Below are positions 1-64,000 of a stretch of DNA of 64,000 nt, in pieces. The notes beneath the pieces were generated by a model. The model was not told the origin of the DNA, searched no databases, and saw only the letters and a program-made list of their open reading frames with translations. The stretch is from an uncultured Fibrella sp. (GTDB lineage: Bacteria; Bacteroidota; Bacteroidia; Cytophagales; Spirosomataceae), in the NCBI RefSeq assembly GCF_964250085.1, contig NZ_CAXUEC010000013.1, positions 5,101 to 69,100 of the forward strand, in the 5' to 3' direction. Position numbers and translations under genes: made by a program. Numbering within the stretch: position 1 is the stretch's first letter; each line of letters starts with the position of its first letter.

Positions 1-1718
1 GTACGAGGCGCTAGATAGCTGCATAGATTTAACCCCATTTCAATTCCACTCAGGTACGATTAGAAGCGTACAAGAAAAGCGTCTAAGTCTGCCTTTTCAT
101 CCATTTCAATTCCACTCAGGTACGATTAGAAGCGGTGTCAGCCCCTTCGATGTGAGGGGGCTGGGTTTATTTCAATTCCACTCAGGTACGATTAGAAGGC
201 GCTGGTGTGCCAAGGGTTGCCTGTTCCCACGAATATTTCAATTCCACTCAGGTACGATTAGAAGGATATGCCGGGATTGCCCTTAGAGGAGGTTCGATGG
301 AATTTCAATTCCACTCAGGTACGATTAGAAGGACACCAACACGCTGGGCAAAGCTTTCTACTTCCTATTTCAATTCCACTCAGGTACGATTAGAAGTTTT
401 TGGCGGTCGATACAAAGCTTTCTCCCTGTGCTTATTTCAATTCCACTCAGGTACGATTAGAAGTGTACGAGGCGCTAGATAGCTGCATAGATTTAACCCC
501 ATTTCAATTCCACTCAGGTACGATTAGAAGCGGTGCTGCCATCGACAGTAAGTTTTGGCACAATACCATTTCAATTCCACTCAGGTACGATTAGAAGGCC
601 AAAAAGGCCGCAAACGCGGCGGCATCGCTCAAATTTCAATTCCACTCAGGTACGATTAGAAGCGAGAGGGCGAACCGGTATAGCATAGAATCTAATATCA
701 TTTCAATTCCACTCAGGTACGATTAGAAGATCTGGACTTGAGACACTACCCTTTCTGGTCTGTTTTATTTCAATTCCACTCAGGTACGATTAGAAGCTGG
801 CGACCGGTCTATAACGGGAATACAAGCGGCAGATTTCAATTCCACTCAGGTACGATTAGAAGCCAGCGCTTTACGAAGGGCAGAGGTCTCGAACATATTT
901 CAATTCCACTCAGGTACGATTAGAAGCTGGGTGTGAAGCAGTCGGTAGCACGGATGGGCTTATTTCAATTCCACTCAGGTACGATTAGAAGCGACATGCG
1001 CCACGAAGCGTTCTGGCAAAAGCTGCATTTCAATTCCACTCAGGTACGATTAGAAGTAGCACGTCCGTGGTGATGGATTGCGTGAACCCGAATATTTCAA
1101 TTCCACTCAGGTACGATTAGAAGTCGATTAACTCACTAGGGGCTTTGCCGCCCATGTTTATTTCAATTCCACTCAGGTACGATTAGAAGTTATTCGGGTA
1201 TGGTTGCTACTTGTGTAAAACTCCCATTTCAATTCCACTCAGGTACGATTAGAAGTTCTCGGCCTGATGGCGTTCGCGTTCGGCTACGGCATTTCAATTC
1301 CACTCAGGTACGATTAGAAGGAGGTGTTCCAGGGGGATATCGACCAGTTTATGACTAATTTCAATTCCACTCAGGTACGATTAGAAGAATGGACCTGGGC
1401 AATAAAGCGCAGCGGACCTTATTATTTCAATTCCACTCAGGTACGATTAGAAGTTATCGACCGATGCCCACCCATCAGCGCCTTTCTTGAATTTCAATTC
1501 CACTCAGGTACGATTAGAAGGCAGACGGATGGAAACTAACTTGATAACCATAGTCCCATTTCAATTCCACTCAGGTACGATTAGAAGGAATCCATATTGG
1601 TTTAGGAGTTAAAGCAAGTCTCTATTTCAATTCCACTCAGGTACGATTAGAAGGTACCCAACTTCTAGCCTGCTTAAAGGGCCAAAACATTTCAATTCCA
1701 CTCAGGTACGATTAGAAG
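1..1718 (-). CRISPR. CRISPR array: 26 exact 30-bp repeats, 25 complete spacers (34-37 bp) plus one spacer cut by the window edge
   Basis: The repeat ATTTCAATTCCACTCAGGTACGATTAGAAG starts at 37,103,169,235,302,367,434,501,568,633,700,767,833,897,962,1027,1094,1160,1226,1291,1358,1424,1491,1558,1624,1689. Read on the minus strand it is CTTCTAATCGTACCTGAGTGGAATTGAAAT, ending in ATTGAAAT, the usual type I-B 8-nt handle. cas2 and the leader lie on the 1719+ side, so minus-strand transcription is inferred. Confidence 0.97.
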
Positions 1719-1735
1719 GCGTTAAATTAGGGCGT

Positions 1736-1777
1736 AAAAAGGGGCTTTCCAAGGCCTGGTGGCGGTTAGAAAGCCCC
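1736..1777 (-). terminator. terminator-like stem-loop plus T5 inside the leader, 17 nt before the first repeat
   Basis: GGGGCTTT (1741-1748) pairs with AAAGCCCC (1770-1777) around a 21-nt loop. The minus strand continues TTTTT (1736-1740). Confidence 0.35.
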
Positions 1778-1916
1778 AGAAGAGAAGCTTTTTGTCGTCG
1801 GTCAACAATAGTACGAAAACCCCCGTCGATTGACGACACTCTGACTGACAGCAGGTTAAGGGCCAGGAATGAGCCGAGCGCTTCAGTTAGTACAGCTTGT
1901 CAAAGAACAAAAGACG

Positions 1917-1943
1917 CGACCGACGACAACACGTCGTCGGTCG
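1917..1943 (-). terminator. stem-loop directly after the cas2 stop; candidate intrinsic terminator of the cas operon
   Basis: Perfect 11-bp stem CGACCGACGAC/GTCGTCGGTCG with a 5-nt loop. On the minus strand it is followed by CGTCTTTTGTTCTTTG. Confidence 0.55.
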
Positions 1944-1946
1944 GTG

Positions 1947-2210
1947 CTACAGAAAATCATCGGTCGACTGCTTCTCTTTGCCCACAATCTGCTTGTCGAG
2001 CCACTTTTTGTCGCGGTTCTTAAACAGAATAAGGCTGTCTTCCTCGTCGTTCATCAGAGCCTTGGCCTCGTGCAATAACGCCTTTAGCTGCACCTCGGTT
2101 AATTCGCCCTCGAAGACCGAATTCTGAATCCAGTTGAGGTAACGGCGGCAGAGCTTCAGCATCTTGCCGACCCGCTTCTGCCCCATATCATACACCAGAA
2201 TAATATACAT
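1947..2210 (-). CDS. cas2: CRISPR-associated endoribonuclease Cas2
   Basis: 87 aa. The N-terminus MYIILVYDMGQKRVGKMLKLCRRYLNWIQNSVFEGEL matches the Cas2 ferredoxin-fold signature. It lies immediately downstream of cas1. Confidence 0.95.
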   Translation of the reverse strand: MYIILVYDMGQKRVGKMLKLCRRYLNWIQNSVFEGELTEVQLKALLHEAKALMNDEEDSLILFKNRDKKWLDKQIVGKEKQSTDDFL

Positions 2211-2213
2211 CGC

Positions 2214-3227
2214 TTACCAGAGGGCCTTAAACGGTTTGTAGGTTTCCATGCCCAGCAAATGCTTTTGCAACTTATAACACTCCAGCTTGACCAGGTGTCG
2301 GTAACTAACGCTACGCCCCAGCGACCGGTGCTTGATGGTCTCTTTCAGCAACTCGTCGAAACCCTGAACAAACCGTTTACGGGCGGCTTCCTTCATCACG
2401 CACCCGCCCACCTCCACCCGAAAGTCCGACGGTTGCAACTGCCGTTTGTTGATCATCCGAAAAATGAGTCGGTCAACCAGAATTGGCTTGAATACCTCGG
2501 CCAGGTCGAGTGCCAGTGAGTACCGCCTTGCGCCCGGCTCGTGCAGGAAACTGATCGTCGGGTTCAACTGGGTGTGGTAGATCGTACCCAGGCAGGCCGT
2601 GTAACAGAGCATATTGCCGAATGAGATCAGGGCGTTCAGTTCGTTCTGCGGTGGTCGTTTGCTTCGTCCGTCCATCGTGAAGGTAGCGCCCACAATGGCG
2701 TCGAAACAATCGTAGTAGGTCTGACGAATATTACCTTCAATGCCCATCAGCATAGGTACGTCGGTGGTGGCAGGTACGTTGGCCAATAGGCCTTCGATGG
2801 TCGCAATGGCCTGGCCTAGGTCTTTGGCATTGTCGCGGCTGTGGTGGTATTTCAGCACCCGCAGAATATTACAGGCGGCTCCTTCTACAAACGCCTGCGC
2901 CACCACCATCCGCTTTTTGGCCGCCATATAATGCTTTGTCTGCTCTACCTGCATTTTCCCCGCCAGCAGGTATTCGCGGGGCATGAACGAGCCGGTGTAG
3001 TGTTCGTAGTAGTTGAAAAAGTGGACAGCAATGCCTTCCTGACCCAGGAAATTGTAGAGCGCACTATTAGCGTCGAGGTTGCCAAACACGTACAGATCCG
3101 ACACCTGCTCAACGGGCAGAAAGCGCGGCGTTCCTTCCACGCCGTTCTCATCTACGGGCGTAAACTTTAGCGTATTGTCCTGCCGACTCATGCGCCCCGG
3201 ATTCATCAGGTATTTGGTCTGTTTCAT
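2214..3227 (-). CDS. cas1: CRISPR-associated endonuclease Cas1 (type I-B style)
   Basis: The ORF is open to 3290, but the start is placed at MKQTKYLMNPGRMSRQDNTLKF, an N-terminus typical of I-B Cas1. The C-terminal helical-domain motif SLALDLAEVFKPILVDRL is present. The 3290 start would overlap cas4 by 29 nt. Confidence 0.93.
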   Translation of the reverse strand: MKQTKYLMNPGRMSRQDNTLKFTPVDENGVEGTPRFLPVEQVSDLYVFGNLDANSALYNFLGQEGIAVHFFNYYEHYTGSFMPREYLLAGKMQVEQTKHYMAAKKRMVVAQAFVEGAACNILRVLKYHHSRDNAKDLGQAIATIEGLLANVPATTDVPMLMGIEGNIRQTYYDCFDAIVGATFTMDGRSKRPPQNELNALISFGNMLCYTACLGTIYHTQLNPTISFLHEPGARRYSLALDLAEVFKPILVDRLIFRMINKRQLQPSDFRVEVGGCVMKEAARKRFVQGFDELLKETIKHRSLGRSVSYRHLVKLECYKLQKHLLGMETYKPFKALW

Positions 3228-3261
3228 AAACGTGGGATGGCTTGTGTTTTTCGACTCGAAT

Positions 3262-3768
3262 TCAGTCCTCCTCGGTGTAGCAAAAGTCAAAGTAGCTGCA
3301 CGACCGGCATTTGGATTTCGTCAGCCGGGGCGGACATTGCTCACTGTCTGTTAGCTGCTCAATGGCACGTACCCAGCCTTCTACCACCGGTACGTCCTCC
3401 TCTGTCAGCGTAACCGTCTGCGTTTGCCGAAGCTTGGGGTATTCGATCAGCCCTGTAGCGCCCTCGATCCCATTTTTACGCAGCAGATACAGGTAGAACT
3501 GCACCTGTGCCACCGTGGCGGGCTCAAACTTGTCTGACTTTTTGATCTCATGCACGACCTTGTCATATGGGTCATAAAAATCAATCTTCGACCCATCCAA
3601 TAGGATTTCGCGATACCGTTCAGCGCGTTGAGGATAGGCAAATTCATGTAATTGCTTTCCTTCGCTGACCAGCTCCGAGTTGTGTTCCATACGGATATGG
3701 TTGGCATGCAGCCAGAGTTCACGTTGGCAGATGTGGTACATTCCGATGAGTGAGCCAGTAACGGTCAT
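3262..3768 (-). CDS. cas4: CRISPR-associated exonuclease Cas4 (RecB-like, Fe-S cluster)
   Basis: 168 aa with an N-terminal Cys (HICQRE) and a C-terminal CRSCSYFDFC cysteine cluster. The nuclease motif DFYDP...VHEIKK is present. Confidence 0.92.
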   Translation of the reverse strand: MTVTGSLIGMYHICQRELWLHANHIRMEHNSELVSEGKQLHEFAYPQRAERYREILLDGSKIDFYDPYDKVVHEIKKSDKFEPATVAQVQFYLYLLRKNGIEGATGLIEYPKLRQTQTVTLTEEDVPVVEGWVRAIEQLTDSEQCPPRLTKSKCRSCSYFDFCYTEED

Positions 3769-3780
3769 ACGTGCTTGGAT

Positions 3781-6549
3781 TTAGAGTATTGCGTTTTCAG
3801 AAGACTCAAACCGGCTTTGATCAAGCCCAGTCTTGTAATCGTAGACTTCATCATAGTGCTTCAAGTACAGATAATCTTCAAATCCATCTTCGGCCGGACC
3901 CGTAAAGCGTGGCCGTAGTTCGTTTTTTAACTTATCAGTATGGAAAATCGAAAACGTAAACTTCGACAGAATACCCTGCATGATTTTTTTGCTCACTTGC
4001 GATTCAGTCATACCCATTTTCATGTCGTTCAACTGGCGATACAAGGTCCAAACGCTTACCCCATTCACCTCTTTATTACCGGTAGAATAGCATTGATGAT
4101 GGTTCAGAAAGCCAAGTTCGGCTTCTGAGAAAATGGTCTCGTATTTATCTTCCTGTTCACCCTCAACTTTGATTGGCAACGACAAAGGCACAAATACAGA
4201 CAGGTTGCGCTGTTCGATCAACTGGAAGTCCTTGTGAATCGCTTCGTAATCAAGCTGCTGAACACTAGGCAGGTATTTTGTTGAAAAATTATCAATACCA
4301 ACCTTCTGGTTTAGATTATTACGCCCGGCCAATACCTGATTGTAAAGGCGACCAAAATCTTTGGTTTCTAAAATAGCACGGTGGTCAGTTATGGTCAGTT
4401 TGTCGCGGGTAATATCAAACCGGTCGTCGTGCTTGTACAAGATGCCTGGCTCATTGAGCTTGAACAGGAATACGTCACAGACATCCTTCGTTACATTACG
4501 GTTTACCCGACCCGCCAACTGTTCGTCGCTGTCGATGAGCGAGATGTTTTTGAAACCGAGGTCCATATCAATGTCCACCCCGGCTTCAACCACCTGTGTC
4601 GTGATGAGCAACACTTTTTGCGGGTTCTCCTTCTTGCCCTCTCGTTTTAGGAAATTGATAATTTCGCGCCGACGTGGTTCCAGTATTGTACCGGACAGCA
4701 CAAAGACCGTATCAAAAAACTCATGGCCAATCTGATTGGCAAATTCAGTAGCCGACTTTTTATAGATGAACTCAATGATCGTAAACACGCGTCCGCCGTG
4801 TTCATTGGCGTATGACTGAGATTCGGCCAAAACGGCTCTACCCAGTTCAATAGGCTCAATAGTCCGTGCTTTGCCATTGGCGCCTTCCAGCAAATCGAAG
4901 CGAAACCGTACCCGATTGCTAAAGTTAGGGTTCTGGAAATACCATTTGGCATCCGGTAACAGATTCTCAAATTTGGGGGGATTGGTCAACCCAATAGTTA
5001 GCCCGTCGATGCGTGGTAATGTGGCCGACATCAGCACAAACCGGATATTAAACGCACGGCTATAGTGGTCAAGCCAGAACAGCATCTTATCCCAATGTTT
5101 TGGTGGGTAAGACTGCAACTCATCAATCACGACTACCGAGTTAGCAAGCCGGTGCATGAGGTAAATGCTGTCCTTTTCGTTCGATTTCAGGATGTCGAAG
5201 AATCGAATGTGCGTTAGCAGACAGACAGGGAAAAATGCGAACAGATTGGCTAACTGATTTTTCCACTGTTTGCCATAGTTGCTTTCTAACTCGGCAGGTA
5301 CGTCCTCACGCTGTTGAAAGCCGCCCCGCGAATGCAATAGACCCATCTGTGAATCATCTAACTGCCAAGTATCGCGGAGTGCCTGATGAGTCTGCGTAAT
5401 GAGCGTTGTGAACGGAAAAACATAAAAAACCTTATTCAACGATGGGTCCAGCCGGAGCAATTCCGCCGTTACCACCGCCGATATATTTGTTTTACCGCCC
5501 CCTGTTGGTGCTTCGAGGTAAAACAACCGCTGATTTTGGTATTGCCGCACTTGCCGAATGGCTTGCACGGCCATCTCTAAACGCAGCAGGTTCAGCGTTT
5601 CGTTATTGCGTTCGATGGGTACGGTCGGCTGCCATGCCGGGTCATCGGCTAACCGAAATGCGTCGGTATTGTAGGATTTGCTACTTCGGGCGGCGTCGAT
5701 CAGTTTAGTCCGTAATTCATGTGTCAGCACCCCAAAATCGTTTATGCCCGACTGATTCATATACTCTGATGTCGCTAAGTAATCGGCGGCTGTGAGCAGT
5801 GAGAAGTTGAGCCTAAGCAAAGCAAGAATAGAAAATGCATCGGTAGTGTCTTCAATGAACGTATCCCAGATGGCTTGCCACTCGTTAAAGTAGAAAGTTG
5901 AGACATCAGGCGAAGAGAACTGATAAAGAGCTAAGTAGGCTTCCAGCTTATCAGCCAGTTTCAAGACCTGACTACGACCAATTCGACGTTGTGGCGGTTC
6001 AAAGCGTGAGCTGTGATGAAGGAAAATAGGGTTTGTGAACAGCAATGCCACTGCTGAAAGCCAAACGCGCTCGTCCTCTGGCAGGTCTATCAACGTTTGC
6101 TCAATGCGTTCCAGGTGATAGACTGCAAAAATGTAAGCACTCAGTTCTGAGTGGCCGTGGGCAGGTTGTAGCAACGGTGGGTACGTGGCTTGAAATAAAC
6201 TATTCTGCATCCGTTCTTTCTGGAAGTGCTCGTTCACTTTGCCAAAATCATGGAACGCAGTAGCTCCGATAAACAGATCGAGAATATACGCCCGCAACAC
6301 AGGCTGGTGAACTTCTGGACGGGTCGATACCAAGTGGTCAATCAATTGTTCAACCAGTGGAGAAAGGCCATGTTCGATACTTAACCGCTTGGCCAGCCGA
6401 AGTACCACATCCATATGCTCTGCCAATGTTTCATCTGCCACCGACCCAGCCATTTGGGTACCAGGCCGGTGGGCCAGATAATTTTTGTGCTCAGTTAAAC
6501 AGGTGTCTACCCGCAATGCCTGGTCAAACTGAGTCAGTAGGTTCAGCAT
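3781..6549 (-). CDS. cas3: Cas3 fused HD nuclease / SF2 helicase
   Basis: 922 aa. Contains an N-terminal HD motif (FHDFGKVNEHF), Walker A (EAPTGGGKTN), a DExQ box (VVIDELQSY) and motif III (LMSATLP). Confidence 0.95.
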   Translation of the reverse strand: MLNLLTQFDQALRVDTCLTEHKNYLAHRPGTQMAGSVADETLAEHMDVVLRLAKRLSIEHGLSPLVEQLIDHLVSTRPEVHQPVLRAYILDLFIGATAFHDFGKVNEHFQKERMQNSLFQATYPPLLQPAHGHSELSAYIFAVYHLERIEQTLIDLPEDERVWLSAVALLFTNPIFLHHSSRFEPPQRRIGRSQVLKLADKLEAYLALYQFSSPDVSTFYFNEWQAIWDTFIEDTTDAFSILALLRLNFSLLTAADYLATSEYMNQSGINDFGVLTHELRTKLIDAARSSKSYNTDAFRLADDPAWQPTVPIERNNETLNLLRLEMAVQAIRQVRQYQNQRLFYLEAPTGGGKTNISAVVTAELLRLDPSLNKVFYVFPFTTLITQTHQALRDTWQLDDSQMGLLHSRGGFQQREDVPAELESNYGKQWKNQLANLFAFFPVCLLTHIRFFDILKSNEKDSIYLMHRLANSVVVIDELQSYPPKHWDKMLFWLDHYSRAFNIRFVLMSATLPRIDGLTIGLTNPPKFENLLPDAKWYFQNPNFSNRVRFRFDLLEGANGKARTIEPIELGRAVLAESQSYANEHGGRVFTIIEFIYKKSATEFANQIGHEFFDTVFVLSGTILEPRRREIINFLKREGKKENPQKVLLITTQVVEAGVDIDMDLGFKNISLIDSDEQLAGRVNRNVTKDVCDVFLFKLNEPGILYKHDDRFDITRDKLTITDHRAILETKDFGRLYNQVLAGRNNLNQKVGIDNFSTKYLPSVQQLDYEAIHKDFQLIEQRNLSVFVPLSLPIKVEGEQEDKYETIFSEAELGFLNHHQCYSTGNKEVNGVSVWTLYRQLNDMKMGMTESQVSKKIMQGILSKFTFSIFHTDKLKNELRPRFTGPAEDGFEDYLYLKHYDEVYDYKTGLDQSRFESSENAIL

Positions 6550-6552
6550 AGC

Positions 6553-7395
6553 TCAGAATAGTTGTATGATTCGCTTTGCACCTTCTGAATCGCTGACCTC
6601 ATATAAATCATCAATCTGCGTTCCAGCCTGTAATGTCCAGTCTGTAAAAGCAAACTCAGCTAGTTCGTATTGCATCAACCGCTCATCAAAGCCAACAGGT
6701 AATCGCTCAAAATAGCTGAATGTAGATCGGTTCGATATTGTTCTTGTTGAGGGTGAAATGCGGGGTTTCTGTCGTTGTCTTCTTATCGGGTATTCTCTTA
6801 TAAAAAGTGACGAAATTGTAAAATCTGTTTTAGTGCTAAATTGGTCTATTGTATATTCTGTCGTGCGCTCCCACCAGGCAGTGAACTCGTTCTTGCCCAG
6901 GTATGGTACAAACTCCGCTTCCTGGTTTCGGATACGAGTAAGCAATCTGCCCTGAACTTCGTCGGCTTCGTTTAAGAGCACATACACCCGGTAAGCTGGT
7001 GAACGTAGCGTACTCTCCTGCACAATTAGGGTGCCGTCGACGTTGGCGTAACCGACGGTGTTGGTGTAGGTAATGGCCGTTTTAGTGAAGTTTCCCCGTT
7101 CGTGATAGAGCGGTTCGATACCCACCGGTACCGACTTTAGCAACTTGTAATATTCTGGCCACTGTCCCTTTTTTTCGTAGCCTTTCAAGCCTGCAATAGC
7201 TCCCATAACACCCAGTAAAGCCGGTTTATGGAGCATATTATAAGAGAGTTGCAGCCCGTCATTCACGTCGGGCTTTCGAAAAAAACCAAAGTCAGCCCGC
7301 AAATCGAACGAAATCAACCGCAGGCTTTCAGGCTTTCTCTCCGGCACAGGTACGTTGCTTGTTCCGGTGAAATCGAGCGTCATCTGATCGGTCAT
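6553..7395 (-). CDS. cas5: Cas5 (type I-B)
   Basis: 280 aa with the N-terminal Cas5 motif LRADFGFFRKPDVN. It overlaps cas7 by 4 nt (ATGA) and sits between cas7 and cas3. Confidence 0.85.
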   Translation of the reverse strand: MTDQMTLDFTGTSNVPVPERKPESLRLISFDLRADFGFFRKPDVNDGLQLSYNMLHKPALLGVMGAIAGLKGYEKKGQWPEYYKLLKSVPVGIEPLYHERGNFTKTAITYTNTVGYANVDGTLIVQESTLRSPAYRVYVLLNEADEVQGRLLTRIRNQEAEFVPYLGKNEFTAWWERTTEYTIDQFSTKTDFTISSLFIREYPIRRQRQKPRISPSTRTISNRSTFSYFERLPVGFDERLMQYELAEFAFTDWTLQAGTQIDDLYEVSDSEGAKRIIQLF

Positions 7396-8315
7396 TGGGT
7401 TAGTTCCAAAATGGTAGCATTGGCAGGTGCGCCCGAAATATTCGTTGCCGTTGAGTCGTAATACAATTCGATTTTCTCGATTTGCTCACTCACTGCTGGG
7501 CGTGCCAGAATCTCCGCAACTTTTTCCAGATGAATAATCCGGTCAACATCTACCGAAATCAGTTCGACGAACGAGGGCAACACGAGCATAGAACCGGGCT
7601 TTAGTTGCACCCATAGCATCAGTTCGTTTTCCGTACCCGATTTAGCGGCTGAGTCGTAGAGTGTCGCTCCCTGCGTGAGGGCTTTCTTGACTTTGGTAAT
7701 GTCGTCGCTGTTCAGTGTCTGACCACCGGATAGTTCGATCAGGTCGCTGATATTGTGCGGATTCAGCGACAGACCATGTACGTAATGACCTTCACTAAGT
7801 TTTGACTGCGTACCCAACGTACTCATGGTAGAGTCGGCACTTTTTTCGCCGGGATTACGAAACGGCGACATGATTTGCTCGGAGTAAATAATGCCTTCCA
7901 CGTATCGGTTTATGCCGTGCGTAATTTGCAGTGGCCCGTGGATTGAAAGGTTCGTTTTTCCGGCATATGTGCCGCCAAACAGCCGCACATCAATGCATTC
8001 AAACAGGTTTTTGGCTACCGAACGGCGAAGCTGGGCATCTTTCTCTTTGGCGTATGCCCCGAAATACTGCTCGTAATTTTCATCCAGCGTTTTGGGCTGT
8101 AACTCCGCGCTGAATGTCTTGAAGTAAAATACTTTTTCGTCTGGGTACGCCTTTTTGAGGTAGTTCCGCACAGTATATTTCAACGCTTTATCTGTGGCGT
8201 AAACTGTACCGTCGGGCAGGGTACGCGGTTGGTGGGTGAAGTCGGCGTTGTAGTTTGAGTTGACCGATTTAATCACGACGCATCCGAAAACGCGATTTGT
8301 AAAGGCAGTAGCCAT
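7392..8315 (-). CDS. cas7: Cas7 backbone subunit (Csh2/Cst2-like, type I-B)
   Basis: 307 aa. The N-terminal VNSNYNADFTHQPR...ATDKALKYTVRNYL resembles the Cas7 NxNGDP...TDV.lKR.iR signature. Its position is between cas8b and cas5. Confidence 0.85.
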   Translation of the reverse strand: MATAFTNRVFGCVVIKSVNSNYNADFTHQPRTLPDGTVYATDKALKYTVRNYLKKAYPDEKVFYFKTFSAELQPKTLDENYEQYFGAYAKEKDAQLRRSVAKNLFECIDVRLFGGTYAGKTNLSIHGPLQITHGINRYVEGIIYSEQIMSPFRNPGEKSADSTMSTLGTQSKLSEGHYVHGLSLNPHNISDLIELSGGQTLNSDDITKVKKALTQGATLYDSAAKSGTENELMLWVQLKPGSMLVLPSFVELISVDVDRIIHLEKVAEILARPAVSEQIEKIELYYDSTATNISGAPANATILELTQ

Positions 8316-8342
8316 AGTTGTGTTTGTAAGAAAGGGGAAAGG

Positions 8343-10223
8343 TTATTGTTCGTTTGTTTCAGAGGGTTGTTGCTCTTCGCTAGTAGCTGACTTCTCACCA
8401 AACAGAACGTTTTTCGAGAAGAAACCGGCCAGCATGAGTGGCATCAGCGATTTGAGGGGTTGTTTGGGCGCGTAGCTGATAACGTTGGCCATTGGCTCCC
8501 GGAATCGGGCCGAATAGGGTTCGTGTTTATAGCGGTCGAACAGCTTGACAACGGCCTGCTGAAATTGCTTTATATCTGTTTGTTGCAGAAACGGCTCCAA
8601 TCGGGCATAACTGCGGTCTTCTGACTTGCTCTTCGACTGGATGTAGTAAATCACCTGTCCGGCCGCGAACGCAAATTGTTCATCGGTGTCGATACTGGTT
8701 TCACCCGTGGCTAATTGAGTCATGAACGGGCGCAACTCGGTTAATTGATTTGGCATAAAAACGGGATTGGTTTTATAGGGCTGAAAATGAGGGTGAAGGC
8801 TGAACAGGACGTTGAGTTTACGCCGTATGTTGACATCTTCGCTGTGTTGACGGTTTTCATATCGGTCAAGGCGCAAATCGTCGAGGATGCTCGTAAGCAG
8901 AATGTCCTCAAACATTGGCTGTGTTACTGCCTGCCGCTTCGACTTGTAGATGAAGTCATAGAATGCCTGCCTATATTTGATTACAAGCAGATATGTGTTG
9001 TCTGTTTTACAATACTGTGGGTCTATCTCATCGAAGAAGCGAAGTTGAAACCCACCTTGCTCACCCTTTTTGGCTTTCGTCCGAACCACCAGCGCATTAT
9101 TGAATATGACCGGCAACAGACTGTTCTGAAACTTGAAAACGTCATCGAAAACAGGTGCGTAATTACCGCCAAACCAGTCCGTAACAATCCAGGGCTTTTC
9201 CTGGTCATCCGATAGGTGATACTCGAACCTGCTGACGAAATCAAAGTCTTTAATCTGGCCTTGCTGATAGTAGAGCAGGTAATAATTCCCCAAGTCGCCT
9301 TTATGCTGATCGTACAACTCTGTGATAATCTGGGCGTGGGTTTTGCGTTGTGTGGGGTCTTTTATCGCTTCTTCCTTAAAGAGGCTGAACGAGTGTTTTT
9401 GCAGTTCGTCATTGTAGATGAAGATGGGCAGTGGGCGTGGGAAAATGTTTCGCCCCATCAATTCCTTAAACTCGTGCAGTCTTAGCGCGTCGCTGGCTGA
9501 GATTCGACCGGCTATGTTAAACGTAGCCGACTGATGCGTCATAAATGGCTTTTTGTTAGGGTAGCTGTTGAAGAAATCACTTGTGCCAAACACCTCTTCG
9601 CCGACAGACGCATTGTGCTCACCTGTGTTGAAAAGCCGGTCTTTCAGGTAGAGCGCATTTGGCGATTGATATACTTCCAGTGGAACATCAAGGTAGAAAA
9701 TGATGTATTCCCCTTCTTTCAGCCCCCTACTTTTTAATTCTTTATCTATCTCTTCGGGTGGATTTACCTCCGGTACTTGCGCCAGTAGCTGCTGAATTTT
9801 GTCCCAACTGTTCAGCGCCAGCCGAAACGCCTGAGCATGTCGGCTCCCATTTTCGTCCTGAAGTAGTTTGCCAGCTTTATTGAAGTAAACGTCAAGTTGG
9901 GTATCACTTACCAACGAGCCGAACTTATAAGCGAGACAAAATGGCGAGGCCGAGTGTATCTTCTTGCCCGGTAAATCCAGACATTTGTTGGTATCTACCA
10001 TCCATGCCGTCCGTGCCCAAGCCGCACATCGCTTAAGCATTCCCGACAGTTCCGTCTTTTTCTTACGGAACAATGCATACTCGAACTGCTCAGCAATCCG
10101 GGAATCACCTTCTGGTAATTCTTCCAGCGACAGTACTACATGCAACCCTTCGCGGGGTTCAACGCCAATCTCTTTCAAGTCGGCATCAAGGGATTGAGTG
10201 AAGGTTGTGAGTTCTCTGAGCAT
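8343..10223 (-). CDS. cas8b: Cas8b large subunit (type I-B)
   Basis: 626 aa in the first position of the effector block upstream of cas7. The call rests on size and synteny, not on a recognised motif. Confidence 0.7.
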   Translation of the reverse strand: MLRELTTFTQSLDADLKEIGVEPREGLHVVLSLEELPEGDSRIAEQFEYALFRKKKTELSGMLKRCAAWARTAWMVDTNKCLDLPGKKIHSASPFCLAYKFGSLVSDTQLDVYFNKAGKLLQDENGSRHAQAFRLALNSWDKIQQLLAQVPEVNPPEEIDKELKSRGLKEGEYIIFYLDVPLEVYQSPNALYLKDRLFNTGEHNASVGEEVFGTSDFFNSYPNKKPFMTHQSATFNIAGRISASDALRLHEFKELMGRNIFPRPLPIFIYNDELQKHSFSLFKEEAIKDPTQRKTHAQIITELYDQHKGDLGNYYLLYYQQGQIKDFDFVSRFEYHLSDDQEKPWIVTDWFGGNYAPVFDDVFKFQNSLLPVIFNNALVVRTKAKKGEQGGFQLRFFDEIDPQYCKTDNTYLLVIKYRQAFYDFIYKSKRQAVTQPMFEDILLTSILDDLRLDRYENRQHSEDVNIRRKLNVLFSLHPHFQPYKTNPVFMPNQLTELRPFMTQLATGETSIDTDEQFAFAAGQVIYYIQSKSKSEDRSYARLEPFLQQTDIKQFQQAVVKLFDRYKHEPYSARFREPMANVISYAPKQPLKSLMPLMLAGFFSKNVLFGEKSATSEEQQPSETNEQ

Positions 10224-10300
10224 GGTGCAAGTAGGTCAATCTATGTTGGTTTATCAAGAGTAAGCAATCGAAAGATTGCTTAAAAAATATTAGGCCTATT

Positions 10301-10334
10301 TTTGGTTTTTACAGGTCAACTTGCCCTATTTTTG
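10301..10334 (+). promoter_or_regulatory. candidate Bacteroidetes-type promoter for the small plus-strand ORF
   Basis: TATTTTTG fits the -7 consensus TAnnTTTG and occurs at 10297-10304 and 10327-10334. The TTTG at 10301-10304 lies 22 nt upstream of the second box, so it could act as the -33 element. The ORF start is at 10439. Confidence 0.35.
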
Positions 10335-10438
10335 CCAAAGAGCCTTAGCATCGGTTTTGAAATAGAGTAAGCACAGAAAGTTTGTAATCGTACCCAGCTA
10401 AGGCTCTACTTCTATAAACCCCAAACTTTGAGTTATAA

Positions 10439-10753
10439 ATGGAAGACATTGATTTTAGCGATTACGAGGACTTCAAGCCAGACTTTAATCTATTTCGTTT
10501 GAATCTTAAAGATTTGAAAGATAAAGGCGTTCTAAGTCAAGACATTAAGGATGTTTGTGTTAACCCCCGCTCACGATGGGCAAACCTCGAAAACTTTCCG
10601 ACAGATGAGTGTTTCTTTAAGGTCATAGGGTTCAGTCGCTTGAATTTCCGGCCTCTATTGGTAGCTTTGAGTTATCAGGATAATATGATAACGGTTCACC
10701 AAGTCGAGGTAGCAAATGAAGACGACATCGAAGCAGACTACTGCGGTCAATAA
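10439..10753 (+). CDS. small hypothetical protein with weak BrnT/DUF497-toxin-like pattern
   Basis: 104 aa in an AT-rich insert, opposite in strand to the cas genes. NLKDLKDKGV..DIKDV..NP and ECFFKVIGFS....LLVALSY.D..ITVHQVEVA...DIE.DY loosely follow the DUF497 pattern (N..KHGV...dP ... RF..iG.s..grlLvVv.t.r...iRiISAR.A...E..Y). Confidence 0.4.
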   Translation: MEDIDFSDYEDFKPDFNLFRLNLKDLKDKGVLSQDIKDVCVNPRSRWANLENFPTDECFFKVIGFSRLNFRPLLVALSYQDNMITVHQVEVANEDDIEADYCGQ

Positions 10754-10926
10754 GCTCACGGGAAAAACAATTGATGAAATGACCTGGGATGACATGCGTA
10801 AAGTGGCTAAGCCTATTTCGCGTGAAGAGGCTATCAGGAAGATGAAGACTATGAAATAGAGCCGCATATACCCGGTCGTGAAATAGTTGTCTCATGTTAT
10901 AGAAAACGTTTTCCAATAAAACTCCA

Positions 10927-11724
10927 TCAGCCACTTACCCCCACACACCCAAATCCTTCCGCGTTATATCTACCTACACCAGCCAGTAACGCTACTTCCA
11001 ATACCTCGGTGGGGCCGCGTAACTCGAAGTCGACGTTGTACCAGCCGCGTAGCTTGGTCTCCTGCGGGCTGCCTTCCTTGATCGTCACCAGCCTTGATCG
11101 GATTAGACTCGCTTTGGTAAGGGGCTTGTATGAAAAATCACCCAACTCAGGTACGTTGTCCCCGTTATTCGTCCCGGTTTGGATGCTCCGATACTTGTCG
11201 ATTAGGTTAATCAGTAGGAGCGGGCCGAAGGCGTCGTCGTATGGATGCAGGTACTGGTCCATTCCCGTTTCATCTTTTTCGGCTATGACAATGGGCGATA
11301 GGGTCCGTACCGTCAGCACGTTCGTCAGCGGAGGCAACGGTAGGGTTTCTACGCGCTCCACGGTGAAGTCGGCGCGGAGGTGGCGGTTCATCAGCGTCAG
11401 TTGCTGATCCTGAAACAGGCCGATGATAAACACTTCGGCGGCTTTTTCAACGTAAAAACTGATTGTCCAATCAACGATGGGCGAGGTAAGCACAAAACAG
11501 CCTTCGCGGGGACGTACCTCATAGCCGTGCATCCTGAAGTCAGAGAACGTAAAGAGCCGGAACGTTTTACGGCCCGCCTGATAGCCTTGGCCGTGTAAAA
11601 ATTCGGTATAGGCCGTATCCGCATCGGCCAGCACGCGGTAGAGCCAGCCCGTTAGCAGGTATTGGTAGTTGAACGGAATCCGGGTTGAAGGTTCAGCGGC
11701 AAGCAGACGAAGAGTAAACTGCAT
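10927..11724 (-). CDS. cas6: Cas6 pre-crRNA endoribonuclease
   Basis: 265 aa with the C-terminal glycine-rich loop GVGRYNAEGFGCVGV characteristic of Cas6. It is located in the cas locus. Confidence 0.88.
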   Translation of the reverse strand: MQFTLRLLAAEPSTRIPFNYQYLLTGWLYRVLADADTAYTEFLHGQGYQAGRKTFRLFTFSDFRMHGYEVRPREGCFVLTSPIVDWTISFYVEKAAEVFIIGLFQDQQLTLMNRHLRADFTVERVETLPLPPLTNVLTVRTLSPIVIAEKDETGMDQYLHPYDDAFGPLLLINLIDKYRSIQTGTNNGDNVPELGDFSYKPLTKASLIRSRLVTIKEGSPQETKLRGWYNVDFELRGPTEVLEVALLAGVGRYNAEGFGCVGVSG

Positions 11725-11841
11725 GAAGAGGGGCGATCATTAATTTATCGTTGTTACAAAAGTGTCTTCTTTTCCGTACACGTTTTGTGTCCGAGACTTA
11801 CTTTATTGCGGAAAATTTACACCATTTAGTAACCGGATGCT

Positions 11842-12843
11842 ATGCCAGTTATAAAAAATCGGGAAGATCGGTTGCAGCGTATCAATGCCCGACTTAACCG
11901 ATGGGGAGGGCGCCCCGCTTCGACTCAGGAGCTGGCCCGACTATGTCAGGTGTCGGAGTCGGCCATTAAGCAGGATATCGCCTATCTGAAAGATTGCCAC
12001 GCCGCCCCGATTGCCTACAACCGGAAAGCCAAAGGCTATTACTACACGAAACCGTTTGATCTGGCCGCCTCTATCACGCTTACCGACCAGGATATGGTGG
12101 CGTTGCAGGCGGCCGTGGCTACGCTCAACCAGTTTCGGGAACTGTCGGTCTTCGCTGACTTTCGGGGGGCGGTGGATAAAATTGGGCAGGCGGTTCGTTT
12201 TCGGCTGGGTCAGGCAACCAATGCCCGGTCACTTATTGCGTTTGAATCGGCACCAGCGGGGCGGGGTAGCGAGTTGATCGAGCCGATGCTGGAAGCTTGC
12301 CTGCACGGTCGGCCTGTACAGTTTCGCCATCGTAAATACACGGACGCACAAGCCCGGCAACGGGTTATCTTCCCCTACGTTGTAAAGGAGCATCGCAACC
12401 GCTGGTACGTTGTTGGCTTTGATGAGTACAGGCAGGAAGTTCGGGTATTTGGCCTGGATCGTATCGAGGTCGACTCTGTCGTGGTATTGGATCAGGAGCA
12501 TCTGCTGGTAGCACAAGCGCCGCCATTCGATACTGCCATGTACTTCCGTCAGGCACTGGGTGTAGCCATTTATAGCCAGCCGCCCGAAGAAATAGTGCTG
12601 CTGCTCCGGGCACCCGAAAACCATCAGTTCAAAGCGCAGCCATTCTTTCCCCACGCGCCAACGGATATGTTGCTGGATACGCCCGACGAGTTACAGGTAC
12701 GTCTGACGATCATTATTAACGACGAGCTGATCTACGAACTGGCCAGATTGGGACCGAAAGTGCGCGTTATTTCACCGCTTTCACTTCAGCAAAAGCTGGT
12801 GACGTACCTGCGTGACGCCATTGACCAGTATGAATCGCGCTGA
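11842..12843 (+). CDS. HTH + WYL domain transcriptional regulator
   Basis: 333 aa. Contains an N-terminal HTH (STQELARLCQVSESAIKQDIAYLK) and a WYL motif (RNRWYVVGFDEYRQEVRVFGLDRI). It is divergent from cas6 with a 117-bp gap. Confidence 0.88.
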   Translation: MPVIKNREDRLQRINARLNRWGGRPASTQELARLCQVSESAIKQDIAYLKDCHAAPIAYNRKAKGYYYTKPFDLAASITLTDQDMVALQAAVATLNQFRELSVFADFRGAVDKIGQAVRFRLGQATNARSLIAFESAPAGRGSELIEPMLEACLHGRPVQFRHRKYTDAQARQRVIFPYVVKEHRNRWYVVGFDEYRQEVRVFGLDRIEVDSVVVLDQEHLLVAQAPPFDTAMYFRQALGVAIYSQPPEEIVLLLRAPENHQFKAQPFFPHAPTDMLLDTPDELQVRLTIIINDELIYELARLGPKVRVISPLSLQQKLVTYLRDAIDQYESR

Positions 12844-12850
12844 TCTTTAG

Positions 12851-14932
12851 CTATTTAATTACCATAAAGCTATCGGCGGTGCAGACGGTGCCAGAGTCTG
12901 TGGTGAGGCAGACAGTGCCACTGGTGGCATTATCAGGTACGGTGGCGATCAGGGTGTTGCCAACGATGCGGAAACGAGCGGCCGTTGATAAACCGCCCCC
13001 AAACCGGACTTCTACCACATCGGCCAGATTCTGGCCTGTGAACGTAACGTCAGTGCCTACTTTGCCCGTTTTTGGGGTGAATGCTACGCCAGCCACTACC
13101 CGCTGCACATCGAAAAGGGCCGTAGTGCAGGCAAAGCCCGCCGGGTTGGTAAAGCAAAGCGTTCCATCGACGGCATTGGCCGGAATAATCACTTTCATCT
13201 GTCCATTACCCAGCCGCTGGAACGAGGCTGGTAACGAAGCACCACCGCCAAACCGAACATCGGTAACGTCTTCAAGAAAATTTCCCGTCACTGTAATTTC
13301 GTCACCAACGCGCCCTTTCGCTGGCGTAAACACAACGCCCGATACAGGTCGGATGGGGGTGAACAGATCGGAGGTAAACGCCGTGGGAGAATCGGTGGTG
13401 AGGCGGAACTGACCGGGCTGCGCATCATCGGGAACCCGTATCCATAGTTCAGTGTCGTCGTTACGGCCGTCGTTGGTGGCGGGGTTGACCGAGCCTGTAA
13501 ACTGAACTACGGCGTCGCGGAGCCAGTTGCCCTTAATAACCATTCGGCTGCCGGCAGGCCAGCGACGCGGGTAATCTGTCACAACAGGAGTTTGCACGAC
13601 GGTTAGCGAGCGAACAGACGTGGCGGTGCCTGCCCGGTTAGTGGCGGCGATGGGTCCGGTAGTGGCATCTGCTGGTACAAAGAACTGAACTTCAGAGCCT
13701 TCTGTCCGTGCGTTGATGGTCATGGGCTTGCCGTTCAGCGTGACCTGCTGAATGCGCAGCAAATTTTGACCGGTGACCACTACCAGTTTATTTACGCCAC
13801 GCCGTAGCGGTGTGAACACCAGATTGGATGGGGGGAGTATAAACAGGAATGGCTGTGTGGCACTGGCCGACCCGCCTAAACCAGTTATACTGATGGTAAC
13901 ATCACCAGCCTGGCTGCGGGCTGGTACGATGGCTTCAATCTGCGTATCGCTCAGGATACGAAACTGGGCGGCTGTAGGACCAAACGAGACACTGGTTATG
14001 TCTTTTAAATTCAGGCCCGTCAAGAGTACTTTATCGCCGGTAATACCTTCAGTTGGGCTTGGGTTGCCGGTTATAGCAGGTGTTCCAGCTATATAGATGC
14101 TGTCGGCGCTGAGGCCAGTCAGCCTATCAAAAACTGTCACGCTGAGCCGCCCACTGCTCGCATCGGCCGGGACAATGGCTCTGATTTCGGTATCCGTAAC
14201 GCGGGTTGTGGCCGGGTCGGGCGTGGCGCGGTTGATGAGTAGGTTGCCATCCAGAAAATAGCGGCCCTGCACAATGATTTCCTGCCCGGCGCGAACCCGT
14301 TTGGGCGAAAACCCGGTAATTTCCGGCGTGCCAGCCACCAGATAGGTAAACGGTTTCGTGGTTCCACCCTCCGTGACGATCGTCAGTTTAGCAAAGCCAC
14401 GCGGCTGCAATGGTGAAATGATAGCGAGAACTTCGGAAGGAGAAACAACCGTAAACGAGGTTACCCGCGTGGTATCGAACCGGATGCTCTGAAGCCGATC
14501 GAGGTTGTTTCCACTGATACGGATAGTAGACCCCGGTGCAGCGTTGGTGGGTAAAACGGCATTATCAACGTTGAGCAGCGGCTCCGGCTGAATGACGGTG
14601 AAGCCAAGCGGTGGGGTCATGCCCTGGCTATTGGCCACCTGAACCTGCGTGGGACCAGTAGCTACCCGGGGAACTTCGACCACCAGAACACCATATGAAT
14701 TCGACTTGACCGTTGCCTGAACAGCCGTCTCGGCCTGCCCGAAGGTGACAATCGGGTTGTCGCCAAACTGTGCGCCCTTTAACTCGACCTGCCGACCTAT
14801 ATCGAACCGATTCGGGCTGACACTCCAAAGCTCAGGAGGAAACTGCTCGACTTTACACCCCAGGGCTATACCAATTATAGCTACTCCAAAGAGCAACAGC
14901 CTCAACCACCTACTTTGTACCCCCTTTCTCAT
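12851..14932 (-). CDS. IPT/TIG-repeat lipoprotein
   Basis: 693 aa with a lipoprotein signal (IGIALGC). About eight Ig-like repeats have the pattern G..V.I.G..F......V.FG. Confidence 0.7.
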   Translation of the reverse strand: MRKGVQSRWLRLLLFGVAIIGIALGCKVEQFPPELWSVSPNRFDIGRQVELKGAQFGDNPIVTFGQAETAVQATVKSNSYGVLVVEVPRVATGPTQVQVANSQGMTPPLGFTVIQPEPLLNVDNAVLPTNAAPGSTIRISGNNLDRLQSIRFDTTRVTSFTVVSPSEVLAIISPLQPRGFAKLTIVTEGGTTKPFTYLVAGTPEITGFSPKRVRAGQEIIVQGRYFLDGNLLINRATPDPATTRVTDTEIRAIVPADASSGRLSVTVFDRLTGLSADSIYIAGTPAITGNPSPTEGITGDKVLLTGLNLKDITSVSFGPTAAQFRILSDTQIEAIVPARSQAGDVTISITGLGGSASATQPFLFILPPSNLVFTPLRRGVNKLVVVTGQNLLRIQQVTLNGKPMTINARTEGSEVQFFVPADATTGPIAATNRAGTATSVRSLTVVQTPVVTDYPRRWPAGSRMVIKGNWLRDAVVQFTGSVNPATNDGRNDDTELWIRVPDDAQPGQFRLTTDSPTAFTSDLFTPIRPVSGVVFTPAKGRVGDEITVTGNFLEDVTDVRFGGGASLPASFQRLGNGQMKVIIPANAVDGTLCFTNPAGFACTTALFDVQRVVAGVAFTPKTGKVGTDVTFTGQNLADVVEVRFGGGLSTAARFRIVGNTLIATVPDNATSGTVCLTTDSGTVCTADSFMVIK

Positions 14933-14945
14933 CGATCGACCTTAT

Positions 14946-15044
14946 ATCAGTTATCAGTTATCAATTAGGCTTTCTAGTAGTAAACGTACCTGAGCAACGC
15001 TGATAATTGATAATTGATCATTGATAACTGTTAATTGTTCATTA
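14946..15044. repeat. heptad-periodic inverted-repeat element
   Basis: The left arm is ATCAGTT ATCAGTT ATCAATT (14946-14966). The right arm is TGATAAT TGATAAT TGATCAT TGATAAC TGTTAAT TGTTCAT (15001-15042). The arms are partly complementary, and the loop carries AACGTACCTG (14983-14992). The element abuts the stop codon of the 15045 gene. Confidence 0.7.
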
Positions 15045-15479
15045 TCAAAAGTTGCTGGCTCCGAGGTTGCGGAAGGCCCACGGAATACCCGCCAGAATCA
15101 GAATGAGACCGACACCGTAGAAGATACCGACCAGACGGTGCTTCTGCGTATCGCCGGTGGCGCGCTTCGAGCGTGAGTAGCCAACGGTAATGGCGATGAT
15201 TGCCAGCAACATAATGGTGATGTGCTCAACCGTATAGAACCGGATAACCCGATCGCCCATACCACTAAAATTAACCCTGGGGCTGATGACGTATAAAATC
15301 AAGCCCAGTACCAGTTGCGTGTGTACGGAAATCAGCGTAAACAGATACAATTTACGATTTCCGTCGGTGAATGATTTATTCCCCATCCAACGGCTAACCG
15401 ATACGAAAACAGCCGCCAAAAGCAGCACTAGAGCGACCCAGCGAAGGCCCGAGTGGGCATGAACTAATCCGGTATACAT
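15045..15479 (-). CDS. hypothetical integral membrane protein (4 TM)
   Basis: 144 aa, hydrophobic, with N-terminus MYTGLVHAHSGLRWVALVLLL. No family was assigned. Confidence 0.6.
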   Translation of the reverse strand: MYTGLVHAHSGLRWVALVLLLAAVFVSVSRWMGNKSFTDGNRKLYLFTLISVHTQLVLGLILYVISPRVNFSGMGDRVIRFYTVEHITIMLLAIIAITVGYSRSKRATGDTQKHRLVGIFYGVGLILILAGIPWAFRNLGASNF

Positions 15480-15557
15480 AGTGTAGGTTTATCAACTTAA
15501 TGTGGGTGCAAAGAAACGGACAAACGACCGATTAAGGCCCCAACTGCCCAAGATTCA

Positions 15558-15860
15558 ATGATTCTTTACAACATTACGTATAACATCGACCAGCAGATCG
15601 AGCGCGAGTGGCTGCGTTGGATGAAAGATGAACACGTACCTGCCGTGGTGGCTACCGGCCTTACCATGCAGAATAACGCGCTGAAACTACTGACCGAGAT
15701 CGAAAACGGCGGTGCTACCTACACCTTCCAGTACTGGTTTCAGACCATGGAAGATTTTGTTACCTACCAGAGTCTGCATCAACCCGCCCTGCAACAACAG
15801 GTGGCTGACCGGTATGCCAACCGGTATGTATCCTTCCGCACCCTGCTGGAGGAGATATGA
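15558..15860 (+). CDS. DUF4286-like protein
   Basis: 100 aa. MILYNITYNIDQQIEREWLRWMKDEHVP matches my recollection of the DUF4286 N-terminus. Confidence 0.55.
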   Translation: MILYNITYNIDQQIEREWLRWMKDEHVPAVVATGLTMQNNALKLLTEIENGGATYTFQYWFQTMEDFVTYQSLHQPALQQQVADRYANRYVSFRTLLEEI

Positions 15861-15867
15861 CGATGCT

Positions 15868-15974
15868 ACGCTGTCATTTGTAGTCATTAGCTGTGCGTCA
15901 TTAGGTGGTCATTTATAGTTTACTCGACGAATGACCACGAATGACGCGCAGCTAATGACTACAAATGACAGCGT
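15868..15974. repeat. long hairpin between convergent genes (about 45-bp stem)
   Basis: ACGCTGTCATTTGTAGTCATTAGCTGTGCGTCATTAGGTGGTCATT pairs with AATGACCACGAATGACGCGCAGCTAATGACTACAAATGACAGCGT, with one mismatch and one bulge. The word GTCATT is reiterated. Confidence 0.85.
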
Positions 15975-15979
15975 AAGCG

Positions 15980-16939
15980 TTAATTACGGCTCAAATAAAT
16001 AAGCTGGGTCTGCTGGCATTTCTTGCCATTGGGCCGGGGACATTGACCGCCGTTGTCGTCTGAAATAATGACGAGTACCTGGCGGCCCGTTTGGGTAGGC
16101 ACCCAGGCCATGCCTTCGAGGTTATCGATCCGATTGCCCCTGAGCATCGTGTTCATGTTGAACACAAGCGTTTTCGTTGGTGCCACCGTCGGACTGGCTT
16201 CAGAAAAAGATACCTCATACAAATTGGCGTAGGACGTATCACGCTTGCTGTCGTAGAAACGCTCCAGCACCAGCAGCCGGTTTTTGCCCGACCACACAAT
16301 CTCCGAAATGCCGCCGTACCGCTCCGACGTAGTCAGTTGCGGCATCCGGTCGCGCGGGTAAGCGAATGCTTTTTTAGTGCTCAACGACGTACCTGACCAG
16401 TGGTAGCGGTAAAACAAAACGGTCGCCTGACTGCTATCGGCGGGTGCCCAGCCTGCTTCGGGAGCCAGCCAAACCGTCGAATCGGCACCCAGTGCCAGTC
16501 CTTCAATTCCTTTATTGTCGAAGGGAAGGGGCGTTACCCGGTCAAACTCGGTAATGTGGCTTACTCCACCCACTCGCGGTAGCGAATCGCGGCAGAAGAA
16601 AGCGTAGCCGCCCGATGCGTTGTTCCCCTCGACCGTACCGAAATACGTATGACTGGCCGCGTCGTAGCGCAACGCTTCCAGTTGCAGGCCCGTGTTGGCC
16701 CCGCGTATGGCCAGTTCGTAACGGTTCAGGTCGGGCGTGCGCCACTGTTCGCCCCGGTCGCCAACCAGTTGCCAGACCCCAGCCGGGGAAATGAACTCGA
16801 TGCCCGAAACGGTGTGCAACCCAGCCTCCCTGGGTACGTAGATCGTGGTGTCTAATTGAAAACCCTGGCCAAAAGCTGGCCCGGCGATACTCCAGTAAAG
16901 GCAGAGTACCCAACCGATTTTCTTGAATGAAATAGGCAT
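15980..16939 (-). CDS. secreted phytase-like / esterase-like family protein
   Basis: 319 aa with a signal peptide. GGISEIVW...LLVLER and NLEGMAW...LVIISDDN resemble the phytase-like domain family. Confidence 0.45.
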   Translation of the reverse strand: MPISFKKIGWVLCLYWSIAGPAFGQGFQLDTTIYVPREAGLHTVSGIEFISPAGVWQLVGDRGEQWRTPDLNRYELAIRGANTGLQLEALRYDAASHTYFGTVEGNNASGGYAFFCRDSLPRVGGVSHITEFDRVTPLPFDNKGIEGLALGADSTVWLAPEAGWAPADSSQATVLFYRYHWSGTSLSTKKAFAYPRDRMPQLTTSERYGGISEIVWSGKNRLLVLERFYDSKRDTSYANLYEVSFSEASPTVAPTKTLVFNMNTMLRGNRIDNLEGMAWVPTQTGRQVLVIISDDNGGQCPRPNGKKCQQTQLIYLSRN

Positions 16940-16945
16940 GGCTGG

Positions 16946-17467
16946 CTACTGTAGATAAACACCCTCACGAGCCGAATCGCTCAGAATAACGTCTACGTGT
17001 TCGTTGAGGGTAGTGGCCAGTTCCAGGCCGATGAAGTCGGCGGCAATGGGGAAGCGCGGGTGATTGCGGTTCACCAGCACAGCCACCTGTATCTTCCGAA
17101 CGGGCACCGACAGAAACGGCTGGAGACTGAACGCCAGCGTCCGGCCCGAATACAGCACGTCGTCGATCAGCACCACCACGCGGTCGGTGTACGTACCTGA
17201 TCCGCCGGGTAATTGAATGTTGGGCTGGGCCTTCTGCGTTTTGTCGAGCTCGATCTGAACAAGGGTGACCGAAAAAGGGGCAATCTGCCGCAGTTCGTCG
17301 GCAATGCGTCGAGCCAGTTCATACCCTTCACCGGCCACGCCGGCCAGTACCAGGGCGGCCTCGTCGAAATTGGTCTCGTATAATTGACTGGCGATGCGGC
17401 GAATTTTCTGGCGGATCTGGTCGGCCGATAAAATTTGTACGGGATTCATTAGCAAAGACCCGGCCAA
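16946..17467 (-). CDS. phosphoribosyltransferase family protein (PyrR-like)
   Basis: 173 aa with the PRPP-binding loop VVVLIDDVLYSGRT and PyrR-like ...VAVLVNRNHPRFPIAADFIG. Confidence 0.65.
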   Translation of the reverse strand: MAGSLLMNPVQILSADQIRQKIRRIASQLYETNFDEAALVLAGVAGEGYELARRIADELRQIAPFSVTLVQIELDKTQKAQPNIQLPGGSGTYTDRVVVLIDDVLYSGRTLAFSLQPFLSVPVRKIQVAVLVNRNHPRFPIAADFIGLELATTLNEHVDVILSDSAREGVYLQ

Positions 17468-17579
17468 AGCGGGCGAAAATTTCGCTACAAAAATGCGGAA
17501 ATTATCAGGGTTTGGTACGGCTTATTTGGCACAGTTTTCGCCAACAGGTAATTACCCATCCAGACACAACCGTAGTATA

Positions 17580-18002
17580 ATGAATCGCATTATCATGTTT
17601 TTAAAAGCAAAATCGATCGGTTTGCTTATTGGAATCCTTTGGGCTACACTGTCGTGTTTCACGCCCACTGCAGATCCTACTCAGGCTATTGGCGTCTCGA
17701 TTCAGTCGGGAGAAGCCCATCAGCTTGCTTCTTACTTCGACAAAGATCTGGAACTACGCATAGACCCGGTGGGCGTCGACTTTGCCTCGGTGCAGGCCGG
17801 TCAGGCGGAGCTTATCATGCGCTCGTTCTTCAGAAAATACCCACCGCTGCGGTTCAGGACCGACGAGCAGGGCAGCACGCCGCACCTTCGCTATGCCACC
17901 GGTACCTACTGGTCTGGCTCCCGGTCGTTTCATATCAACGTATTGATGCGGCAGGCAACACCCGGCCAATACCGGATCCATTCGATTCAGGTGAATGAAT
18001 AA
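17580..18002 (+). CDS. DUF4783-like secreted protein
   Basis: The start is placed at MNRIIMFLKAKSIGLL (signal peptide); the ORF upstream of it overlaps the divergent gene. AELIMRSFFRKYPP is pattern-like for DUF4783. Confidence 0.45.
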   Translation: MNRIIMFLKAKSIGLLIGILWATLSCFTPTADPTQAIGVSIQSGEAHQLASYFDKDLELRIDPVGVDFASVQAGQAELIMRSFFRKYPPLRFRTDEQGSTPHLRYATGTYWSGSRSFHINVLMRQATPGQYRIHSIQVNE

Positions 18003-18123
18003 TTGGTCAGTAGTCATTGGTTGCTTCGCTTGGGAATGGCCAATCTGGCAACGCGACCAATGACTATTCCAACTTTTCTGATTTCCTCCCCCTATCTTTG
18101 CGCTTTCTTTCTGGAAGTTCGCA

Positions 18124-18714
18124 ATGACCATTAAAACCAAGAAATACGCGTTAGATCAAAAAACGTACATCAACTTAGCTATTCGGCAGTGGGTACGTGA
18201 TAACTGGCTCTGGAGCGGCATACCGCTGGCTCTAATTCTGATAAATGCCATCCTGAACCTTACGGGAGCCTATCCCAACTACTGGATATACATCGTCGTG
18301 ATTCTGCTGACGATCATTTACGTGCTGTTCTGGGCCGTTCAGTTCACCGGCGTTTCCCAGTCAGAGCAGTTCAAGCCTATGTTTGAGAAGTACGTCTACG
18401 AGATCGACAGTCGGCATATCATGATGAAGCTGAATGCCAAAGAAGGCGGTATGCTCAAATGGGATATGATCAAGGCGGCGGTCAAGGATAAAAACGCTTA
18501 CGTACTTCAGTTAGGCAATGGCCTCGACGGAGCTAATTCGCCCACCATGAATTTCTTTATGAAATACCTGGCCAAACAAATGGGTCGGGCTCAGTTCCTG
18601 TATCTGCCTTACTCCATTTTTACCAGCGAAAGCGATCAGCGATTCATGGATCTGCTGCTCCGCCGGAAAGGGCTGCTGGCCGATGAGCCCAAAGAGGTGA
18701 AAGAAGCCAAATAA
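18124..18714 (+). CDS. hypothetical membrane protein (two N-terminal TM helices, YcxB-like layout)
   Basis: 196 aa with TM segments WLWSGIPLALILINAIL and YWIYIVVILLTIIYVLFWAV. Confidence 0.55.
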   Translation: MTIKTKKYALDQKTYINLAIRQWVRDNWLWSGIPLALILINAILNLTGAYPNYWIYIVVILLTIIYVLFWAVQFTGVSQSEQFKPMFEKYVYEIDSRHIMMKLNAKEGGMLKWDMIKAAVKDKNAYVLQLGNGLDGANSPTMNFFMKYLAKQMGRAQFLYLPYSIFTSESDQRFMDLLLRRKGLLADEPKEVKEAK

Positions 18715-18733
18715 AAAAAAGCATACGCGAACC

Positions 18734-18785
18734 GAACGGGCTTCGGCGTTACCTTCTATGGAACGTCGAAGCCCGTTCTTTTTTG
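18734..18785 (+). terminator. intrinsic terminator
   Basis: GAACGGGCTTCG pairs with CGAAGCCCGTTC (12-bp stem, 21-nt loop) and is followed by T7 (18779-18785). Confidence 0.7.
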
Positions 18786-18788
18786 CCC

Positions 18789-20756
18789 ATGCTCCAACCC
18801 ACCGACTCCCCTAATGGGCCTATCTGGACGCCCAATGCCCGATTCCAGCACCAGTCCAGACTTAAGCATTTCATCGACCATCTTTTCGTCAAGCACGGCC
18901 TGTACCTGCGCCACTACGATGACCTGTGGAACTGGTCGGTGACGAATCTAGATGATTTCTGGGAAGCTGTTGCCGCTTATTTTGAGGTGCAGTTTCACAC
19001 ACCGTATCAGAACGTTATTGAGAGGCCCCGCCACGGAATGATCGGCACGCGCTGGTTTACCGGTGCCACCGTCAATTACGCCGAACATATCTTTCGCAAT
19101 GCCAACAGCCAGTACCCGGCCCTGCTGTTTGCATCCGAAAAAAATCGGCTTCGTGGCCTGTCCTGGTCCGAGTTATCCTATCAGGTTGGCGCACTGGCGC
19201 AGTTTTTGCGTAATCAGGGCGTCGGTATCGGCGATCGGGTGGTTGCGTTGCTGCCCAACGTACCTGAAGCCGTTGTGGGCTTTCTGGCTACGCAGTCGCT
19301 GGGTGCCGTGTGGTCGAGCTGTTCGCCCGATTTCGGCACGGCCAGTGTGCTTGATCGTTTCCGGCAGATTGAACCAAAGGTTCTCCTGATGACCGACGGC
19401 TACACCTACAATGGCAAGCCGATCAGCAAAACAAGCGATCTGGGTACGTTACGCCAGGGCCTGCTTACAGTGCAACAGATTATCTGGGTGCCTTTCCTGA
19501 ACCCGGGTTCACCAACGCCCGGCGGTGTTATAGCCTGGGACGAGGTGCAGCAAACACCTTTTACCGAACTGACCTTTACACCCGTTCCGTTCAATCATCC
19601 CATGTGGGTGCTGTTTTCGTCGGGCACAACGGGCAAGCCCAAAGCCATTACGCATAGCGTGGGCGGTTGCCTGATCGAGCATTTGAAAGTGCTGGCCCTG
19701 CACCAGGATGTACGGCCCGGCGAGCGGTATTTCTGGTATTCGACCACCGGCTGGATGATGTGGAACTTCTCGGTCGCCTCGCTGCTGGTGGGGGCCACGC
19801 TGGTGTTGTACGAAGGCTCACCGGCATACCCCGACATGAACCGGCTCTGGCAGCTTATCGAACAGGCTCAGATCACCCATTTTGGCGGTGGCGCGGCCTA
19901 TTTCATGGCCTGCATGCGCGCGGGCCTCACGCCCGTCAAGATTGCCGGCCTGCGGTCGTTGCGGACCATTGGTGCCACCGGCTCGCCGTTGCCCCCCGAA
20001 GGGTTTCGCTGGGTTTATGAATCGGTGCGGGCCGACGTCTGGCTGATTTCGTTCAGCGGCGGCACCGACATTTGCAGCGGTTTTGTGGGTGGTAATCCGC
20101 TGGCTCCGGTAGTAGCGGGCGAAATCCAGTGCCGCCTGCTGGGCTGCAAAGTGGAGGCCTATGACGAGGAGGGCGAACCGGTGCGCGAGGTGCTGGGTGA
20201 AATGATGATTCTGGAGCCAATGCCGTCGATGCCCATCTACTTCTGGAACGACCCCAGCAACGACCGCTACCGAAGCAGTTATTTCGAGAACGACCCCGAC
20301 ACCTGGCGGCATGGCGACTGGATCAAGATCACTGATCGGGGCAGCGTCATCATCTACGGGCGGTCAGATGCTACCCTGAACCGCGACGGCGTACGCATTG
20401 GTACCGCCGAGATTTATTCAGCGGTAGAAAGTCTTCCCGATATTGCCGATAGCTTAGTGGTGGGTATCGAATTGCCCGATGGCAACTACCGCATGCCGCT
20501 CTTTGTGGTCCTGCGCGAGGGGTATACGCTGACCGATGAACTCATTACCCGCATCCGGCAAACGCTGAAGACGCAGTATAGTCCCCGGCACGTACCTGAC
20601 AGCATCTACCAGATCACTGAGGTGCCGTATACCATCAGCGGGAAGAAGATGGAAACGCCGGTGAAGAAGATCCTGATGGGGCAGCAGGCCGACCGGGTTG
20701 CCAGCCCGGATACCATGCGAAACCCCGGTGCCCTGGCGGCTTTTGAGCACATTTGA
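18789..20756 (+). CDS. acetoacetate-CoA ligase (acetoacetyl-CoA synthetase)
   Basis: About 655 aa. The N-terminal PIWTPN...LKHFIDHL....YDDLWNWSV.NLDDFW is typical of acetoacetyl-CoA synthetases. The AMP-binding motif SSGTTGKPK is present. The first ATG is at 18789. Confidence 0.85.
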   Translation: MLQPTDSPNGPIWTPNARFQHQSRLKHFIDHLFVKHGLYLRHYDDLWNWSVTNLDDFWEAVAAYFEVQFHTPYQNVIERPRHGMIGTRWFTGATVNYAEHIFRNANSQYPALLFASEKNRLRGLSWSELSYQVGALAQFLRNQGVGIGDRVVALLPNVPEAVVGFLATQSLGAVWSSCSPDFGTASVLDRFRQIEPKVLLMTDGYTYNGKPISKTSDLGTLRQGLLTVQQIIWVPFLNPGSPTPGGVIAWDEVQQTPFTELTFTPVPFNHPMWVLFSSGTTGKPKAITHSVGGCLIEHLKVLALHQDVRPGERYFWYSTTGWMMWNFSVASLLVGATLVLYEGSPAYPDMNRLWQLIEQAQITHFGGGAAYFMACMRAGLTPVKIAGLRSLRTIGATGSPLPPEGFRWVYESVRADVWLISFSGGTDICSGFVGGNPLAPVVAGEIQCRLLGCKVEAYDEEGEPVREVLGEMMILEPMPSMPIYFWNDPSNDRYRSSYFENDPDTWRHGDWIKITDRGSVIIYGRSDATLNRDGVRIGTAEIYSAVESLPDIADSLVVGIELPDGNYRMPLFVVLREGYTLTDELITRIRQTLKTQYSPRHVPDSIYQITEVPYTISGKKMETPVKKILMGQQADRVASPDTMRNPGALAAFEHI

Positions 20757-20867
20757 TCACCTTTTTAAAAGACCATTAGTTTTCGCTCAGTTTATCACGG
20801 TTGGGCAAACATTAATGAAGCCTTTTCGTGTTACGCTTCTATACGCAACAATCTGACGAACACCTGT

Positions 20868-22562
20868 ATGGCAACCAATGGCGCTACGCCAACACCCGAA
20901 CGAATTGACAATAACCGGACCATCGTTCGGTTGCCTATGCTGCTGGGGCTAACCCTCGCCGGCGGCGTGCTGATTGGTGCTTCTTTTTTTGGCGGAACAA
21001 AAGGATTAAACTCAATTGGTCGGGGCTATACCAAGTACAAAGAAATTCTGCAACTGATTGAAAACAACTACGTTGACTCTGTTAATACAGATGATCTGGT
21101 TGATTATTCGATCACGAAGATGCTCGAAAAACTTGACCCGCACACGGCTTACCTGAACCCAACCGACGCCGTGGCGGCCCGGTCTCAACTGGAAGGTGGC
21201 TTTGATGGCATCGGTGTTGAGTTCAACATCTTTGCCGATACCGTTTACGTGGTTACGCCCCTGGCGGGTGGCCCGTCTGAAGCCGCCGGTATTCGCAGCG
21301 GCGACAAGATCCTGAAAGTCGATGATACCCCGCTGACCGCTAAGGGTGTCGACAACACGGCCGTGTACAAAGCCATGCGGGGTAAACGCGGCACTGAAGT
21401 TCGGCTGACGGTGCTGTCGAAAGGGCAACAGCCCCGCGTGGTCACCGTTACCCGCGACCGGATTCCGACCTACGCCGTTGATGCCGCCTACATGACCGAT
21501 GCGCAAACGGGTTATCTGAAAGTAAACCGCTTCTCCGACTCGGCTTATGAGGAGTTCAGAAATGCGCTGGCGGGGCTGAAGCAACAGGGCATGAAGCAAC
21601 TGGTGCTCGACCTGCGCGGCAACCCCGGTGGCTATCTGGACCGGGCTACCAACATGGCCGATGAGTTTATCGACGGTAACAAACTGCTGGTGTACACCGA
21701 TGGGAAAGAAGATCGCTACGACCGGAAATACTACGCCAAACTCAACGGACAGTTTGAAGACGGTGCCCTGATCGTGCTAATCGATGAAGGCAGCGCCTCT
21801 GCCTCCGAAATCCTGGCTGGTGCCTTGCAGGACCATGACCGGGGCTATATCGTGGGCCGCCGCTCGTTCGGAAAAGGCCTGGTGCAAATGCCGGTGCAAC
21901 TCACCGACGGATCGGAACTCCGCCTGACCATATCGCGCTATTACACGCCAACGGGGCGCAGCATTCAGAAGCCGTACATTCCCGGTCAGGAGGGTGATTA
22001 CGAGAAAGAGCTTGAGCTGCGCTCGAAACGGGGCGAATACTACATCGCCGACAGCATCAAGAACGATCCCAAGAATGTGTTCAAAACCGACAAGGGCCGC
22101 ACCGTCTACGGCGGCGGCGGCATCACGCCCGATTACTTCGTTCCCCGCGATTCGAGCTGGCAGACTGCTTACCTGGGCCAGTTATACGCTAAGAACATCA
22201 TTCGTGAATACGCATTGTCCTACGCCAATGACAACCGGGCCAGTCTGGAAAAACTGCCTTTCGCTGAGTTCGACAAAGCAGTGAACCTGACCGACGACCA
22301 GTTGGCCGTCATGAATAAAGCCGCGGCGGCAGAAGGGGTTAAACTCAACGCGGCTGAGTTTGCCCGCTCGAAGAATTATATACGTACCCAAACCAAAGCG
22401 CTCATTGCTAGGTACGTCTACCAGAAGGCCAGCAAAGGCGGCCAGAACAATGAGTTCTACCGCATCATGAATACCGCCGATAACACCTACGTAAAAGCCC
22501 TGTCGCTGTTCAACAAAGCTCAGGAACTGGAGTTTGGCCCGAAAGCGGTTGGGAAGAAGTAA
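20868..22562 (+). CDS. S41 carboxy-terminal processing peptidase (PDZ domain)
   Basis: 564 aa with motifs LDLRGNPGGYL and GSASASEILAG, plus a PDZ segment (GGPSEAAGIRSGDKILKVDD). Confidence 0.9.
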   Translation: MATNGATPTPERIDNNRTIVRLPMLLGLTLAGGVLIGASFFGGTKGLNSIGRGYTKYKEILQLIENNYVDSVNTDDLVDYSITKMLEKLDPHTAYLNPTDAVAARSQLEGGFDGIGVEFNIFADTVYVVTPLAGGPSEAAGIRSGDKILKVDDTPLTAKGVDNTAVYKAMRGKRGTEVRLTVLSKGQQPRVVTVTRDRIPTYAVDAAYMTDAQTGYLKVNRFSDSAYEEFRNALAGLKQQGMKQLVLDLRGNPGGYLDRATNMADEFIDGNKLLVYTDGKEDRYDRKYYAKLNGQFEDGALIVLIDEGSASASEILAGALQDHDRGYIVGRRSFGKGLVQMPVQLTDGSELRLTISRYYTPTGRSIQKPYIPGQEGDYEKELELRSKRGEYYIADSIKNDPKNVFKTDKGRTVYGGGGITPDYFVPRDSSWQTAYLGQLYAKNIIREYALSYANDNRASLEKLPFAEFDKAVNLTDDQLAVMNKAAAAEGVKLNAAEFARSKNYIRTQTKALIARYVYQKASKGGQNNEFYRIMNTADNTYVKALSLFNKAQELEFGPKAVGKK

Positions 22563-22660
22563 AAAGTAGTCAAACACAGAGACGCCGAGTACACAGAGTT
22601 TCATTTCCTTTAGCAGGAAAACTCTGTGTACTCGGCGTCTCTGTGTTTGACTACTTTTTA
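22560..22660. repeat. perfect 42-bp inverted repeat between convergent genes (candidate bidirectional terminator)
   Basis: 22560-22601 is the exact reverse complement of 22619-22660, with a 17-nt loop. The stem base includes both stop codons: TAA at 22560-22562 and TTA (reverse TAA) at 22658-22660. Confidence 0.9.
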
Positions 22661-24811
22661 CTTCTTCACCACTCCTGTCAACTCCTGCACCAGCCGGTCG
22701 GCTTTGTAGATGTAGCGCATAGCGGCGAGAATCCCCCCCGCGTGGACAGAAATGGCCCGGTTGGCGTCGGGCACGAAGATGAACGAGCCAGGCAGGCTTT
22801 CCATGTTGCCATCGAATACCAGCCCCACGGCCTCCCGGTTTTTATTGATCATTGGACTGCCTGAATTGCCCCCGATAATGTCATTGGTGGATATGAAGCA
22901 CATGGGTTGTTTTAGCAACTCCGCCGGTGGATTGGCCCAGCGGGCGGGAAGATTCCAGGGCGCTTTGTTGCCAAACGAATAGCTGCGGTCATACAGCCCG
23001 GCAAAGGTGGTGATGATTGGCGCCTGCGTGCCATTGTACGGATATCCTTTCACCACGCCGTCATTGATCCGTAACGAAAACGTAGCGTCGGGCGGAATGC
23101 TTGTGCCGTAGGTATCGTACAGCGCCCGACCCAACTGGCTGCGAAGCACCTGCTGGCGTGTTGTTAAATCGCGCACGGTGGCATTGACGGCCAGAAAACG
23201 CTTTCCACCAAGGCGGCCCAGGGCCAGCAGTGGGTCGTTGTTGGTGGCCAGGGCGTTGGCTCCACCATCCTGCAACATCGTGACAAAGCCCCGATTTATG
23301 AGCTTTGTAGCGGCCAGTAAGGCGGCGGCAGCTTCGCGAGGCGAACGTACCTGACCGTTGGGTCCGGTGAGGGCTGCTTTCACATACGGGTCATCGTTGC
23401 CCAATGCTGCCTGTGCTTCGCTGAAATGAGCCGCCAGAAAGGCTTCTTCCAGGGCCCGGCTCTTTGGCCTGGGCATCTCCTCGAATACGCCTTTTGCCTG
23501 TTGCCAGATAGCCGGGTTGTCGGTTACCGCCTGATTAATGAATCCCAGCGTCATGGCAAAGGTCATTGTTTCGCCAAGCGCCATTGGGTTGGGGGCCAGG
23601 TACGTATAATCGTTGAATGCTTTTCGTTGGGCGGCAACGTCGGCGGCAAGATCATCCCAAGTTTTTGTTGAGATTCCTTTCTTCTGCGCATCGGCTTTAA
23701 AAGTACGCTCAAAAGCGGCCTTCCGGGCAATCAGGTACGGATCGCGGAGGCCGTCGAGTTGGCCTTTCGAGGCTTTATAGCTGTTTTCCAGGTTGAAAAT
23801 CTCGTTCAGAACGCTGTCGCTCTTGGCCGTTGCATTGTAGGCCTGCAATGCATTCGAGCGGCTGCGGAGTAGAGAGAGAGTATACGGAAACTGCAAATCA
23901 CGGTCATATTCCAGTTCCGCCACCGTTTTCAGGCGCTCGGTACTGCCGGGATTTCCCGTTACAAACGTAGGCTCCCCTTCGCGGATGCCGTTCGGGTTGA
24001 ACTTGAAAAAGTGGGTCGTCTGAAGTGGTTTTCCCTTATCATATACCCGGAAAAACGAGCAGTCGAGCGCATAGCGTGGGTACGTAAAGTTGTCGGGGTC
24101 GCCACCGAAAAAGCCCAGGTTTAGCTCCGGCATGAACACCAGCCGAACGTCGGTGAAGCGTTTGAACCCGTAAAGCGCATACCGGCCACCGTCGTAAAAC
24201 GTGATCGTCTGTAGTTCCAGCCCTTTCCAGTCGGCCTTGGCGGCGTATTCGTCTTTAATACTGGCAAAGATCTGTTCACGCGCCTGCACCTGCGCTTTCT
24301 CATCGGCCCCCGACGCCGTAACGGCATCCTGTACCCGCTTCGAAATGTCTTCGATCTTCACCAGTTGATCCACAAACAGACCGTCTACTTTCCGTTCTTC
24401 GGCGGCTGTTTTGGCAAAGAACCCGGTGTTGTTCAAATCCTCGCCCCGACGCGCCACGCCCGTCCCCGATTCGCGGGCGCAGTGGTGATTGGTCATGACC
24501 AACCCATTGGCTGATACGAACGACGCTGAGCAATAGTCGGCAAAGCGCAACGACGCCAACTGAACTTCCCGGAACCAGTTGGCGTCGGGGGTGAAGTTGT
24601 AGGTCTTCTTGAAGTAATCAGTCGGGGGCGTATCGAAGGTCCACATCTTGCCCATGTCGAACGGGCCCGCCTGAACGGTATCGGGGTTAAGTGTTGCCGA
24701 CGGTGCCTGCGCCCAACTGAGCGATGTGGCCAGCAGGCCTGCGAGCAACCCAGCCAGCGCGGGGCGAGCTGTACCTGCGAAGGGTATTCCAGTATGCTTA
24801 AGGCGAATCAT
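22658..24811 (-). CDS. S46 family dipeptidyl-peptidase (DPP7/DPP11-like)
   Basis: 717 aa with a signal peptide. The catalytic His context is CSASFVSANGLVMTNHHC and the catalytic Ser context is GGNSGSPMIN. Confidence 0.9.
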   Translation of the reverse strand: MIRLKHTGIPFAGTARPALAGLLAGLLATSLSWAQAPSATLNPDTVQAGPFDMGKMWTFDTPPTDYFKKTYNFTPDANWFREVQLASLRFADYCSASFVSANGLVMTNHHCARESGTGVARRGEDLNNTGFFAKTAAEERKVDGLFVDQLVKIEDISKRVQDAVTASGADEKAQVQAREQIFASIKDEYAAKADWKGLELQTITFYDGGRYALYGFKRFTDVRLVFMPELNLGFFGGDPDNFTYPRYALDCSFFRVYDKGKPLQTTHFFKFNPNGIREGEPTFVTGNPGSTERLKTVAELEYDRDLQFPYTLSLLRSRSNALQAYNATAKSDSVLNEIFNLENSYKASKGQLDGLRDPYLIARKAAFERTFKADAQKKGISTKTWDDLAADVAAQRKAFNDYTYLAPNPMALGETMTFAMTLGFINQAVTDNPAIWQQAKGVFEEMPRPKSRALEEAFLAAHFSEAQAALGNDDPYVKAALTGPNGQVRSPREAAAALLAATKLINRGFVTMLQDGGANALATNNDPLLALGRLGGKRFLAVNATVRDLTTRQQVLRSQLGRALYDTYGTSIPPDATFSLRINDGVVKGYPYNGTQAPIITTFAGLYDRSYSFGNKAPWNLPARWANPPAELLKQPMCFISTNDIIGGNSGSPMINKNREAVGLVFDGNMESLPGSFIFVPDANRAISVHAGGILAAMRYIYKADRLVQELTGVVKK

Positions 24812-24823
24812 AGAGACAGAAAA

Positions 24824-24841
24824 AGCCGTTATGACACGGCT
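24824..24841 (-). terminator. small intrinsic terminator after the 24883 gene
   Basis: AGCCGT/ACGGCT forms a 6-bp stem. The minus strand continues TTTTTC. Confidence 0.45.
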
Positions 24842-24882
24842 ATGAAGTTGATTTTTTTTAACCTTATAAGTTTTTGCGAGGC

Positions 24883-25743
24883 TTATTTTAAACCCCGCAG
24901 AAAGGCGAGACTTTTCGGCATCTGTTCCATTGATCGCGACGATTCGTCTTCAATAAAAAAGTGCTTGACGCCCGCCTTCTTAGCCGCCTGCATAAAAGCC
25001 GCAATACCAATATCGCCGTCGCCCAGTACCACGTTCGATTCCACGTCGGCGTGGCCCGTCATGGTGTTGGGCGTGCCGGGTTTACGGTCTTTTAGATGGG
25101 CCAGCAGAAAGCGTTTTGGGTATTGTTGCAGGAGTTTTATAGGGTCTTCGCCGGGCGCTTTCACCCAAAACACGTCCATCTCGAAGTTCACATATTTCGG
25201 ATCAAGGTTTTGGGCCAGATAGTCGAAATAGGTGGTGCCTTTGGGGTTTTTCTGAAACTCGTAGCCGTGGGTATGATAGCAGAGCGTGAGTTTGGCATCG
25301 GTCAGTAGCCGACCAGCCGTATTAAACACGTCGATAGCCCGATCAGCATCGCCAATCGTAAACAGATCTGCCGTGTGTGGAATCCAGGCGCAGACAACGT
25401 ACCTGGCACCCAGTGCTTTGGCTTCCGCAATGACTTTGGGGATGTTCATTTCCAGGTCATCGAAATCAGCGCCGACGCTAATGGCTTTAAGGCCATTTTT
25501 GTCCAGTTCCTGCCTGAAAGCAGCCGTTGAAAGATCATACGTACCGGCCACTTCCACCTCGCGGAAGCCCATCTGCCTCACCTTCGCCATTGTGCCAGGT
25601 ACGTCGGCCTTGAACTGGTCGCGAAAACTGTAGAGTTCAAGACCCACCGGGGCGGGCGGAGCAGACTGCGCCAGCATGCTGGTTGTCAGCAGGGTGGTTA
25701 GAAAAAGCGAAAGAATTTTCATAGGGTTCGGTTCAGGATTCAA
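24883..25743 (-). CDS. sugar phosphate isomerase/epimerase (xylose-isomerase-like TIM barrel), secreted
   Basis: 286 aa with a signal peptide and family-like motifs (GFREVEV, YHTHGYEF, AHLKD). Confidence 0.75.
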   Translation of the reverse strand: MNPEPNPMKILSLFLTTLLTTSMLAQSAPPAPVGLELYSFRDQFKADVPGTMAKVRQMGFREVEVAGTYDLSTAAFRQELDKNGLKAISVGADFDDLEMNIPKVIAEAKALGARYVVCAWIPHTADLFTIGDADRAIDVFNTAGRLLTDAKLTLCYHTHGYEFQKNPKGTTYFDYLAQNLDPKYVNFEMDVFWVKAPGEDPIKLLQQYPKRFLLAHLKDRKPGTPNTMTGHADVESNVVLGDGDIGIAAFMQAAKKAGVKHFFIEDESSRSMEQMPKSLAFLRGLK

Positions 25744-25814
25744 TAGGTAAAAGTAGCCAATTCTGCGTCATCATTAACGGAGAAGTGGCTACCTCGTAAA
25801 CGGCAAATGCCCGG

Positions 25815-26240
25815 CTATTTACCCCGTTGCTCTTTTACTTCCTGGGCCGAAATAGAAGTGGCCTTATTGCCGAAATTGCTACGAATAAACGTCAGCACAT
25901 CAGCGATTTGCTGATCGGATAAAAAGTCATGGGCGGGCATCACGTTGTCGTAGGGTTCGCCCTCAACTTCCGCGTCTTTCAGGCCTTTCAATAAGACACC
26001 GATCAGCCGCGCTTTGTCGCCGTTTACCCAGTCGGTGCCCCGCAACGGTGGATTCATATTGGGCACGCCACCACCATCTATCTGATGGCAGGTGAGGCAA
26101 TATTGCTTATAAATCGCCAGGCCGGGCTGCAGAGCGGCTACCGTCTGGCTTTTGGGCGGCGTAGTTGTTGCCGGTTTTCTGGTTTGGGCAAATGCTGTTT
26201 GTGCAAAGACAAAACTGCACAAAATGATGAGATAACGCAT
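25815..26240 (-). CDS. c-type cytochrome
   Basis: 141 aa with a signal peptide and the haem-binding motif CLTCHQ; a distal Met context (NVMPAH) is present. Confidence 0.85.
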   Translation of the reverse strand: MRYLIILCSFVFAQTAFAQTRKPATTTPPKSQTVAALQPGLAIYKQYCLTCHQIDGGGVPNMNPPLRGTDWVNGDKARLIGVLLKGLKDAEVEGEPYDNVMPAHDFLSDQQIADVLTFIRSNFGNKATSISAQEVKEQRGK

Positions 26241-26246
26241 GTTGAG

Positions 26247-26625
26247 TTATAGCGTTCGTGGATCCATAACAGTAAGACCCTGTATGTCAATGAAATCTTT
26301 TGTGTTACTAGTCAAACGTGTTAACTCGTTAACTAGCGCAGTGGCCGCAATGATTGCATCAGGAATTTTGGTACTTCTGGACTTCCGTAAAGCGATTGTT
26401 TGCAGAATAATTGGTTCAGCAAGTTCAATAACCTGGCTGTCGTTTACAAATTCACGGAACAGCGTCTTCTTTTGGCGCGTTAAACTCCAGTAGTTCTATA
26501 CGGGTTACTACCGATATAATCGCTCCGGAATCAACCAACTCATTTATAAAGTCCGTAGCTGATGCTGAGAATTTACCTGACAGATAATGCGATACAGCAT
26601 TGCTGTCTATCAGATACGACCCCAT
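26247..26625 (-). pseudogene. PIN-domain (VapC-like) toxin interrupted by a frameshift
   Basis: The N-terminal half MGSYLIDSNAV...VVTRIELLEFNAPKEDAV ends at a stop at 26452. The C-terminal half FREFVNDSQVIELAEPIILQTIALRKSRSTKIPDAIIAATALVNELTRLTSNTKDFIDIQGLTVMDP continues in another frame down to a stop at 26247-26249. The PIN acidic residues (D, E, D) are all present. Confidence 0.8.
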
Positions 26626-26819
26626 TCGTCGCGACTTTGCTGAATATGTTTGTCGAGTAGGCCGACTGTCCTGGCTGAGAGTTTTCCCGCGAAGCAATCT
26701 GCTGCTTTTGGCTTCTCTGTCTGTTTCTGATCAACGAACCGAGTAATCTGCCAGGCCTTCAGGTCGCGCAAAAGGGTCATCGCTTTTTGATCGCGGACTT
26801 CGATAAGTAGTGTTTCCAT
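26610..26819 (-). CDS. putative antitoxin partner of the PIN toxin
   Basis: 69 aa, immediately upstream of the PIN ORF and overlapping its start by 16 nt, which is a typical type II TA arrangement. Confidence 0.55.
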   Translation of the reverse strand: METLLIEVRDQKAMTLLRDLKAWQITRFVDQKQTEKPKAADCFAGKLSARTVGLLDKHIQQSRDEWGRI

Positions 26820-26834
26820 AGAACTCGATTTGGC

Positions 26835-27737
26835 TTATAACCCCGTCTGCTTCGTAAACGTGCTTTCGAAAATTTTGTCGGCGTTGGCGGCTTCAAATCC
26901 GTCACGGCGATGTTTGCGGGTGATCTGGTCGGCGGGTAAATCGGCGAATTCAGGCAGCACGCGGCGTTCGGCAAACTCAACGTAGGAGCCCGCAATGCGG
27001 AAGGTGTCTCCTCCTGCGAATTTGGCATCGACCATCTGCGCTACCGTCGACGCCTGCCGCAAACCACCATCGGGACTGACTTTGATAATACCACCCGCCG
27101 AATTCAGTTTAAAGCGACGCTTTTCCAGAAACGAGATGAATTCGTCGATGGTATTGTAGCCTTCGGGCAGGTTGTGCACGCTGATGGTGAAGTGGTTGAG
27201 GTAATACCGGTTGTAAATCACCCAGGCGGCATATTCGCTTTCGGCCAGTAGTGTTTTATAGTCGGCCAGGGTTGGGGTTTTCCAGAGGGGCTGGTGCAGA
27301 AAAGCGTCGACCGCTTCGCCATTGTCCAGATCGAGCGCATCGATGGGGTCGCTCGTTACGGTATCGGTGTATTTGTGAATGATCCGCTGTGCTTCGTCCG
27401 ACAGGTCGTTGACGCGCAATTCGCTGGCAAAAATGCGCGGTAGATTGTCGGCGGCGCGGTCGGCTGGTGGGGCGTACCAGTAGGCGTTCAGTTTCTTTTC
27501 GGCAAAATTGTACGGCTCGCGTTTTTCGTAGCCATAATGCAGAAAGATTTTCTCGAACGAAGCCAACCCCAGGTTCGGAACGCCCATGGTGCGGAAGGCA
27601 ATATGATCGTTCTCAATATCTTCGGGTCTTTTGATGACTTCATGCTGTTGAAGCGCGTAAAGAATATTCTTGACGTCAGGAACACGTTCGGTATACCGGC
27701 GCATCAGTCCGGCCAGTACAGTATCGAGAGGAGTCAT
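26835..27737 (-). CDS. DUF1338 / 2-oxoadipate dioxygenase-decarboxylase (HglS/YdcJ-like) family protein
   Basis: The start is placed at MTPLDTVLAGLMRRY. DHIAFRTMGVPNLG and a VOC-like fold pattern are present. The longer ORF to 27803 translates an intergenic hairpin. Confidence 0.65.
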   Translation of the reverse strand: MTPLDTVLAGLMRRYTERVPDVKNILYALQQHEVIKRPEDIENDHIAFRTMGVPNLGLASFEKIFLHYGYEKREPYNFAEKKLNAYWYAPPADRAADNLPRIFASELRVNDLSDEAQRIIHKYTDTVTSDPIDALDLDNGEAVDAFLHQPLWKTPTLADYKTLLAESEYAAWVIYNRYYLNHFTISVHNLPEGYNTIDEFISFLEKRRFKLNSAGGIIKVSPDGGLRQASTVAQMVDAKFAGGDTFRIAGSYVEFAERRVLPEFADLPADQITRKHRRDGFEAANADKIFESTFTKQTGL

Positions 27738-27770
27738 GGCTATTAATTTGTTTACCCAAACGCGGGACCG

Positions 27771-27846
27771 CCCCAACCCCCTGAAGGGGATAAAGCGTTG
27801 CAAAGGTAATAAAGCAGCGCATTAGCCCCCTTCAGAGGGTTGGGGG
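27771..27846. repeat. C-rich/G-rich hairpin in a divergent intergenic region
   Basis: CCCCAACCCCCTGAAGGGG (27771-27789) pairs with CCCCCTTCAGAGGGTTGGGGG (27826-27846), giving a 19-bp stem with one mismatch. Confidence 0.8.
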
Positions 27847-27894
27847 TACAACATCAAACTGTTATTTTTACTACCTGGTTGCCTCAATGACCGA

Positions 27895-30003
27895 ATGACC
27901 GAACGTACCACCTTCTTCGACACCCGCCTGGAATACCTGAAAGGGCTTGGCCCACAGCGGGCTGAGTTGCTGAATAAAGAACTGCACCTGTTTACGGCTG
28001 CCGATCTGATTCAGTACTACCCCTTCCGGTACGAAGACCGTACGCGCTTTTACACCGTCAGCGAATTGCTGGAATCAATGCCCTCGGCGCAGGTACGTGG
28101 TCGCCTCCGCGACTGGCATACGGAAGGCGAAGGACCGAAAAAACGGCTTGTTGGTCATTTTACAGATGGTACCGGCACCATGGATCTGGTCTGGTTTCAG
28201 GGTATTTCCTGGCTCGAAAAATCGCTTCGGCGCGACGGGGAATACATTGCGTTCGGGAAGCCGCAGGAGTTTCAGGGCAAGTTTAGTATCGTGCACCCCG
28301 AACTCGATGCGGTGCGGCCTGATGTGGAGCCCGAAGCCACGCTGTCGCCCGTATACAACCTGACGGATAAGCTCCGCAAGCGGTTTGTCGATAACAAAGT
28401 GATGGCCAAAGCCATGCGGTCGCTGCTTGAACTGGCCTGGCCGCATATCCACGAAACCCTACCGGCCAGCCTGATCGAGAAGTTTCGACTGGTGGGTAAA
28501 CGGGAAGCTGTCTGGAACATTCACCTGCCCCAAAGCCCCGCCTGGCTGCGGCAGGCCGAACGGAGGCTGAAATTCGAGGAACTATTCTACAATCAGCTTC
28601 GGCTGATTTCCAACAAGCTGATTCAGAAGGAAGAACACCCCGGTCAGATTTTTCAGAAAACCAGCCTTCTCTCGCATTTCTACAAAACCCTGCTGCCTTT
28701 CCCGCTTACGGGGGCGCAGCAGCGTGTATTGCGCGAAATTCATAAAGATTGCCTGACGGGGCGGCAAATGAACCGGCTGTTGCAGGGCGATGTAGGCAGC
28801 GGTAAGACTATCGTGGCGTTCATCACGATGCTCCTGGCGATCGACAACGGCGCGCAGGCCTGCCTGATGGCGCCTACCGAAATCCTGGCCGACCAGCACT
28901 ACAACGGCCTCAAACCCTTTGCCGATGCAATGGGCCTGAACCTCGGCATCTTGACCGGGAGCACGCGCACCAAACGCCGCCGGGTGCTACACGACGAACT
29001 GCTAACTGGCAGGATGCACATTCTGGTAGGCACCCACGCCCTGCTCGAAGATGTGGTGCAGTTCCGCAATCTGGGCCTGTGCATCATTGACGAGCAACAC
29101 CGTTTCGGCGTGGCACAACGGGCCAAAATGTGGGCGAAAAACCCGGTCGTACCACCGCATATCCTCGTCATGACGGCCACGCCCATTCCGCGCACATTGG
29201 CGATGACCCTCTACGGTAACCTCGACATTTCGATCATCGACGAAATGCCCGCCGGGCGGAAACCCATCAAAACGGTACACAAGACCGATAAGCACCGGGC
29301 CGAGGTGTTTGGCTTCATGCGCCAGCAGATTGAACTCGGTCGGCAGGTATATGTGGTGTATCCGCTGATCGAAGAGTCGGAAACGCTGGATTATAAGGAT
29401 TTGACAGACGGGCACGAGAGTATTGAGCGGGCGTTTCCACAGCCCAAATACCAGGTCGGTATTCTGCACGGTAAAATGGATTCATACAGTAAAGACTACG
29501 AGATGACGCGCTTCGCCAACGGAGAAACGCAGATTCTGGTGGCGACAACCGTGATCGAAGTAGGGGTGAACGTACCTAACGCGAGCGTAATGGTTATTGA
29601 AAGCGCCGAACGATTTGGCCTGTCGCAGTTGCATCAGTTGCGGGGACGCGTTGGCCGGGGAAGCGACCAATCGTACTGCGTACTGATGACGGGTTACAAA
29701 CTTAGCGCCGATACCAAAACGCGCCTCGAAACGATGGTACGGACCAACAATGGCTTCGAGATTGCCGACGTCGACCTGCAACTACGCGGCCCCGGCGACC
29801 TGGCCGGCACGCAACAAAGTGGCCTGTTGGACCTGCGCCTCGCCGACCTGGCCAAAGACGGTGCCGTCCTGACCGCCGCCCGTGAATCGGCGCAGATCAT
29901 CCTGGAAACCGATCCCAACCTGATTCTGCCTGAACACGCCACCATTCGCAACCACATCGACGCCATCGGCCGTACCCAATCCGACTGGAGCCGGATCTCT
30001 TGA
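27895..30003 (+). CDS. recG: ATP-dependent DNA helicase RecG
   Basis: 702 aa with an N-terminal wedge/OB region, Walker A (GDVGSGKT), a DEQH box (IIDEQHRFG) and QLHQLRGRVGRG. Confidence 0.95.
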   Translation: MTERTTFFDTRLEYLKGLGPQRAELLNKELHLFTAADLIQYYPFRYEDRTRFYTVSELLESMPSAQVRGRLRDWHTEGEGPKKRLVGHFTDGTGTMDLVWFQGISWLEKSLRRDGEYIAFGKPQEFQGKFSIVHPELDAVRPDVEPEATLSPVYNLTDKLRKRFVDNKVMAKAMRSLLELAWPHIHETLPASLIEKFRLVGKREAVWNIHLPQSPAWLRQAERRLKFEELFYNQLRLISNKLIQKEEHPGQIFQKTSLLSHFYKTLLPFPLTGAQQRVLREIHKDCLTGRQMNRLLQGDVGSGKTIVAFITMLLAIDNGAQACLMAPTEILADQHYNGLKPFADAMGLNLGILTGSTRTKRRRVLHDELLTGRMHILVGTHALLEDVVQFRNLGLCIIDEQHRFGVAQRAKMWAKNPVVPPHILVMTATPIPRTLAMTLYGNLDISIIDEMPAGRKPIKTVHKTDKHRAEVFGFMRQQIELGRQVYVVYPLIEESETLDYKDLTDGHESIERAFPQPKYQVGILHGKMDSYSKDYEMTRFANGETQILVATTVIEVGVNVPNASVMVIESAERFGLSQLHQLRGRVGRGSDQSYCVLMTGYKLSADTKTRLETMVRTNNGFEIADVDLQLRGPGDLAGTQQSGLLDLRLADLAKDGAVLTAARESAQIILETDPNLILPEHATIRNHIDAIGRTQSDWSRIS

Positions 30004-30782
30004 TGGAGCCTGTTGCCAGTCGCCGCTCTATTCGCCTTGACGAATACAATTACTCGCTTGAAGGATCGTATTTCATCACCATCTGTGTAGAGCGTAAGGA
30101 ACACCGCTTCGGCCACATCACGGATGGTACAATGTGGCCAAACGAAGCAGGCCAAATGATCTCAGAACGTATTCTAGCCATTTCTTCAAAGTTTCCAGGT
30201 ACGTTGATCGACTCATATGTGGTGATGCCCAACCATATCCATTTCATCATCACCTTGTTGGGCTATAACCCAAATGGTAGATATGTAGGGGCGGCCCATC
30301 GTGGCCGCCCGATCTCGGACCGACAGGGCCGCCCAGATGTGTTATCAATCGAAGAAGACAGCCCTAATCCAGAAACAATACCGGCCAATTTGGATTGGCT
30401 GGGGTTTGGCGGTCCTATCGGCCCGAAAGCGGGCGGGCACGATGGCCCGCCCCTACACGTGAACGATCCGGCGGTTGGTTGCGCCAGTGATGTGAACGAT
30501 CCGGCGATTGGTCGGGCCAGTAATTTGAACGATCCGGCGATTGATCATATCGATCCGATAATTAACGTACCCAGCGCAGCCGATGTGGTCGGGTGGTTTA
30601 AGGCGAGTACCACGAATTATTACATCAGGGGCGTGAAAGAGAAACGCTTTCCGGCGTTTGATCGGCGGCTGTGGCAGCGTAATTATTACGAGCATATAAT
30701 CCGAACAGAAGCCGCTTATAATCAGATCGACGAGTACATACGTACCAATCCATTGCGGTGGGCTGAAGATCGGTTACAATAA
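30000..30782 (+). CDS. RAYT / IS200-like Y1 (HUH) transposase homolog with a repeat-containing insertion
   Basis: 260 aa with the HUH motif VVMPNHIHFII and a catalytic-Tyr region WQRNYYEHIIR. About 100 aa of low-complexity sequence is inserted between them. Its start overlaps the recG stop (ATGA). Confidence 0.8.
   Translation: MMEPVASRRSIRLDEYNYSLEGSYFITICVERKEHRFGHITDGTMWPNEAGQMISERILAISSKFPGTLIDSYVVMPNHIHFIITLLGYNPNGRYVGAAHRGRPISDRQGRPDVLSIEEDSPNPETIPANLDWLGFGGPIGPKAGGHDGPPLHVNDPAVGCASDVNDPAIGRASNLNDPAIDHIDPIINVPSAADVVGWFKASTTNYYIRGVKEKRFPAFDRRLWQRNYYEHIIRTEAAYNQIDEYIRTNPLRWAEDRLQ
30459..30550 (+). repeat. 33-bp tandem repeat (about 2.7 units) inside the RAYT-like gene
   Basis: Unit 1 is GTGAACGATCCGGCGGTTGGTTGCGCCAGTGAT (30459-30491). 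Unit 2 is GTGAACGATCCGGCGATTGGTCGGGCCAGTAAT (30492-30524). A third unit starts TTGAACGATCCGGCGATTGATC... The units encode VNDPAVGCASD, VNDPAIGRASN and LNDPAIDH. Confidence 0.9.
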
Positions 30783-30887
30783 CCACACCGCCTGCTACCT
30801 GAAATTCCGTTTATTTGTGGCGTGAAAAAGGGTGATCGACCCTCTTTTAGTTGTTGTTAGGAGATTAATCTAAATTTTTGTTCGTAA

Positions 30888-32171
<1,284 letters not shown>

Positions 32172-32173
32172 TG

Positions 32174-32260
32174 CAGTTATTGGTTACTGGTTATTGGCTA
32201 TCAGTTCTGGAACGTACCTGAACGAGGCCAGTAACCAATAACCAGCAACTAATAACCATT
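32174..32260. repeat. heptad-periodic inverted-repeat element between eno and the ftsB-like gene
   Basis: The left arm is TTATTGG TTACTGG TTATTGG CTATCAG (32177-32204). The right arm is CCAGTAA CCAATAA CCAGCAA CTAATAA (32228-32255). The arms are complementary in several registers, and the loop carries AACGTACCTG (32211-32220). Confidence 0.75.
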
Positions 32261-32261
32261 T

Positions 32262-32570
32262 ATGAACCGTCTCCTCAACAATCGCTATCGATTCTACATC
32301 CTGACGGGCGTAGGGTTTTTGCTGTGGATGCTGTTTTTCGACGCTAATGACCTGCGCTCGCAGTTTCGTAACTGGCGAAAAGCGCAGGAACTGGAGGAAG
32401 AGAAAGCGTATTTTCAGACCCAGATCGAGGCCGTCCGGGCCGAGCGTAAAGAAGTACTGGGTAGCCAGCAACTTCGGATCAAGTACGCCCGCGAGAAGTA
32501 CCTGATGAAAAAGCGCCACGAAGACGTATATGTGCTCGTTGATGAGAACGGTGAACCGATTGAAAAGTAG
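32262..32570 (+). CDS. ftsB: septum formation initiator family protein (FtsB/DivIC-like)
   Basis: 102 aa with one TM helix followed by a coiled coil (AQELEEEKAYFQTQIEAVRAERKE). It has the conserved position downstream of eno. Confidence 0.7.
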   Translation: MNRLLNNRYRFYILTGVGFLLWMLFFDANDLRSQFRNWRKAQELEEEKAYFQTQIEAVRAERKEVLGSQQLRIKYAREKYLMKKRHEDVYVLVDENGEPIEK

Positions 32571-32669
32571 TTTACAGTTTACCGTTTATAGTTTGCCGTT
32601 GCTCCGCCGATGAGCGAATCGATTTGCTGGCAGCGCAACAGTAAACGGTAAACAGAAAACTGTAAACTG
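32571..32669. repeat. heptad-periodic long hairpin
   Basis: The left arm is GTTTACA GTTTACC GTTTATA GTTTGCC GTTGCTC. The right arm is CAGCGCA ACAGTAA ACGGTAA ACAGAAA ACTGTAA. The arms are partly complementary with register slippage. Confidence 0.75.
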
Positions 32670-32674
32670 ATTTT

Positions 32675-33163
32675 ATGATCTCCCTCCTGTTCGTTTGTCT
32701 TGGAAATATTTGCCGGTCGCCGCTAGCGGAGGGCGTGTTTCGGCAATTAGTTGATGAAGCGGGACTAGCCGGGCAGATCGAATGCGATTCCGCAGGTACG
32801 TCGTCATATCATATCGGGCAACTGCCCGACCTGCGTACGCGCCAGAACGCCCTTACTCACGACATAAAGCTCACCCACCGCGCCCGCCGCATGACCGGCG
32901 AAGACCTGGCCCGGTTTACGTACATCATCACGATGGACGAGATGAACTTCGAAGCGGTCATGAAACTAAGCCAGCGTTCGGTTGGGCTTGTCCACGACGA
33001 CACGGTCTTTTTGCTCCGCGAATTTGACCCCGCCGTTAATGACCAGCCCAGCGTGCCCGATCCGTATTATGAAGGCCCCGAAGTCTTTGAAGAGGTATAC
33101 CAGATTGCCTACCGCTGTTGTGAAGAACTGTTAACGTACCTGCGAAAGCGGCATAACCTATAA
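32675..33163 (+). CDS. low-molecular-weight protein-tyrosine phosphatase
   Basis: 162 aa with the CX5R P-loop LFVCLGNICRSPLAEG and a DP motif (VPDPYY). Confidence 0.9.
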   Translation: MISLLFVCLGNICRSPLAEGVFRQLVDEAGLAGQIECDSAGTSSYHIGQLPDLRTRQNALTHDIKLTHRARRMTGEDLARFTYIITMDEMNFEAVMKLSQRSVGLVHDDTVFLLREFDPAVNDQPSVPDPYYEGPEVFEEVYQIAYRCCEELLTYLRKRHNL

Positions 33164-33168
33164 GCAAT

Positions 33169-33293
33169 GAGTGAAAGAGTGAGTGGCGAAAGAGTGAAAG
33201 TAGCTTCGCTGTATAGCGACTGGCTACTTAGTAGATTTATACCATATGCTCATCGTTCCGCTCTTCGCCTTTCGCTCTTTCATTCTTTCACTC
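33169..33293. repeat. periodic-arm inverted repeat upstream of gpmI
   Basis: GAGTGAAAGAGTGAGTGGCGAAAGAGTGAAAG (33169-33200) faces CGCTCTTCGCCTTTCGCTCTTTCATTCTTTCACTC (33259-33293). Complementarity is imperfect. An apical sub-hairpin contains GCTTCGCT. Confidence 0.65.
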
Positions 33294-33294
33294 T

Positions 33295-34872
33295 ATGAAT
33301 AAGAAAGTCATTCTCCTCATTATGGACGGCTGGGGCATCACCACCCAGAACGACCGGTCGGCCCTGGCGGCGGCGAAAACCCCTTTTGTCACCGACGCCT
33401 GGAATCGTTATTCACACAGCACCCTTGAAGCATCGGGGCTGCCCGTTGGGTTACCCGATGGACAGATGGGTAACTCGGAAGTTGGCCACATGAACCTCGG
33501 CGCGGGCCGGATCGTCTATCAGGATCTGGTGAAAATCAATCTGGCCGTTGAACATGACACCCTGAAGAAAGAGCCTATCCTGTCTGACGCATTGACGTAT
33601 GCCAAAGCAAACGGCAAAAAAGTTCATCTGATTGGACTGGTATCTGATGGCGGCGTTCACGCTCACATTACCCACCTGAAGGGCCTGCTGACCATCGCAC
33701 ACGAGCAGGAATTATCAGACGTATTCGTGCATGCCTTTACGGATGGCCGCGATACTGACCCGAAGAGTGGGCTGGCCTTTCTGACCGATGTTTGTGAACA
33801 TATGGCCAAAACCACGGGTAAACTGGCCACTGTGGTGGGCCGCTTCTACGCGATGGACCGCGATAATCGCTGGGAACGCGTGAAAATAGCTTACGACGCC
33901 ATGGTCAACGCAGTTGGTGACCGGGCACAGGGCGACGGCGTATTCCAGGCAATTCGCGATTCATACGAAGCAGGTACGTCCGACGAATTCATCAACCCGA
34001 TTGTGATGGAAAACGAGGATCATACGCCTGTGGCTCAGATTGAGAACGGCGACGTGGTGATCTGCTTCAATTTCCGCACAGATCGGGGCCGGGAAATTAC
34101 GCTTGCCCTCACGCAGCGCGACTTTCCGGAGCAAAATATGCACAAGCTCGATCTCAATTACATCACCATGACAAACTACGATAGCGAGTTTGTTGGTGTG
34201 AAGGCGATTTTCGAAAAAGATAATCTGGCCAAAACCCTGGGTGAGGTGGTTGCGGGAGCCAGTCGGAAGCAGATTCGTATTGCCGAAACCGAGAAATACC
34301 CGCACGTAACTTTCTTTTTCTCGGGTGGCCGTGAGGAGCCGTTTTCGGGTGAAGCGCGCCTGCTCGTACCTTCGCCGAAAGAGATGACGGTGACCAACGA
34401 AAAAGGTGAAACGATCACCATTCCGGTAAAAACCTACGATCAGAAACCGGAAATGTCGGCCTTTGGTATTCGCGACGCAATTATTCCTGAACTGGAAAAA
34501 GGCGAGGTCGATTTCGTGTGTCTCAACTTTGCCAATACCGATATGGTGGGCCATACGGGTGTATTTGAAGCGGTGGTCAAAGCCGCCGAAACTGTCGATG
34601 CCACCACCCGTGACGTAGTGACAACCGGGTTGGCACACGGCTACACCTCGATCATCATTGCCGACCACGGCAACGCCGATTATATGGTTAATGACGATGG
34701 CACACCCAATACAGCGCACACAACCAGTCTGGTACCCTGTATCCTGGTCGATAACGACTACCAGCCTGCCTTGAAAAACGGTAAACTGGGCGACATTGCG
34801 CCCACGATTCTGGCCTTGATGGGTATTGAAAAACCCTACGAAATGACTGGTGACAGCTTGCTGATCCAATAA
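33295..34872 (+). CDS. gpmI: 2,3-bisphosphoglycerate-independent phosphoglycerate mutase
   Basis: 525 aa: LLIMDGWG, GNSEVGHMNLGAGR, SDGGVHAH, ADHGNAD. Confidence 0.97.
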   Translation: MNKKVILLIMDGWGITTQNDRSALAAAKTPFVTDAWNRYSHSTLEASGLPVGLPDGQMGNSEVGHMNLGAGRIVYQDLVKINLAVEHDTLKKEPILSDALTYAKANGKKVHLIGLVSDGGVHAHITHLKGLLTIAHEQELSDVFVHAFTDGRDTDPKSGLAFLTDVCEHMAKTTGKLATVVGRFYAMDRDNRWERVKIAYDAMVNAVGDRAQGDGVFQAIRDSYEAGTSDEFINPIVMENEDHTPVAQIENGDVVICFNFRTDRGREITLALTQRDFPEQNMHKLDLNYITMTNYDSEFVGVKAIFEKDNLAKTLGEVVAGASRKQIRIAETEKYPHVTFFFSGGREEPFSGEARLLVPSPKEMTVTNEKGETITIPVKTYDQKPEMSAFGIRDAIIPELEKGEVDFVCLNFANTDMVGHTGVFEAVVKAAETVDATTRDVVTTGLAHGYTSIIIADHGNADYMVNDDGTPNTAHTTSLVPCILVDNDYQPALKNGKLGDIAPTILALMGIEKPYEMTGDSLLIQ

Positions 34873-35290
34873 TGGCCGCCCGCGACCTATACCACGATGC
34901 TGTAGTTGAGGCGTTGAAGAAAGATGGTTGGTTAATTACGCATGACCCGCTGACAATAGTCTATACAACTCGAGAAGTATTTGTCGATATTGGAGTTGAG
35001 CGATCATTAGTCGCATTGGATAGGCAGGGCCAGAAAATCGCGGTTGAAGTTAAAAGGTTTGGCACGTCTTCGCCAGTTACAGACCTACATAGGGCTATAG
35101 GACAGTACACGTTTTACGATGTTCTTCTTAGAGAAACAGACCCAGAGCGAGTTGTCTTTTTGCCGTTGATCAGCAGACGTATGATGGGATATTTTCTGAA
35201 CCAATTGGCGAACTGATGATTGCCAGACTACGTATGCGACTAGTTATCTTTAATGCAGAACAACAATCTGTTACACAATGGATAAACTGA
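34872..35290 (+). pseudogene. xisH-family gene with a frameshift at a T5 run
   Basis: MAARDLYHDAVVEALKKDGWLITHDPLTI... matches XisH. After GTCTTTTTG (T5 at 35157-35161) the expected C-terminus AVDQQTYDGIFSEPIGELMIARLRMRLVIFNAEQQSVTQWIN continues in a different frame to a TGA at 35288-35290. Confidence 0.75.
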
Positions 35291-35613
35291 CTCATTATCG
35301 GCAATTGGTCCGTTCGCTACTGACTACATATGCTGGTTTATAACCAGCATATGGCGAAATTGATACGGAGTTATTAATTGATCCTTCTGAAAATCACTTT
35401 CAGGTTGTGCGGGTAGGCTGGCTTAAGAATCATAGAGTTCACGGAGCTAGCTTGCATCTGGATATTATTGGCGATAAAATCTGGATTCAACGTGACGGCA
35501 CCGATCGGCCTATTGCCGATGAACTGGTAGAAGCAGGCGTGCCTAAGGAGGATATTGTGCTGGCTTTCTATCCCGAAAACATGCGGGCGTATACGGGCTT
35601 TGCCGTTCGCTGA
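35278..35613 (+). pseudogene. xisI-family gene with one in-frame TAA
   Basis: MDKLTHYRQLVRSLLTTYAGL is followed by a stop and then PAYGEIDTELLIDPSENHFQVVRVGW...GVPKEDIVLAFYPENMRAYTGFAVR. The sequence is collinear with XisI apart from the TAA at 35341-35343. The ATG overlaps the xisH end. Confidence 0.75.
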
Positions 35614-35659
35614 ACGCAACGTACCTGACCGCTGTTTATTCAGCAGCACGTTTATCAAC

Positions 35660-35694
35660 GCGCCCGTGGCTTTGTCGCTACGGGCGGTTTTTTT
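35660..35694 (+). terminator. intrinsic terminator after xisI
   Basis: CGCCCGT (35661-35667) pairs with ACGGGCG (35680-35686), followed by a T7 run (35688-35694). Confidence 0.65.
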
Positions 35695-35698
35695 GTTT

Positions 35699-36268
35699 AT
35701 GAAATACGCTTTCCTGCTACTGGCAACTTCCTTACTAACCGCCTGCGCTGACAATACGGCCCAACGCACCGAAAAGCCCGTTTACTTCGACGTGGCCGGG
35801 TACGTTAAAAGCCAGATCGACGAGCTGTCGAAGCAAAAACCGAGCGTAACAAAACGGTTGCAGATGGGGGAGAAGCTTGAAAAACAAACCACCAGTACGA
35901 TCAACTGGAGTCGTGAACTGGAATTATTTGCACAGGCGGATATCAACAAACCAGCTTTGCGCAATAGCTACACCATCGCCCGCCCCGACTCGCTGACCTA
36001 CCGTTATGTACTTAAACCCAGCGAGAAAAACCTGACTGTCCGCGCCTTGACGGTTAAACTCGATTCGGCTACGCACCAGCCACGCCAGATCGACGCTGTA
36101 TTGACGACAGAGAACCCGTTGTATACGGCAGAGCGGCAGATTTCGCTGGAAAGCGGCCCCACAGCCGGAAAGAACTGGGGCGTAACGCACTACCGCTTGC
36201 AGGGGTTTCAGCACCTGAGCATTTCAGACAAACATACCTTCGATGTCGAAGGAACAGTGTTACGATAA
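35699..36268 (+). CDS. hypothetical lipoprotein
   Basis: The start is placed at MKYAFLLLATSLLTAC (lipobox). 189 aa. Confidence 0.6.
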   Translation: MKYAFLLLATSLLTACADNTAQRTEKPVYFDVAGYVKSQIDELSKQKPSVTKRLQMGEKLEKQTTSTINWSRELELFAQADINKPALRNSYTIARPDSLTYRYVLKPSEKNLTVRALTVKLDSATHQPRQIDAVLTTENPLYTAERQISLESGPTAGKNWGVTHYRLQGFQHLSISDKHTFDVEGTVLR

Positions 36269-36273
36269 CGTAC

Positions 36274-36768
36274 CTAGAGCACCAGTTTCATCGCTTCTTC
36301 AGTCAGGTACGTTCCCCGCCACTTGATCGCCTTTTCTTCCAGCGAAAAAGACCGGAAACCGAACCGTTCATACAGGCGTTTGGCCGGGTTTGTCGTTACC
36401 ACCGTCAGGTTAATCTGCTCCATGCCGTCGAGCTGCCGCGCCCGGTCAACAACGGCCTGAATAAGCAGGCCCGCGAGCCCCTGCCCCCTGAAATCAGGGG
36501 AAACGTACATCCTGAATAATAGTCCTTTGTGCCGGAGCTTGACCCGGTCGGCGCCTTCGCGCTGAAAACTGACAACACCCGCCAACCGATTGTCTACGAA
36601 CGTACCCAGCGTAAAACTGTCGGGTCGGTTGTGGGTTGGAAAAGGCGCGTCCTGTTCGTCGGCTGGCGCAATACGAAAACTGTCGGCATCCTGTTCCAGC
36701 CCCGGCATCAGCAAGGCTCGGTAAGCGGAAAGGTCAGCTTCGGTAAGTGAGCGGAGAAGGGCAGCCAT
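36274..36768 (-). CDS. GNAT family N-acetyltransferase
   Basis: 164 aa with the acetyl-CoA binding motif FRGQGLAGLLIQAVVDRA. Confidence 0.85.
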   Translation of the reverse strand: MAALLRSLTEADLSAYRALLMPGLEQDADSFRIAPADEQDAPFPTHNRPDSFTLGTFVDNRLAGVVSFQREGADRVKLRHKGLLFRMYVSPDFRGQGLAGLLIQAVVDRARQLDGMEQINLTVVTTNPAKRLYERFGFRSFSLEEKAIKWRGTYLTEEAMKLVL

Positions 36769-37011
36769 TTACTGAGTGGCCTCGGTCAAATAGGGGAGGT
36801 ATGGCTCCAGCTTGTCGGTTGATTTGAACGCCGAAATCTGCTTCACCTTGTTGGTGTAGGCGTCGTGACGAACCTCCACGTAGAACGAGTCGAGGCTGTA
36901 GAGCAGGTAGATGAAATCGTCTTCATACCGGTTCGCCAGAATGTTTGCCTCAAAGTACAGGGCGTTCAACTGGTCGTCGGTATCGAGGCTGGTAAAGTGG
37001 GCTGGAGTCAT
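36769..37011 (-). CDS. hypothetical protein
   Basis: 80-aa ORF whose stop abuts the GNAT start. No recognisable motif. Confidence 0.45.
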   Translation of the reverse strand: MTPAHFTSLDTDDQLNALYFEANILANRYEDDFIYLLYSLDSFYVEVRHDAYTNKVKQISAFKSTDKLEPYLPYLTEATQ

Positions 37012-37052
37012 AGAAAGAGCGATTTCCCAGCGAAGATAGGCGAAGGTATTTG

Positions 37053-37158
37053 AAAATGTTTTCCGTTTACTGTTTGCTGTTTTCTGTTGCTTCGCATTCT
37101 GGCTTGACTATCAATGCGAAGCAACAAAAAACAGCAAACGGTAAACGGAAAACATTTT
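37053..37158. repeat. 46-bp-stem heptad-periodic hairpin (candidate terminator of the 37159 gene)
   Basis: 37053-37098 (AAAATGTTTTCCGTTTACTGTTTGCTGTTTTCTGTTGCTTCGCATT) pairs with 37113-37158. There are 2 transition mismatches and a 14-nt loop. Confidence 0.9.
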
Positions 37159-38253
37159 TTATAAGGTTACCCGCTTGCCGTCTTTCGCGGCTTTGTAAAT
37201 CGCTTCCACAACGCGAATGTCGGCCAGGCCTTCTTCGCCGGGAACGAGTACGGGCGAATTAGACATGATGGCTTTGGCATCATTGTCCATTTGCATGGCC
37301 TGCTGCATAGGTGCTTTGTACGGAACGTCCGTTTTGAAGCCATTGCTGCCTTCGCCTTTCACGCCGTTGTAGGCTGAATAGGGCTCCATTTCCAGTTGCC
37401 CTTTTTGCCCCGTCACGTGCAGGTAATTCATGTTCATGCCATAGCTGGTCTGGATCGACGCTCGGGCACCGCTGGGAAATTCCAGTTGCGCCATGCTCGT
37501 CTCGTCCAGCCCGTTCTTATACACCTCCGGGCGGGTGGTATACTGCTGGGCCGTGATAGCAATCGGCTCTTCGCCCGTGGATAGACGAGCACCCTGAATA
37601 GCGTATACGCCCATGTCGTACATCACGCCGCCTCCCATCTCTTTCTTCTGCTTCCAGTGGTCGGTGCGGGCGTCATAATAGCCAGCAGCACAGTTTACCA
37701 TGCTGATTTTGCCAATGCCTCCGTCACGCAGATACTTGGTGTAGGCCTGCGTATTGGGTTCGTGATGCAGGCGGTAACCCACCGTAAGCACCCGTTTGTT
37801 CTTCCGGCAGGCGTCAATCATATTTTGGCACTCTTTAGCGGTGACAGCCATTGGCTTTTCCACCCAGACGTGCTTACCCGCTTTAGCGGCTCGTACCACA
37901 TATTCTTCATGCATCGAAGGGGGCAGCACCACGTATACCACATCAATGTCGGGGTTGTTGGCAATCTGATCGAAGGTCTGGTACGAGTAAATGTTCTTGT
38001 CGGGAATATTGTATTTCTTTTTCCAGGCCTCGGCTTTGGCGGGTGTACCCGTTACAATACCAGCGAGATAGCAGTTGGCCGTTAGTTGCAGCGCAGGAGC
38101 CAGCAAATCGGTGCTGTAGTAGCCTAATCCGACAAGGGCCACGCCCAATTTGTCTTTCTTGGGTGATGTGGCGGCCAGCAAGGTATGCGGCGACACCAGC
38201 GTAGAGGCTGAAGCTAGTGTGAGCGTTTGGAGAATAGTACGACGAGAGGTCAT
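37159..38253 (-). CDS. Gfo/Idh/MocA family oxidoreductase with a Tat-type signal
   Basis: 364 aa with a twin-arginine leader MTSRRTILQTL and a Rossmann motif LGVALVGLGYYS. Confidence 0.85.
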   Translation of the reverse strand: MTSRRTILQTLTLASASTLVSPHTLLAATSPKKDKLGVALVGLGYYSTDLLAPALQLTANCYLAGIVTGTPAKAEAWKKKYNIPDKNIYSYQTFDQIANNPDIDVVYVVLPPSMHEEYVVRAAKAGKHVWVEKPMAVTAKECQNMIDACRKNKRVLTVGYRLHHEPNTQAYTKYLRDGGIGKISMVNCAAGYYDARTDHWKQKKEMGGGVMYDMGVYAIQGARLSTGEEPIAITAQQYTTRPEVYKNGLDETSMAQLEFPSGARASIQTSYGMNMNYLHVTGQKGQLEMEPYSAYNGVKGEGSNGFKTDVPYKAPMQQAMQMDNDAKAIMSNSPVLVPGEEGLADIRVVEAIYKAAKDGKRVTL

Positions 38254-38350
38254 TATGTGGTTCAGGTTTGATGGTCGATGTCTAAAGTGGCGATGCTTAC
38301 GAGACTACTGCTAAAGTAACAACGCAACCCTGAACGTTGACCGCTATGGG

Positions 38351-39202
38351 TTAAACCTGAAGCTCCTGTTTTTCGCCAACGGGCGCTCTATACGGTTGGA
38401 AGGGTACTTTCAGGATGCCGCCGACATGGCTGTGTTCGTGCGGGTCGGGGTGCGTATCCAGTCCGTAAATCAGATCTTTGCCTTTCCGAACTGCGTAGGT
38501 GCTGAATAGTCTGTCCCAGATCGAAAAAATGTTGCCATAGTTGGTATTCGAGTAGGGCAAGACGTAATGATGATGCACATGGTGCATGTTGGGCGTCACC
38601 ACCAGCCAATTGATCGCCCGATCGGCCCAGCGGGGCAACTCGATGTTGGCATGGTTGAATTGCGACAGCAGGACCGAAAACGCCTGGTACATGAACACCA
38701 GCCACATAGGCGCACCCACAACCAGCACGGCCGCTGTCGTGAACAGAAACCGGATCACGCTTTCGCCGGGATGATGCCGGTTGGCGGTGGTGGTATCAAC
38801 GTACCTGTCGGAGTGATGAACCGAGTGGAATTGCCACATCCATTTAACATGATGCTCGGTCCAGTGGGCCAGCCAGGCCCCGATCAGGTCGAGCAACAAC
38901 AGGCCTGCGATGGCTTGCGCCCAGACTGGCAGTACGATCCATTGTAACAGGCCAACGTGGCTGGATACGGCCCAATCGCTGGTTTTTACGAGGATGAATG
39001 CCAGCGCGAAATTGACCAGGATGGTCGTGAACGTAAAAAACAGGTTGATCCCTGCGTGGCGTGTCTTGCGGTAATCGAAGCGCATCAGTGGAACAACGCT
39101 TTCCAGTAGCCAGAAAAAGGCAATACCACCAACCAGAATTAAACTTCGGTGTGATGAGGGAATGTGCGCGAAATAATCAACGATACGTTCCATTATAATC
39201 AT
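38351..39202 (-). CDS. sterol desaturase / fatty acid hydroxylase family membrane protein
   Basis: 283 aa with histidine boxes HWTEHH, HSVHHSD and NMHHVHHH. Confidence 0.85.
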   Translation of the reverse strand: MIIMERIVDYFAHIPSSHRSLILVGGIAFFWLLESVVPLMRFDYRKTRHAGINLFFTFTTILVNFALAFILVKTSDWAVSSHVGLLQWIVLPVWAQAIAGLLLLDLIGAWLAHWTEHHVKWMWQFHSVHHSDRYVDTTTANRHHPGESVIRFLFTTAAVLVVGAPMWLVFMYQAFSVLLSQFNHANIELPRWADRAINWLVVTPNMHHVHHHYVLPYSNTNYGNIFSIWDRLFSTYAVRKGKDLIYGLDTHPDPHEHSHVGGILKVPFQPYRAPVGEKQELQV

Positions 39203-39317
39203 GGTTTTGTTGGATTATTTCACAAAATACGAATAAAATAAGTTTCAGGCTTCAAGTGCACTGCCAATCACCGGGACAGTTCATTGGGAACGCACTTGAA
39301 ACCCTCAAACTTAAAAC

Positions 39318-40406
39318 TTACCTCACCGCTTTCTCCGCCTTCACTTCGGCGTGTTGTTCTAGGCTGGCTTCGTCTTCGGCTACCTCGGCGCGTGATTCCC
39401 TGTTTTCTTTAGCAAATACGTGCATTAGCACGATGAAAAACGACAGGATAGTTGGCCCGATTACCAGACCCAGAATACCGAAAATAGGTACACCAATCAC
39501 AATCCCTGCCAGCGTCACCAGCGGGTGTACATCGCCCATGCGCTTGGCTAGCATGATACGCAGCAGGTTATCAATATTTGTAATGACAACGGCCCCAACA
39601 ATCAGAATACCAGCACCGTCTGTGGTGTTACCCTGCGAGAGCTGAATCAGGCCCGCCGGTAGCCAGACGAGCGGCGTACCCAGCACGGGAATGAAGGCCA
39701 GGAAAAAGGCGACGGTTCCCCAGAAAGCAGCGTCTGGAACGCCGAAAATGAGCAGCGTCAGGCCGGTCAAAATGCCTTGTACTAAAGAGACAATGCCCTG
39801 ACCTAACACGTTGGCATTTACGTTATTTCGTAATTGTTCGCCCAGTTCTTTGAGCGTGTCGCGCTTAAAAGGCAAATGTTTACGCAGGCCTTCCAGGAAC
39901 GATTCTTCTTCGGTAAACATGTAAAACAGCGTGAAGAACATCAGGCCGATGATGACCAGGAAATCCAGCGCGCCGCCCGCGAGTGAAGGCAGTTGACGCG
40001 ACGCAAAGGTGCCGCCCTGCTGTAACATTTTCTGAATATTCTGCTGGCTGGTAATCTTGAATCCAGTCAGGTTCTCGGCTTGTTTCACCAGCCCCAGAAT
40101 CTGGTCGGTATGTTGTGAATAGTACTGGATGCGGTCGATGAGCAGAAAACTCAGCACCAGAAACGGCAGCACAATAACAAATAGGGAGAATATGATAATA
40201 CCCGCCGTAACGAGATTCCGGTTCCATTTCTTGCGGTGAACCAGCCCATAGAAAAGAGGGCGGAAGATGACATAAAGAATACCTGCTCCGAAAAAAGCCG
40301 AGACGTACCCGCGAAGACCAGCAATGATAAAGCCGCCAAGAATTAATAAGCTGGTAATAAGCAGTATGCGCTGCTGTTTAGGGGTATAAATTGTAGAAGA
40401 TGCCAT
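39318..40406 (-). CDS. AI-2E family transporter (PerM-like permease)
   Basis: 362 aa, polytopic. The C-terminal region VPIFGILGLVIGP is typical of the family. Confidence 0.75.
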   Translation of the reverse strand: MASSTIYTPKQQRILLITSLLILGGFIIAGLRGYVSAFFGAGILYVIFRPLFYGLVHRKKWNRNLVTAGIIIFSLFVIVLPFLVLSFLLIDRIQYYSQHTDQILGLVKQAENLTGFKITSQQNIQKMLQQGGTFASRQLPSLAGGALDFLVIIGLMFFTLFYMFTEEESFLEGLRKHLPFKRDTLKELGEQLRNNVNANVLGQGIVSLVQGILTGLTLLIFGVPDAAFWGTVAFFLAFIPVLGTPLVWLPAGLIQLSQGNTTDGAGILIVGAVVITNIDNLLRIMLAKRMGDVHPLVTLAGIVIGVPIFGILGLVIGPTILSFFIVLMHVFAKENRESRAEVAEDEASLEQHAEVKAEKAVR

Positions 40407-40409
40407 AGG

Positions 40410-40526
40410 TGTACAATGTATAATTGACGTTAGCTGCTGAACACTGGCTGGTTGGATGACATGCTCTGTAAAAGCTATTGGCCAATATCCAGCATTCGGT
40501 AGCTAACGTCAATTATACATTGTACA
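40410..40526. repeat. perfect 26-bp inverted repeat with a 65-nt spacer
   Basis: 40410-40435 (TGTACAATGTATAATTGACGTTAGCT) is the exact reverse complement of 40501-40526. Confidence 0.85.
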
Positions 40527-40537
40527 GTAGAAATTGT

Positions 40538-41752
40538 TCACTCTACCCACAGAACCAATCCCTTGAGGTAACCTCCTTCGGGGTGAAACAGGCTTACCGG
40601 ATGGTCGGCGGGCTGGCTCAGGTGATGCAGCACACGTACCTGGCGACCCGCCTCAATGGCTGCTGCCACGATGGTGTTGTAAAACAATTCCCTATCGACC
40701 ACCTGCGAGCACGAAAACGTGAACAGAATACCACCCGGTGCCACCCGCTTCAGACCTTCGACGTTCAGGCGTTTGTAGCCCTGCACCGCCCGGTGCCGCG
40801 CCGACAGGCTTTTGGCATATGCCGGTGGATCGAGCACCACAACATCGTAGGTAGGCGTAGTGGGCTCTTTCAGGTAATCCATCACGTCGGCAACAATGGC
40901 TTCGTGCTGACCGGCAAAACCGGGATTGGCCGCCACATTCTGATTGGTCAGTTCAATCGCTTTCTTCGACACGTCGACCGAGTGAACCAGCGAAGCGCCA
41001 GCGGCCAGCGCATAGACCGAAAAGCCACCCGAATAGCAAAACGCGTTCAGTACGCTCTTGCCGTGTGCATACCGGCCCAGCAGTTGCCGGTTGTCGCGTT
41101 GATCGAGGAAGAAGCCCGTTTTCTGCCCCGTAATCCAGTCGACCAGAAATGTGTGGCCGTTTTCCTGCACGGCTCTGGGCGTCTCGGCCCGGCCGTAGCG
41201 ATAGCCGTTCTGAACACCCGCCGCATACTGATCGGGCAGGGTTTCGGCACTTTTATCGTACACGGCGATGAGCTCAGGGCCAAAAACGCGTTGCAGCGCA
41301 TCCACAATGGGTTGCCGCTGCCGGTGCATGCCGATCGAATGAGCCTGCAATACGGCCACGCCGTTATATATGTCGATGATTAAGCCCGAACAGCCGTCGC
41401 CTTCGCCATGAATAAGCCGGTAGCAATTCGTTTGAGGGGGAATCACGCTGGCCCGTACCGCCCGGATACGGGTCAGTTTCTGTTCCCAGAACGCCACATC
41501 GGGCACCACAGTCTGACCATTAGTATGGGCGGCAAACGAGAACAGACGTACCTGGATACTGCCATCGTGGAAATGCCCCGTTCCCAGGTACGTTGCCTTG
41601 CTATCGAAGACCTCAACCACGTCGCCGTCGTCTATATGATTGTCAGGTGCGGCACCTTCCCGGCGGGCAACAGCTCCCGAGAAGACCCAGGGATGAAACC
41701 GGCGCACGGCTTCGTCGCGACCTTTTTGCAGAAAAATCTTGGGGTAATTCAT
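40538..41752 (-). CDS. rlmI: class I SAM-dependent rRNA methyltransferase (RlmI-like, PUA + MTase)
   Basis: 404 aa. The N-terminal LQKGRDEAVRRFHPWVFSGAV is RlmI-like. The SAM motif VLNAFCYSGGFSV and the segment DPPAYAKS are present. Confidence 0.8.
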   Translation of the reverse strand: MNYPKIFLQKGRDEAVRRFHPWVFSGAVARREGAAPDNHIDDGDVVEVFDSKATYLGTGHFHDGSIQVRLFSFAAHTNGQTVVPDVAFWEQKLTRIRAVRASVIPPQTNCYRLIHGEGDGCSGLIIDIYNGVAVLQAHSIGMHRQRQPIVDALQRVFGPELIAVYDKSAETLPDQYAAGVQNGYRYGRAETPRAVQENGHTFLVDWITGQKTGFFLDQRDNRQLLGRYAHGKSVLNAFCYSGGFSVYALAAGASLVHSVDVSKKAIELTNQNVAANPGFAGQHEAIVADVMDYLKEPTTPTYDVVVLDPPAYAKSLSARHRAVQGYKRLNVEGLKRVAPGGILFTFSCSQVVDRELFYNTIVAAAIEAGRQVRVLHHLSQPADHPVSLFHPEGGYLKGLVLWVE

Positions 41753-41833
41753 AAGGCAAAGGTAGTGAAGCGGCGGCGGGCAATGGTAAATCCGGCGATT
41801 CTGCTACTTTCACTCCGTTAAATAAACTAACCA

Positions 41834-42706
41834 ATGCAAACGAATCGACGTGATTTTTTGAAGCAGGCGGGCCTACTGCCTGCGGGTGCCGTTGCGCTAA
41901 GTTCAACCCTGACCGACGCGCTGGGGGCTTCTATAAAAACATATGGCCTGCAACTTTATAGTGTACGTGACGTGTTGCCTGCTGATCCTAAGGGCATTAT
42001 GACACAGTTGGCCAGTATGGGCTATAAACAGTTTGAAAGCTACCAGGGCGATAAGGGTTTTTTGTGGGGTATGGAACCCGCCGCCATGAAGTCGTTCCTG
42101 AATGGAATTGGCGTGAAAATGGTTAGCACGCACTTCGATTTTAAAGGCGCATCCGAAAATGCCGATACACTTCAGAAATACATCGATATGGCCAATGGGG
42201 CTGGTCTGAACTACATGCTCTGCCCCTATATTGGCCCCCAAAAAACATGGGACGACTGGAAGCGGGTGGCCGATAGTTTCAACCGGGTGGGCGAGGCTGT
42301 TCGCAATGGCGGCCTGAAATTTGGCTACCATAACCACGATTATTCATTCCGCCCGCTGGATGGTAAACTGCCGCAGGATTACCTGCTAACGCACTGTGAC
42401 CCAATCAATGTTATGTTTGAACTGGACATGTGCTGGATCGAAGCCGCCGGACAAAGTGCGGTCGACCACCTGAAACAGTACGGCAGCCGCTACGAACTGT
42501 GCCATATCAAAGATTACAAGAAAGAAGGCAACGGTAAGGTCGTTCAGCAGGATATGGGCAAGGGCACTGTCAACTACAAAGCCATTCTGAAACAGGCTCG
42601 TAAGAGTGGCATGAAGTATTACCTGATCGAGCAGGAAGAATACCCCGGCCCGTCAATGGTGAGTTTAAAAGCCGATGCCGATTACATGAAAAAATTCAAG
42701 TTTTAA
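41834..42706 (+). CDS. sugar phosphate isomerase/epimerase (TIM barrel) with a Tat signal
   Basis: 290 aa with leader MQTNRRDFLKQAG and family motifs (YHNHDYSF, CHIKD). Confidence 0.75.
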   Translation: MQTNRRDFLKQAGLLPAGAVALSSTLTDALGASIKTYGLQLYSVRDVLPADPKGIMTQLASMGYKQFESYQGDKGFLWGMEPAAMKSFLNGIGVKMVSTHFDFKGASENADTLQKYIDMANGAGLNYMLCPYIGPQKTWDDWKRVADSFNRVGEAVRNGGLKFGYHNHDYSFRPLDGKLPQDYLLTHCDPINVMFELDMCWIEAAGQSAVDHLKQYGSRYELCHIKDYKKEGNGKVVQQDMGKGTVNYKAILKQARKSGMKYYLIEQEEYPGPSMVSLKADADYMKKFKF

Positions 42707-42718
42707 CGGAACCATCCG

Positions 42719-43753
42719 TCACTCCTCTCTGACCTTAAACAGTCGCTGAAGCCAACTACGTTGCTCGGCGGCTGTTTCTGTTTTTTCAGCCTCATCGGGT
42801 ACTTGACGGGCCAGTTTCCTCAGGTCGGGCTGCCCGGCGTCGACCCAGCAGGTATACCAGAAATCGCCCACCATTTTTATCGATGCCCGCATCTGTCGCT
42901 CCACCTGTCCGCGCAACCGGTCGTGGTATTGCCGGGCAAACGCTTCAGAATAGACCTTCACGGTTTGTCCGTTGCGATCTTCAAAATTCCATTTTCGGCT
43001 GTCGCCCGCTTCGATGGTCAGGTCGCGCTCCATAGCCAGCACCGAATCCAGGGCAGCGTGGGCCTTGAAAACGGCTTGCCAGGCCCGCTGTTGGGGTCGC
43101 TCAACGTATTCGGCCGCACCCACGATCACATCATAATTGCCCGAAAATAACTCTGGCAACCGCGACTCCCAAAAGCCGTGAATACCGGTTTGGCCCGTCA
43201 ACTGGCCGTTGTAGTTGCGCGTGGTGTGCAGCGGTACGTTAGCGTCGGCAATGTAGTGCCCAATGTCGGCCGAGAGGCGGAGGATCTTGGGTACGTTTCG
43301 TTCTTTAAACGCCTCGGTTAACTGGTATTTAGCCAATTGAATATGCCAGGGCACAATGCCGTGCATGGCCAGCGTATCGGCTCCGTACCGGTCTGCGGCT
43401 GCGCTCCAACTGCGGGGCAAGGTTTCGCGGGTTGTATCGGCATAGGCGTCGAGATCGATGAAGTGGCGTGGTGCTTCACCCACAACGGCATAGCGGCGCT
43501 TGTCGGGGTTTACGGCATTATCGGCCAGGAATTGAATACGGCTTTTGTAGAGCGGCATCATCTCCGGGGGCAGCGTAAAAACGGCGAGTCGGTTGATCTG
43601 CTGATGCGCATAAAATCCCCACCTGGGTGCCAGACATACTGGCCTGGGTCTGGCAAAGCCGACCCCCGTTACCAGTAACAGTAAGCTACCAAAAAGAAGT
43701 GTTCGGAAATATTTTCCCGAGATAATACCCAACCAAATTCTATTCTTGTACAT
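42719..43753 (-). CDS. zinc-dependent phospholipase C / S1-P1 nuclease-like family protein
   Basis: 344 aa. WGFYAHQQINRLA, HFIDLDAY, HYIADANVPLHTT and HGFWE suggest histidine/aspartate metal ligands. Confidence 0.55.
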   Translation of the reverse strand: MYKNRIWLGIISGKYFRTLLFGSLLLLVTGVGFARPRPVCLAPRWGFYAHQQINRLAVFTLPPEMMPLYKSRIQFLADNAVNPDKRRYAVVGEAPRHFIDLDAYADTTRETLPRSWSAAADRYGADTLAMHGIVPWHIQLAKYQLTEAFKERNVPKILRLSADIGHYIADANVPLHTTRNYNGQLTGQTGIHGFWESRLPELFSGNYDVIVGAAEYVERPQQRAWQAVFKAHAALDSVLAMERDLTIEAGDSRKWNFEDRNGQTVKVYSEAFARQYHDRLRGQVERQMRASIKMVGDFWYTCWVDAGQPDLRKLARQVPDEAEKTETAAEQRSWLQRLFKVREE

Positions 43754-43855
43754 TTGTCAAGTCATGGTACTATTTGAAGACTCAATGAGACACATCGAAT
43801 AAAACCTCGACAAAAAGCGAACAATATTCTGTCAAACAACATAAATTCCAAATCA

Positions 43856-44254
43856 ATGCAACGCGAAACTAAAGGATATGCCCTCATTGTAGGTCTATTT
43901 TGCATCCTCGGTTTATTAATCTACGGAGCGTATTCACCCGCCCGTAAAGCCCAGAAACAGCAGATATTCTGTTTTTCTTTCACAAATGAGGCAAATCCGC
44001 AAGCTATAGATAAGCATATGCGCGATTTTGCAGCTCTTCGGCACGAAATTCCACAGGTCGTTGGTTACACCGCCGGCAAGACATTTTTGGTCGGTGCTGC
44101 CAATTCCGAGTATGATGTTATGCATTATCTGACTTTTCAGAATGAAGCAGACATGAAAGCGTTCGAGCAAAATCCTGCCTACAAAACGTTCGTCAACGAA
44201 AATAAAGCAAGCTGGGATAAGACGTTAGTAGTGAACGCAGAGATACAGCCTTAG
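43856..44254 (+). CDS. Dabb (stress-responsive alpha/beta barrel) domain protein
   Basis: 132 aa with an N-terminal TM/signal segment followed by the Dabb pattern FCFSF....I......F..L...IP.V.....G...........YD..H...F. Confidence 0.6.
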   Translation: MQRETKGYALIVGLFCILGLLIYGAYSPARKAQKQQIFCFSFTNEANPQAIDKHMRDFAALRHEIPQVVGYTAGKTFLVGAANSEYDVMHYLTFQNEADMKAFEQNPAYKTFVNENKASWDKTLVVNAEIQP

Positions 44255-44328
44255 TCTGGATTTAGCCAAAATAAAAGGGCAGCCGATTGATCGGCTGCCC
44301 TTTTATTTTGGCTAAATCCAGACTAAGG
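44249..44328. repeat. 80-bp near-perfect palindrome (39-bp arms, 2-nt centre)
   Basis: 44249-44287 is the exact reverse complement of 44290-44328, with centre TG. The TAG stop of the Dabb gene (44252-44254) lies inside the left arm. Confidence 0.9.
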
Positions 44329-44332
44329 GTTT

Positions 44333-44393
44333 AAAGTCCAGCGTTGCTCTGCTGGTGTTAAGTCGGTTAACTAGCAAAGCAACGTTGGACTTT
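44333..44393. repeat. second hairpin between convergent genes
   Basis: AAAGTCCAGCGTTGCTCTGCT (44333-44353) pairs with AGCAAAGCAACGTTGGACTTT (44373-44393), giving a 21-bp stem with 2 transition mismatches. Confidence 0.8.
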
Positions 44394-44420
44394 AGACCTT
44401 GACCTTTAAACTTTGAACCC

Positions 44421-45497
44421 TTAACACGTCCTCACCATATCAACAACGGCTTCGATCCAAAGAGGGCTGTCGTTGAGGCTTTCGACGAGTTGCCAGTGCT
44501 CGCCGCCGTGTTCTTCGAAAAGCTCTTTGTATTCTTCGCCCACTTCGATAGTCGTTTCCAGGCAATCGGCCACAAACGCGGGCGAAAAAGCCAGCACGCT
44601 CTTTATTCCTTTGCCCGCAAACAGCTTTATCTCATCATCCGTATAGGGCTTGATCCACGGGTCGTTGCCTAATCTTGACTGGAAACTTGTGGTGTATTTA
44701 CCTTCCGGAATGGCTAACGCCTTCACCAGGCGGCGGGTAGTTTCGAAACATTGCGCCCGGTAACAGTGCTGATTGTCAGCGCGGAGTGAGCCGCAGCATT
44801 CGCCGAATTTACAAACTGTCTTATCTACATCCCCTTTGCGAATCTGGCGTTCGGGAAGGCCGTGGTAGCTGAACAGGTAGTGGTCATACTCGCGCTCGTT
44901 CATATACTTCCGGCCACGTTCCACAAACCCCTCGATGAACTTGGGATGCTCCAGAAAACGGTTGATAAAACGTACCTGCGGAATTACCTGCCACGTTTTC
45001 AGAATATCCATCACCTTTTCGTATACCGAGCCGGTCGAGGCCGAAGCATATTGGGGAAAGAAAGGCACCACCACGATATCGTTCAAACCGAGCTTCTGGA
45101 ACTCAGCCAGACCAGCGTCGATGCTGGGGCTCTGGTAACGCATGGCCAGCCGAACCACATACTCGTCGCCCAGTTGCTCCTGCACCAGGCGCGTAACCAC
45201 ATACCCGTAATGTTTGAGCGGTGATCCATTCTCATTCCAGAGTTCGCGGTAAATCTTCGCCGACTTGGGCGCACGAAACGGCGCGATGATGCCGTTAACC
45301 AGCAGAAAACGAGGGATATAGGGGATGTCGATAACGCGCCCATCCATCAAAAATTCGCGCAGGTATTTCCTGACGTCGGGTACACTCGGGCTATCGGGCG
45401 TACCCAGATTGACCAGCAAAACACCAGTTTTGCCGAAGGGCTTTGGCGTTGTTCCGGTGGCTATTGTATGGGGAGATTGTAAAGCAGTGGCTTCCAT
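44421..45497 (-). CDS. hemH: ferrochelatase
   Basis: 358 aa: GVLLVNLGTPDSPSVPDVRKYLREFL, and the C-terminal region with FVADCLETTIEV. Confidence 0.93.
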   Translation of the reverse strand: MEATALQSPHTIATGTTPKPFGKTGVLLVNLGTPDSPSVPDVRKYLREFLMDGRVIDIPYIPRFLLVNGIIAPFRAPKSAKIYRELWNENGSPLKHYGYVVTRLVQEQLGDEYVVRLAMRYQSPSIDAGLAEFQKLGLNDIVVVPFFPQYASASTGSVYEKVMDILKTWQVIPQVRFINRFLEHPKFIEGFVERGRKYMNEREYDHYLFSYHGLPERQIRKGDVDKTVCKFGECCGSLRADNQHCYRAQCFETTRRLVKALAIPEGKYTTSFQSRLGNDPWIKPYTDDEIKLFAGKGIKSVLAFSPAFVADCLETTIEVGEEYKELFEEHGGEHWQLVESLNDSPLWIEAVVDMVRTC

Positions 45498-45545
45498 GAG
45501 TTCGTAACGGTTTTTGGCCGAAATCGGTTTGCGGTAGGGTACAGT

Positions 45546-46529
45546 TCACTTCCGAAGCTCGTCGGTATAGCGGGTAAAACCGGCCGCAATACCCAGCCGA
45601 ACGAACGCGTAACGATCGTTGAAATAAATGTTGTACGGGTCTTCGCCGTAATAGCCCGCCGTGGCAAAAATACCAGCATCACGGCTAAAAGCAGGAATAT
45701 ACCAAACGCTAAGCTCAACATTTAATCGGCGTTGGGCGGCTGTCAACGACCAGCCGTCCAGTTGATTGACGGCATATGAGGCTTGCAGCGTCACCCGCAT
45801 ACGCTCGGTTGTGACGGTCGAGACCGGTTCTGGCTGGGTACGTGCCAGCAGCCGGTAGGTTGCCTGCCCCAGCACGCGCCCGAAACCGTAGTGACCTGTC
45901 AGTCCTTCAGAACTATTGAAAATCGGTGCATGCCAGCGGTAGCCCAGGTTGTAATACGCGCCGTGGCGCTGGCTGAAATGTGTGCCCCAGTTATACGTTG
46001 CCTGGATGTAGTTGGTCGAGAAATCGCCGGTCTCTGTATTGTAGGTGCCGTTCGGCCGAAAGGTATCTCCGTCCTGCCCGTTCGAGTGATGAAAAAACTG
46101 GGCTTCAACGTACCTGTAGCGCGTCACGTTGGAACTGAGCCGATAAAACACCTGCGTCCCCAGCCGGAAGCTCGGCGTGCGGATTGGCGACGACCGATCG
46201 GTGCGGGTCCGGGCCATAAACCGTTGTGTTACGGCAATCGACAGACGTGATTTCGGGCTTGCCAGCAGAAAATAACTGGCAATCAGCTCGCCGTTGATGA
46301 CGTATTTGCTGGGTGCTCCCAATTCGCCATTGGGCGAGATATAGGAAAAGTCGCGATTGGCCCGGTAAAACTCGTTGTAGCGATGATTCTGGAACCGGAC
46401 CGAATCAACGGGCGTCGCCAGCGTGAGGTTCAACGGCGCCGTTGATTCGGTTTGTCCGAAACTGACTGAGGAGCAGAGCAACGTACCCAGAAAGAGAGTA
46501 CAGGAACGGGATAGCATCACGTTTTTCAA
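45546..46529 (-). CDS. outer-membrane phospholipase A-like beta-barrel protein
   Basis: 327 aa with a signal peptide. HHSNGQDG resembles the OMPLA H-x-S-N-G active-site motif. The sequence has alternating beta-strand character. Confidence 0.45.
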   Translation of the reverse strand: MKNVMLSRSCTLFLGTLLCSSVSFGQTESTAPLNLTLATPVDSVRFQNHRYNEFYRANRDFSYISPNGELGAPSKYVINGELIASYFLLASPKSRLSIAVTQRFMARTRTDRSSPIRTPSFRLGTQVFYRLSSNVTRYRYVEAQFFHHSNGQDGDTFRPNGTYNTETGDFSTNYIQATYNWGTHFSQRHGAYYNLGYRWHAPIFNSSEGLTGHYGFGRVLGQATYRLLARTQPEPVSTVTTERMRVTLQASYAVNQLDGWSLTAAQRRLNVELSVWYIPAFSRDAGIFATAGYYGEDPYNIYFNDRYAFVRLGIAAGFTRYTDELRK

Positions 46530-46547
46530 CCGGTAAGACCAGAAACC

Positions 46548-47312
46548 TTAGAGGCTCGGCCGGTCGAAATTCACGTAGATCGCGTCAGATAACGAGTCGT
46601 ATACCTTAATGTCTGACAGTTCGCGTGGGCCACGTTTGCCCGACAATTTGATTTTGCCCAGCGTCTGGTAGTCGGTCCAGGGCAGAACGAAGCCCGGTTT
46701 TTCGTCGGTGTATTTTGGGTAATACGCCCACTGCGACACTAGCCGCGTGGTTTTATCGACCCAAACGTGGTACTTGTTGTCGGGGGTGTTTCCCACGCCC
46801 TTGAACGTCAGTTGAATCAGGTCGGCGGGTTGGCCGGCTTCGGTGTTGGCGGTGCCGAGGTCTTTCAGCGTCACGCCCGAATCTTTGAGTTTGTAGGGCA
46901 TCAGCAGCCAGTACGAATCGTTGATCCATGCGCCTTTGGCGGCTTTTACGAATTTTGCCACGCTGTCGGGGTTGGTTTCTTCTTTTCCGTTCCGAAAAAC
47001 GCGACCCTTATCCGTGTTAATGTTCAGCAAAACGGTCTGGTCATTCTTCAGGTTATCGACCCGCACGTTGCCCGTATACTTGTCCCAGTGCAGTCGACGG
47101 GCGCCGAAGAACGTCCAGGCAATGTGGTGGGTATTGTCCCAGGCTTTGCGACCTCCCTGCGCGGCCATCACCTCGTCGGCGATCTGCACGGCGCGGGCGT
47201 CAGAACCGGCCATATCGAAATCTTTGGCGGCGGGATTATTAATTTTCTTTTGCGCCAGCAGGGGCGAGGTCAGCAGCAAAAGCAGCAGTAGTAGAGGGCG
47301 ATAGGTGCTCAT
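46548..47312 (-). CDS. hypothetical secreted protein
   Basis: The start is placed at MSTYRPLLLLLLLLTSPLLAQ (signal peptide). The ORF is open up to 47363. Confidence 0.6.
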   Translation of the reverse strand: MSTYRPLLLLLLLLTSPLLAQKKINNPAAKDFDMAGSDARAVQIADEVMAAQGGRKAWDNTHHIAWTFFGARRLHWDKYTGNVRVDNLKNDQTVLLNINTDKGRVFRNGKEETNPDSVAKFVKAAKGAWINDSYWLLMPYKLKDSGVTLKDLGTANTEAGQPADLIQLTFKGVGNTPDNKYHVWVDKTTRLVSQWAYYPKYTDEKPGFVLPWTDYQTLGKIKLSGKRGPRELSDIKVYDSLSDAIYVNFDRPSL

Positions 47313-47412
47313 CGATGATAACGGGGTTTGAACGATACAACAAAGAAAGTCGATTTGGTGCATTTATTCAGTCAATGTGATTTAGATTTATATCGAATTT
47401 ATCTATAGAACA

Positions 47413-47496
47413 GTTTACTGTTTAGTGTCTTCAGTTGCTTCGCTACTTGTCGGTGCGTGTCAACAGCGAAGCAACTGAAGACACTAAACAGTAAAC
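47413..47496. repeat. perfect 32-bp-stem hairpin in a divergent promoter region
   Basis: 47413-47444 (GTTTACTGTTTAGTGTCTTCAGTTGCTTCGCT) is the exact reverse complement of 47465-47496, with a 20-nt loop. The arm is 27/31 identical to the arm of the 37053 element. Confidence 0.9.
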
Positions 47497-47512
47497 AGAA
47501 GGTAGCCTATCC

Positions 47513-48415
47513 ATGACGCTTACTCAACTTGATTATATCGTTGCTATTGATACGCATCGCCATTTTGCTACCGCTGCCGACCACTGCCACGTAACGCAAC
47601 CCACGCTGAGTATGCAGATTCAGAAGTTGGAAGATGAACTGGGCGTGTTGATCTTCGACCGGTCGAAGCATCCGGTGGTGCCAACCGAGACGGGGCAAAT
47701 CATTGTGGCGCAGGCCCGTGAGGTGTTGCAGGCTTCGCGCCGGATTCCTGAACTGGCCAAAGAATCGCGCGATGAAGTGGGCGGCGAACTGCGGGTGGGC
47801 ATCATTCCAACGCTGGCTCCGTACTTGTTACCGTACTTTATCGGCGCGTTTATGGCGCGTTACCCGTCCGTCACGATCCAGTTGCAGGAACTGTTGACCG
47901 AGCAGATTGTGGAGCGCTTACGAACCGGCCTGCTCGATGTGGGTATTGTGGTAACGCCGCTTCGCGAGAATAGTATGACCGATATTCCGCTGTTCAAAGA
48001 GCCGTTTATGGTGTATGCCGCGAAGGGAAATTCGCTGTTGGAAAAAGAGACGATCAACCCCAGCGACCTGACGGGCGAAGGGCTATGGCTGCTATCGGAA
48101 GGGCACTGTTTTCGCGATCAGGTAATCAATCTGTGCGGTGGTGGTTTTCAGGGAAATTCGGCCCTGCGCTATGAAACGGGCTCGCTCGAAACGCTGGTTA
48201 AACTCATTGACCGGCAGGATGGATTTACGCTGCTGCCTTATCTGGCCACGCTCGATCTGGATTCGGAACGGCAAAAAAGACTGCGGACCTTTTCGGGCGT
48301 TGCGCCCGTACGTGACGTTAGCCTGGTTATGCACCGGAGTTTCCTGAAACGAAGCCTGATTAACGCTCTGAAGCGCGAAATTCTGACCCATTTGCCAGCG
48401 GAGTTGAAAGACTGA
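47513..48415 (+). CDS. oxyR: LysR-family regulator, OxyR-like
   Basis: 300 aa with the HTH FATAADHCHVTQPTLSMQIQKLE. LLSEGHCFRDQVINLC aligns with the OxyR redox cysteines (EDGHCLRDQ...C). Confidence 0.8.
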   Translation: MTLTQLDYIVAIDTHRHFATAADHCHVTQPTLSMQIQKLEDELGVLIFDRSKHPVVPTETGQIIVAQAREVLQASRRIPELAKESRDEVGGELRVGIIPTLAPYLLPYFIGAFMARYPSVTIQLQELLTEQIVERLRTGLLDVGIVVTPLRENSMTDIPLFKEPFMVYAAKGNSLLEKETINPSDLTGEGLWLLSEGHCFRDQVINLCGGGFQGNSALRYETGSLETLVKLIDRQDGFTLLPYLATLDLDSERQKRLRTFSGVAPVRDVSLVMHRSFLKRSLINALKREILTHLPAELKD

Positions 48416-48445
48416 CGAAAGGTACCTGCGCAGGCAATGTCCTGT

Positions 48446-49135
48446 TCATCCGCCCAAACCAAAAATTCCGCGTCTCACCTTAAATGATTTCTTAAGGCCC
48501 CGGATCAGGAGCAACGCGCCGATGATGCCGAAGACGATGGCCAGCACGGTGATGCCCAGAATGGCGAATACGACGGCCACCAGAATGACAATGACCGAGG
48601 CTTTTAGCTGCCACGAAATGCGTTGCCACCAGTTCAATTTCTTGCGTGGTGGCAGGCCGAGAATCTCCCGTAATGTTTTTTTGGGCTTCGGTCCCGGCTG
48701 GTGTTCACTCACCGGAATCGGCGTATCGGTGTCGGGGGCGGGGGTTAGCAAACGACGGGCGTTGTTCTGGTGCTGCCGGATGCGCTCGGCCGTCGGGTAC
48801 GTGCTGCCAACAGGCCCATTGGTCGGTTGTTCCGTCGACTCAACGGGTGGTCTGGCTTCGGCATAGGCAACCGGTGTCTGGGTACGTTCCCGGTCGGCCG
48901 GTATAGCCTGCGTTTGCCGGTCGGCATAATGGCCCGAATCGACACTGGAATCAGTTGCTGCGCGATCAGGTACGTCCCGATCGGCTGGTTTGACAACAGG
49001 CGAGTGAAAAATGACCCGGTTGCTGCGCTGAAATTGCGCAACGGGACGCTGGCAGGCGGAGAGCCCAAAGAGCAGGCAAACGGTGAAGAAACCGGTGGCC
49101 AAGGGAATGCGTGACGTAGCTGGATGTAAAGACAT
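48446..49135 (-). CDS. hypothetical lipoprotein/membrane protein
   Basis: 229 aa with the lipobox LSAC, a low-complexity Pro/Thr-rich middle and C-terminal TM helices. Confidence 0.5.
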   Translation of the reverse strand: MSLHPATSRIPLATGFFTVCLLFGLSACQRPVAQFQRSNRVIFHSPVVKPADRDVPDRAATDSSVDSGHYADRQTQAIPADRERTQTPVAYAEARPPVESTEQPTNGPVGSTYPTAERIRQHQNNARRLLTPAPDTDTPIPVSEHQPGPKPKKTLREILGLPPRKKLNWWQRISWQLKASVIVILVAVVFAILGITVLAIVFGIIGALLLIRGLKKSFKVRRGIFGLGG

Positions 49136-49248
49136 TGCCCTAACAACGAGTCATATTGGGCAGGTCGTATATAAAGCAGTACGAAAAGTAGCTGGCTGTA
49201 TAGGAGTAGTGCGTACCGGTTGGCTACTTTTACCGCAAAGCTTTTTGC

Positions 49249-50103
49249 ATGAAACTATTCCGCTTCGGCCCCGATGGCCACGAGCACCCCGGCGTATTGA
49301 TGCCGGACGGTAGCCACCTTGATGTCAGCCATTTCGGCGGCGATTACGATGAATTATTCTTCGCCACCAACGGCCCCGACCGACTGGCCCACTGGCTCAC
49401 GGCCCACGCCGCCACCTGCCCGCACGTACCGGCCGATGCTCGGTTTGGCCCCTGCATTAAACGCCCCTCGAAGATCGTTTGCGTGGGCCTGAATTACGCC
49501 AAACATGCCGCTGAAACGGGGGCTACACCGCCAGCAGAGCCCATTCTGTTCTTCAAATCAACAACCTCGCTTTGCGGGCCAAACGACAATGTCGTGCTTC
49601 CGAAGCGATCAGAAAAAACCGATTGGGAGGTAGAACTGGCCGTGGTCATTGGCAAACGCGCCAGCTACGTTGAACTCGATGCCGCGATGGAGTATGTAGC
49701 GGGTTATGCCGTGGTGAATGATTACAGCGAACGGGCGTTTCAGTTGGAACGGGGCGGACAATGGGCCAAGGGCAAAGGCTGCGACACGTTTGCGCCAATG
49801 GGACCTTATCTGGTCACTCGTGAGGAGGTTCCTAACCCAAACGCGCTGGGCCTGTGGCTGTCGGTGAACGGCGAGAAACTACAGGATTCCAACACCGACG
49901 ACATGATTTTCGACGTACCTACGCTGGTCAGCTACATTAGTCAGTTTATGACGCTGCTACCCGGCGACGTGATCTCGACGGGCACGCCATCGGGTGTTGG
50001 CCTCGGCCTGAAACCACCCCGCTACCTCAAGCCCGGCGATGTTGTCGAACTCGGCATCGAAGGCCTGGGCGAACAACGCCAACTGGCCGTCTCTTATCAA
50101 TGA
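49249..50103 (+). CDS. fumarylacetoacetate hydrolase (FAH) family protein
   Basis: 284 aa: KIVCVGLNYAKHA, DWEVELAVVIG, GDVISTGTP. Confidence 0.85.
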   Translation: MKLFRFGPDGHEHPGVLMPDGSHLDVSHFGGDYDELFFATNGPDRLAHWLTAHAATCPHVPADARFGPCIKRPSKIVCVGLNYAKHAAETGATPPAEPILFFKSTTSLCGPNDNVVLPKRSEKTDWEVELAVVIGKRASYVELDAAMEYVAGYAVVNDYSERAFQLERGGQWAKGKGCDTFAPMGPYLVTREEVPNPNALGLWLSVNGEKLQDSNTDDMIFDVPTLVSYISQFMTLLPGDVISTGTPSGVGLGLKPPRYLKPGDVVELGIEGLGEQRQLAVSYQ

Positions 50104-50111
50104 ACAAGTAT

Positions 50112-50175
50112 CAATGACCAATTATCGGCTTCGTGGCATTGCCGTTGCACCAGCAAAGCTGATAATTGGTCATTG
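50112..50175. repeat. 20-bp-stem hairpin between co-directional genes
   Basis: CAATGACCAATTATCGGCTT pairs with AAGCTGATAATTGGTCATTG, with one transition mismatch. Confidence 0.8.
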
Positions 50176-50196
50176 ACACTTGATAATTGTAACACC

Positions 50197-51021
<825 letters not shown>

Positions 51022-51071
51022 GATTTTAGACTTTGTGATTTCAGCATCCAGTATCTGACATCCTATACATC

Positions 51072-51854
51072 ATGAATCTACACTTTACAGATAAAGTAAT
51101 CATCGTTACGGGCGGTGCCCGGGGTATTGGCGAAGGTATCAGCCGGGTGCTGGCGGCCGAAGGTGCCATCGTAGCCATTGTAGGGCGCAGTGCTGACCAT
51201 AACACCGCGACCGTTACCAGCATCGAAGAAGCAGGCGGGCGGGCCTTTGGCGTCGTTGCCGAATTGACCCAGCCGGAAGCTTGTAAACTGGCGGTGGAAC
51301 AGGTGATGAACCAGTTTGGCCGCATCGATGGGCTCGTCAACAACGCGGGTGAAAATGATGGTGTTGGCCTGGAAAGTGGTAGTTACGAAGGTTTTATGTC
51401 TTCCTTGCACAAAAACCTGGTGCATTACTACCTCATGGCGCACCACGCGTTGCCAGCGCTGAAAGCATCGAAAGGCAGCATCGTGAATATTGGCTCCAAG
51501 GTGGCTACGACGGGCCAGGGAAACACATCGGCCTACGCAGCGTCGAACGGTGGCCGCAATGCCCTCACCCGCGAATGGGCGGTGGAACTGCTGCCCTACG
51601 GTATCCGGGTAAACGCGGTGATCGTGGCCGAATCTTGGACGCCGCTTTACGAAAAATGGATCAAAACACTGCCTGACCCGGACGAGACGCTGAAAAAAAT
51701 TACCAGCAAAATTCCGCTCGAACAGCGTATGACGACTACCACCGAACTGGCCAACACCGTCGCGTTTCTACTGTCATCGCAGTCGAGCCATACCACCGGG
51801 CAACTGGTCTATGTCGACGGAGGCTATACCCACCTCGATCGGTCTATTTCATAA
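51072..51854 (+). CDS. SDR family oxidoreductase
   Basis: 260 aa: TGGARGIGEG, NNAG, and a catalytic Y in the context SAYAASNGG. Confidence 0.85.
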   Translation: MNLHFTDKVIIVTGGARGIGEGISRVLAAEGAIVAIVGRSADHNTATVTSIEEAGGRAFGVVAELTQPEACKLAVEQVMNQFGRIDGLVNNAGENDGVGLESGSYEGFMSSLHKNLVHYYLMAHHALPALKASKGSIVNIGSKVATTGQGNTSAYAASNGGRNALTREWAVELLPYGIRVNAVIVAESWTPLYEKWIKTLPDPDETLKKITSKIPLEQRMTTTTELANTVAFLLSSQSSHTTGQLVYVDGGYTHLDRSIS

Positions 51855-51858
51855 AAAT

Positions 51859-51956
51859 GTCCTCCATCTTCTGTTCTCGGTCTTCTGTTGCGCTGCTAAA
51901 ACACCTATTTCTGAATCAGCAGCGCAACAGAAGACCGAGAACAGAAGATGGAGGAC
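51859..51956. repeat. perfect 39-bp-stem hairpin between the SDR gene and fucP
   Basis: 51859-51897 (GTCCTCCATCTTCTGTTCTCGGTCTTCTGTTGCGCTGCT) is the exact reverse complement of 51918-51956, with a 20-nt loop. Confidence 0.92.
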
Positions 51957-51980
51957 TTAATCTCCTAAACTCCCTTTTAA

Positions 51981-53267
51981 ATGGCTGCCATTCCTGTACC
52001 CCCTACCTCTAAACCACCAGGCACCCCGACGGGAACGCCGGTCGAATCGTATACACTGGCATTTGCGCTGGTAACGAGCCTGTTTTTCCTGTGGGCCTTC
52101 GTCCACAACCTGGAACCCATCCTGATTCCGCACTTAAAGAAAGCGTGTCAACTCTCTGATCTACAGTCGGCCCTGATCGATTCGGCGGTGTATCTGGGCT
52201 ACTTCCTGATGGCCATTCCGGCTGGTCTGGTTATGAAAAAGTACGGCTACAAGCGGGGAATCCTGATGGGGCTGGCCTTGTACGCGCTGGGGGCGTTGCT
52301 GTTTGTGCCGGCGGCCAATACCCGAATTTATGTGCTGTTTCTGGGCGCACTGTTCATCATTGCGTCGGGCTGTGCGTTTCTGGAAACAGCGGCCAATCCA
52401 TACGTAACGCTGCTTGGCCCGCCTGAATCGGCTACGACGCGACTCAACCTGAGCCAGTCGTTCAACGGGCTGGGTTCGTTTCTGGCTCCGCTAATAGGAG
52501 GGAAGCTAATCTTGAGCGGTATCGAACACACGCAGGGCGAACTGGCGGCGATGACGCCAACCCAGCTAGACACGTACCTACAGTTTGAAGCCAATTCGGT
52601 GAAGATGCCGTACCTGATCATTGCCGGTTTGGTGCTGGTTGTCTTGCTGCTGTTTGTCTTTATAAAGCTGCCCACTGTGCATACCCACGTGAGTGAGCGC
52701 GTGTCGACTTTGCGTACAGCCTTGAAACACCGGCAGTTGGTGGGTGGTATCGGGGCCGAATTTTTCTACGTGGGTACGCAGGTTTGCGTCACGAGTTTCT
52801 TCATCCGGTTTGCCAGGTTCACCAGCAACATTCCCGAGAAGCAGGCGGCTGAACTACTCGGTTTCGCCATGCTGGGTTTCCTGATCGGCCGCTTCACAGG
52901 TACGTTCCTCATGCGCTACATTGCGCCTAATCGCCTCCTGACGATCTACGCCGTAATCTGTATGGTGCTGCTGGCAGTGGCTTTGTCGTCGCACTCAGAA
53001 GTAGCCGTATGGGCTTTGTTTGGGGTGCCTTTCTTCCTGTCGATCATGTTCCCGACCATCTTCGCCCTGGCAATCAACCGGTTGAACGAAGACCGGGAAC
53101 TTGGTTCGTCGCTGTTGGTGATGGCCATTGCCGGTGGTGCTTTCTGCCCACTGCTGATGGGCTGGATTTCCGACAAAACGAACATCCAGACGGCCTACGT
53201 GGTGCCTATGCTTTGCCTGACCGTGATTGCCTGGTATGGCTGGAAAGGACACGTGGTTGAAGAGTAA
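51981..53267 (+). CDS. fucP: L-fucose:H+ symporter permease (MFS)
   Basis: 428 aa with 12 TM helices. The N-terminal region FFLWAFVHNLEPILIPHLKKACQLSDLQSALIDSAVYLGYF is typical of FucP. Confidence 0.85.
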   Translation: MAAIPVPPTSKPPGTPTGTPVESYTLAFALVTSLFFLWAFVHNLEPILIPHLKKACQLSDLQSALIDSAVYLGYFLMAIPAGLVMKKYGYKRGILMGLALYALGALLFVPAANTRIYVLFLGALFIIASGCAFLETAANPYVTLLGPPESATTRLNLSQSFNGLGSFLAPLIGGKLILSGIEHTQGELAAMTPTQLDTYLQFEANSVKMPYLIIAGLVLVVLLLFVFIKLPTVHTHVSERVSTLRTALKHRQLVGGIGAEFFYVGTQVCVTSFFIRFARFTSNIPEKQAAELLGFAMLGFLIGRFTGTFLMRYIAPNRLLTIYAVICMVLLAVALSSHSEVAVWALFGVPFFLSIMFPTIFALAINRLNEDRELGSSLLVMAIAGGAFCPLLMGWISDKTNIQTAYVVPMLCLTVIAWYGWKGHVVEE

Positions 53268-53329
53268 TGTAACGCGGACTTCAGTCCGCATTTTTTGTAC
53301 TTAAATGCGGACTGAAGTCCGCGTTACAT
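53267..53329. repeat. perfect 26-bp-stem hairpin with nested palindromic arms
   Basis: ATGTAACGCGGACTTCAGTCCGCATT (53267-53292) is the reverse complement of 53304-53329. Each arm contains the self-complementary GCGGACTTCAGTCCGC (or its mirror). Confidence 0.9.
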
Positions 53330-53331
53330 AG

Positions 53332-53661
53332 ATGACCTACGCCCTTGCACTTGATTTGAAAGATGACCCGGCACTGATTGCCGAGTATGAACAGCACCAC
53401 GCCAACCCGCGACCCGAAATCGAGGCCAGTATCCGGGAGGCGGGTGTTACAGCCATGAACATCTACCGGTTTGGTAATCGGCTGTTTATGATCATGGAAA
53501 CCGACGAGACGTTCTCCTTCGAACGTAAAGCCCGGATGGACGCCGATAATCCCGCCGTGCAGGTGTGGGAGCAACTCATGTGGGGCTATCAGCAGCCGAT
53601 TCCCGGTGCGAAACCCGGCGAGAAATGGGTATTGATGGACCAGATTTACGCGCTGACTTAA
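53332..53661 (+). CDS. L-rhamnose mutarotase family (RhaM-like) protein
   Basis: 109 aa: YALALDLKDDPALIAEYEQHH....PEI...I..AG......IYR.GNRLFMIME. Confidence 0.75.
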   Translation: MTYALALDLKDDPALIAEYEQHHANPRPEIEASIREAGVTAMNIYRFGNRLFMIMETDETFSFERKARMDADNPAVQVWEQLMWGYQQPIPGAKPGEKWVLMDQIYALT

Positions 53662-53665
53662 ACCC

Positions 53666-53716
53666 GGCTACCCTAAACCTATAGGGGTTCAAAAACTTTA
53701 TAGGTTTAGAGTAGCC
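53666..53716. terminator. 18-bp-stem hairpin after the mutarotase gene
   Basis: GGCTACCCTAAACCTATA pairs with TATAGGTTTAGAGTAGCC, with one mismatch. Confidence 0.6.
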
Positions 53717-53887
53717 AAAGCGAATAAACGTATCAGGAATACAGACCGCCACGATAACGGAGACGTTAAACGCGGCGAAAAAATCACATGTCGATTTCTT
53801 AATACGATAAGGTTATACCAACAAAGCGGCCTGTGTGTTGTTATTTCGCCTGATAAACTTGTAGTTTAGGCGAAAATCCACTGCCTT

Positions 53888-54436
53888 TTGACGCACTTTC
53901 AATTAAACACCTGCCTGCTTCGGCCCTGGCGCGAGGGTGATGAAGAACCCCTTTCCCGCCATGCCAGTAACCGGAATATTTGGAACTGGGTCCGCGATTT
54001 TTTTCCGTATCCCTACAGCATTCGTGATGCGTCGGCCTGGGTACGTTCCAATCGTACATCTCAACTGCCTAACAATCTGGCTATTGAGGTAGATGGCGAA
54101 GCCGTTGGCAACGTTGGTTTCACCGTTCGCGACGACATTTACCGCTTCAACGCAGAAGTGGGTTATTGGCTCTCCGAAAAATACTGGGGGCGAGGCATTA
54201 TTTCGGAAGTAATGCCCATTCTGGTCGATTATATTTTCAAGAATTCGCAGGTTAATCGCATCTATGCCTGTGTGTTAGAGGGGAACGAAGGATCGATGCG
54301 GGTACTGGAGCGGGCACACTTCCGGCATGAAGCGATTCACCGAAAAGCGGCCGTTAAAAACAACCATTTTCTCGACGAGCATATCTATGCCATGTTGCGC
54401 GAGGAATACCGTGCGCGCAAAAACCAACTTTCATAA
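53888..54436 (+). CDS. GNAT family N-acetyltransferase (RimJ/RimL-like)
   Basis: 182 aa: LRPWREGDEEPL..., WGRGIISEV and the general GNAT layout. Confidence 0.8.
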   Translation: MTHFQLNTCLLRPWREGDEEPLSRHASNRNIWNWVRDFFPYPYSIRDASAWVRSNRTSQLPNNLAIEVDGEAVGNVGFTVRDDIYRFNAEVGYWLSEKYWGRGIISEVMPILVDYIFKNSQVNRIYACVLEGNEGSMRVLERAHFRHEAIHRKAAVKNNHFLDEHIYAMLREEYRARKNQLS

Positions 54437-54481
54437 AAGCCCCGTTTGTGGTTTCTTTGTGGGACCATTAGCCCCTGTTGC

Positions 54482-55198
54482 ATGTCGAAAATCATCATTG
54501 CCGTAGACGGATATTCGAGCTGCGGGAAGAGCACCACGGCCAAAGCCGTTGCCGCCCGAATGGGTTACGCCTACATCGACACCGGGGCCATGTACCGGGC
54601 GGTGAGTTTGTACTTTCATCAGAACCGCATTACTTATACCAACCCGAAGGAGGTAGCTGATGCGCTCGAAAAATTGCACGTATCGTTCAATTTCAACGAA
54701 AAAACGGGTAGAAACGAGACCTGCCTCAACGGCCTCAACGTTGAAGAAGAGATTCGGAAAATGTATATTTCCAATATGGTGAGCGAAGTCAGCACCATCG
54801 TGGAAGTACGCCGGGCCATGGTAGCGCAACAGCAGCGAATGGGTCGTAAACGAGGGGTTGTCATGGATGGCCGCGATATCGGTACCAAGGTTTTTCCGGA
54901 TGCCGAAGTGAAAGTATTCATGACCGCCGACACGTTTATCCGGGCCAAACGCCGACAGGTTGAACTACTGGAAAAAGGCGAAATGGTCAACCTCGACGAG
55001 ATTGTTCGTAACCTTGAAAAACGCGATCATATCGACAGTACCCGTTCTGAAAGTCCGCTCACTCAAGCCCCCGATGCTGTCTTGCTCGACACCTCATTTA
55101 TGATGATCGACGAACAGGTGGAATGGGTGATCGAACTGGCCGACCGCCGCATTGCCGAACTGCACCGGCATGGCCATTTCGGGAAGGTGCACCCATGA
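54482..55198 (+). CDS. cmk: (d)CMP kinase
   Basis: The start is placed at MSKIIIAVDGYSSCGKSTTAKAVA (P-loop). YIDTGAMYRA and MDGRDIGT are present. Confidence 0.93.
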   Translation: MSKIIIAVDGYSSCGKSTTAKAVAARMGYAYIDTGAMYRAVSLYFHQNRITYTNPKEVADALEKLHVSFNFNEKTGRNETCLNGLNVEEEIRKMYISNMVSEVSTIVEVRRAMVAQQQRMGRKRGVVMDGRDIGTKVFPDAEVKVFMTADTFIRAKRRQVELLEKGEMVNLDEIVRNLEKRDHIDSTRSESPLTQAPDAVLLDTSFMMIDEQVEWVIELADRRIAELHRHGHFGKVHP

Positions 55199-56256
55199 GT
55201 TTTACCGGCGCTGATGTACTGATTGTTGGGCAGGGCGTAGCCGGTTCGGTATTGGCCTGGACGTTGCATCAACGGGGGTTTTCGGTTCACATCGTATCGT
55301 CGCCCGAATTGCCGTCTGCCTCATCCGTAGCGGCAGGCATCGTGAATCCGTTGACGGGCCGGAAGCTCGTTAAAACCTGGGAAGCCGACCGGCTTTTTCC
55401 GTACCTGCACCGGTTTTATACCGGATTGGCAAATCAACTGAATACATCGTTTTTTACCCCGCTCGACGTCTATCGGCCCTATCGCGATGAAGCTGAACGA
55501 AGACTGTATCAGACCATTGCTGCTGACCCTGAACTGCAACCGTATTTTCAACCGGCCATCAACGATGCGGCATATTCAGCCGTAATTAACAACCCCTTCG
55601 GCGGCATTCAGGTAATGCAGGCAGGGTGGGTCGATCTGCCCGCTTTTACTGCCGCCGTTCGTGACTATTTTATTGACAAACAGTTGTTTACATACGGGCA
55701 GGTACGTTCGGATGACTTGCAGACTCGCCCTGATTCGGTAACGTACCTGGGGAAAACGTATAGGTACGTCATCTTCTCTGAAGGACCACATGGGCAGGCA
55801 AATCCGTTCTTTAGTGCGTTGCCCTATAACGTGGTGAAAGGCGAAATTCTGACTGCCGAAGTCGCCGATTACCCGCTCACGAACATCGTCAATCAGGGTA
55901 TTTTCATCATGCCGCTGTCGGCTACGCGCATCCGTATCGGGGCAACCTATTCGTGGCACGAGCTAGACTGGAAAACAACCGATGTGGGTCGGTCGTTTTT
56001 AGAAACGAAGGCGCGTGCATTGCTCAGGATACCGTTTACCGTCGTTGATCAGCGGGCCGGTATTCGCCCATCGACTGTTGATCGTCGTCCATTTGTGGGG
56101 TGGCACCAAACGTACCCATCCGTCGGTATATTTGGTGGAATGGGCACGAAAGGGGTATCGTTGGCCCCTTATCTGGCCCACGATTTGGCCGACCATCTGG
56201 CGTTGGGTAAAGAAATCAATCCGGCGGTGAATATTAGCCGTTTTCATTCGTTATAA
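55195..56256 (+). CDS. FAD-dependent oxidoreductase (DAO family)
   Basis: The start is MSFTGADVLIVGQGVAGSVLA (dinucleotide-binding GxGxxG). The ATG overlaps the cmk stop (ATGA). Confidence 0.8.
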   Translation: MSFTGADVLIVGQGVAGSVLAWTLHQRGFSVHIVSSPELPSASSVAAGIVNPLTGRKLVKTWEADRLFPYLHRFYTGLANQLNTSFFTPLDVYRPYRDEAERRLYQTIAADPELQPYFQPAINDAAYSAVINNPFGGIQVMQAGWVDLPAFTAAVRDYFIDKQLFTYGQVRSDDLQTRPDSVTYLGKTYRYVIFSEGPHGQANPFFSALPYNVVKGEILTAEVADYPLTNIVNQGIFIMPLSATRIRIGATYSWHELDWKTTDVGRSFLETKARALLRIPFTVVDQRAGIRPSTVDRRPFVGWHQTYPSVGIFGGMGTKGVSLAPYLAHDLADHLALGKEINPAVNISRFHSL

Positions 56257-56279
56257 AGTGCAGTTTATCACTACTCAAG

Positions 56280-59200
56280 ATGCTTATGCGTCAGTTGTAT
56301 ATCCTTTCATTACTGTGCCTGGGGCTGGGTACGTCGGCGTGGGCTCAGAATTATCCATCGCTTGAACAGTTTGGCAAGAACCGGATTCAATACCGCACGT
56401 TCGGGTGGAAGACAGTGCGCACGTCGAATTTCGAGATTTACTTCTACGAAGACGGTGAGCAACTGGCTAACCTGGCTGCGCAATATGCCGAGTCTGATTT
56501 TGATCGCATCACCGAACTGCTGGGGTACACGCCGTACAACCGGATCAAAATATTCCTGTACAATTCACCGCAGGAACTGGCTCAAAGCAACATTGGCGTC
56601 ACTACACTTGGCGAGCTGACCCGTCGTGAACTGGACCTGTCGAAGTCGCGGGTGGAACTGGCCTTCTCGGGCGATCAGGTAAGCTTCAGGAAAGAGTTAT
56701 TGCGCAACGTCACTATGCTGTTTGTCTATGACATGCTGTATGGTGGAAGCCTGAAAGACGCTCTTCAAAGTTCGCTACTGCTGACGTTGCCTGACTGGTT
56801 CATGCCAGGAATGGCGGCTTATGTGGCCGAAGGGTGGAGCGCCGAGCTGGATGATTACATGCGCGACGTCTCAATCAACGACCCTGTTCGTAAACCGTCT
56901 ACCTTGTCGGGCATTGATGCCGAGCGGGTTGGGCAGTCGATCTGGAATTACATCGGGCAAAAATATGGCCGCGACAATATTTCCAATATTCTGAACCTGA
57001 CCCGGATTATCCGCAACGAGCAGAGCAGTATTCAGAGTACGCTCGGTATCCCGTATAACCGATTCCTCCGCGACTGGCGCGATTACTACGCCGGACAGGC
57101 CGCCCCGTTTGCGGGCGCTTTCAAGACAAACGCTGATGATTTCCGAATTACGCTGTCTAGTTCTAAAACGCCCGTTCAGTTAAATAGCTTAAAACTGAGC
57201 CCTGACAAGGCGTTTCTTGCGTATACTACCGTACGCGATGGTAAGTACAACGTGGAGGTTGTGAACACGGCTACCCGGAAAAAGTACAGTTTGATGTCGG
57301 GCGGGTACCGGCTCGATGGGTTGTCTTACAAACCGAATATGCCTCTGGTTGCCTGGCAACGGGATAATCAACTGGTTGTTTTGCTGGAGGAAAGAGGCCG
57401 TCCGTTCCTATATATATATAGCGGTTTAGAAAAACGACCCAAGCGGGTGCTGAGTCAGGCGATTAGCGGACTGGCACAGGTGACCAGCATGGACGCCTCG
57501 GCCGATGGCGGCAGCCTCGTGTTTAGCGCCGTGCGCAAGGGGCAAAATGATTTGTTCCTCTACAGCGTAAACCGGAATAATTACCAGCAACTGACCAACG
57601 ATTTGTACGATGATCTGCAACCCCGGTTTGTGGGCCGGTCGGGTCGGCAAATTGTATTTTCGTCGAACCGGCTGCTCGATACACTTAATGTAGACAAAGG
57701 CACATACAAGTCGATTCGTGACCAGTTCAGCATTTACACCATTGACGGCAATCCACGCGTAGCGTCGGTGCGGCGGTTAACCGACTCTACCCATCGGGCC
57801 GTGGCACCGATCAGCAACAGTGAGAATGTGCTTTATTACGTCAGTGAGCAGACGGGTATTCGGAACCTCTACAAACGCCTGATCGACGAACAAACCGAAA
57901 CGGCCGTAACAGCGTTGCCCACCGGAATTATGCAGTATGATTACCTGCCGGCCAACGGTGGCTTCGCCTACAGCAGCATTCAGGATGGTACGCTTTACGT
58001 TGGCTTCCGATCGAAATTGCCGGATGCAGAAACCGCACTACCCATCACCCAGCGGGCAACAGCTATGGGATTGCGGGCGGCCCGGCCCGTGCCAAAACAG
58101 GCTCCTATCGTTCGCGACAGTGCACTAGCCGTTCGGGACACAACGGCCAAACCAACGCCAGCCGTTTCGGCTACGGTAGCTTCTACCCTCCCCAAAATGG
58201 CCCTGTTACCGGGTGAAGTGGATACAGATCAATACGAATTTGATCCTGACGTATTGAAAGCGGCCGAGTACCGCCAGCGGCGGGCTGCTGCCACGGCTGC
58301 GCAGGCCACCGTTCCGGGTCTGAACGCACCACTTCCCCGGAATCGTCGTCGCGAGAGTGTTACCGTACGCGGTCCGTTCGCCTATAAAGGCTTGTTTGTC
58401 ATGAACGACGCCAGTTCGAACTGGCGTATTGACCCGGTTCGGGGCTTTGGGTACGTTCAGAACATAGCCCTGAATGATCTCCTGGAGAATCATATTGTGA
58501 AGGCGGGTGTGTTTATCACGACGAACCTGAAGAACAGCGATTTGTGGGCTGAATACCAGAACCTGAAATACCGCGTGGATTATGGCGTGCGGGTCGACCG
58601 GCAGACGTTATTTTTAGATGCCGGGGAGTTCAGTCAGCGGTTCCGATATAACAAAGTTTCGTTGACGGCTTCGTACCCGATCTCGGTCAACACCCGTTTC
58701 TCGGTATCGCCGTTTTATGCCCTCACACGGCAAATCGACCTGTCGTTTCAAGGGCAGGGGCAACCCGACGCCGTATCTGACTATGCTGGTGCCCGTGCCG
58801 AAGTGGTCTTCGATAATACGAAAGTCAACGGGATGAACATGATCGAAGGAACGCGGTTCAAACTCAAATACGAGAATTATACCGGCCTGCGTGGCATCAA
58901 CGAGTCGTTCAACCGCCTCACGGCTGATATCCGGCATTACCAGCATATTCACCGTGATCTGGTTTTAGCCTTGCGGCTGTCGTATGGGCAATCGGGTGGC
59001 GATGCGCCCAAACAGAGTGCTGTGGGGGGGATGGAAAACTGGATCAATAACCAGAAAGAGCAAACCGCCACTAACCCGCTCCTGATCTCGGAAGTGCGCA
59101 ACAACATTCGTGATCTGTTCTTCCTGGATTTTGCCGCGCCGCTACGCGGGTTCCGTCAGGGCAAACTGGTAGGCACAAGCCACCTGCTGTTCAATGCCGA

Positions 59201-59543
59201 ACTACGCTTCCCGCTGATTCGCTATCTATATCGTGGAAACATCACGTCGAACTTCCTGCGTAACCTGCAATTTGTTGGATTCACTGATATTGGCACGGCC
59301 TGGAACGGAACGAGTGGTCCCTTCAGCCGGGAAAACAGTTTGAACACCGAGCGTTTCGGTGGTCCGCCAACGCCGTTCCGTGTTACGCTGACGAACTTCA
59401 AGAACCCATTCCTGATCGGCTACGGTGTAGGTGCCCGGACTATGCTTCTGGGATACTACGTGAAGTTCGATTATGCCTGGGGGGTTGAGAATAAAGTCAC
59501 CAACAATCCTATAGCTTATGTAACGCTAGGATACGATTTCTAG
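56280..59543 (+). CDS. large outer-membrane protein (TolB/PD40-like repeats, C-terminal beta-barrel ending in F)
   Basis: 1087 aa with a signal peptide. The middle region has propeller-like repeats (DG...VFSA.R.GQNDLFLY). The C-terminus ...AYVTLGYDF is typical of OM barrels. Confidence 0.5.
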   Translation: MLMRQLYILSLLCLGLGTSAWAQNYPSLEQFGKNRIQYRTFGWKTVRTSNFEIYFYEDGEQLANLAAQYAESDFDRITELLGYTPYNRIKIFLYNSPQELAQSNIGVTTLGELTRRELDLSKSRVELAFSGDQVSFRKELLRNVTMLFVYDMLYGGSLKDALQSSLLLTLPDWFMPGMAAYVAEGWSAELDDYMRDVSINDPVRKPSTLSGIDAERVGQSIWNYIGQKYGRDNISNILNLTRIIRNEQSSIQSTLGIPYNRFLRDWRDYYAGQAAPFAGAFKTNADDFRITLSSSKTPVQLNSLKLSPDKAFLAYTTVRDGKYNVEVVNTATRKKYSLMSGGYRLDGLSYKPNMPLVAWQRDNQLVVLLEERGRPFLYIYSGLEKRPKRVLSQAISGLAQVTSMDASADGGSLVFSAVRKGQNDLFLYSVNRNNYQQLTNDLYDDLQPRFVGRSGRQIVFSSNRLLDTLNVDKGTYKSIRDQFSIYTIDGNPRVASVRRLTDSTHRAVAPISNSENVLYYVSEQTGIRNLYKRLIDEQTETAVTALPTGIMQYDYLPANGGFAYSSIQDGTLYVGFRSKLPDAETALPITQRATAMGLRAARPVPKQAPIVRDSALAVRDTTAKPTPAVSATVASTLPKMALLPGEVDTDQYEFDPDVLKAAEYRQRRAAATAAQATVPGLNAPLPRNRRRESVTVRGPFAYKGLFVMNDASSNWRIDPVRGFGYVQNIALNDLLENHIVKAGVFITTNLKNSDLWAEYQNLKYRVDYGVRVDRQTLFLDAGEFSQRFRYNKVSLTASYPISVNTRFSVSPFYALTRQIDLSFQGQGQPDAVSDYAGARAEVVFDNTKVNGMNMIEGTRFKLKYENYTGLRGINESFNRLTADIRHYQHIHRDLVLALRLSYGQSGGDAPKQSAVGGMENWINNQKEQTATNPLLISEVRNNIRDLFFLDFAAPLRGFRQGKLVGTSHLLFNAELRFPLIRYLYRGNITSNFLRNLQFVGFTDIGTAWNGTSGPFSRENSLNTERFGGPPTPFRVTLTNFKNPFLIGYGVGARTMLLGYYVKFDYAWGVENKVTNNPIAYVTLGYDF

Positions 59544-59570
59544 GTTTTATTAACGTAATAAATCAAAAAA

Positions 59571-59596
59571 GCCCCGTTAAAGCGGGGCTTTTTTTT
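59571..59596 (+). terminator. canonical rho-independent terminator
   Basis: GCCCCG TTAAAG CGGGGC followed by T8; an A-run lies upstream. Confidence 0.85.
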
Positions 59597-60290
59597 GTCT
59601 GCATACTTAAAGGAGGCTAGGTGAAATTGCTTAGGTGGGCCTTTGTTTGGCATAGTTTTAGCTAACCGGCCTGCCAGTGGTAGCCCCTAATGAATGGTCT
59701 ACTATGTAAGCTACTAGTTGTGCAAAACGGTAGCTTATAACTCATAATTGTTGGCCCTATGCCCGTAACATTGGGTATAAGGGTATTTGCTGAAGGTGTA
59801 TCGGGCTTTGGCATAGTTTTAGATGAAAAAAGAGCGTACCATAGCCTACTTTCCATTCTATGCCGTGTTCGTGACTTTCTTACGAACAACGGATCATAAT
59901 GTGGTATACAAGTATTGGTGCCTGGATCCACATTAAACGCTTTTAATTCCATCGCAGATGAACGTGACTTCTACACTGAAAAACAGCCTTAAGCGGTTTA
60001 CTTCAGATCCGGACAAACTTCGGCATAAACATACTCAGCACGCCTTCACGGGGCAATTGCTCTATTTTTTCGAGCGATTGCTACTACAAATAGGCTTTAT
60101 GCTGGCACCGTGGGCCTTGGCGTCACGATTTCTGCAAACGAATAGGTCTCAAAAGGCTGTCCGGCTCGCAGGCCAGCTAGCCATGGAAAATCGTCTTGAA
60201 CGGCCGCCTCGCTGGGCCGAACCACCTGATCAACGATCCAGGTATCCACTGTTTGGTAAATTATCCAGCGTACAAATTTTCCCGCTTGCA

Positions 60291-63200
60291 ATGAATGATC
60301 TATTTCTACAAAACCAGTTCTTACGCCGAATAAGCTCCTTTTGGGCTTATTTACTTGCGTTCCTGCATAGGTACACTGGTTCGTCTACCTCACCGGGCGC
60401 GTCCGTATTTCGGCGGGCTTCAGTAGCGTTAAGTATGCTACTGTGCCTGGCTACGGGCGCTTACGCCCAAACTCCGGTCGTCAATCTGAAACTCGAGAAG
60501 ACGATTAGTAATGCTTCTCCAGCATTGGGCGATGTGATCACCTATACGGTTGCAGTAACCAATACAGGTTCGGCCACGGCGACCAGTGTTGTGGTCAGTG
60601 AGTCGATGACGGCTGGCTTATCCACTTACCTATCATCAACGGCGGGAGTTGGCTCGTTTACATTCAATGTTAATACCTTCACTGGTAGTTGGACCATTGG
60701 ATCAATAAATCCTGGTCAGACGGTAACGCTGCTCATTACTGCCAGAGTTGATGGTGAAGGAGTTTCCTTCAACTCCGCTGAGGTCGCTTCTATGGATGGC
60801 ACGGACGTTAACTCTACTCCGGGTAATGGCTCACTGGTTGAAGATGATTATGACAATGCTTGTTTCTCTGTACCCCTCACCTGGTATACGGGCGACGAGT
60901 ATATCGTTGATAAACCCGCTGGCTTTACAGCCGTTACCTGGCTCATAAATGGCAACCCGATTTCGGCCACAACTACTGAGGCAAGCGTTGATGCATCCGG
61001 TAACCTTACAATTAAGGCTCCCGGAATATATTCATTTACGGGCAAGCTGAATGGATGCGACGTTAGCAACTGTTGTAATATTCTGGTTAATCCAGGTGTA
61101 ACTGCCAGTTTGGGCGATTACGTATTTGAAGATAAGAACGCCAATGGCATTCAGGACACGGGTGACACGGCAATTCCCGGTGTTACCGTAACGCTGTTCC
61201 TTAATGGTACAGCCGTGGCTACTACTACCACTAACAGTGCCGGCCTTTACTCGTTTACAGGGTTGACGCCAGGAACAAGTAATAGCTACACCGTTGGTTT
61301 TACAGCACCCGCTGGCTACACAACAACGACACCATTATCAGGAACAGATTCGGCGAAGAATTCAGACGCCGGCGCTGACCTGTTGACAGGTCGTAGCTTG
61401 TCTGTGACTTTAATCGCCGGTGAAAACAACCTAACCATTGATGCTGGTTACTATAAACCTGCTTCACTGGGCGACTACGTGTTCAACGACAAAAACCGGG
61501 ATGGTATTCAGAATGCAGGAGATACGCCAATTCAGGGTGTGTTGGTGACGCTATACCAAAACGGTAGCGCAGTCGGTACTACACTAACTGACATAAATGG
61601 TTTGTACTCGTTTACGGGCCTGACGCCAGGTACGTCGAATACCTATAGCGTTGGCTTCGGCAAGCCATCTGGTTTCGAGTCGACTTCGGCCAACATCGGT
61701 TTCGACGGCCTGGATTCGGATGCCAATCCGATCACGGGGCTGACCACAGGGCTGACCCTGAGCAGCGGCGAGAGCAACACGTCGGTGGATGCTGGTTTCT
61801 ATCAGCCAACGGCGGGTCTGGGCGACTATGTCTTTGAAGACAAGAATGCCAACGGCATCCAGGATGCGGGCGACGTGCCGATCCCAGGGGTACTGGTGAC
61901 CTTGTACTCAAGTGGTTCCGCCATTGGCACTACTTCGACGGACGCTAACGGCTTGTACAGCTTCACGGGTCTGACGCCAGGCACTCCTTACGTGGTGGGC
62001 TTCGGTCAACCGGCTGGGTTTGTACCCACGGCGGCCAACACGGGCAGCAACGACGCCATCGATTCGGATGCGGGCGTGGGTGGTCTGACGGGAGTGTATA
62101 GCCTGACAGCCAACGAGTTCAACCCAACGGTGGACGCTGGTTTCTTCCGGCCTGCTTCCCTGGGTGACTACGTCTTCAACGACACCAACCGCGACGGAGT
62201 ACAGAACGCGGGCGACAGTCCGATTCCAGGAGTCGTGGTAACGCTCTACCAGAACGGTAGTGCGGTAGCCACAACGACGACGAATGCTAACGGTCTATAC
62301 TCGTTCACGGGTCTGACGCCTGGTTCGAGCAACAGCTATAGTGTTGGCTTCACGGCTCCGGCTGGCTACTCGGCCACCAATCCGCTGTCGGGCACCAACA
62401 CGGCTCTGGACTCGGATGCCAATCCGTTGACGGGTCTGACTCAATCGGTGACTCTGTCATCGGGCGAGAGCAACACGACTATCGACGCGGGCTTCTTCCA
62501 GCCAACGGCGGGTCTGGGCGACTATGTCTTTGAAGACAAGAATGCCAACGGCATCCAGGATGCGGGCGACGTGCCGATCCCAGGGGTACTGGTGACCTTG
62601 TACTCAAGTGGTTCCGCCATTGGCACTACTTCGACGGACGCTAACGGCTTGTACAGCTTCACGGGTCTGACGCCAGGCACTCCTTACGTGGTGGGCTTCG
62701 GTCAACCGGCTGGGTTTGTACCCACGGCGGCCAACACGGGCAGCAACGACGCCATCGATTCGGATGCGGGTGTAGGTGGTCTGACGGGAGTGTATAGCCT
62801 GACGGCCAATGAGTTCAACCCAACGGTGGACGCTGGTTTCTTCCGGCCTGCGTCCCTGGGTGACTACGTCTTCAACGATACCAATCGCGACGGAGTACAG
62901 AACGCAGGCGATAGCCCGATTCCAGGAGTCGTGGTAACGCTCTACCAGAACGGTAGTGCGGTAGCCACAACGACGACGAATGCTAACGGTCTATACTCGT
63001 TCACGGGTCTGACGCCTGGTTCGAGCAACAGCTATAGTGTTGGCTTCACGGCTCCGGCTGGCTACTCGGCCACCAATCCGCTGTCGGGCACCAACACGGC
63101 TCTGGACTCGGATGCCAATCCGTTGACGGGTCTGACTCAATCGGTGACTCTGTCATCGGGCGAGAGCAACACCACTATCGATGCGGGCTTCTTCCAGCCA

Positions 63201-64000
63201 ACGGCGGGTCTGGGCGACTATGTGTTTGAAGACAAGAACGCCAACGGCATCCAGGATGCGGGCGACGTGCCGATCCCGGGTGTGCTGGTGACCTTGTATT
63301 TGAATGGCAGTGCGGTCGCCGCTACAACGACTACTGTATCTGGTGGCTATAGTTTTACAGGGCTGGCTTCTGGGTCGCAGAATGTCTATCAGGTTGGCTT
63401 CGCTGCCCCGGCTGGTTTCATAACAACGGGAGCTAACGTGGGCAGTAATGACGCTATCAACTCTGATGTGTCGATGGTTACTGGCCGCACAGGTACGTAT
63501 ACGCTGGTAGCGGGTGATTTTAACCCAACGGTCGACGCTGGTTTCTTCCGGCCTGCTTCTATTGGTGATTACGTCTTCAATGATAAAGACAAAGACGGTG
63601 TTCAGTCGCCGGGTGATACCCCGATTCCAGGTGTGGTAGTTGTTCTGTATCAGAATGGTACACCGGTAGCAACCACTACTACGGACGCAACGGGTAACTA
63701 CTCATTCACTGGTCTGACACCAGGTACGTCGAATACCTATAGTGTGGGCTTTACAACACCAACTGGGTTTACGGCAACTAATCCATTATCAGGCACCAAT
63801 ACGGCCCTGGACTCGGATATTAATCCAGTTACAGGTCGTAGCCAGAACCTGACCTTATCATCAGGCGAAAGCAATACAACCATCGATGGTGGATTTATCC
63901 AGCAAACAGCGGGTCTGGGCGACTATGTCTTTGAGGACAAGAATGCCAACGGTATCCAGGATGCGGGCGACGTGCCGATCCCAGGTGTGCTGGTGACCTT
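60291..64000 (+). CDS. giant surface/adhesin-like protein: DUF11 domain plus at least 9 SdrD-B-like (Cna-B type) repeats, 3-prime end outside the window
   Basis: The frame is open from 59937 to the window end, with ATGs at 59958, 60183, 60291 and about 60435. The signal peptide is RRASVALSMLLCLATGAYAQ. The DUF11 signature is LEKTISNASPALGDVITYTVAVTNTGSATATSVVVSE. The reiterated repeat unit is LGDYVF(E/N)D.N..G.Q..GD.PI.GV.VTLY.NGSAV..T.T...G.YSFTGLTPG. The start codon is uncertain. Confidence 0.85.
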   Translation, partial: MNDLFLQNQFLRRISSFWAYLLAFLHRYTGSSTSPGASVFRRASVALSMLLCLATGAYAQTPVVNLKLEKTISNASPALGDVITYTVAVTNTGSATATSVVVSESMTAGLSTYLSSTAGVGSFTFNVNTFTGSWTIGSINPGQTVTLLITARVDGEGVSFNSAEVASMDGTDVNSTPGNGSLVEDDYDNACFSVPLTWYTGDEYIVDKPAGFTAVTWLINGNPISATTTEASVDASGNLTIKAPGIYSFTGKLNGCDVSNCCNILVNPGVTASLGDYVFEDKNANGIQDTGDTAIPGVTVTLFLNGTAVATTTTNSAGLYSFTGLTPGTSNSYTVGFTAPAGYTTTTPLSGTDSAKNSDAGADLLTGRSLSVTLIAGENNLTIDAGYYKPASLGDYVFNDKNRDGIQNAGDTPIQGVLVTLYQNGSAVGTTLTDINGLYSFTGLTPGTSNTYSVGFGKPSGFESTSANIGFDGLDSDANPITGLTTGLTLSSGESNTSVDAGFYQPTAGLGDYVFEDKNANGIQDAGDVPIPGVLVTLYSSGSAIGTTSTDANGLYSFTGLTPGTPYVVGFGQPAGFVPTAANTGSNDAIDSDAGVGGLTGVYSLTANEFNPTVDAGFFRPASLGDYVFNDTNRDGVQNAGDSPIPGVVVTLYQNGSAVATTTTNANGLYSFTGLTPGSSNSYSVGFTAPAGYSATNPLSGTNTALDSDANPLTGLTQSVTLSSGESNTTIDAGFFQPTAGLGDYVFEDKNANGIQDAGDVPIPGVLVTLYSSGSAIGTTSTDANGLYSFTGLTPGTPYVVGFGQPAGFVPTAANTGSNDAIDSDAGVGGLTGVYSLTANEFNPTVDAGFFRPASLGDYVFNDTNRDGVQNAGDSPIPGVVVTLYQNGSAVATTTTNANGLYSFTGLTPGSSNSYSVGFTAPAGYSATNPLSGTNTALDSDANPLTGLTQSVTLSSGESNTTIDAGFFQPTAGLGDYVFEDKNANGIQDAGDVPIPGVLVTLYLNGSAVAATTTTVSGGYSFTGLASGSQNVYQVGFAAPAGFITTGANVGSNDAINSDVSMVTGRTGTYTLVAGDFNPTVDAGFFRPASIGDYVFNDKDKDGVQSPGDTPIPGVVVVLYQNGTPVATTTTDATGNYSFTGLTPGTSNTYSVGFTTPTGFTATNPLSGTNTALDSDINPVTGRSQNLTLSSGESNTTIDGGFIQQTAGLGDYVFEDKNANGIQDAGDVPIPGVLVT
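61803..63194 (+). repeat. two tandem 696-bp units (232 codons each) inside the adhesin gene
   Basis: 61803-62498 and 62499-63194 differ at 12 of 696 positions. A third, more diverged unit starts at 63195. Confidence 0.95.

What the first reader, a model, noticed from the sequence alone, without database searches (positions are those of the whole stretch)
2754..63729. Over-represented oligomer RACGTACCTG (core ACGTACCT) spread through genes and spacers of the whole window
Reading by eye and excluding the CRISPR repeats, I count 45 copies of the 8-mer. ACGTACCT occurs at 11512, 12802, 14984, 15634, 16387, 17191, 19258, 20590, 23345, 25397, 29570, 32212, 33134, 35619, 36268, 38799, 40634, 41546, 44970, 46108, 49913, 52572 and 55741. 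Its complement AGGTACGT occurs at 2754, 2772, 5296, 7348, 11149, 12695, 22410, 23598, 25597, 28091, 30197, 32794, 33972, 36305, 41586, 48967, 52898, 55700, 55762, 61628, 63491 and 63722. Of these, 37 extend to the 9-mer ACGTACCTG and 30 to RACGTACCTG. The uniform expectation for an 8-mer on both strands of 64 kb is 2 x 64000 / 65536, about 2. About 19 further copies of the variant ACGTACCC were also seen. The motif sits in all three reading frames, coding G-T, Q-V-R, T-Y-L or V-P in unrelated proteins. It occurs in both orientations relative to transcription (about 19 versus 22) and relative to the plus strand (23 versus 22), and in intergenic loops. Protein-level selection or codon usage is therefore an unlikely cause. 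The lack of strand skew argues against a Chi- or KOPS-type polar signal. The density of about 0.7 per kb resembles DNA uptake sequences (Neisseria DUS, Pasteurellaceae USS) or the cyanobacterial HIP1 octamer. I know of no described counterpart in Bacteroidota.
Basis: partly seen in the sequence, partly recalled or inferred. Interest (0 to 1): 0.85.

Follow-up and report, generated by a model that had tools for sequence, protein, structure and literature searches.

The report
Hyper-abundant DNA word ACGTACC in Fibrella
A short DNA word (ACGTACC, usually ACGTACCTG) occurs about once per thousand bases, ten to a hundred times more than chance, in the genes, plasmids and a prophage of one small group of soil bacteria (Fibrella); it resembles the 'self-DNA tags' a few other bacteria use when exchanging DNA, and I found no description of it for this phylum.

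Summary
ACGTACCT occurs 45 times in the window (23 +, 22 -) against about 1.4 expected; only one coordinate is off, by one base. The invariant core is the 7-mer ACGTACC (72 copies against 7.4 expected). It is usually followed by a pyrimidine-purine step (TG 37, CA 17, TA 7, CG 3). The sites share no flanking sequence, use five of six reading frames, and show no strand or transcription bias. The excess survives shuffles that keep protein, codon usage and dinucleotides.

The window comes from a Fibrella/Fibrivirga species (Spirosomataceae, Cytophagales). The word is equally dense in other Fibrella-clade chromosomes, in two megaplasmids of Fibrella sp. ES10-3-2-2 and in a prophage of F. aestuarina. 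It is at background in Tn3/IS3 elements, F. rubiginis, Nibrella, Spirosoma and about 80 other Bacteroidota loci. Sites turn over between species and are often made by several synonymous changes, including rare AGG codons. One-mismatch variants are not enriched.

My best reading (about 0.4) is a lineage-specific self-DNA tag of the DUS/USS/HIP1 kind, read as duplex DNA by a sequence-specific protein. Function could not be tested here. I found no prior description.

The parts
2754..2761 (-). ACGTACCTA
   Evidence: in cas1, frame D-V-P
2772..2779 (-). ACGTACCTG
   Evidence: in cas1
3367..3373 (+). core ACGTACC only; convergent pair with 3389
3389..3395 (-). core ACGTACC only
5296..5303 (-). ACGTACCTG
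   Evidence: in cas3
6180..6186 (-). core ACGTACC only
7348..7355 (-). ACGTACCTG
11149..11156 (-). ACGTACCTG
   Evidence: in cas6
11512..11519 (+). ACGTACCTC
12404..12410 (-). core ACGTACC only
12695..12702 (-). ACGTACCTG
12802..12809 (+). ACGTACCTG
14984..14991 (+). ACGTACCTG, intergenic
15634..15641 (+). ACGTACCTG
16387..16394 (+). ACGTACCTG
16833..16839 (-). core ACGTACC only
17191..17198 (+). ACGTACCTG, intergenic by my ORF calls
18192..18198 (-). core only; conserved in F. algicola
19258..19265 (+). ACGTACCTG; F. algicola has ACGTACCCG
19443..19449 (-). core ACGTACC only
20590..20597 (+). ACGTACCTG; F. algicola has ACGTACCCG
22382..22388 (+). core only (ACGTACCCA); convergent pair with 22410
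22410..22417 (-). ACGTACCTA; Arg AGG here where F. algicola has CGC
23345..23352 (+). ACGTACCTG; conserved in F. algicola
23598..23605 (-). ACGTACCTG; conserved in F. algicola
24079..24085 (-). core only (ACGTACCCA)
25397..25404 (+). ACGTACCTG; lineage-specific (3-4 differences in relatives)
25539..25545 (+). core only; convergent pair with 25597
25597..25604 (-). ACGTACCTG; GAC GTA CCT here, GAT GTG CCG in L084 (same D-V-P)
27903..27909 (+). core only, in recG
28091..28098 (-). ACGTACCTG in recG; conserved even in Fibrisoma limi (Q-V-R)
29570..29577 (+). ACGTACCTA; relatives have ACGTACCCA
30197..30204 (-). ACGTACCTG
30565..30571 (+). core ACGTACC only
30740..30746 (+). core ACGTACC only
32212..32219 (+). 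ACGTACCTG; lineage-specific
32794..32801 (-). ACGTACCTG; conserved in F. algicola
33134..33141 (+). ACGTACCTG; conserved in F. algicola
33972..33979 (-). ACGTACCTG; lineage-specific
35619..35626 (+). ACGTACCTG; F. algicola has ACGTACCCG
35799..35805 (-). core ACGTACC only
36268..36275 (+). ACGTACCTA starting at the last base of a stop codon; convergent pair with 36305 between convergent genes
36305..36312 (-). ACGTACCTG; conserved in L084
36600..36606 (+). core ACGTACC only
38799..38806 (+). ACGTACCTG; lineage-specific (AGG TAC GTT here, CAG TAT GTA in F. algicola)
40303..40309 (+). core ACGTACC only
40634..40641 (+). ACGTACCTG; conserved in F. algicola
41546..41553 (+). ACGTACCTG; conserved; convergent pair with 41586
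41586..41593 (-). ACGTACCTG; conserved in F. algicola
43233..43239 (-). core ACGTACC only
43290..43296 (-). core ACGTACC only
44970..44977 (+). ACGTACCTG
45837..45843 (-). core ACGTACC only
46108..46115 (+). ACGTACCTG
46481..46487 (+). core ACGTACC only
48796..48802 (-). core ACGTACC only
48881..48887 (-). core ACGTACC only
48968..48975 (-). ACGTACCTG (reader gave 48967)
49424..49430 (+). core ACGTACC only
49913..49920 (+). ACGTACCTA
52572..52579 (+). ACGTACCTA
52898..52905 (-). ACGTACCTG
54040..54046 (-). core ACGTACC only
55700..55707 (-). ACGTACCTG
55741..55748 (+). ACGTACCTG; convergent pair with 55762
55762..55769 (-). ACGTACCTA
56110..56116 (+). core ACGTACC only
56328..56334 (-). core ACGTACC only
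58450..58456 (-). core ACGTACC only
61628..61635 (-). ACGTACCTG inside a repeated SdrD-B domain (same flank as 63722)
63491..63498 (-). ACGTACCTG
63722..63729 (-). ACGTACCTG inside a repeated SdrD-B domain

Best explanation
What it is (shown). ACGTACC, optimally RACGTACC followed by TG or CA, is a genome-wide 'signature word' of one subclade of Fibrella/Fibrivirga. It is not a repeat element and not a by-product of coding. Its distribution is orientation-independent and it lies in every kind of DNA that has stayed in the lineage: chromosomal genes, cas genes, defence islands, conjugation genes, megaplasmids and a prophage. From this I infer that it is read as duplex DNA; no binding protein was identified.

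How it most likely works (inferred by analogy). A lineage-specific protein recognises the word with near restriction-enzyme sharpness. The central CGTA positions look strict, the end positions softer, and a flexible YR step follows. DNA carrying the word is then favoured during DNA exchange or repair with kin, either at uptake of external DNA or at recombination, and possibly only after methylation of the word. Alleles that gain the word would therefore spread by molecular drive or weak selection, and alleles that lose it would be replaced. That would give about one copy per kb, partial conservation of sites, constant creation of new sites at tolerant codon positions, and absence from newly arrived transposons. 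This is the DUS/USS mechanism of Neisseriaceae and Pasteurellaceae, and the mechanism now being proposed for cyanobacterial HIP1.
For: Size of the excess. Enrichment is 30- to 100-fold (45 against 1.4; 37 against 0.36) and robust to codon-level nulls.

Not a repeat or coding artefact. There is no flank conservation. Five or six reading frames are used and sense equals antisense. Intergenic share is proportional to non-coding DNA. Strand counts are symmetric.

Sharp recognition. Over 427 kb the core occurs 479 times against 56 expected, while one-mismatch variants have O/E about 1.1. What excess there is lies mostly at positions 1, 6 and 7. The 3' step is TG 48%, CA 22%, and YR 83% on chromosomes.

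Lineage restriction. The word is present in F. aestuarina, F. algicola and three metagenomic Fibrella-clade loci, at 0.45 to 1.2 per kb. It is absent in F. rubiginis, Nibrella, Spirosoma, Arsenicibacter and 80 other Bacteroidota loci. Fibrisoma limi instead has ACGTAGCG, 10 against 0.67, a possible dialect.

Accumulation after arrival. Homologous plasmid genes carry 17 cores in the Fibrella copies against 1 in the Spirosoma/Hymenobacter copies. Tn3/IS3 regions have 0 to 0.2 per kb against 1.1 to 1.6 per kb elsewhere.

Maintenance plus turnover. The core is conserved at 17 of 35 sites against F. algicola, where the background is 25% (p = 0.002). Against L084, 8 of 11 non-shared 8-mers differ at 3 or more positions. 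New sites are built from multiple synonymous changes, including the rare codon AGG.

Fit to known tags. These points match published properties of uptake sequences in coding regions (PMC2817400). HIP1 now has experimental links to transformation (10.1101/2024.09.10.611283; 10.64898/2026.06.24.733823).
Against: No natural competence, uptake receptor or cognate methyltransferase is known or shown for Fibrella; none could be searched for with a 64-kb window.

About half of DUS/USS copies lie in terminators (10.1101/2025.10.24.684340). This word shows no terminator or intergenic preference.

Its density on megaplasmids, in conjugation genes and in a prophage equals that of the chromosome. A process acting on all intracellular DNA explains that at least as easily.

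One-mismatch variants are barely enriched. I recall them being more common for USS; I did not check that.

Conservation above background was seen in only one of three comparisons.
Confidence: 0.4

Rival explanations
1. Neutral biased repair or conversion, with no organismal function. A sequence-specific mismatch-repair or very-short-patch-type activity, perhaps coupled to a methyltransferase that recognises ACGTACC, corrects mismatches in near-cognate sequences towards the word. The word then accumulates passively in all DNA replicating in these cells.
For: Density is the same on chromosome, megaplasmids, prophage, defence islands and conjugation genes, and only very recent arrivals (Tn3, IS3) lack the word. 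Specificity is sharp and enzyme-like, and a 7-bp asymmetric core is typical of Type IIG/III-like recognition (the family comparison is from my own knowledge). Position 8 flips between C and T at orthologous sites. The one clearly enriched one-off variant is ACGTACT, a C-to-T transition product. Elhai proposed a methyltransferase-linked origin for HIP1 (PMC4390886).
Against: A single-base repair bias must work through one-mismatch precursors, yet these are neither depleted nor enriched overall. Many new sites differ from the orthologue at 3 to 4 of 8 positions. Plasmids have the same core density but a much weaker 3' extension (YR 46% against 83%), so one uniform process at equilibrium does not fit. 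There is no global CpG depletion (O/E 1.15). For HIP1, conservation of sites was taken as evidence for selection rather than neutral replenishment (PMC5861425).
Confidence: 0.25
2. Chi-like signal. The word attenuates a RecBCD/AddAB-type or other helicase-nuclease, so replicons that carry it survive double-strand breaks and are recombined, while foreign DNA without it is degraded.
For: Plasmids and a prophage carry the word at full density, as expected if it protects any replicon. On plasmid CP155473 about 20 copies lie in one orientation in an 8-kb repeat region. HIP1 was reported to act in a way 'reminiscent of Chi' (10.1101/2024.09.10.611283).
Against: There is no strand skew in the window (23/22) or on a complete 212-kb plasmid (114/120). 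To my knowledge Chi sites are co-oriented with replication and enriched only a few-fold; here the excess is 10- to 100-fold. The one-orientation array on CP155473 is explained by tandem duplication of a unit.
Confidence: 0.1
3. Binding site of an abundant nucleoid-associated or chromosome-organising protein, the role proposed for HIP1 by Xu et al. The YR step would provide a kink.
For: Orientation-independent, evenly spread sites (variance/mean of counts 0.3 to 0.9 in all binnings). A preference for a flexible TG/CA step after the core. A two-fold excess of convergent pairs within 100 nt (23 against 11.7, p = 0.002).
Against: The evenness is not statistically significant at window scale. Nucleoid proteins I know of do not need 7 invariant bases. 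The word has been gained or lost within a single genus (F. rubiginis lacks it), which is odd for a core architectural function.
Confidence: 0.1
4. Artefact or by-product: codon or peptide bias, a dispersed repeat element, or contamination or assembly error.
For: Shuffles that keep the proteins give more copies than plain dinucleotide shuffles (4.3 to 13 against 1.4). The proteins therefore carry some imprint of the word. Two sites lie in repeated protein domains.
Against: z = 12 to 18 against protein-preserving nulls. Both orientations and five or six frames are used. There are no shared flanks. The same word is found in independent isolate and metagenome assemblies, partly at orthologous positions.
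Confidence: 0.02

Closest known systems
USS of Pasteurellaceae (AAGTGCGGT and Apl-type variant) - DNA uptake signal sequences
   Same: A non-palindromic short core with softer flanks, about 1 copy per kb, in both orientations and mostly inside genes (65% of H. influenzae copies are in ORFs, PMC2817400). Copies sit at tolerant or poorly conserved codon positions and accumulate after genes arrive. They are absent from genes without homologues in relatives. Lineage-specific variants exist.
   Different: Different phylum. No competence or receptor is known for Fibrella. There is no terminator association (10.1101/2025.10.24.684340 reports about half of DUES in terminators). The core is shorter (7 nt). 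One-mismatch variants are barely enriched. Density is full on plasmids and in a prophage.
DUS of Neisseriaceae (AT-GCCGTCTGAA and dialects), bound by the minor pilin ComP
   Same: A hyper-abundant, lineage-restricted word. Related genera carry altered words ('dialects', PMC3630211), as perhaps ACGTAGCG does in Fibrisoma. Inverted pairs are in excess.
   Different: Only 34.5% of N. meningitidis DUS copies lie in ORFs (PMC2817400). About half of DUS/USS copies, and over 90% of inverted-repeat copies, lie in predicted terminators (10.1101/2025.10.24.684340). Here 92 to 93% of copies are coding, in proportion to coding density. No ComP-like receptor or type IV pilus was examined.
HIP1 (GCGATCGC) of cyanobacteria
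   Same: Over-representation of 15- to 300-fold, up to one copy per gene, spread through genes in all frames, with sites conserved above background (PMC5861425). Function was long unknown and is now linked to methylation-dependent transformation (10.1101/2024.09.10.611283). A HIP1-like sequence is embedded in a CRISPR repeat (PMC6604393); here the I-B repeat carries TCGTACCTG.
   Different: HIP1 is a palindrome recognised by palindrome-specific orphan methyltransferases and is conserved across a phylum. ACGTACC is asymmetric and confined to part of one genus. Periodicity at 10 to 90 kb cannot be assessed in 64 kb.
Chi / KOPS-type polar motifs
   Same: A short word over-represented in the core genome and recognised by a DNA-processing machine.
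   Different: Those motifs are strand-skewed with replication and, to my knowledge, only modestly enriched. This word is unskewed and 10- to 100-fold enriched.
Methyl-tag discrimination in Campylobacter transformation (CtsM, RAATTY) - from my own knowledge, not checked here
   Same: A short word that marks self DNA for uptake only when methylated. That would reconcile the enzyme-like sharpness with a DNA-exchange role.
   Different: RAATTY is a short palindromic-type site that is common by composition and is not driven to a 10- to 100-fold excess.

Membership tests
DNA uptake enhancing sequences (DUS/USS) | Hyper-abundant (about 1/kb) non-palindromic word present on both strands | tested here: met
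   72 cores in 62 kb against 7.4 expected, 34 + and 38 -. 479 against 56 expected in 427 kb of clade DNA.
DNA uptake enhancing sequences (DUS/USS) | The word increases uptake or transformation of DNA that carries it | not testable with these tools
   Needs uptake or transformation assays in F. aestuarina BUZ 2 or Fibrella sp. ES10-3-2-2.
DNA uptake enhancing sequences (DUS/USS) | Host is naturally competent and encodes a cognate receptor (ComP- or ComN-type minor pilin) | not tested
   No such genes in the 64-kb window. The genome paper on ES10-3-2-2 does not mention competence or pili.
DNA uptake enhancing sequences (DUS/USS) | About half of copies, and most inverted pairs, lie in intrinsic terminators | tested here: not met
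   3 of 45 sites are intergenic with 8% non-coding DNA. 25 of 291 are intergenic on plasmids with 12% non-coding. Only one inverted pair lies between convergent genes, and it is not in the terminator scan.
DNA uptake enhancing sequences (DUS/USS) | Lineage-restricted, with dialects in related genera | tested here: inconclusive
   Restriction is clear. Dialect candidates rest on one 22-kb locus each: ACGTAGCG in Fibrisoma and ACGTACAG in Arundinibacter.
DNA uptake enhancing sequences (DUS/USS) | Accumulates after genes arrive; lacking in recently acquired DNA | tested here: met
   Tn3/IS3/rep regions have 0 to 0.2 per kb against 1.1 to 1.6 elsewhere. 17 against 1 cores in homologous plasmid genes.
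HIP1-type highly iterated palindromes | Palindromic octamer | tested here: not met
   ACGTACC and ACGTACCTG are not self-complementary.
HIP1-type highly iterated palindromes | Sites conserved between genomes above background | tested here: inconclusive
   17 of 35 against 25% background for F. algicola (p = 0.002). 3 of 18 against 19% for L084 and 2 of 6 against 27% for L081.
HIP1-type highly iterated palindromes | Cognate orphan methyltransferases that methylate the word | not testable with these tools
   Needs SMRT kinetics (RSII reads exist for CP015317, PMC11354047) or REBASE.
Chi / KOPS polar motifs | Orientation skew relative to replication | tested here: not met
   23/22 in the window, 114/120 on the complete 212-kb plasmid, 28/29 on plasmid 3. 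No switch along the window.
REP / MITE / other dispersed repeat elements | Longer conserved consensus around the core, mainly intergenic | tested here: not met
   Flanks are at background composition beyond -1 and +7/+8. 92% of copies are in coding sequence.

The most novel reading that the evidence does not exclude
Cytophagales lineages repeatedly evolve their own hyper-abundant genome word: ACGTACC in Fibrella, ACGTAGCG in Fibrisoma, AAAGTATA in a Pontibacter, CCAGCAGG in a Hymenobacter. Each would be read with restriction-enzyme-like sharpness by a lineage-specific system that marks resident DNA as self. This would be either sequence-specific (possibly methyl-dependent) DNA uptake or recombination evolved independently of the proteobacterial DUS/USS systems, or a 'missing-self' surveillance that disfavors DNA lacking the word.
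Probability: 0.25. Interest if true: 0.9.

Novelty: new variant of a known kind. Interest (0 to 1): 0.72.

Why it matters
As far as I know, hyper-abundant, sharply defined genome words of this strength are described only for Neisseriaceae (DUS), Pasteurellaceae (USS) and cyanobacteria (HIP1). In all three the trail leads to natural transformation and recognition of kin DNA.

A fourth, independent case would be informative for several reasons. It lies in soil Bacteroidota and is asymmetric like DUS/USS. It is gene-internal and replicon-wide like HIP1. It was gained or lost within a single genus.

If it is an uptake or recombination tag, it predicts unrecognised natural competence in Cytophagales and gives a practical handle for genetic manipulation: put the word on the donor DNA. 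If it is a repair or methylation by-product, it is an unusually clean natural experiment on sequence-specific molecular drive.

Positive and negative sister species exist (F. aestuarina against F. rubiginis). Cultured type strains and PacBio data exist too. The question is therefore directly testable. The word is also a sensitive marker for assigning plasmids, prophages and metagenomic contigs to this host clade.

Tried and rejected
- Looking up the window's RecG and the F. aestuarina RecG by exact sequence found nothing.
It returned a broad sample of Bacteroidota rather than the nearest relatives. That gave good negative controls but poor resolution inside Spirosomataceae.
- Guessed accessions for the F. 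aestuarina plasmid were not in the collection.
- Searching the CRISPR array against known phages found no protospacer.
- An apparent 16-mer 'word' in Arsenicibacter is a local tandem array at one spot. Several top k-mers in other loci are tandem repeats.
- The Spirosoma linguale plasmid pSLIN01 has no hyper-abundant word. A Hymenobacter plasmid shows only about 7-fold GGCCAGCA.
- Spacing regularity: variance/mean is below 1 in every binning but not significant.
- CpG methylation and deamination as the cause of the TG/CA extension: no global CpG depletion.
- Avoidance of the overlapping palindromes: GGTACC 11 against 12.8, and CGTACG 8 against 18.1, which is only mild.
- Rfam on the CP155473 repeat region gave no hit.
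- The viral scan for convergent 9-mer pairs returned 20 contigs, about my rough chance estimate of 20 to 45 hits. Only one is word-rich, and it is the F. aestuarina provirus.
- The metagenome scan for relatives of the CRISPR repeat gave only single matches, which I read as chance, and no arrays. No related array is present in the fetched loci.

Full report
**1.

An exact search finds ACGTACCT 23 times on the + strand and 22 times on the - strand. Every listed coordinate is right except 48967, which is 48968. Dinucleotide-preserving shuffles give 1.41 +/- 1.05 copies, maximum 4. ACGTACCTG occurs 37 times against 0.36 expected, and RACGTACCTG 30 times.

Markov models of order 0 to 4, trained on the same sequence, predict 0.4 to 2.0 copies of the 9-mer. 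The 7-mer itself carries the excess, so 8- and 9-mers look 'explained' by their sub-words.

The CRISPR array (1..1730, 30-nt repeat) carries TCGTACCTG, not the word, so excluding it changes nothing. Two sites (61628, 63722) lie in repeated SdrD-B domains with identical flanks and are not independent.

**2. Anatomy of the word**

Aligning all sites shows no conservation beyond position -1 (A or G in 37 of 45) and the two bases after the core. It is therefore not part of a longer repeat.

Single-base variants of the 9-mer are essentially absent. The invariant unit is the 7-mer ACGTACC: 72 copies against 7.39 +/- 2.55. The 3' dinucleotide is TG 37, CA 17, TA 7 and CG 3, so it is pyrimidine-purine in 64 of 72 sites. 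CpG is not depleted in the window (O/E 1.15), so the rarity of CG after the core is specific to the word.

Over 427 kb of Fibrella-clade DNA the core occurs 479 times against 56 expected, using a third-order Markov model trained on word-masked sequence. The 21 one-mismatch variants average O/E about 1.1. The modest excess there is lies mostly at positions 1, 6 and 7, and only ACGTACT reaches 2.7. The specificity is therefore sharp in the centre and softer at the ends.

**3. Not coding, not polar, not clustered**

The window is 92% coding by my ORF calls, and 42 of 45 sites are coding. Twenty sites are on the sense strand and 22 antisense. The frames encode [N/D/H]-V-P (13), T-Y-L (7), Q-V-R (8), x-G-T-x (8) and R-Y-V (6). 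The unused frame would require TGx.

Shuffling synonymous codons within genes gives 4.3 +/- 2.1 copies against 42. A dicodon shuffle that keeps protein, codon usage and dinucleotide content exactly, gene by gene, gives 13.2 +/- 2.4 against 42, z = 11.9.

On 262 kb of plasmid DNA the core uses all six frames (sense 51/39/46, antisense 51/29/50). There, 8.6% of sites fall in the 11.7% of sequence that is non-coding. Spacing is compatible with random placement, with a consistent but non-significant tendency to evenness. There is no terminator association.

One possible structural signal emerged. Convergent pairs (ACGTACC...GGTACGT within 100 nt) number 23 against 11.7 expected (p = 0.002). Divergent pairs (10) and direct pairs (24 against 23.8) are as expected.

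**4. Whose genome, and how far the word reaches**

The genes are ordinary chromosomal genes next to a type I-B CRISPR-Cas locus. RecG is 93 to 97% identical to proteins of a cluster named Fibrella spp. and Fibrivirga algicola. The S46 peptidase is 90% identical to those of F. arboris and F. aquatica.

The word is dense in these loci:
- three metagenomic Fibrella-clade loci and F. algicola: 0.45 to 0.86 8-mers per kb, with 27 cores in 22 kb in F. algicola;
- F. aestuarina BUZ 2: 26 cores, and ACGTACCYR 21 against 0.72 expected.

It is not enriched in these:
- F. rubiginis (5 against 2.1), Nibrella, two Spirosoma loci and Arsenicibacter;
- 80 RecG loci spread over Bacteroidota, including Dyadobacter, Runella, Arcicella, Pontibacter and Hymenobacter, with 0 to 1 8-mer each.

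Fibrisoma limi has a different dispersed word, ACGTAGCG (10 against 0.67), plus a mild excess of ACGTACC.

**5. It marks all long-resident DNA**

The three plasmids of Fibrella sp. ES10-3-2-2 (accessions from PMC11354047) could be read. The 212-kb plasmid has 234 cores against 22 expected (1.10 per kb; 114 +, 120 -). Plasmid 3 has 1.14 per kb.

Conjugation genes (1.6 per kb), defence islands with pAgo, CBASS and AbiE (about 1.2 per kb) and the window's cas operon (0.9 per kb) all carry it. Tn3/IS3 transposons and a rep region are at background, 0 to 0.2 per kb.

In 28.8 kb of plasmid genes shared with Spirosoma or Hymenobacter plasmids (65 to 79% identity), the Fibrella copies hold 17 cores and the others 1.

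An unbiased scan of 2.9 million viral contigs for convergent 9-mer pairs returned 20 hits, about my rough chance estimate of 20 to 45 hits. Only one is word-rich: 14 cores in 13.4 kb, a provirus of F. aestuarina BUZ 2 with portal, endolysin and HNH genes.

On plasmids the 3' YR preference is much weaker than on chromosomes (46% against 83%). The core and its extension therefore seem to accumulate at different rates.

**6. Turnover**

Against F. algicola (80% nucleotide identity) the core is conserved at 17 of 35 sites, where 25% of random 7-mers are conserved (p = 0.002). Against the more distant L084 conservation equals background. There, 8 of 11 non-shared 8-mers differ at 3 or more positions, against 26% of background 8-mers.

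Codon-level comparison shows sites created by several synonymous changes:
- GAT GTG CCG to GAC GTA CCT, still D-V-P;
- CGC to the rare Arg codon AGG;
- conservative replacements such as K/Q to R.

At four orthologous sites the window has T where relatives have C at position 8. Existing sites are thus partly maintained, and new ones keep arising at tolerant positions.

**7. Interpretation**

The shown facts are these: a strand-symmetric and frame-blind distribution; sharp specificity with a following YR step; presence in every long-resident replicon; lineage restriction; and maintenance combined with turnover. They point to a sequence-specific protein reading duplex DNA, together with a directional process (drive or selection) that favours the word.

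The known precedents of this strength are DUS, USS and HIP1. All are linked, firmly or provisionally, to natural transformation and kin-DNA recognition (PMC2817400, PMC3630211, 10.1101/2025.10.24.684340, PMC5861425, 10.1101/2024.09.10.611283, 10.64898/2026.06.24.733823).

I therefore rank a DUS/USS/HIP1-like self-DNA tag first (0.4). A neutral repair- or methyltransferase-linked drive comes second (0.25). It is favoured by the equal density on plasmids and prophage and by the enzyme-like sharpness. A Chi-like signal (0.1) is disfavoured by the lack of skew. A nucleoid-protein site also gets 0.1. The function is inferred, not shown.

**8. Novelty**

Full-text searches for the word, for Fibrella genomics and for uptake sequences in Bacteroidota or Cytophagales found no description. 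It fails defining features of HIP1 (it is not a palindrome) and of typical DUS/USS (no terminator bias). The functional criteria are untestable here. I therefore file it as a new variant of the known kind 'hyper-abundant genomic words', not as a member of any one family.

A small survey suggests that other Cytophagales have words of their own: Pontibacter AAAGTATA, 19 against 1.4; a Hymenobacter CCAGCAGG, 23 against 1.0. If confirmed genome-wide, that would widen the phenomenon.

Noticed in passing
window 1-1730 and 1947-11724: CRISPR array of at least 26 copies of a 30-nt repeat (ATTTCAATTCCACTCAGGTACGATTAGAAG on +; transcribed strand probably -). It is followed by cas2, cas1, cas4, cas3, a Pfam-less ORF (6553-7395) at the position where type I-B loci carry cas5, cas7, a large Pfam-less ORF (8343-10223, position of cas8b) and cas6: a type I-B layout. 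A WYL/HTH regulator gene lies at 11842-12843. The repeat contains TCGTACCTG, 8 of 9 bases of the genome word but not its invariant core. I estimate the chance of such a match at about 0.005. A published parallel is HIP1 inside a Synechocystis CRISPR repeat (PMC6604393).
   Followed up: partly
window 1-36 and 465-500: The same spacer (GTACGAGGCGCTAGATAGCTGCATAGATTTAACCCC) occurs twice in the array, seven repeat units apart.
   Followed up: no
L095 (CP155473, Fibrella sp. ES10-3-2-2 plasmid 2) 27.6-35.8 kb: Next to a serine-recombinase gene lies a region of about 430-bp repeat units interspersed with small ORFs (DUF6252, DUF6678, hypotheticals). Each unit carries two ACGTACCTGAG sites about 170 nt apart, at fixed positions and all in one orientation, among many GACAG-containing iteron-like repeats. 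There is no Rfam match. This is the only place where the word sits in a defined larger element, and it may point to a protein that reads it.
   Followed up: partly
L083 (Fibrisoma limi BUZ 3, CAIT01000007): A different dispersed word: ACGTAGCG 10 against 0.67 expected, ACGTAGC 16 against 2.3, on both strands with no shared flanks. ACGTACC is also mildly raised (13 against 2.5) and ACGTA is raised in general. A possible 'dialect' of the Fibrella word.
   Followed up: partly
L003 (Arundinibacter roseus): ACGTACAG 7 against 0.28 expected, all on one strand of the 22-kb locus. Too few copies to judge.
   Followed up: no
L007 (Pontibacter sp. H249) and L008 (uncultured Hymenobacter MAG): Dispersed 8-mers on both strands without shared flanks: AAAGTATA 19 against 1.4, and CCAGCAGG 23 against 1.0 in 14 kb. 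Other Hymenobacter loci and a Hymenobacter plasmid show only a weaker GGCCAGCA/CCAGCAG excess (about 7-fold).
   Followed up: partly
L087 (Arsenicibacter rosenii) 12628-13438: A local cluster of 38-bp tandem units and inverted copies built around GGGCGACCACGTGGGG. It is confined to one ORF and intergenic spot downstream of recG and is not a genome-wide word.
   Followed up: yes
window, plasmids and clade loci (391 kb in all): Convergent inverted pairs of the core (ACGTACC N5-93 GGTACGT) are twice as frequent as expected (23 against 11.7, p = 0.002). Divergent and direct pairs are not. Most pairs lie inside genes, for example window 3367/3389, 22382/22411, 41546/41587 and 55741/55763.
   Followed up: partly
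window 30000-30782 and 30459-30543: An ORF overlapping the recG stop has a weak IS200-like Y1 transposase match at its C-terminus and an internal 33-nt tandem repeat (2.6 copies). It carries 3 cores in 783 nt.
   Followed up: no
window 34872-35216: A XisH-family gene. The syntenic relative L084 has a XisH-XisI pair at the same place, a family best known from cyanobacteria.
   Followed up: no
L115 (IMG/VR UViG_2561511197_000001): A provirus of Fibrella aestuarina BUZ 2 (portal FAES_1823, endolysin, HNH endonuclease). Homologous portals occur in Fibrivirga, Larkinella, Tellurirhabdus, Spirosoma and Nibrella. Word density is 1.04 per kb, the same as the host chromosome.
   Followed up: partly
window, whole: CGTACG (a palindrome overlapping the word) is mildly under-represented (8 against 18.1 +/- 4.7). 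GGTACC is not (11 against 12.8).
   Followed up: partly

Follow-up and report, generated by a model that had tools for sequence, protein, structure and literature searches.

Intergenic palindromes of inverted degenerate heptamer arrays in Fibrella and their possible relation to PF05635 cassettes

We examined a 64-kb stretch of DNA, here called the window, from a soil bacterium of the genus Fibrella (Spirosomataceae), and all element counts for this Fibrella refer to the window and not to the whole genome. An earlier note had listed 13 intergenic hairpins far longer than ordinary terminators, a description that proved correct: all 13 were folded by RNAfold (-25 to -106 kcal/mol) and recovered by an inverted-repeat finder, with arms of 23 to 61 nt and complementarities of 78% to 100%. 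With a second finder we counted 15 inverted repeats whose arms reached 16 nt or more, all 15 of them intergenic, and 11 whose arms reached 20 nt or more, versus 0.57 and 0.13 expected as means over 30 first-order Markov simulations of the window. Most of the elements started 0 to 8 nt past a stop codon. The hairpins at 18011-18066, 27771-27845, 39248-39303, and 53666-53716 were additional members, absent from the earlier list.

The element at 14945-15044 was flanked by 2 genes on the minus strand, for a 144-amino acid membrane protein and then a TIG-domain protein. It contained 3 ATCAGTT units in the 5' arm and 6 TGATAAT-type units in the 3' arm, so that several pairing registers are possible, and on the sense (minus) strand the arm on the start codon side read TAATTGA TAACTGA TAACTGA, located 12 nt upstream of the ATG. 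The sequence AACGTACCTG was present in its loop and also in the loop of the element at 32176. The palindrome at 15867-15975 (arms 36 nt, 97% complementary), with irregularly spaced GTCATT-type units, was located between convergent genes for DUF4286 and phytase-like proteins, 6 and 4 nt off their stop codons. The short hairpin at 18011, with the apical core GGTTGCTTCGC, was located 8 nt 3' of the DUF4783 stop codon, and the plus-strand hairpin at 18734-18778 (arms 17 nt, then TTTTTT) was the sole co-directional element that, from its sequence, looks like a canonical intrinsic terminator. Between the convergent genes for S41 and S46 peptidases, a palindrome with arms of 61 nt, the inner 49 nt of which were perfect (22541-22679, listed as 22560), extended over the stop codon and final codons of each gene. 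The C-rich hairpin at 27771 (arms 19 nt), in the divergent HGLS/recG gap, contained GCGTTGC...GCAGCGC in its loop, and a related element was found at the matching site in Fibrella sp. USSR17.

The gap between the genes for enolase and an FtsB-like protein was filled by a heptamer hairpin of GTTATTG/GTTACTG units (32176-32256), with the stop codon 4 nt before and the start codon 5 nt after it. The adjacent gap, between the ftsB-like gene and the gene for a low-molecular-weight phosphatase (ftsB/PTP), consisted entirely of a heptamer hairpin (32563-32674) with the units GTTTACA GTTTACC GTTTATA GTTTGCC followed by the core GTTGCTCCGC. The latter was decayed, with arms only 78% complementary, although it was orthologous to an element in F. 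arboris with 91% identity over 78 nt, while the flanking genes of the 2 species were 47% identical at 4-fold sites. It was the 3' arm that was conserved, and not the 5' arm. High conservation combined with decayed pairing points to constraint on the sequence of one arm rather than to maintenance of the hairpin. The phosphatase/gpmI gap was filled by a purine-rich hairpin with a period of 8 (33169-33293), the GAGTGAAA-type units of which were kept at this site in 4 Fibrella genomes and in Spirosoma oryzae. A gene for XisH was located at 34872-35216. The heptamer hairpin at 37053-37158 (arms 46 nt, 96% complementary), with the units GTTTTCC GTTTACT GTTTGCT GTTTTCT leading to the core GTTGCTTCGC, began 0 nt past the stop codon of the minus-strand GFO_IDH gene. 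An imperfect hairpin with arms of 21 nt (39248) was located between the minus-strand genes for AI-2E and fatty-acid hydroxylase proteins, and the methyltransferase/AI-2E gap was filled by a hairpin at 40410-40526 (arms 38 nt, 89% complementary, lag-7 identity 0.48), 11 nt past the stop codon and 3 nt ahead of the start codon.

The convergent genes for Dabb and ferrochelatase were separated by 2 hairpins. Inspection by eye identified an A-tract, a GC stem, and a T-tract at the apex of the first (44244-44333, listed as 44249), which to judge from these features is a canonical bidirectional terminator with a stem extended to 39 to 44 bp; the second (44328-44398) had the apical core GTTGCTCTGC. 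All Fibrella genomes examined contained a long perfect palindrome in this gap, although of different sequence. The hairpin at 47413-47496, with perfect arms of 32 nt (GTTTACT GTTTAGT GTCTTCA, then GTTGCTTCGCT), was located in a gap between divergent genes, 16 nt ahead of a LysR start codon. At the FAA_hydrolase/Amidohydro_2 junction, a hairpin with a lag-7 identity of 0.56 (50098-50189) overlapped the stop codon. The adh_short and MFS genes, which belong to one operon, were separated by a hairpin with perfect arms of 39 nt (51859-51956; GTCCTCC ATCTTCT GTTCTCG GTCTTCT, then GTTGCGCTGCT), and the MFS/rhaM gap was filled by a perfect, non-periodic palindrome with arms of 27 nt (53267-53329). The hairpin at 53666 (arms 18 nt) followed 4 nt past the rhaM stop codon.

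The arms of many elements had been described as arrays with a period of 7, and this was true of the majority. Computed within the window, the lag-7 identity of the pooled 5' arms was 0.437 compared with 0.281 for shuffled arms (z = 7.8), and the identity at lag 14 was likewise elevated. The corresponding value for coding segments was 0.241, 0 of 2,000 reached the value of the hairpin arms, and the proposal that the arms did not arise by decay of coding sequence was upheld. Period-7 arrays were identified with TRF at 14945, 15001, 32176, 32228, 32569, 32637, and 37057. Of the 13 elements on the earlier list, about 9 were truly heptameric, whereas the lag-7 test detected no period of 7 in the arms of the hairpins at 22560, 44249, and 44328; the period was weak in the arms at 15868 and 53267, and was 8 rather than 7 at 33169.

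When placed in phase, the heptamers read G-T-T-T-A-C-N and led into the apical core GTTGC(G/T)YYGC, which was in the same phase as the units. A logo of 72 units showed G at position 1 in 55 and T at position 2 in 64, followed by T/C at position 3 (51/18), A/T at position 5 (38/26), and C/G at position 6 (42/20). The motif TTGCKYYSC occurred 20 times in the window versus 12.8 times expected, and 11 of the 20 matches were at hairpin apices, in line with the suggestion that a subset of the elements share a core. Comparisons among the elements identified no full-copy relation: the loops were unrelated, and similarity between loci was confined to the unit type plus core, 17 to 31 nt. The 13 listed elements are thus joined by architecture, unit type, and core, as had been proposed, but they are not one homogeneous family, since that at 44249 is a terminator and those at 22560 and 53267 are non-periodic palindromes. 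The data support a family defined by its architecture, with members in Fibrella, Spirosoma, Rudanella, Larkinella, and Tellurirhabdus.

Long hairpins were common both in the window and in Spirosoma, but nearly absent in 78 other Bacteroidota enolase loci. Period-7 arrays occurred at 12 to 33 per 100 kb in the Spirosomataceae versus 6.2 elsewhere; inverted heptamer arrays were also present in Chitinophagaceae (L037) and Sphingobacteriales (L062), and direct ones in Lentimicrobiaceae (L030). Nearly all of the orthologous gaps compared in 4 to 5 Fibrella and Spirosoma genomes contained a long hairpin, with units that were specific to each species. Compared with the other Fibrella genomes, the window had an identity of 0.43 to 0.65 at 4-fold sites, with synonymous sites near saturation, and complete turnover of the arms between species is therefore no sign of unusual speed. 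The fucose operon had gaps of 93, 50, 126, and 64 nt in the window; in Larkinella soli its gaps measured 10, 14, and 44 nt, and in Nibrella 13 and 3 nt. Several elements were located inside the operon at junctions that are only 3 to 14 nt long in the latter 2 genera, which indicates that the operon-internal elements represent insertions into junctions that are short in related genera.

Comparisons with closer relatives, as the earlier note had recommended, were informative about how the elements change. The hairpin at 47413 was missing from the orthologous gap in L085, and at 51859 the same relative had kept the core and flanks with different arms. Relatives L083 and L085 were 92.5% identical at 4-fold sites, and their palindromes differed solely by mirrored changes and an inverted loop. 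Compensatory pairs were observed at 53267, where the orthologous palindrome in L085 had a C:G to T:A difference, and at 50098. The summed folding energies were -1547 kcal/mol for the sense strand and -1519 kcal/mol for the antisense strand, with 83 and 75 G·U pairs, respectively, so that this comparison of folds gave no strand bias of G·U pairs. These patterns indicate that the 2 arms change together at the DNA level. Furthermore, the S46 protein ended in ..TGVVKK (stop), the mirror of the S41 tail ..AVGKK (stop), while the tail in USSR17 was ..LQK (stop), which indicates that the palindrome has overwritten the C-terminal codons of the neighboring S46 gene.

Similar arrays were associated with PF05635, a small gene for a four-helix-bundle "23S rRNA IVS protein". 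Heptamer arrays adjoined the gene on both sides in all 19 loci read, and the cassette in relatives and cyanobacteria ran from a heptamer array through the PF05635 gene to an inverted heptamer array. The chromosomal loci were from Nibrella (L208), Larkinella bovis (L210), Tellurirhabdus (L211), Cyclobacteriaceae (L003, L009), and Lentimicrobium (L212-221). Flanking arrays were also present in all 14 plasmid loci, from Nostoc, Anabaena, Planktothrix, Euhalothece, Gloeocapsa, Pseudanabaena, Bernardetia, Chondrinema, Treponema, Monoglobus, and Chlorohelix, and were clearly inverted in 12 of them, less clearly in Chondrinema and Pseudanabaena. The FAA_hydrolase/Amidohydro_2 junction contained a PF05635 cassette in Nibrella, L. 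bovis, and Tellurirhabdus, and the gene-less hairpin at 50098 in Fibrella. The arms of the Nibrella cassette (GTTAAGA/ATTAAGA) corresponded to the unit of the F. aquatica hairpins at eno/ftsB and ftsB/PTP, and a TTGAATN-armed hairpin in L. soli was likewise capped by the core TTGCTCCGC...GCAGCGC. A PF05635 gene was found neither in the window nor in about 107 kb of additional Fibrella DNA, and the link to the cassette thus rests on architecture, niche, one shared junction, and one shared unit type.

We favor, with a probability of about 0.55, the explanation that these lineage-enriched palindromes of inverted degenerate heptamer arrays are the gene-less form of a PF05635 cassette, kept up by slippage and template switching and with effects at the RNA level. 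Simple-sequence arrays resembling STRR or TAACTGA repeats, set head-to-head, would form the intergenic palindromes. The arrays would lengthen and shorten through replication slippage by 7 nt, and template switching across the hairpin, within or between strands, would mirror the arrays and keep them perfect, making the palindrome self-renewing. That hairpins persist at orthologous sites might also be due to selection for a function rather than to self-renewal. The gene-less hairpins may be non-autonomous derivatives of PF05635 cassettes, or their landing sites. The elements are presumably transcribed in operons and 3' untranslated regions, where a stem that reaches from stop to start codon would loop out the inserted ~100 nt; with the 2 codons still juxtaposed, the insertion would be tolerated. 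By analogy with 23S rRNA IVS and REP elements, the long duplex is probably a target of RNase III, a barrier to 3'-exonucleases, or a partial terminator.

The elements might instead be lineage-typical intrinsic (Rho-independent) terminators with long stems and weak or absent U-tracts, for which any stable stem suffices, so that the sequence drifts freely and slippage happens to supply heptamers. This would fit their position 0 to 19 nt past stop codons, the hairpins between convergent pairs in every species, the A/T tracts at Dabb/hemH, the A6/T6 at the base of 35 to 52-bp stems in relatives (14724 and 19800 in L082, 14768 in L083), and our own tally of hairpins in about 2 of 7 divergent gaps versus about 17 of 25 gaps with a gene 3' end. 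However, most of the elements lack a T-tract, as originally claimed; hairpin-plus-T-tract sites were not above shuffles (26 versus 22.6; 25 versus 23.9), and among the hairpin positions the scan flagged only 18760 and a 6-bp sub-hairpin in the 5' arm at 53267. Moreover, elements fill the catabolic operon gaps that are so short in Larkinella and Nibrella, and end there 0 to 7 nt before the next start codon, leaving no room for a promoter, while the element at 47413 is in a divergent 5' region. The lack of strand bias also speaks against termination, which leaves the phased GTTTACN units, the conserved core, and the PF05635 association unexplained. As a group the elements are not ordinary terminators, and we consider this alternative unlikely.

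A role in translational control is still less probable. Here, a selected stop-to-start stem would hide the downstream A-rich initiation region until the upstream ribosome opens its base, enforcing coupling or setting an expression ratio in the Shine-Dalgarno-poor Bacteroidota, and the A-rich 3' arm might also offer ribosomes a landing site, an idea put forward for TAACTGA repeats. Only 0 to 8 nt on the stop side and 0 to 7 nt on the start side are unpaired at 32176, 32563, 33169, 40410, 50098, and 53267, the forward TAACTGA pair 12 nt upstream of the start codon at 14945 matches the published arrangement (MacGregor 2015, PMC4679880), and the one-sided conservation at ftsB/PTP is also compatible with such a role. 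Yet G·U pairs had no sense-strand bias, elements occur between convergent and divergent genes too, related genomes run the same operon without them, and the arms are rewritten wholesale between species. We regard as very improbable that the elements are of the REP/REPIN or MITE type, moved by a transposase such as the Y1 (IS200/RAYT-like) ORF at 30000-30782. The Y1_Tnp-like ORF is conserved beside recG in 2 relatives, presence is polymorphic at 47413, and one unit type is common to adjacent gaps in F. aquatica, but conserved terminal sequences, a GTAG/CGTC head, and target duplications are all absent, the loops are unrelated with only the short unit-plus-core similarity between loci, and the GTAG-tagged REP doublet within the Y1 ORF (30284-30457) differs in sequence.

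The suggestion that no described element class has this architecture needs to be narrowed, since heptamer repeats as such are known (STRR, TAACTGA, GGGAATC); our literature search found no description of multi-unit, core-capped, gap-filling hairpins or of their link to PF05635. The STRR are reportedly short tandemly repeated repetitive heptanucleotides of heterocystous cyanobacteria, said to have been described by Mazel et al. in 1990, and, reportedly from Vioque in 1997, also occur within helix P12 of the RNase P RNA. Like the Fibrella arrays, they are tandem heptanucleotides in noncoding DNA with several unit families per genome that can extend a helix where complementary units pair with them, and the units GTCAACA, GTCATTG, and GTCCCCA, when rotated, fit by eye into the G-T-...-C-A frame of Fibrella. 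They differ in being described as direct arrays of few fixed units with ~100 copies each, whereas the units in Fibrella, a Bacteroidota host, are degenerate, element-specific, and inverted round a short loop with a conserved core cap.

The TAACTGA direct repeats of Beggiatoaceae, cyanobacteria, and 5 Bacteroidetes (MacGregor 2015, PMC4679880) are also intergenic heptamer arrays a few nucleotides from start codons, and the element at 14945 carries 2 TAACTGA units in the orientation described. The same study noted further heptamer repeats between Bacteroidetes genes, as well as a distribution that parallels XisH/XisI. In contrast to the Fibrella elements, these repeats are direct and of a single unit, proposed to be a protein-binding translational signal, and a hairpin architecture was observed only once in that genome (PMC4679880). 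Xanthomonas contains inverted pairs of GGGAATC heptamer arrays near stop codons (Rehm et al. 2015, PMC4692102), which resemble the Fibrella elements in being 2 nearby convergent arrays that may form a stem-loop, in their strong bias to positions at or over the stop codon, and in a length that varies by species, with the type (single or inverted) unchanged; they differ in the one G-rich, G-quadruplex-capable unit, with no apical core and no reported link to a gene cassette (PMC4692102).

The REP/BIME/REPIN elements, associated with RAYT transposases, are likewise intergenic palindromes, often inside operons, but they are short (20 to 40 nt) with a conserved sequence, bear a GTAG/CGTC tag, and spread as copies; the Fibrella elements share none of these features. 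Roles in mRNA stability, termination, and translation have been proposed for them. The 23S rRNA IVS known from Leptospira, Coxiella, and Salmonella, some of which carry the gene for the PF05635 "S23p" protein, are removed by RNase III. They are located in rRNA helices 25 and 45 rather than between protein genes, and heptamer arms are undescribed for them. Like the Fibrella elements and the cassettes, they are insertions of ~100 to 700 nt bounded by long complementary arms, with the PF05635 ORF present in or absent from the loop, and by analogy both may be tolerated owing to the stem, which draws the flanks together. What is new here is the proposed tie between gene-less heptamer hairpins and PF05635 cassettes.

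All 13 elements listed in the earlier note proved to be long hairpins, which are named here by their start coordinates in the window and fold at −25 to −106 kcal/mol. An inverted-repeat search recovered every one of them, with arms of 23 to 61 nt that were 78% to 100% complementary, and the hairpin loops in the window measured 2 to 43 nt. With one fixed criterion, 15 hairpins with arms of at least 16 nt and 11 with arms of at least 20 nt were identified, all of which were intergenic, compared with means of 0.57 and 0.13, respectively, in 30 Markov simulations. All of the hairpins lay between 14.9 and 53.7 kb, in chromosomal sequence of ordinary character, and a search of the whole window against Rfam gave no match at the gathering threshold.

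The proposed 7-nt periodicity of the arms was evident in the pooled data, with a lag-7 identity of 0.437 versus 0.281 in shuffled sequences (z = 7.8) and an elevated lag-14 identity (z = 6.4). None of 2,000 matched coding sets reached the pooled lag-7 value, in agreement with the suggestion that the arms are unlikely to be decayed coding sequence. TRF called a period of 7 in seven arms, in which 7-nt units followed each other head to tail as in heptanucleotide tandem repeats. The periodicity was carried by about 9 elements (14945, 32176, 32563, 37053, 40410, 47413, 50098, 51859 and, weakly, 53267) and did not extend to the whole set: 22541, 44244 and 44328 were aperiodic, and 33169 had a period of 8. 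Element 14945 contained 3 units in one arm and 6 in the other, and these unequal numbers make several pairing registers possible, as had been anticipated. Units of the GTTTACN type were shared by 32563, 37053 and 47413, and units of the GTCTTCN type by 51859 and 47413, but most units were specific to single elements in the 64 kb of the genome covered.

The apical core was likewise confirmed: the pattern TTGCKYYSC matched the window at 20 positions, 11 of them in hairpin apices. A phase logo was made from 72 units of core-bearing elements in five genomes, read in phase with the core. Position 1 was G in 55 of the 72 units and position 2 was T in 64, followed by T or C (51 and 18), T or A (45 and 17), A or T (38 and 26), C or G (42 and 20), and any base at position 7. 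The consensus unit is thus G-T-T-T-A-C-N, and the core, GTTGCGC or GTTGCTT, stays in frame with the units. Because the elements are palindromic, either strand reads 5'-(GTTNNNN)n-core-loop-core'-(NNNNAAC)n-3'. A reading of the units as GTNNAC restriction sites was dropped, since many units, such as GTCTTCN and GTTAAGA, did not fit. The distance from the stop codon to the start of the hairpin was 0 to 8 nt in most elements, and that from the end of the hairpin to the next start codon was 0 to 7 nt in six co-directional cases, in which the hairpin therefore makes up the whole gap.

Several other features of the window were also noted. Positions 1-12843 contain a lower-GC type I CRISPR-Cas island, probably I-B-like, without any long hairpin. 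In its array (37-1735), the 30-nt repeat ATTTCAATTCCACTCAGGTACGATTAGAAG occurs 26 times and one spacer is duplicated (1-36 = 465-500). The array is followed by a minus-strand operon at 2214-12843 that encodes Cas1, Cas4, Cas3, an unassigned 280-aa protein, Cas7 and an unassigned 626-aa protein, with Cas6 and a WYL-domain regulator beyond it. Among the 10-mers of the window, AACGTACCTG showed the strongest over-representation, with 19 exact copies outside the CRISPR array, at 14983, 19257, 23344, 25396, 32211, 33133, 35618, 38798, 44969, 46107 and 55740 on the plus strand and at 2771, 7347, 11148, 30196, 36304, 41585, 52897 and 55699 on the minus strand. When one-mismatch variants were included, about 58 copies were found outside the array, against 7.5 expected in the whole window. 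They occurred on both strands, in all reading frames, within genes and in two hairpin loops, with flanks that were not conserved. The word was present in 3 to 10 copies per 21 kb in other Fibrella loci and in 0 to 1 in Rudanella, Spirosoma and other Bacteroidota, and it is reminiscent of genomic words of the DNA-uptake-sequence or Chi type. The 594-nt "gap" at 26241-26834 contained small minus-strand ORFs of 69 aa (26610-26819, possibly an antitoxin) and 81 aa (26452-26697, possibly a PIN-like fragment), which may be the remains of a toxin-antitoxin system; in F. arboris, a HEPN/nucleotidyltransferase pair occupies the equivalent site.

Protein matches placed the window in Fibrella (Spirosomataceae, Cytophagales), with a phosphoglycerate mutase that was 94% identical to those of F. 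arboris and F. aquatica and 89% identical to that of Fibrella sp. USSR17, and an enolase that was 87% identical to that of Spirosoma oryzae. The window was compared with syntenic loci in F. arboris (L081), F. aquatica (L082), USSR17 (L083), a metagenomic relative of USSR17 (L085) and F. aestuarina (L086), as well as in Rudanella (L087), S. oryzae (L001), Nibrella (L208) and Larkinella soli (L209). A long hairpin was present in nearly all orthologous Fibrella gaps, with units that were specific to the species. In the gap between the enolase gene and ftsB, for example, the unit was GTTATTG in the window, GTCTTCN in F. arboris, GTTAAGA in F. aquatica, GTTTGNN in USSR17 and GGTTTAC in Spirosoma. 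Long hairpins were nearly absent at 78 enolase loci of other Bacteroidota among the matches listed, in which S. oryzae was the one close relative. Period-7 arrays, counted at a threshold of 15 of 21 matches because 13 of 14 was too strict for degenerate units, numbered 12.5 per 100 kb in the window, 21.4 in other Fibrella, 28.3 in Rudanella, 32.9 in Spirosoma and 6.2 elsewhere, where they were patchy, with inverted pairs in Chitinophagaceae (locus L037) and Sphingobacteriales (L062) and direct arrays in Lentimicrobiaceae (L030). The core capped a TTGAATN-armed hairpin in L. soli, as TTGCTCCGC...GCAGCGC, and a hairpin in Tellurirhabdus, as GCTTCGCT, and it is thus common to several genera. A metagenome scan for GTTGCKYYGCT-N(8-30)-AGCRRMGCAAC gave at least 83 matches, against about 80 expected by chance as roughly estimated from the size of the database, with one family-like locus (L161) among the matches listed.

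The idea that the arms evolve unusually fast was rejected, since the identity at 4-fold degenerate sites between the window and the other genomes was 0.43 to 0.65, which is near saturation, so that neutral sequence is expected to be unalignable. What departed from neutrality was the near-perfect pairing kept at orthologous sites, the exchange of the arms between the adh and MFS genes with retention of the core and flanks, the exchange of the apex between the FAA_hydrolase and Amidohydro_2 genes with retention of the outer arms, and the conservation of a few elements far beyond synonymous sites, such as that between ftsB and the PTP gene (91% over 78 nt).

Comparisons of a fucose-type operon, FAA_hydrolase-Amidohydro_2-adh-MFS-rhaM, showed that the hairpins are insertions into gene junctions. 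Its gaps were 93, 50, 126 and 64 nt in the window, three of the four being filled by hairpins. The first three gaps were 10, 14 and 44 nt in L. soli, in which the TTGAATN-armed, core-capped hairpin occupied the fourth gap of 88 nt, and Nibrella had 13 nt between Amidohydro_2 and adh and 3 nt between MFS and rhaM. Furthermore, hairpin 47413, located between divergent genes and 16 nt from a LysR start codon, was absent in the relative of USSR17; no target-site duplication was seen at this insertion. The divergent gap upstream of the operon, at 49136-49248, was strongly conserved with the same relative and contained the stem GAAAAGTAGC...GCTACTTTT; it is probably a regulatory region of the operon, outside the hairpin class.

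The weightiest of three rival explanations, although an unlikely one, is that the hairpins are terminators typical of the lineage. Terminator-like structures were found at 18734 and at the apex of 44244, but the arms of 23 to 61 nt and loops of 9 to 43 nt contrast with the short GC-rich stem, small loop and U-tract of an intrinsic terminator. The reported lack of a T-tract in most elements also held, as sites with a hairpin and a T-tract were not in excess over shuffled sequences in a scan of the window. At least five elements were located inside a conserved operon, 0 to 7 nt from the next start codon, which argues against a role at transcript ends; this distance leaves no room for a promoter, and judging from the sequence such operon-internal elements are probably transcribed through. 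A scan with a sigma-70 model, which is not the Bacteroidota one and so carries little information here, gave no excess of promoters over shuffled sequences. In annotation, these hairpins should not be taken as terminators by default.

The rival second in weight, which we consider doubtful, is that the hairpins are selected translational-coupling structures. The two arms changed in concert at the level of DNA. Compensatory double changes were observed at 53267 and 50098, and in the GFO gap between F. arboris and F. aquatica. USSR17 and its metagenomic relative had an identity of 0.925 at 4-fold sites, and their palindromes between the Dabb and hemH genes differed by one base deleted in both arms, a mirrored T/A change and an inverted loop, with no unmirrored changes. 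The 61-nt palindrome at 22541-22679 takes in the last codons of two convergent peptidase genes (S41 and S46). The S46 protein ends in ..ELTGVVKK* in the window versus ..ELLQK* in USSR17, and the S41 tail, ..AVGKK*, is ancestral; as read from these sequences, the S46 C-terminus in the window is overwritten by the palindrome, with codons that now mirror the end of S41. Such elements can rewrite gene ends. A test for selection at the RNA level on 33 elements of known orientation gave no strand asymmetry, either in folding energy (−1547 kcal/mol for the sense versus −1519 kcal/mol for the antisense strand) or in G·U pairs (83 versus 75). Mirrored changes, loop flips and strand symmetry are signatures of template switching across the hairpin and not of selection on one RNA strand, and the hairpins provide a natural system for studying how palindromes are maintained by this process.

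Spread by transposition of the REP or MITE type carries the least weight of the three rivals and seems very improbable. An all-against-all BLAST of 63 elements did reveal matches of 17 to 31 nt in units and cores, but otherwise only orthologous pairs. What elements at different loci have in common is the type of unit and the core, but in no case the loop, so that transposition of a master sequence does not account for them. In the same comparison, no near-identical palindromes headed by GTAG or CGTC, of the kind expected for REPs or REPINs with a RAYT, were found, and the MITE reading was rejected in view of the unrelated loops. Intervening sequences of 23S rRNA were rejected because the window has no rRNA and no Rfam match and the elements lie between protein genes. 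Integron attC sites (RYYYAAC/GTTRRRY) were considered for their 7-nt cores and position after genes, and were rejected because housekeeping genes in conserved synteny flank the elements and the units do not match the attC cores. As a separate observation, a Y1 (IS200/RAYT-like) ORF is located directly after recG at 30000-30782, a position conserved in F. arboris and F. aquatica, and its frame contains a GTAG-tagged GC-rich REP doublet (30284-30457, whose 50-nt arms show 86% complementarity) and a tandem repeat with a unit of 33 nt, present in 2.6 copies (30459-30543).

The junction between FAA_hydrolase and Amidohydro_2 provided a link to a protein family, PF05635, which is annotated as four-helix-bundle protein or 23S rRNA IVS protein and also comprises Avd of diversity-generating retroelements. 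The family is very large and structures have been solved, but we know of no stand-alone function. In Nibrella, this junction contained a gene for a PF05635 protein of 135 amino acids (L208, 7771-8235) flanked by GTTAAGA/ATTAAGA units and, at its opposite end, by TCTTAAC units, the unit being that of two F. aquatica hairpins. The same cassette, in which the gene is flanked by heptamer arrays, was found at this junction in Larkinella bovis (L210, 1953-2423) and Tellurirhabdus (L211, 1959-2402); the junction is 10 nt in L. soli and contains gene-less hairpins in Fibrella and Rudanella. A profile search of 2.2 Mb identified two further PF05635 genes in two Cyclobacteriaceae (L003, 4170-4740, and L009, 9420-9995), both with TTTAAGA/TCTTAAA arrays. 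A copy in Lentimicrobium, between hsdS and hsdM (L212, 1919-2384), had about 12 TTCGTAA units upstream and 2 to 3 downstream.

Among 72,556 plasmids searched with tblastn, nearly all homologs belonged to cyanobacteria (Nostoc 16, Planktothrix 3, and others) or Bacteroidota. Heptamer arrays abutted the gene on both sides at 14 of 14 plasmid loci examined (L222-L235), which include Treponema, a Firmicute and a Chloroflexota, and were clearly inverted complements at 12, with locus-specific units such as AGTAAAA, ATTCAAA, GTCGGAG, AGTGATT, TGGTCAC, AATCCCC, AATTCGC and TTTTAGA. Overall, the unit varied by locus, and the arrays were inverted at most PF05635 loci and direct in Lentimicrobium. The cassettes were located between FAA_hydrolase and Amidohydro_2, hsdS and hsdM, hsdS and hsdR, cas2 and cas1, an RND adaptor and permease, and drmD and pglX, and thus often within defense operons (cas2-cas1, type I restriction-modification, DISARM/BREX). 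Heptamer arrays flanked the PF05635 gene at every locus read, which cannot be due to chance when such arrays number about 6 per 100 kb in the background. It was also noted that GGAGTTGGGT occurs in direct orientation just outside both cassette arrays in the Nostoc flagelliforme plasmid pNFSY05 (L223), and this pair could be a target-site duplication.

The window hairpins share with the cassettes the heptamer arrays and the insertion at junctions, abutting stop and start codons, and the two occupy the same niche, with one junction and one unit type in common. No PF05635 ORF, between the arrays or elsewhere, was detected when every ORF in the window and in the Fibrella loci (171 kb of Fibrella) was searched with the profile. 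The best explanation as a whole, to which we assign a probability of roughly 0.55, is that the window elements are the gene-less form of a class of heptamer-array palindromes. The arrays would lengthen by slippage of 7 nt and be mirrored by template switching, so that a palindrome, once formed, would be self-renewing; the persistence of hairpins at orthologous sites could, however, reflect function instead. The stem from stop to start codon would loop out the insert and leave the neighboring cistrons effectively adjacent, which could explain why insertions are tolerated inside operons. The long duplex is probably a substrate of RNase III or a barrier to exonucleases, as in the case of REPs and the intervening sequences of rRNA, and the hairpins would also matter for operon expression in Bacteroidota. 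They may either derive from PF05635 cassettes or serve as targets for them.

More tentatively, the STRR arrays of cyanobacteria, TAACTGA repeats and the Spirosomataceae hairpins might all be cis-elements of a widespread PF05635 cassette, with the gene-less hairpins as its non-autonomous progeny. The cassette would insert at gene junctions, often in defense operons, as an array, the gene and an inverted array, and its protein, acting in trans, would bind, propagate or remodel the arrays. The hundreds of hairpins that lack a gene would then relate to the cassette as REPs do to RAYTs. The tie between the arrays and PF05635 genes spans at least five phyla, and should it prove causal, each of two long-standing orphans would account for the other, and a new cis/trans system of mobile repeats could be tested directly. 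Among the papers searched, none linked PF05635 or the IVS protein to heptamer repeats, and the association has apparently not been described.

Among the long simple-sequence repeats of bacteria, those with heptamer units form the commonest class, and to our knowledge neither an origin nor a role has been established for them. Among the nearest described systems are the STRR heptamer repeats of cyanobacteria, which have been used for fingerprinting since 1990. Heptamer motifs have also been listed for intergenic regions of Nostoc (PMC2408588), and inverted pairs of the heptamer GGGAATC are located at stop codons in Xanthomonas (PMC4692102). TAACTGA repeats, which are forward direct repeats near start codons (PMC4679880), were matched by element 14945 alone, which on the minus strand reads TAATTGA TAACTGA TAACTGA and ends 12 nt before the ATG at 14932, whereas the other window elements are built of other units. 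The distribution of TAACTGA repeats is shared with XisH/XisI (MacGregor, PMC4679880). An XisH gene at 34872-35216 overlaps the gpmI stop codon in the window, and after it comes an XisI-like ORF (35278-35613) that appears to be interrupted; both are absent at the gpmI site in three other Fibrella genomes; on the Nostoc punctiforme plasmid pNPUN01, a PF05635 cassette is located directly upstream of an XisH gene. The earlier view that no described class has this architecture therefore needs to be qualified, in that heptamer arrays and inverted pairs are known (PMC4679880, PMC4692102), but the Fibrella form and the PF05635 association are apparently undescribed. The window represents an extreme form, with near-perfect palindromic arrays at a large share of the gene boundaries, and the Fibrella form is new in its many degenerate unit types, its conserved apical core and its gap-filling perfect palindromes.
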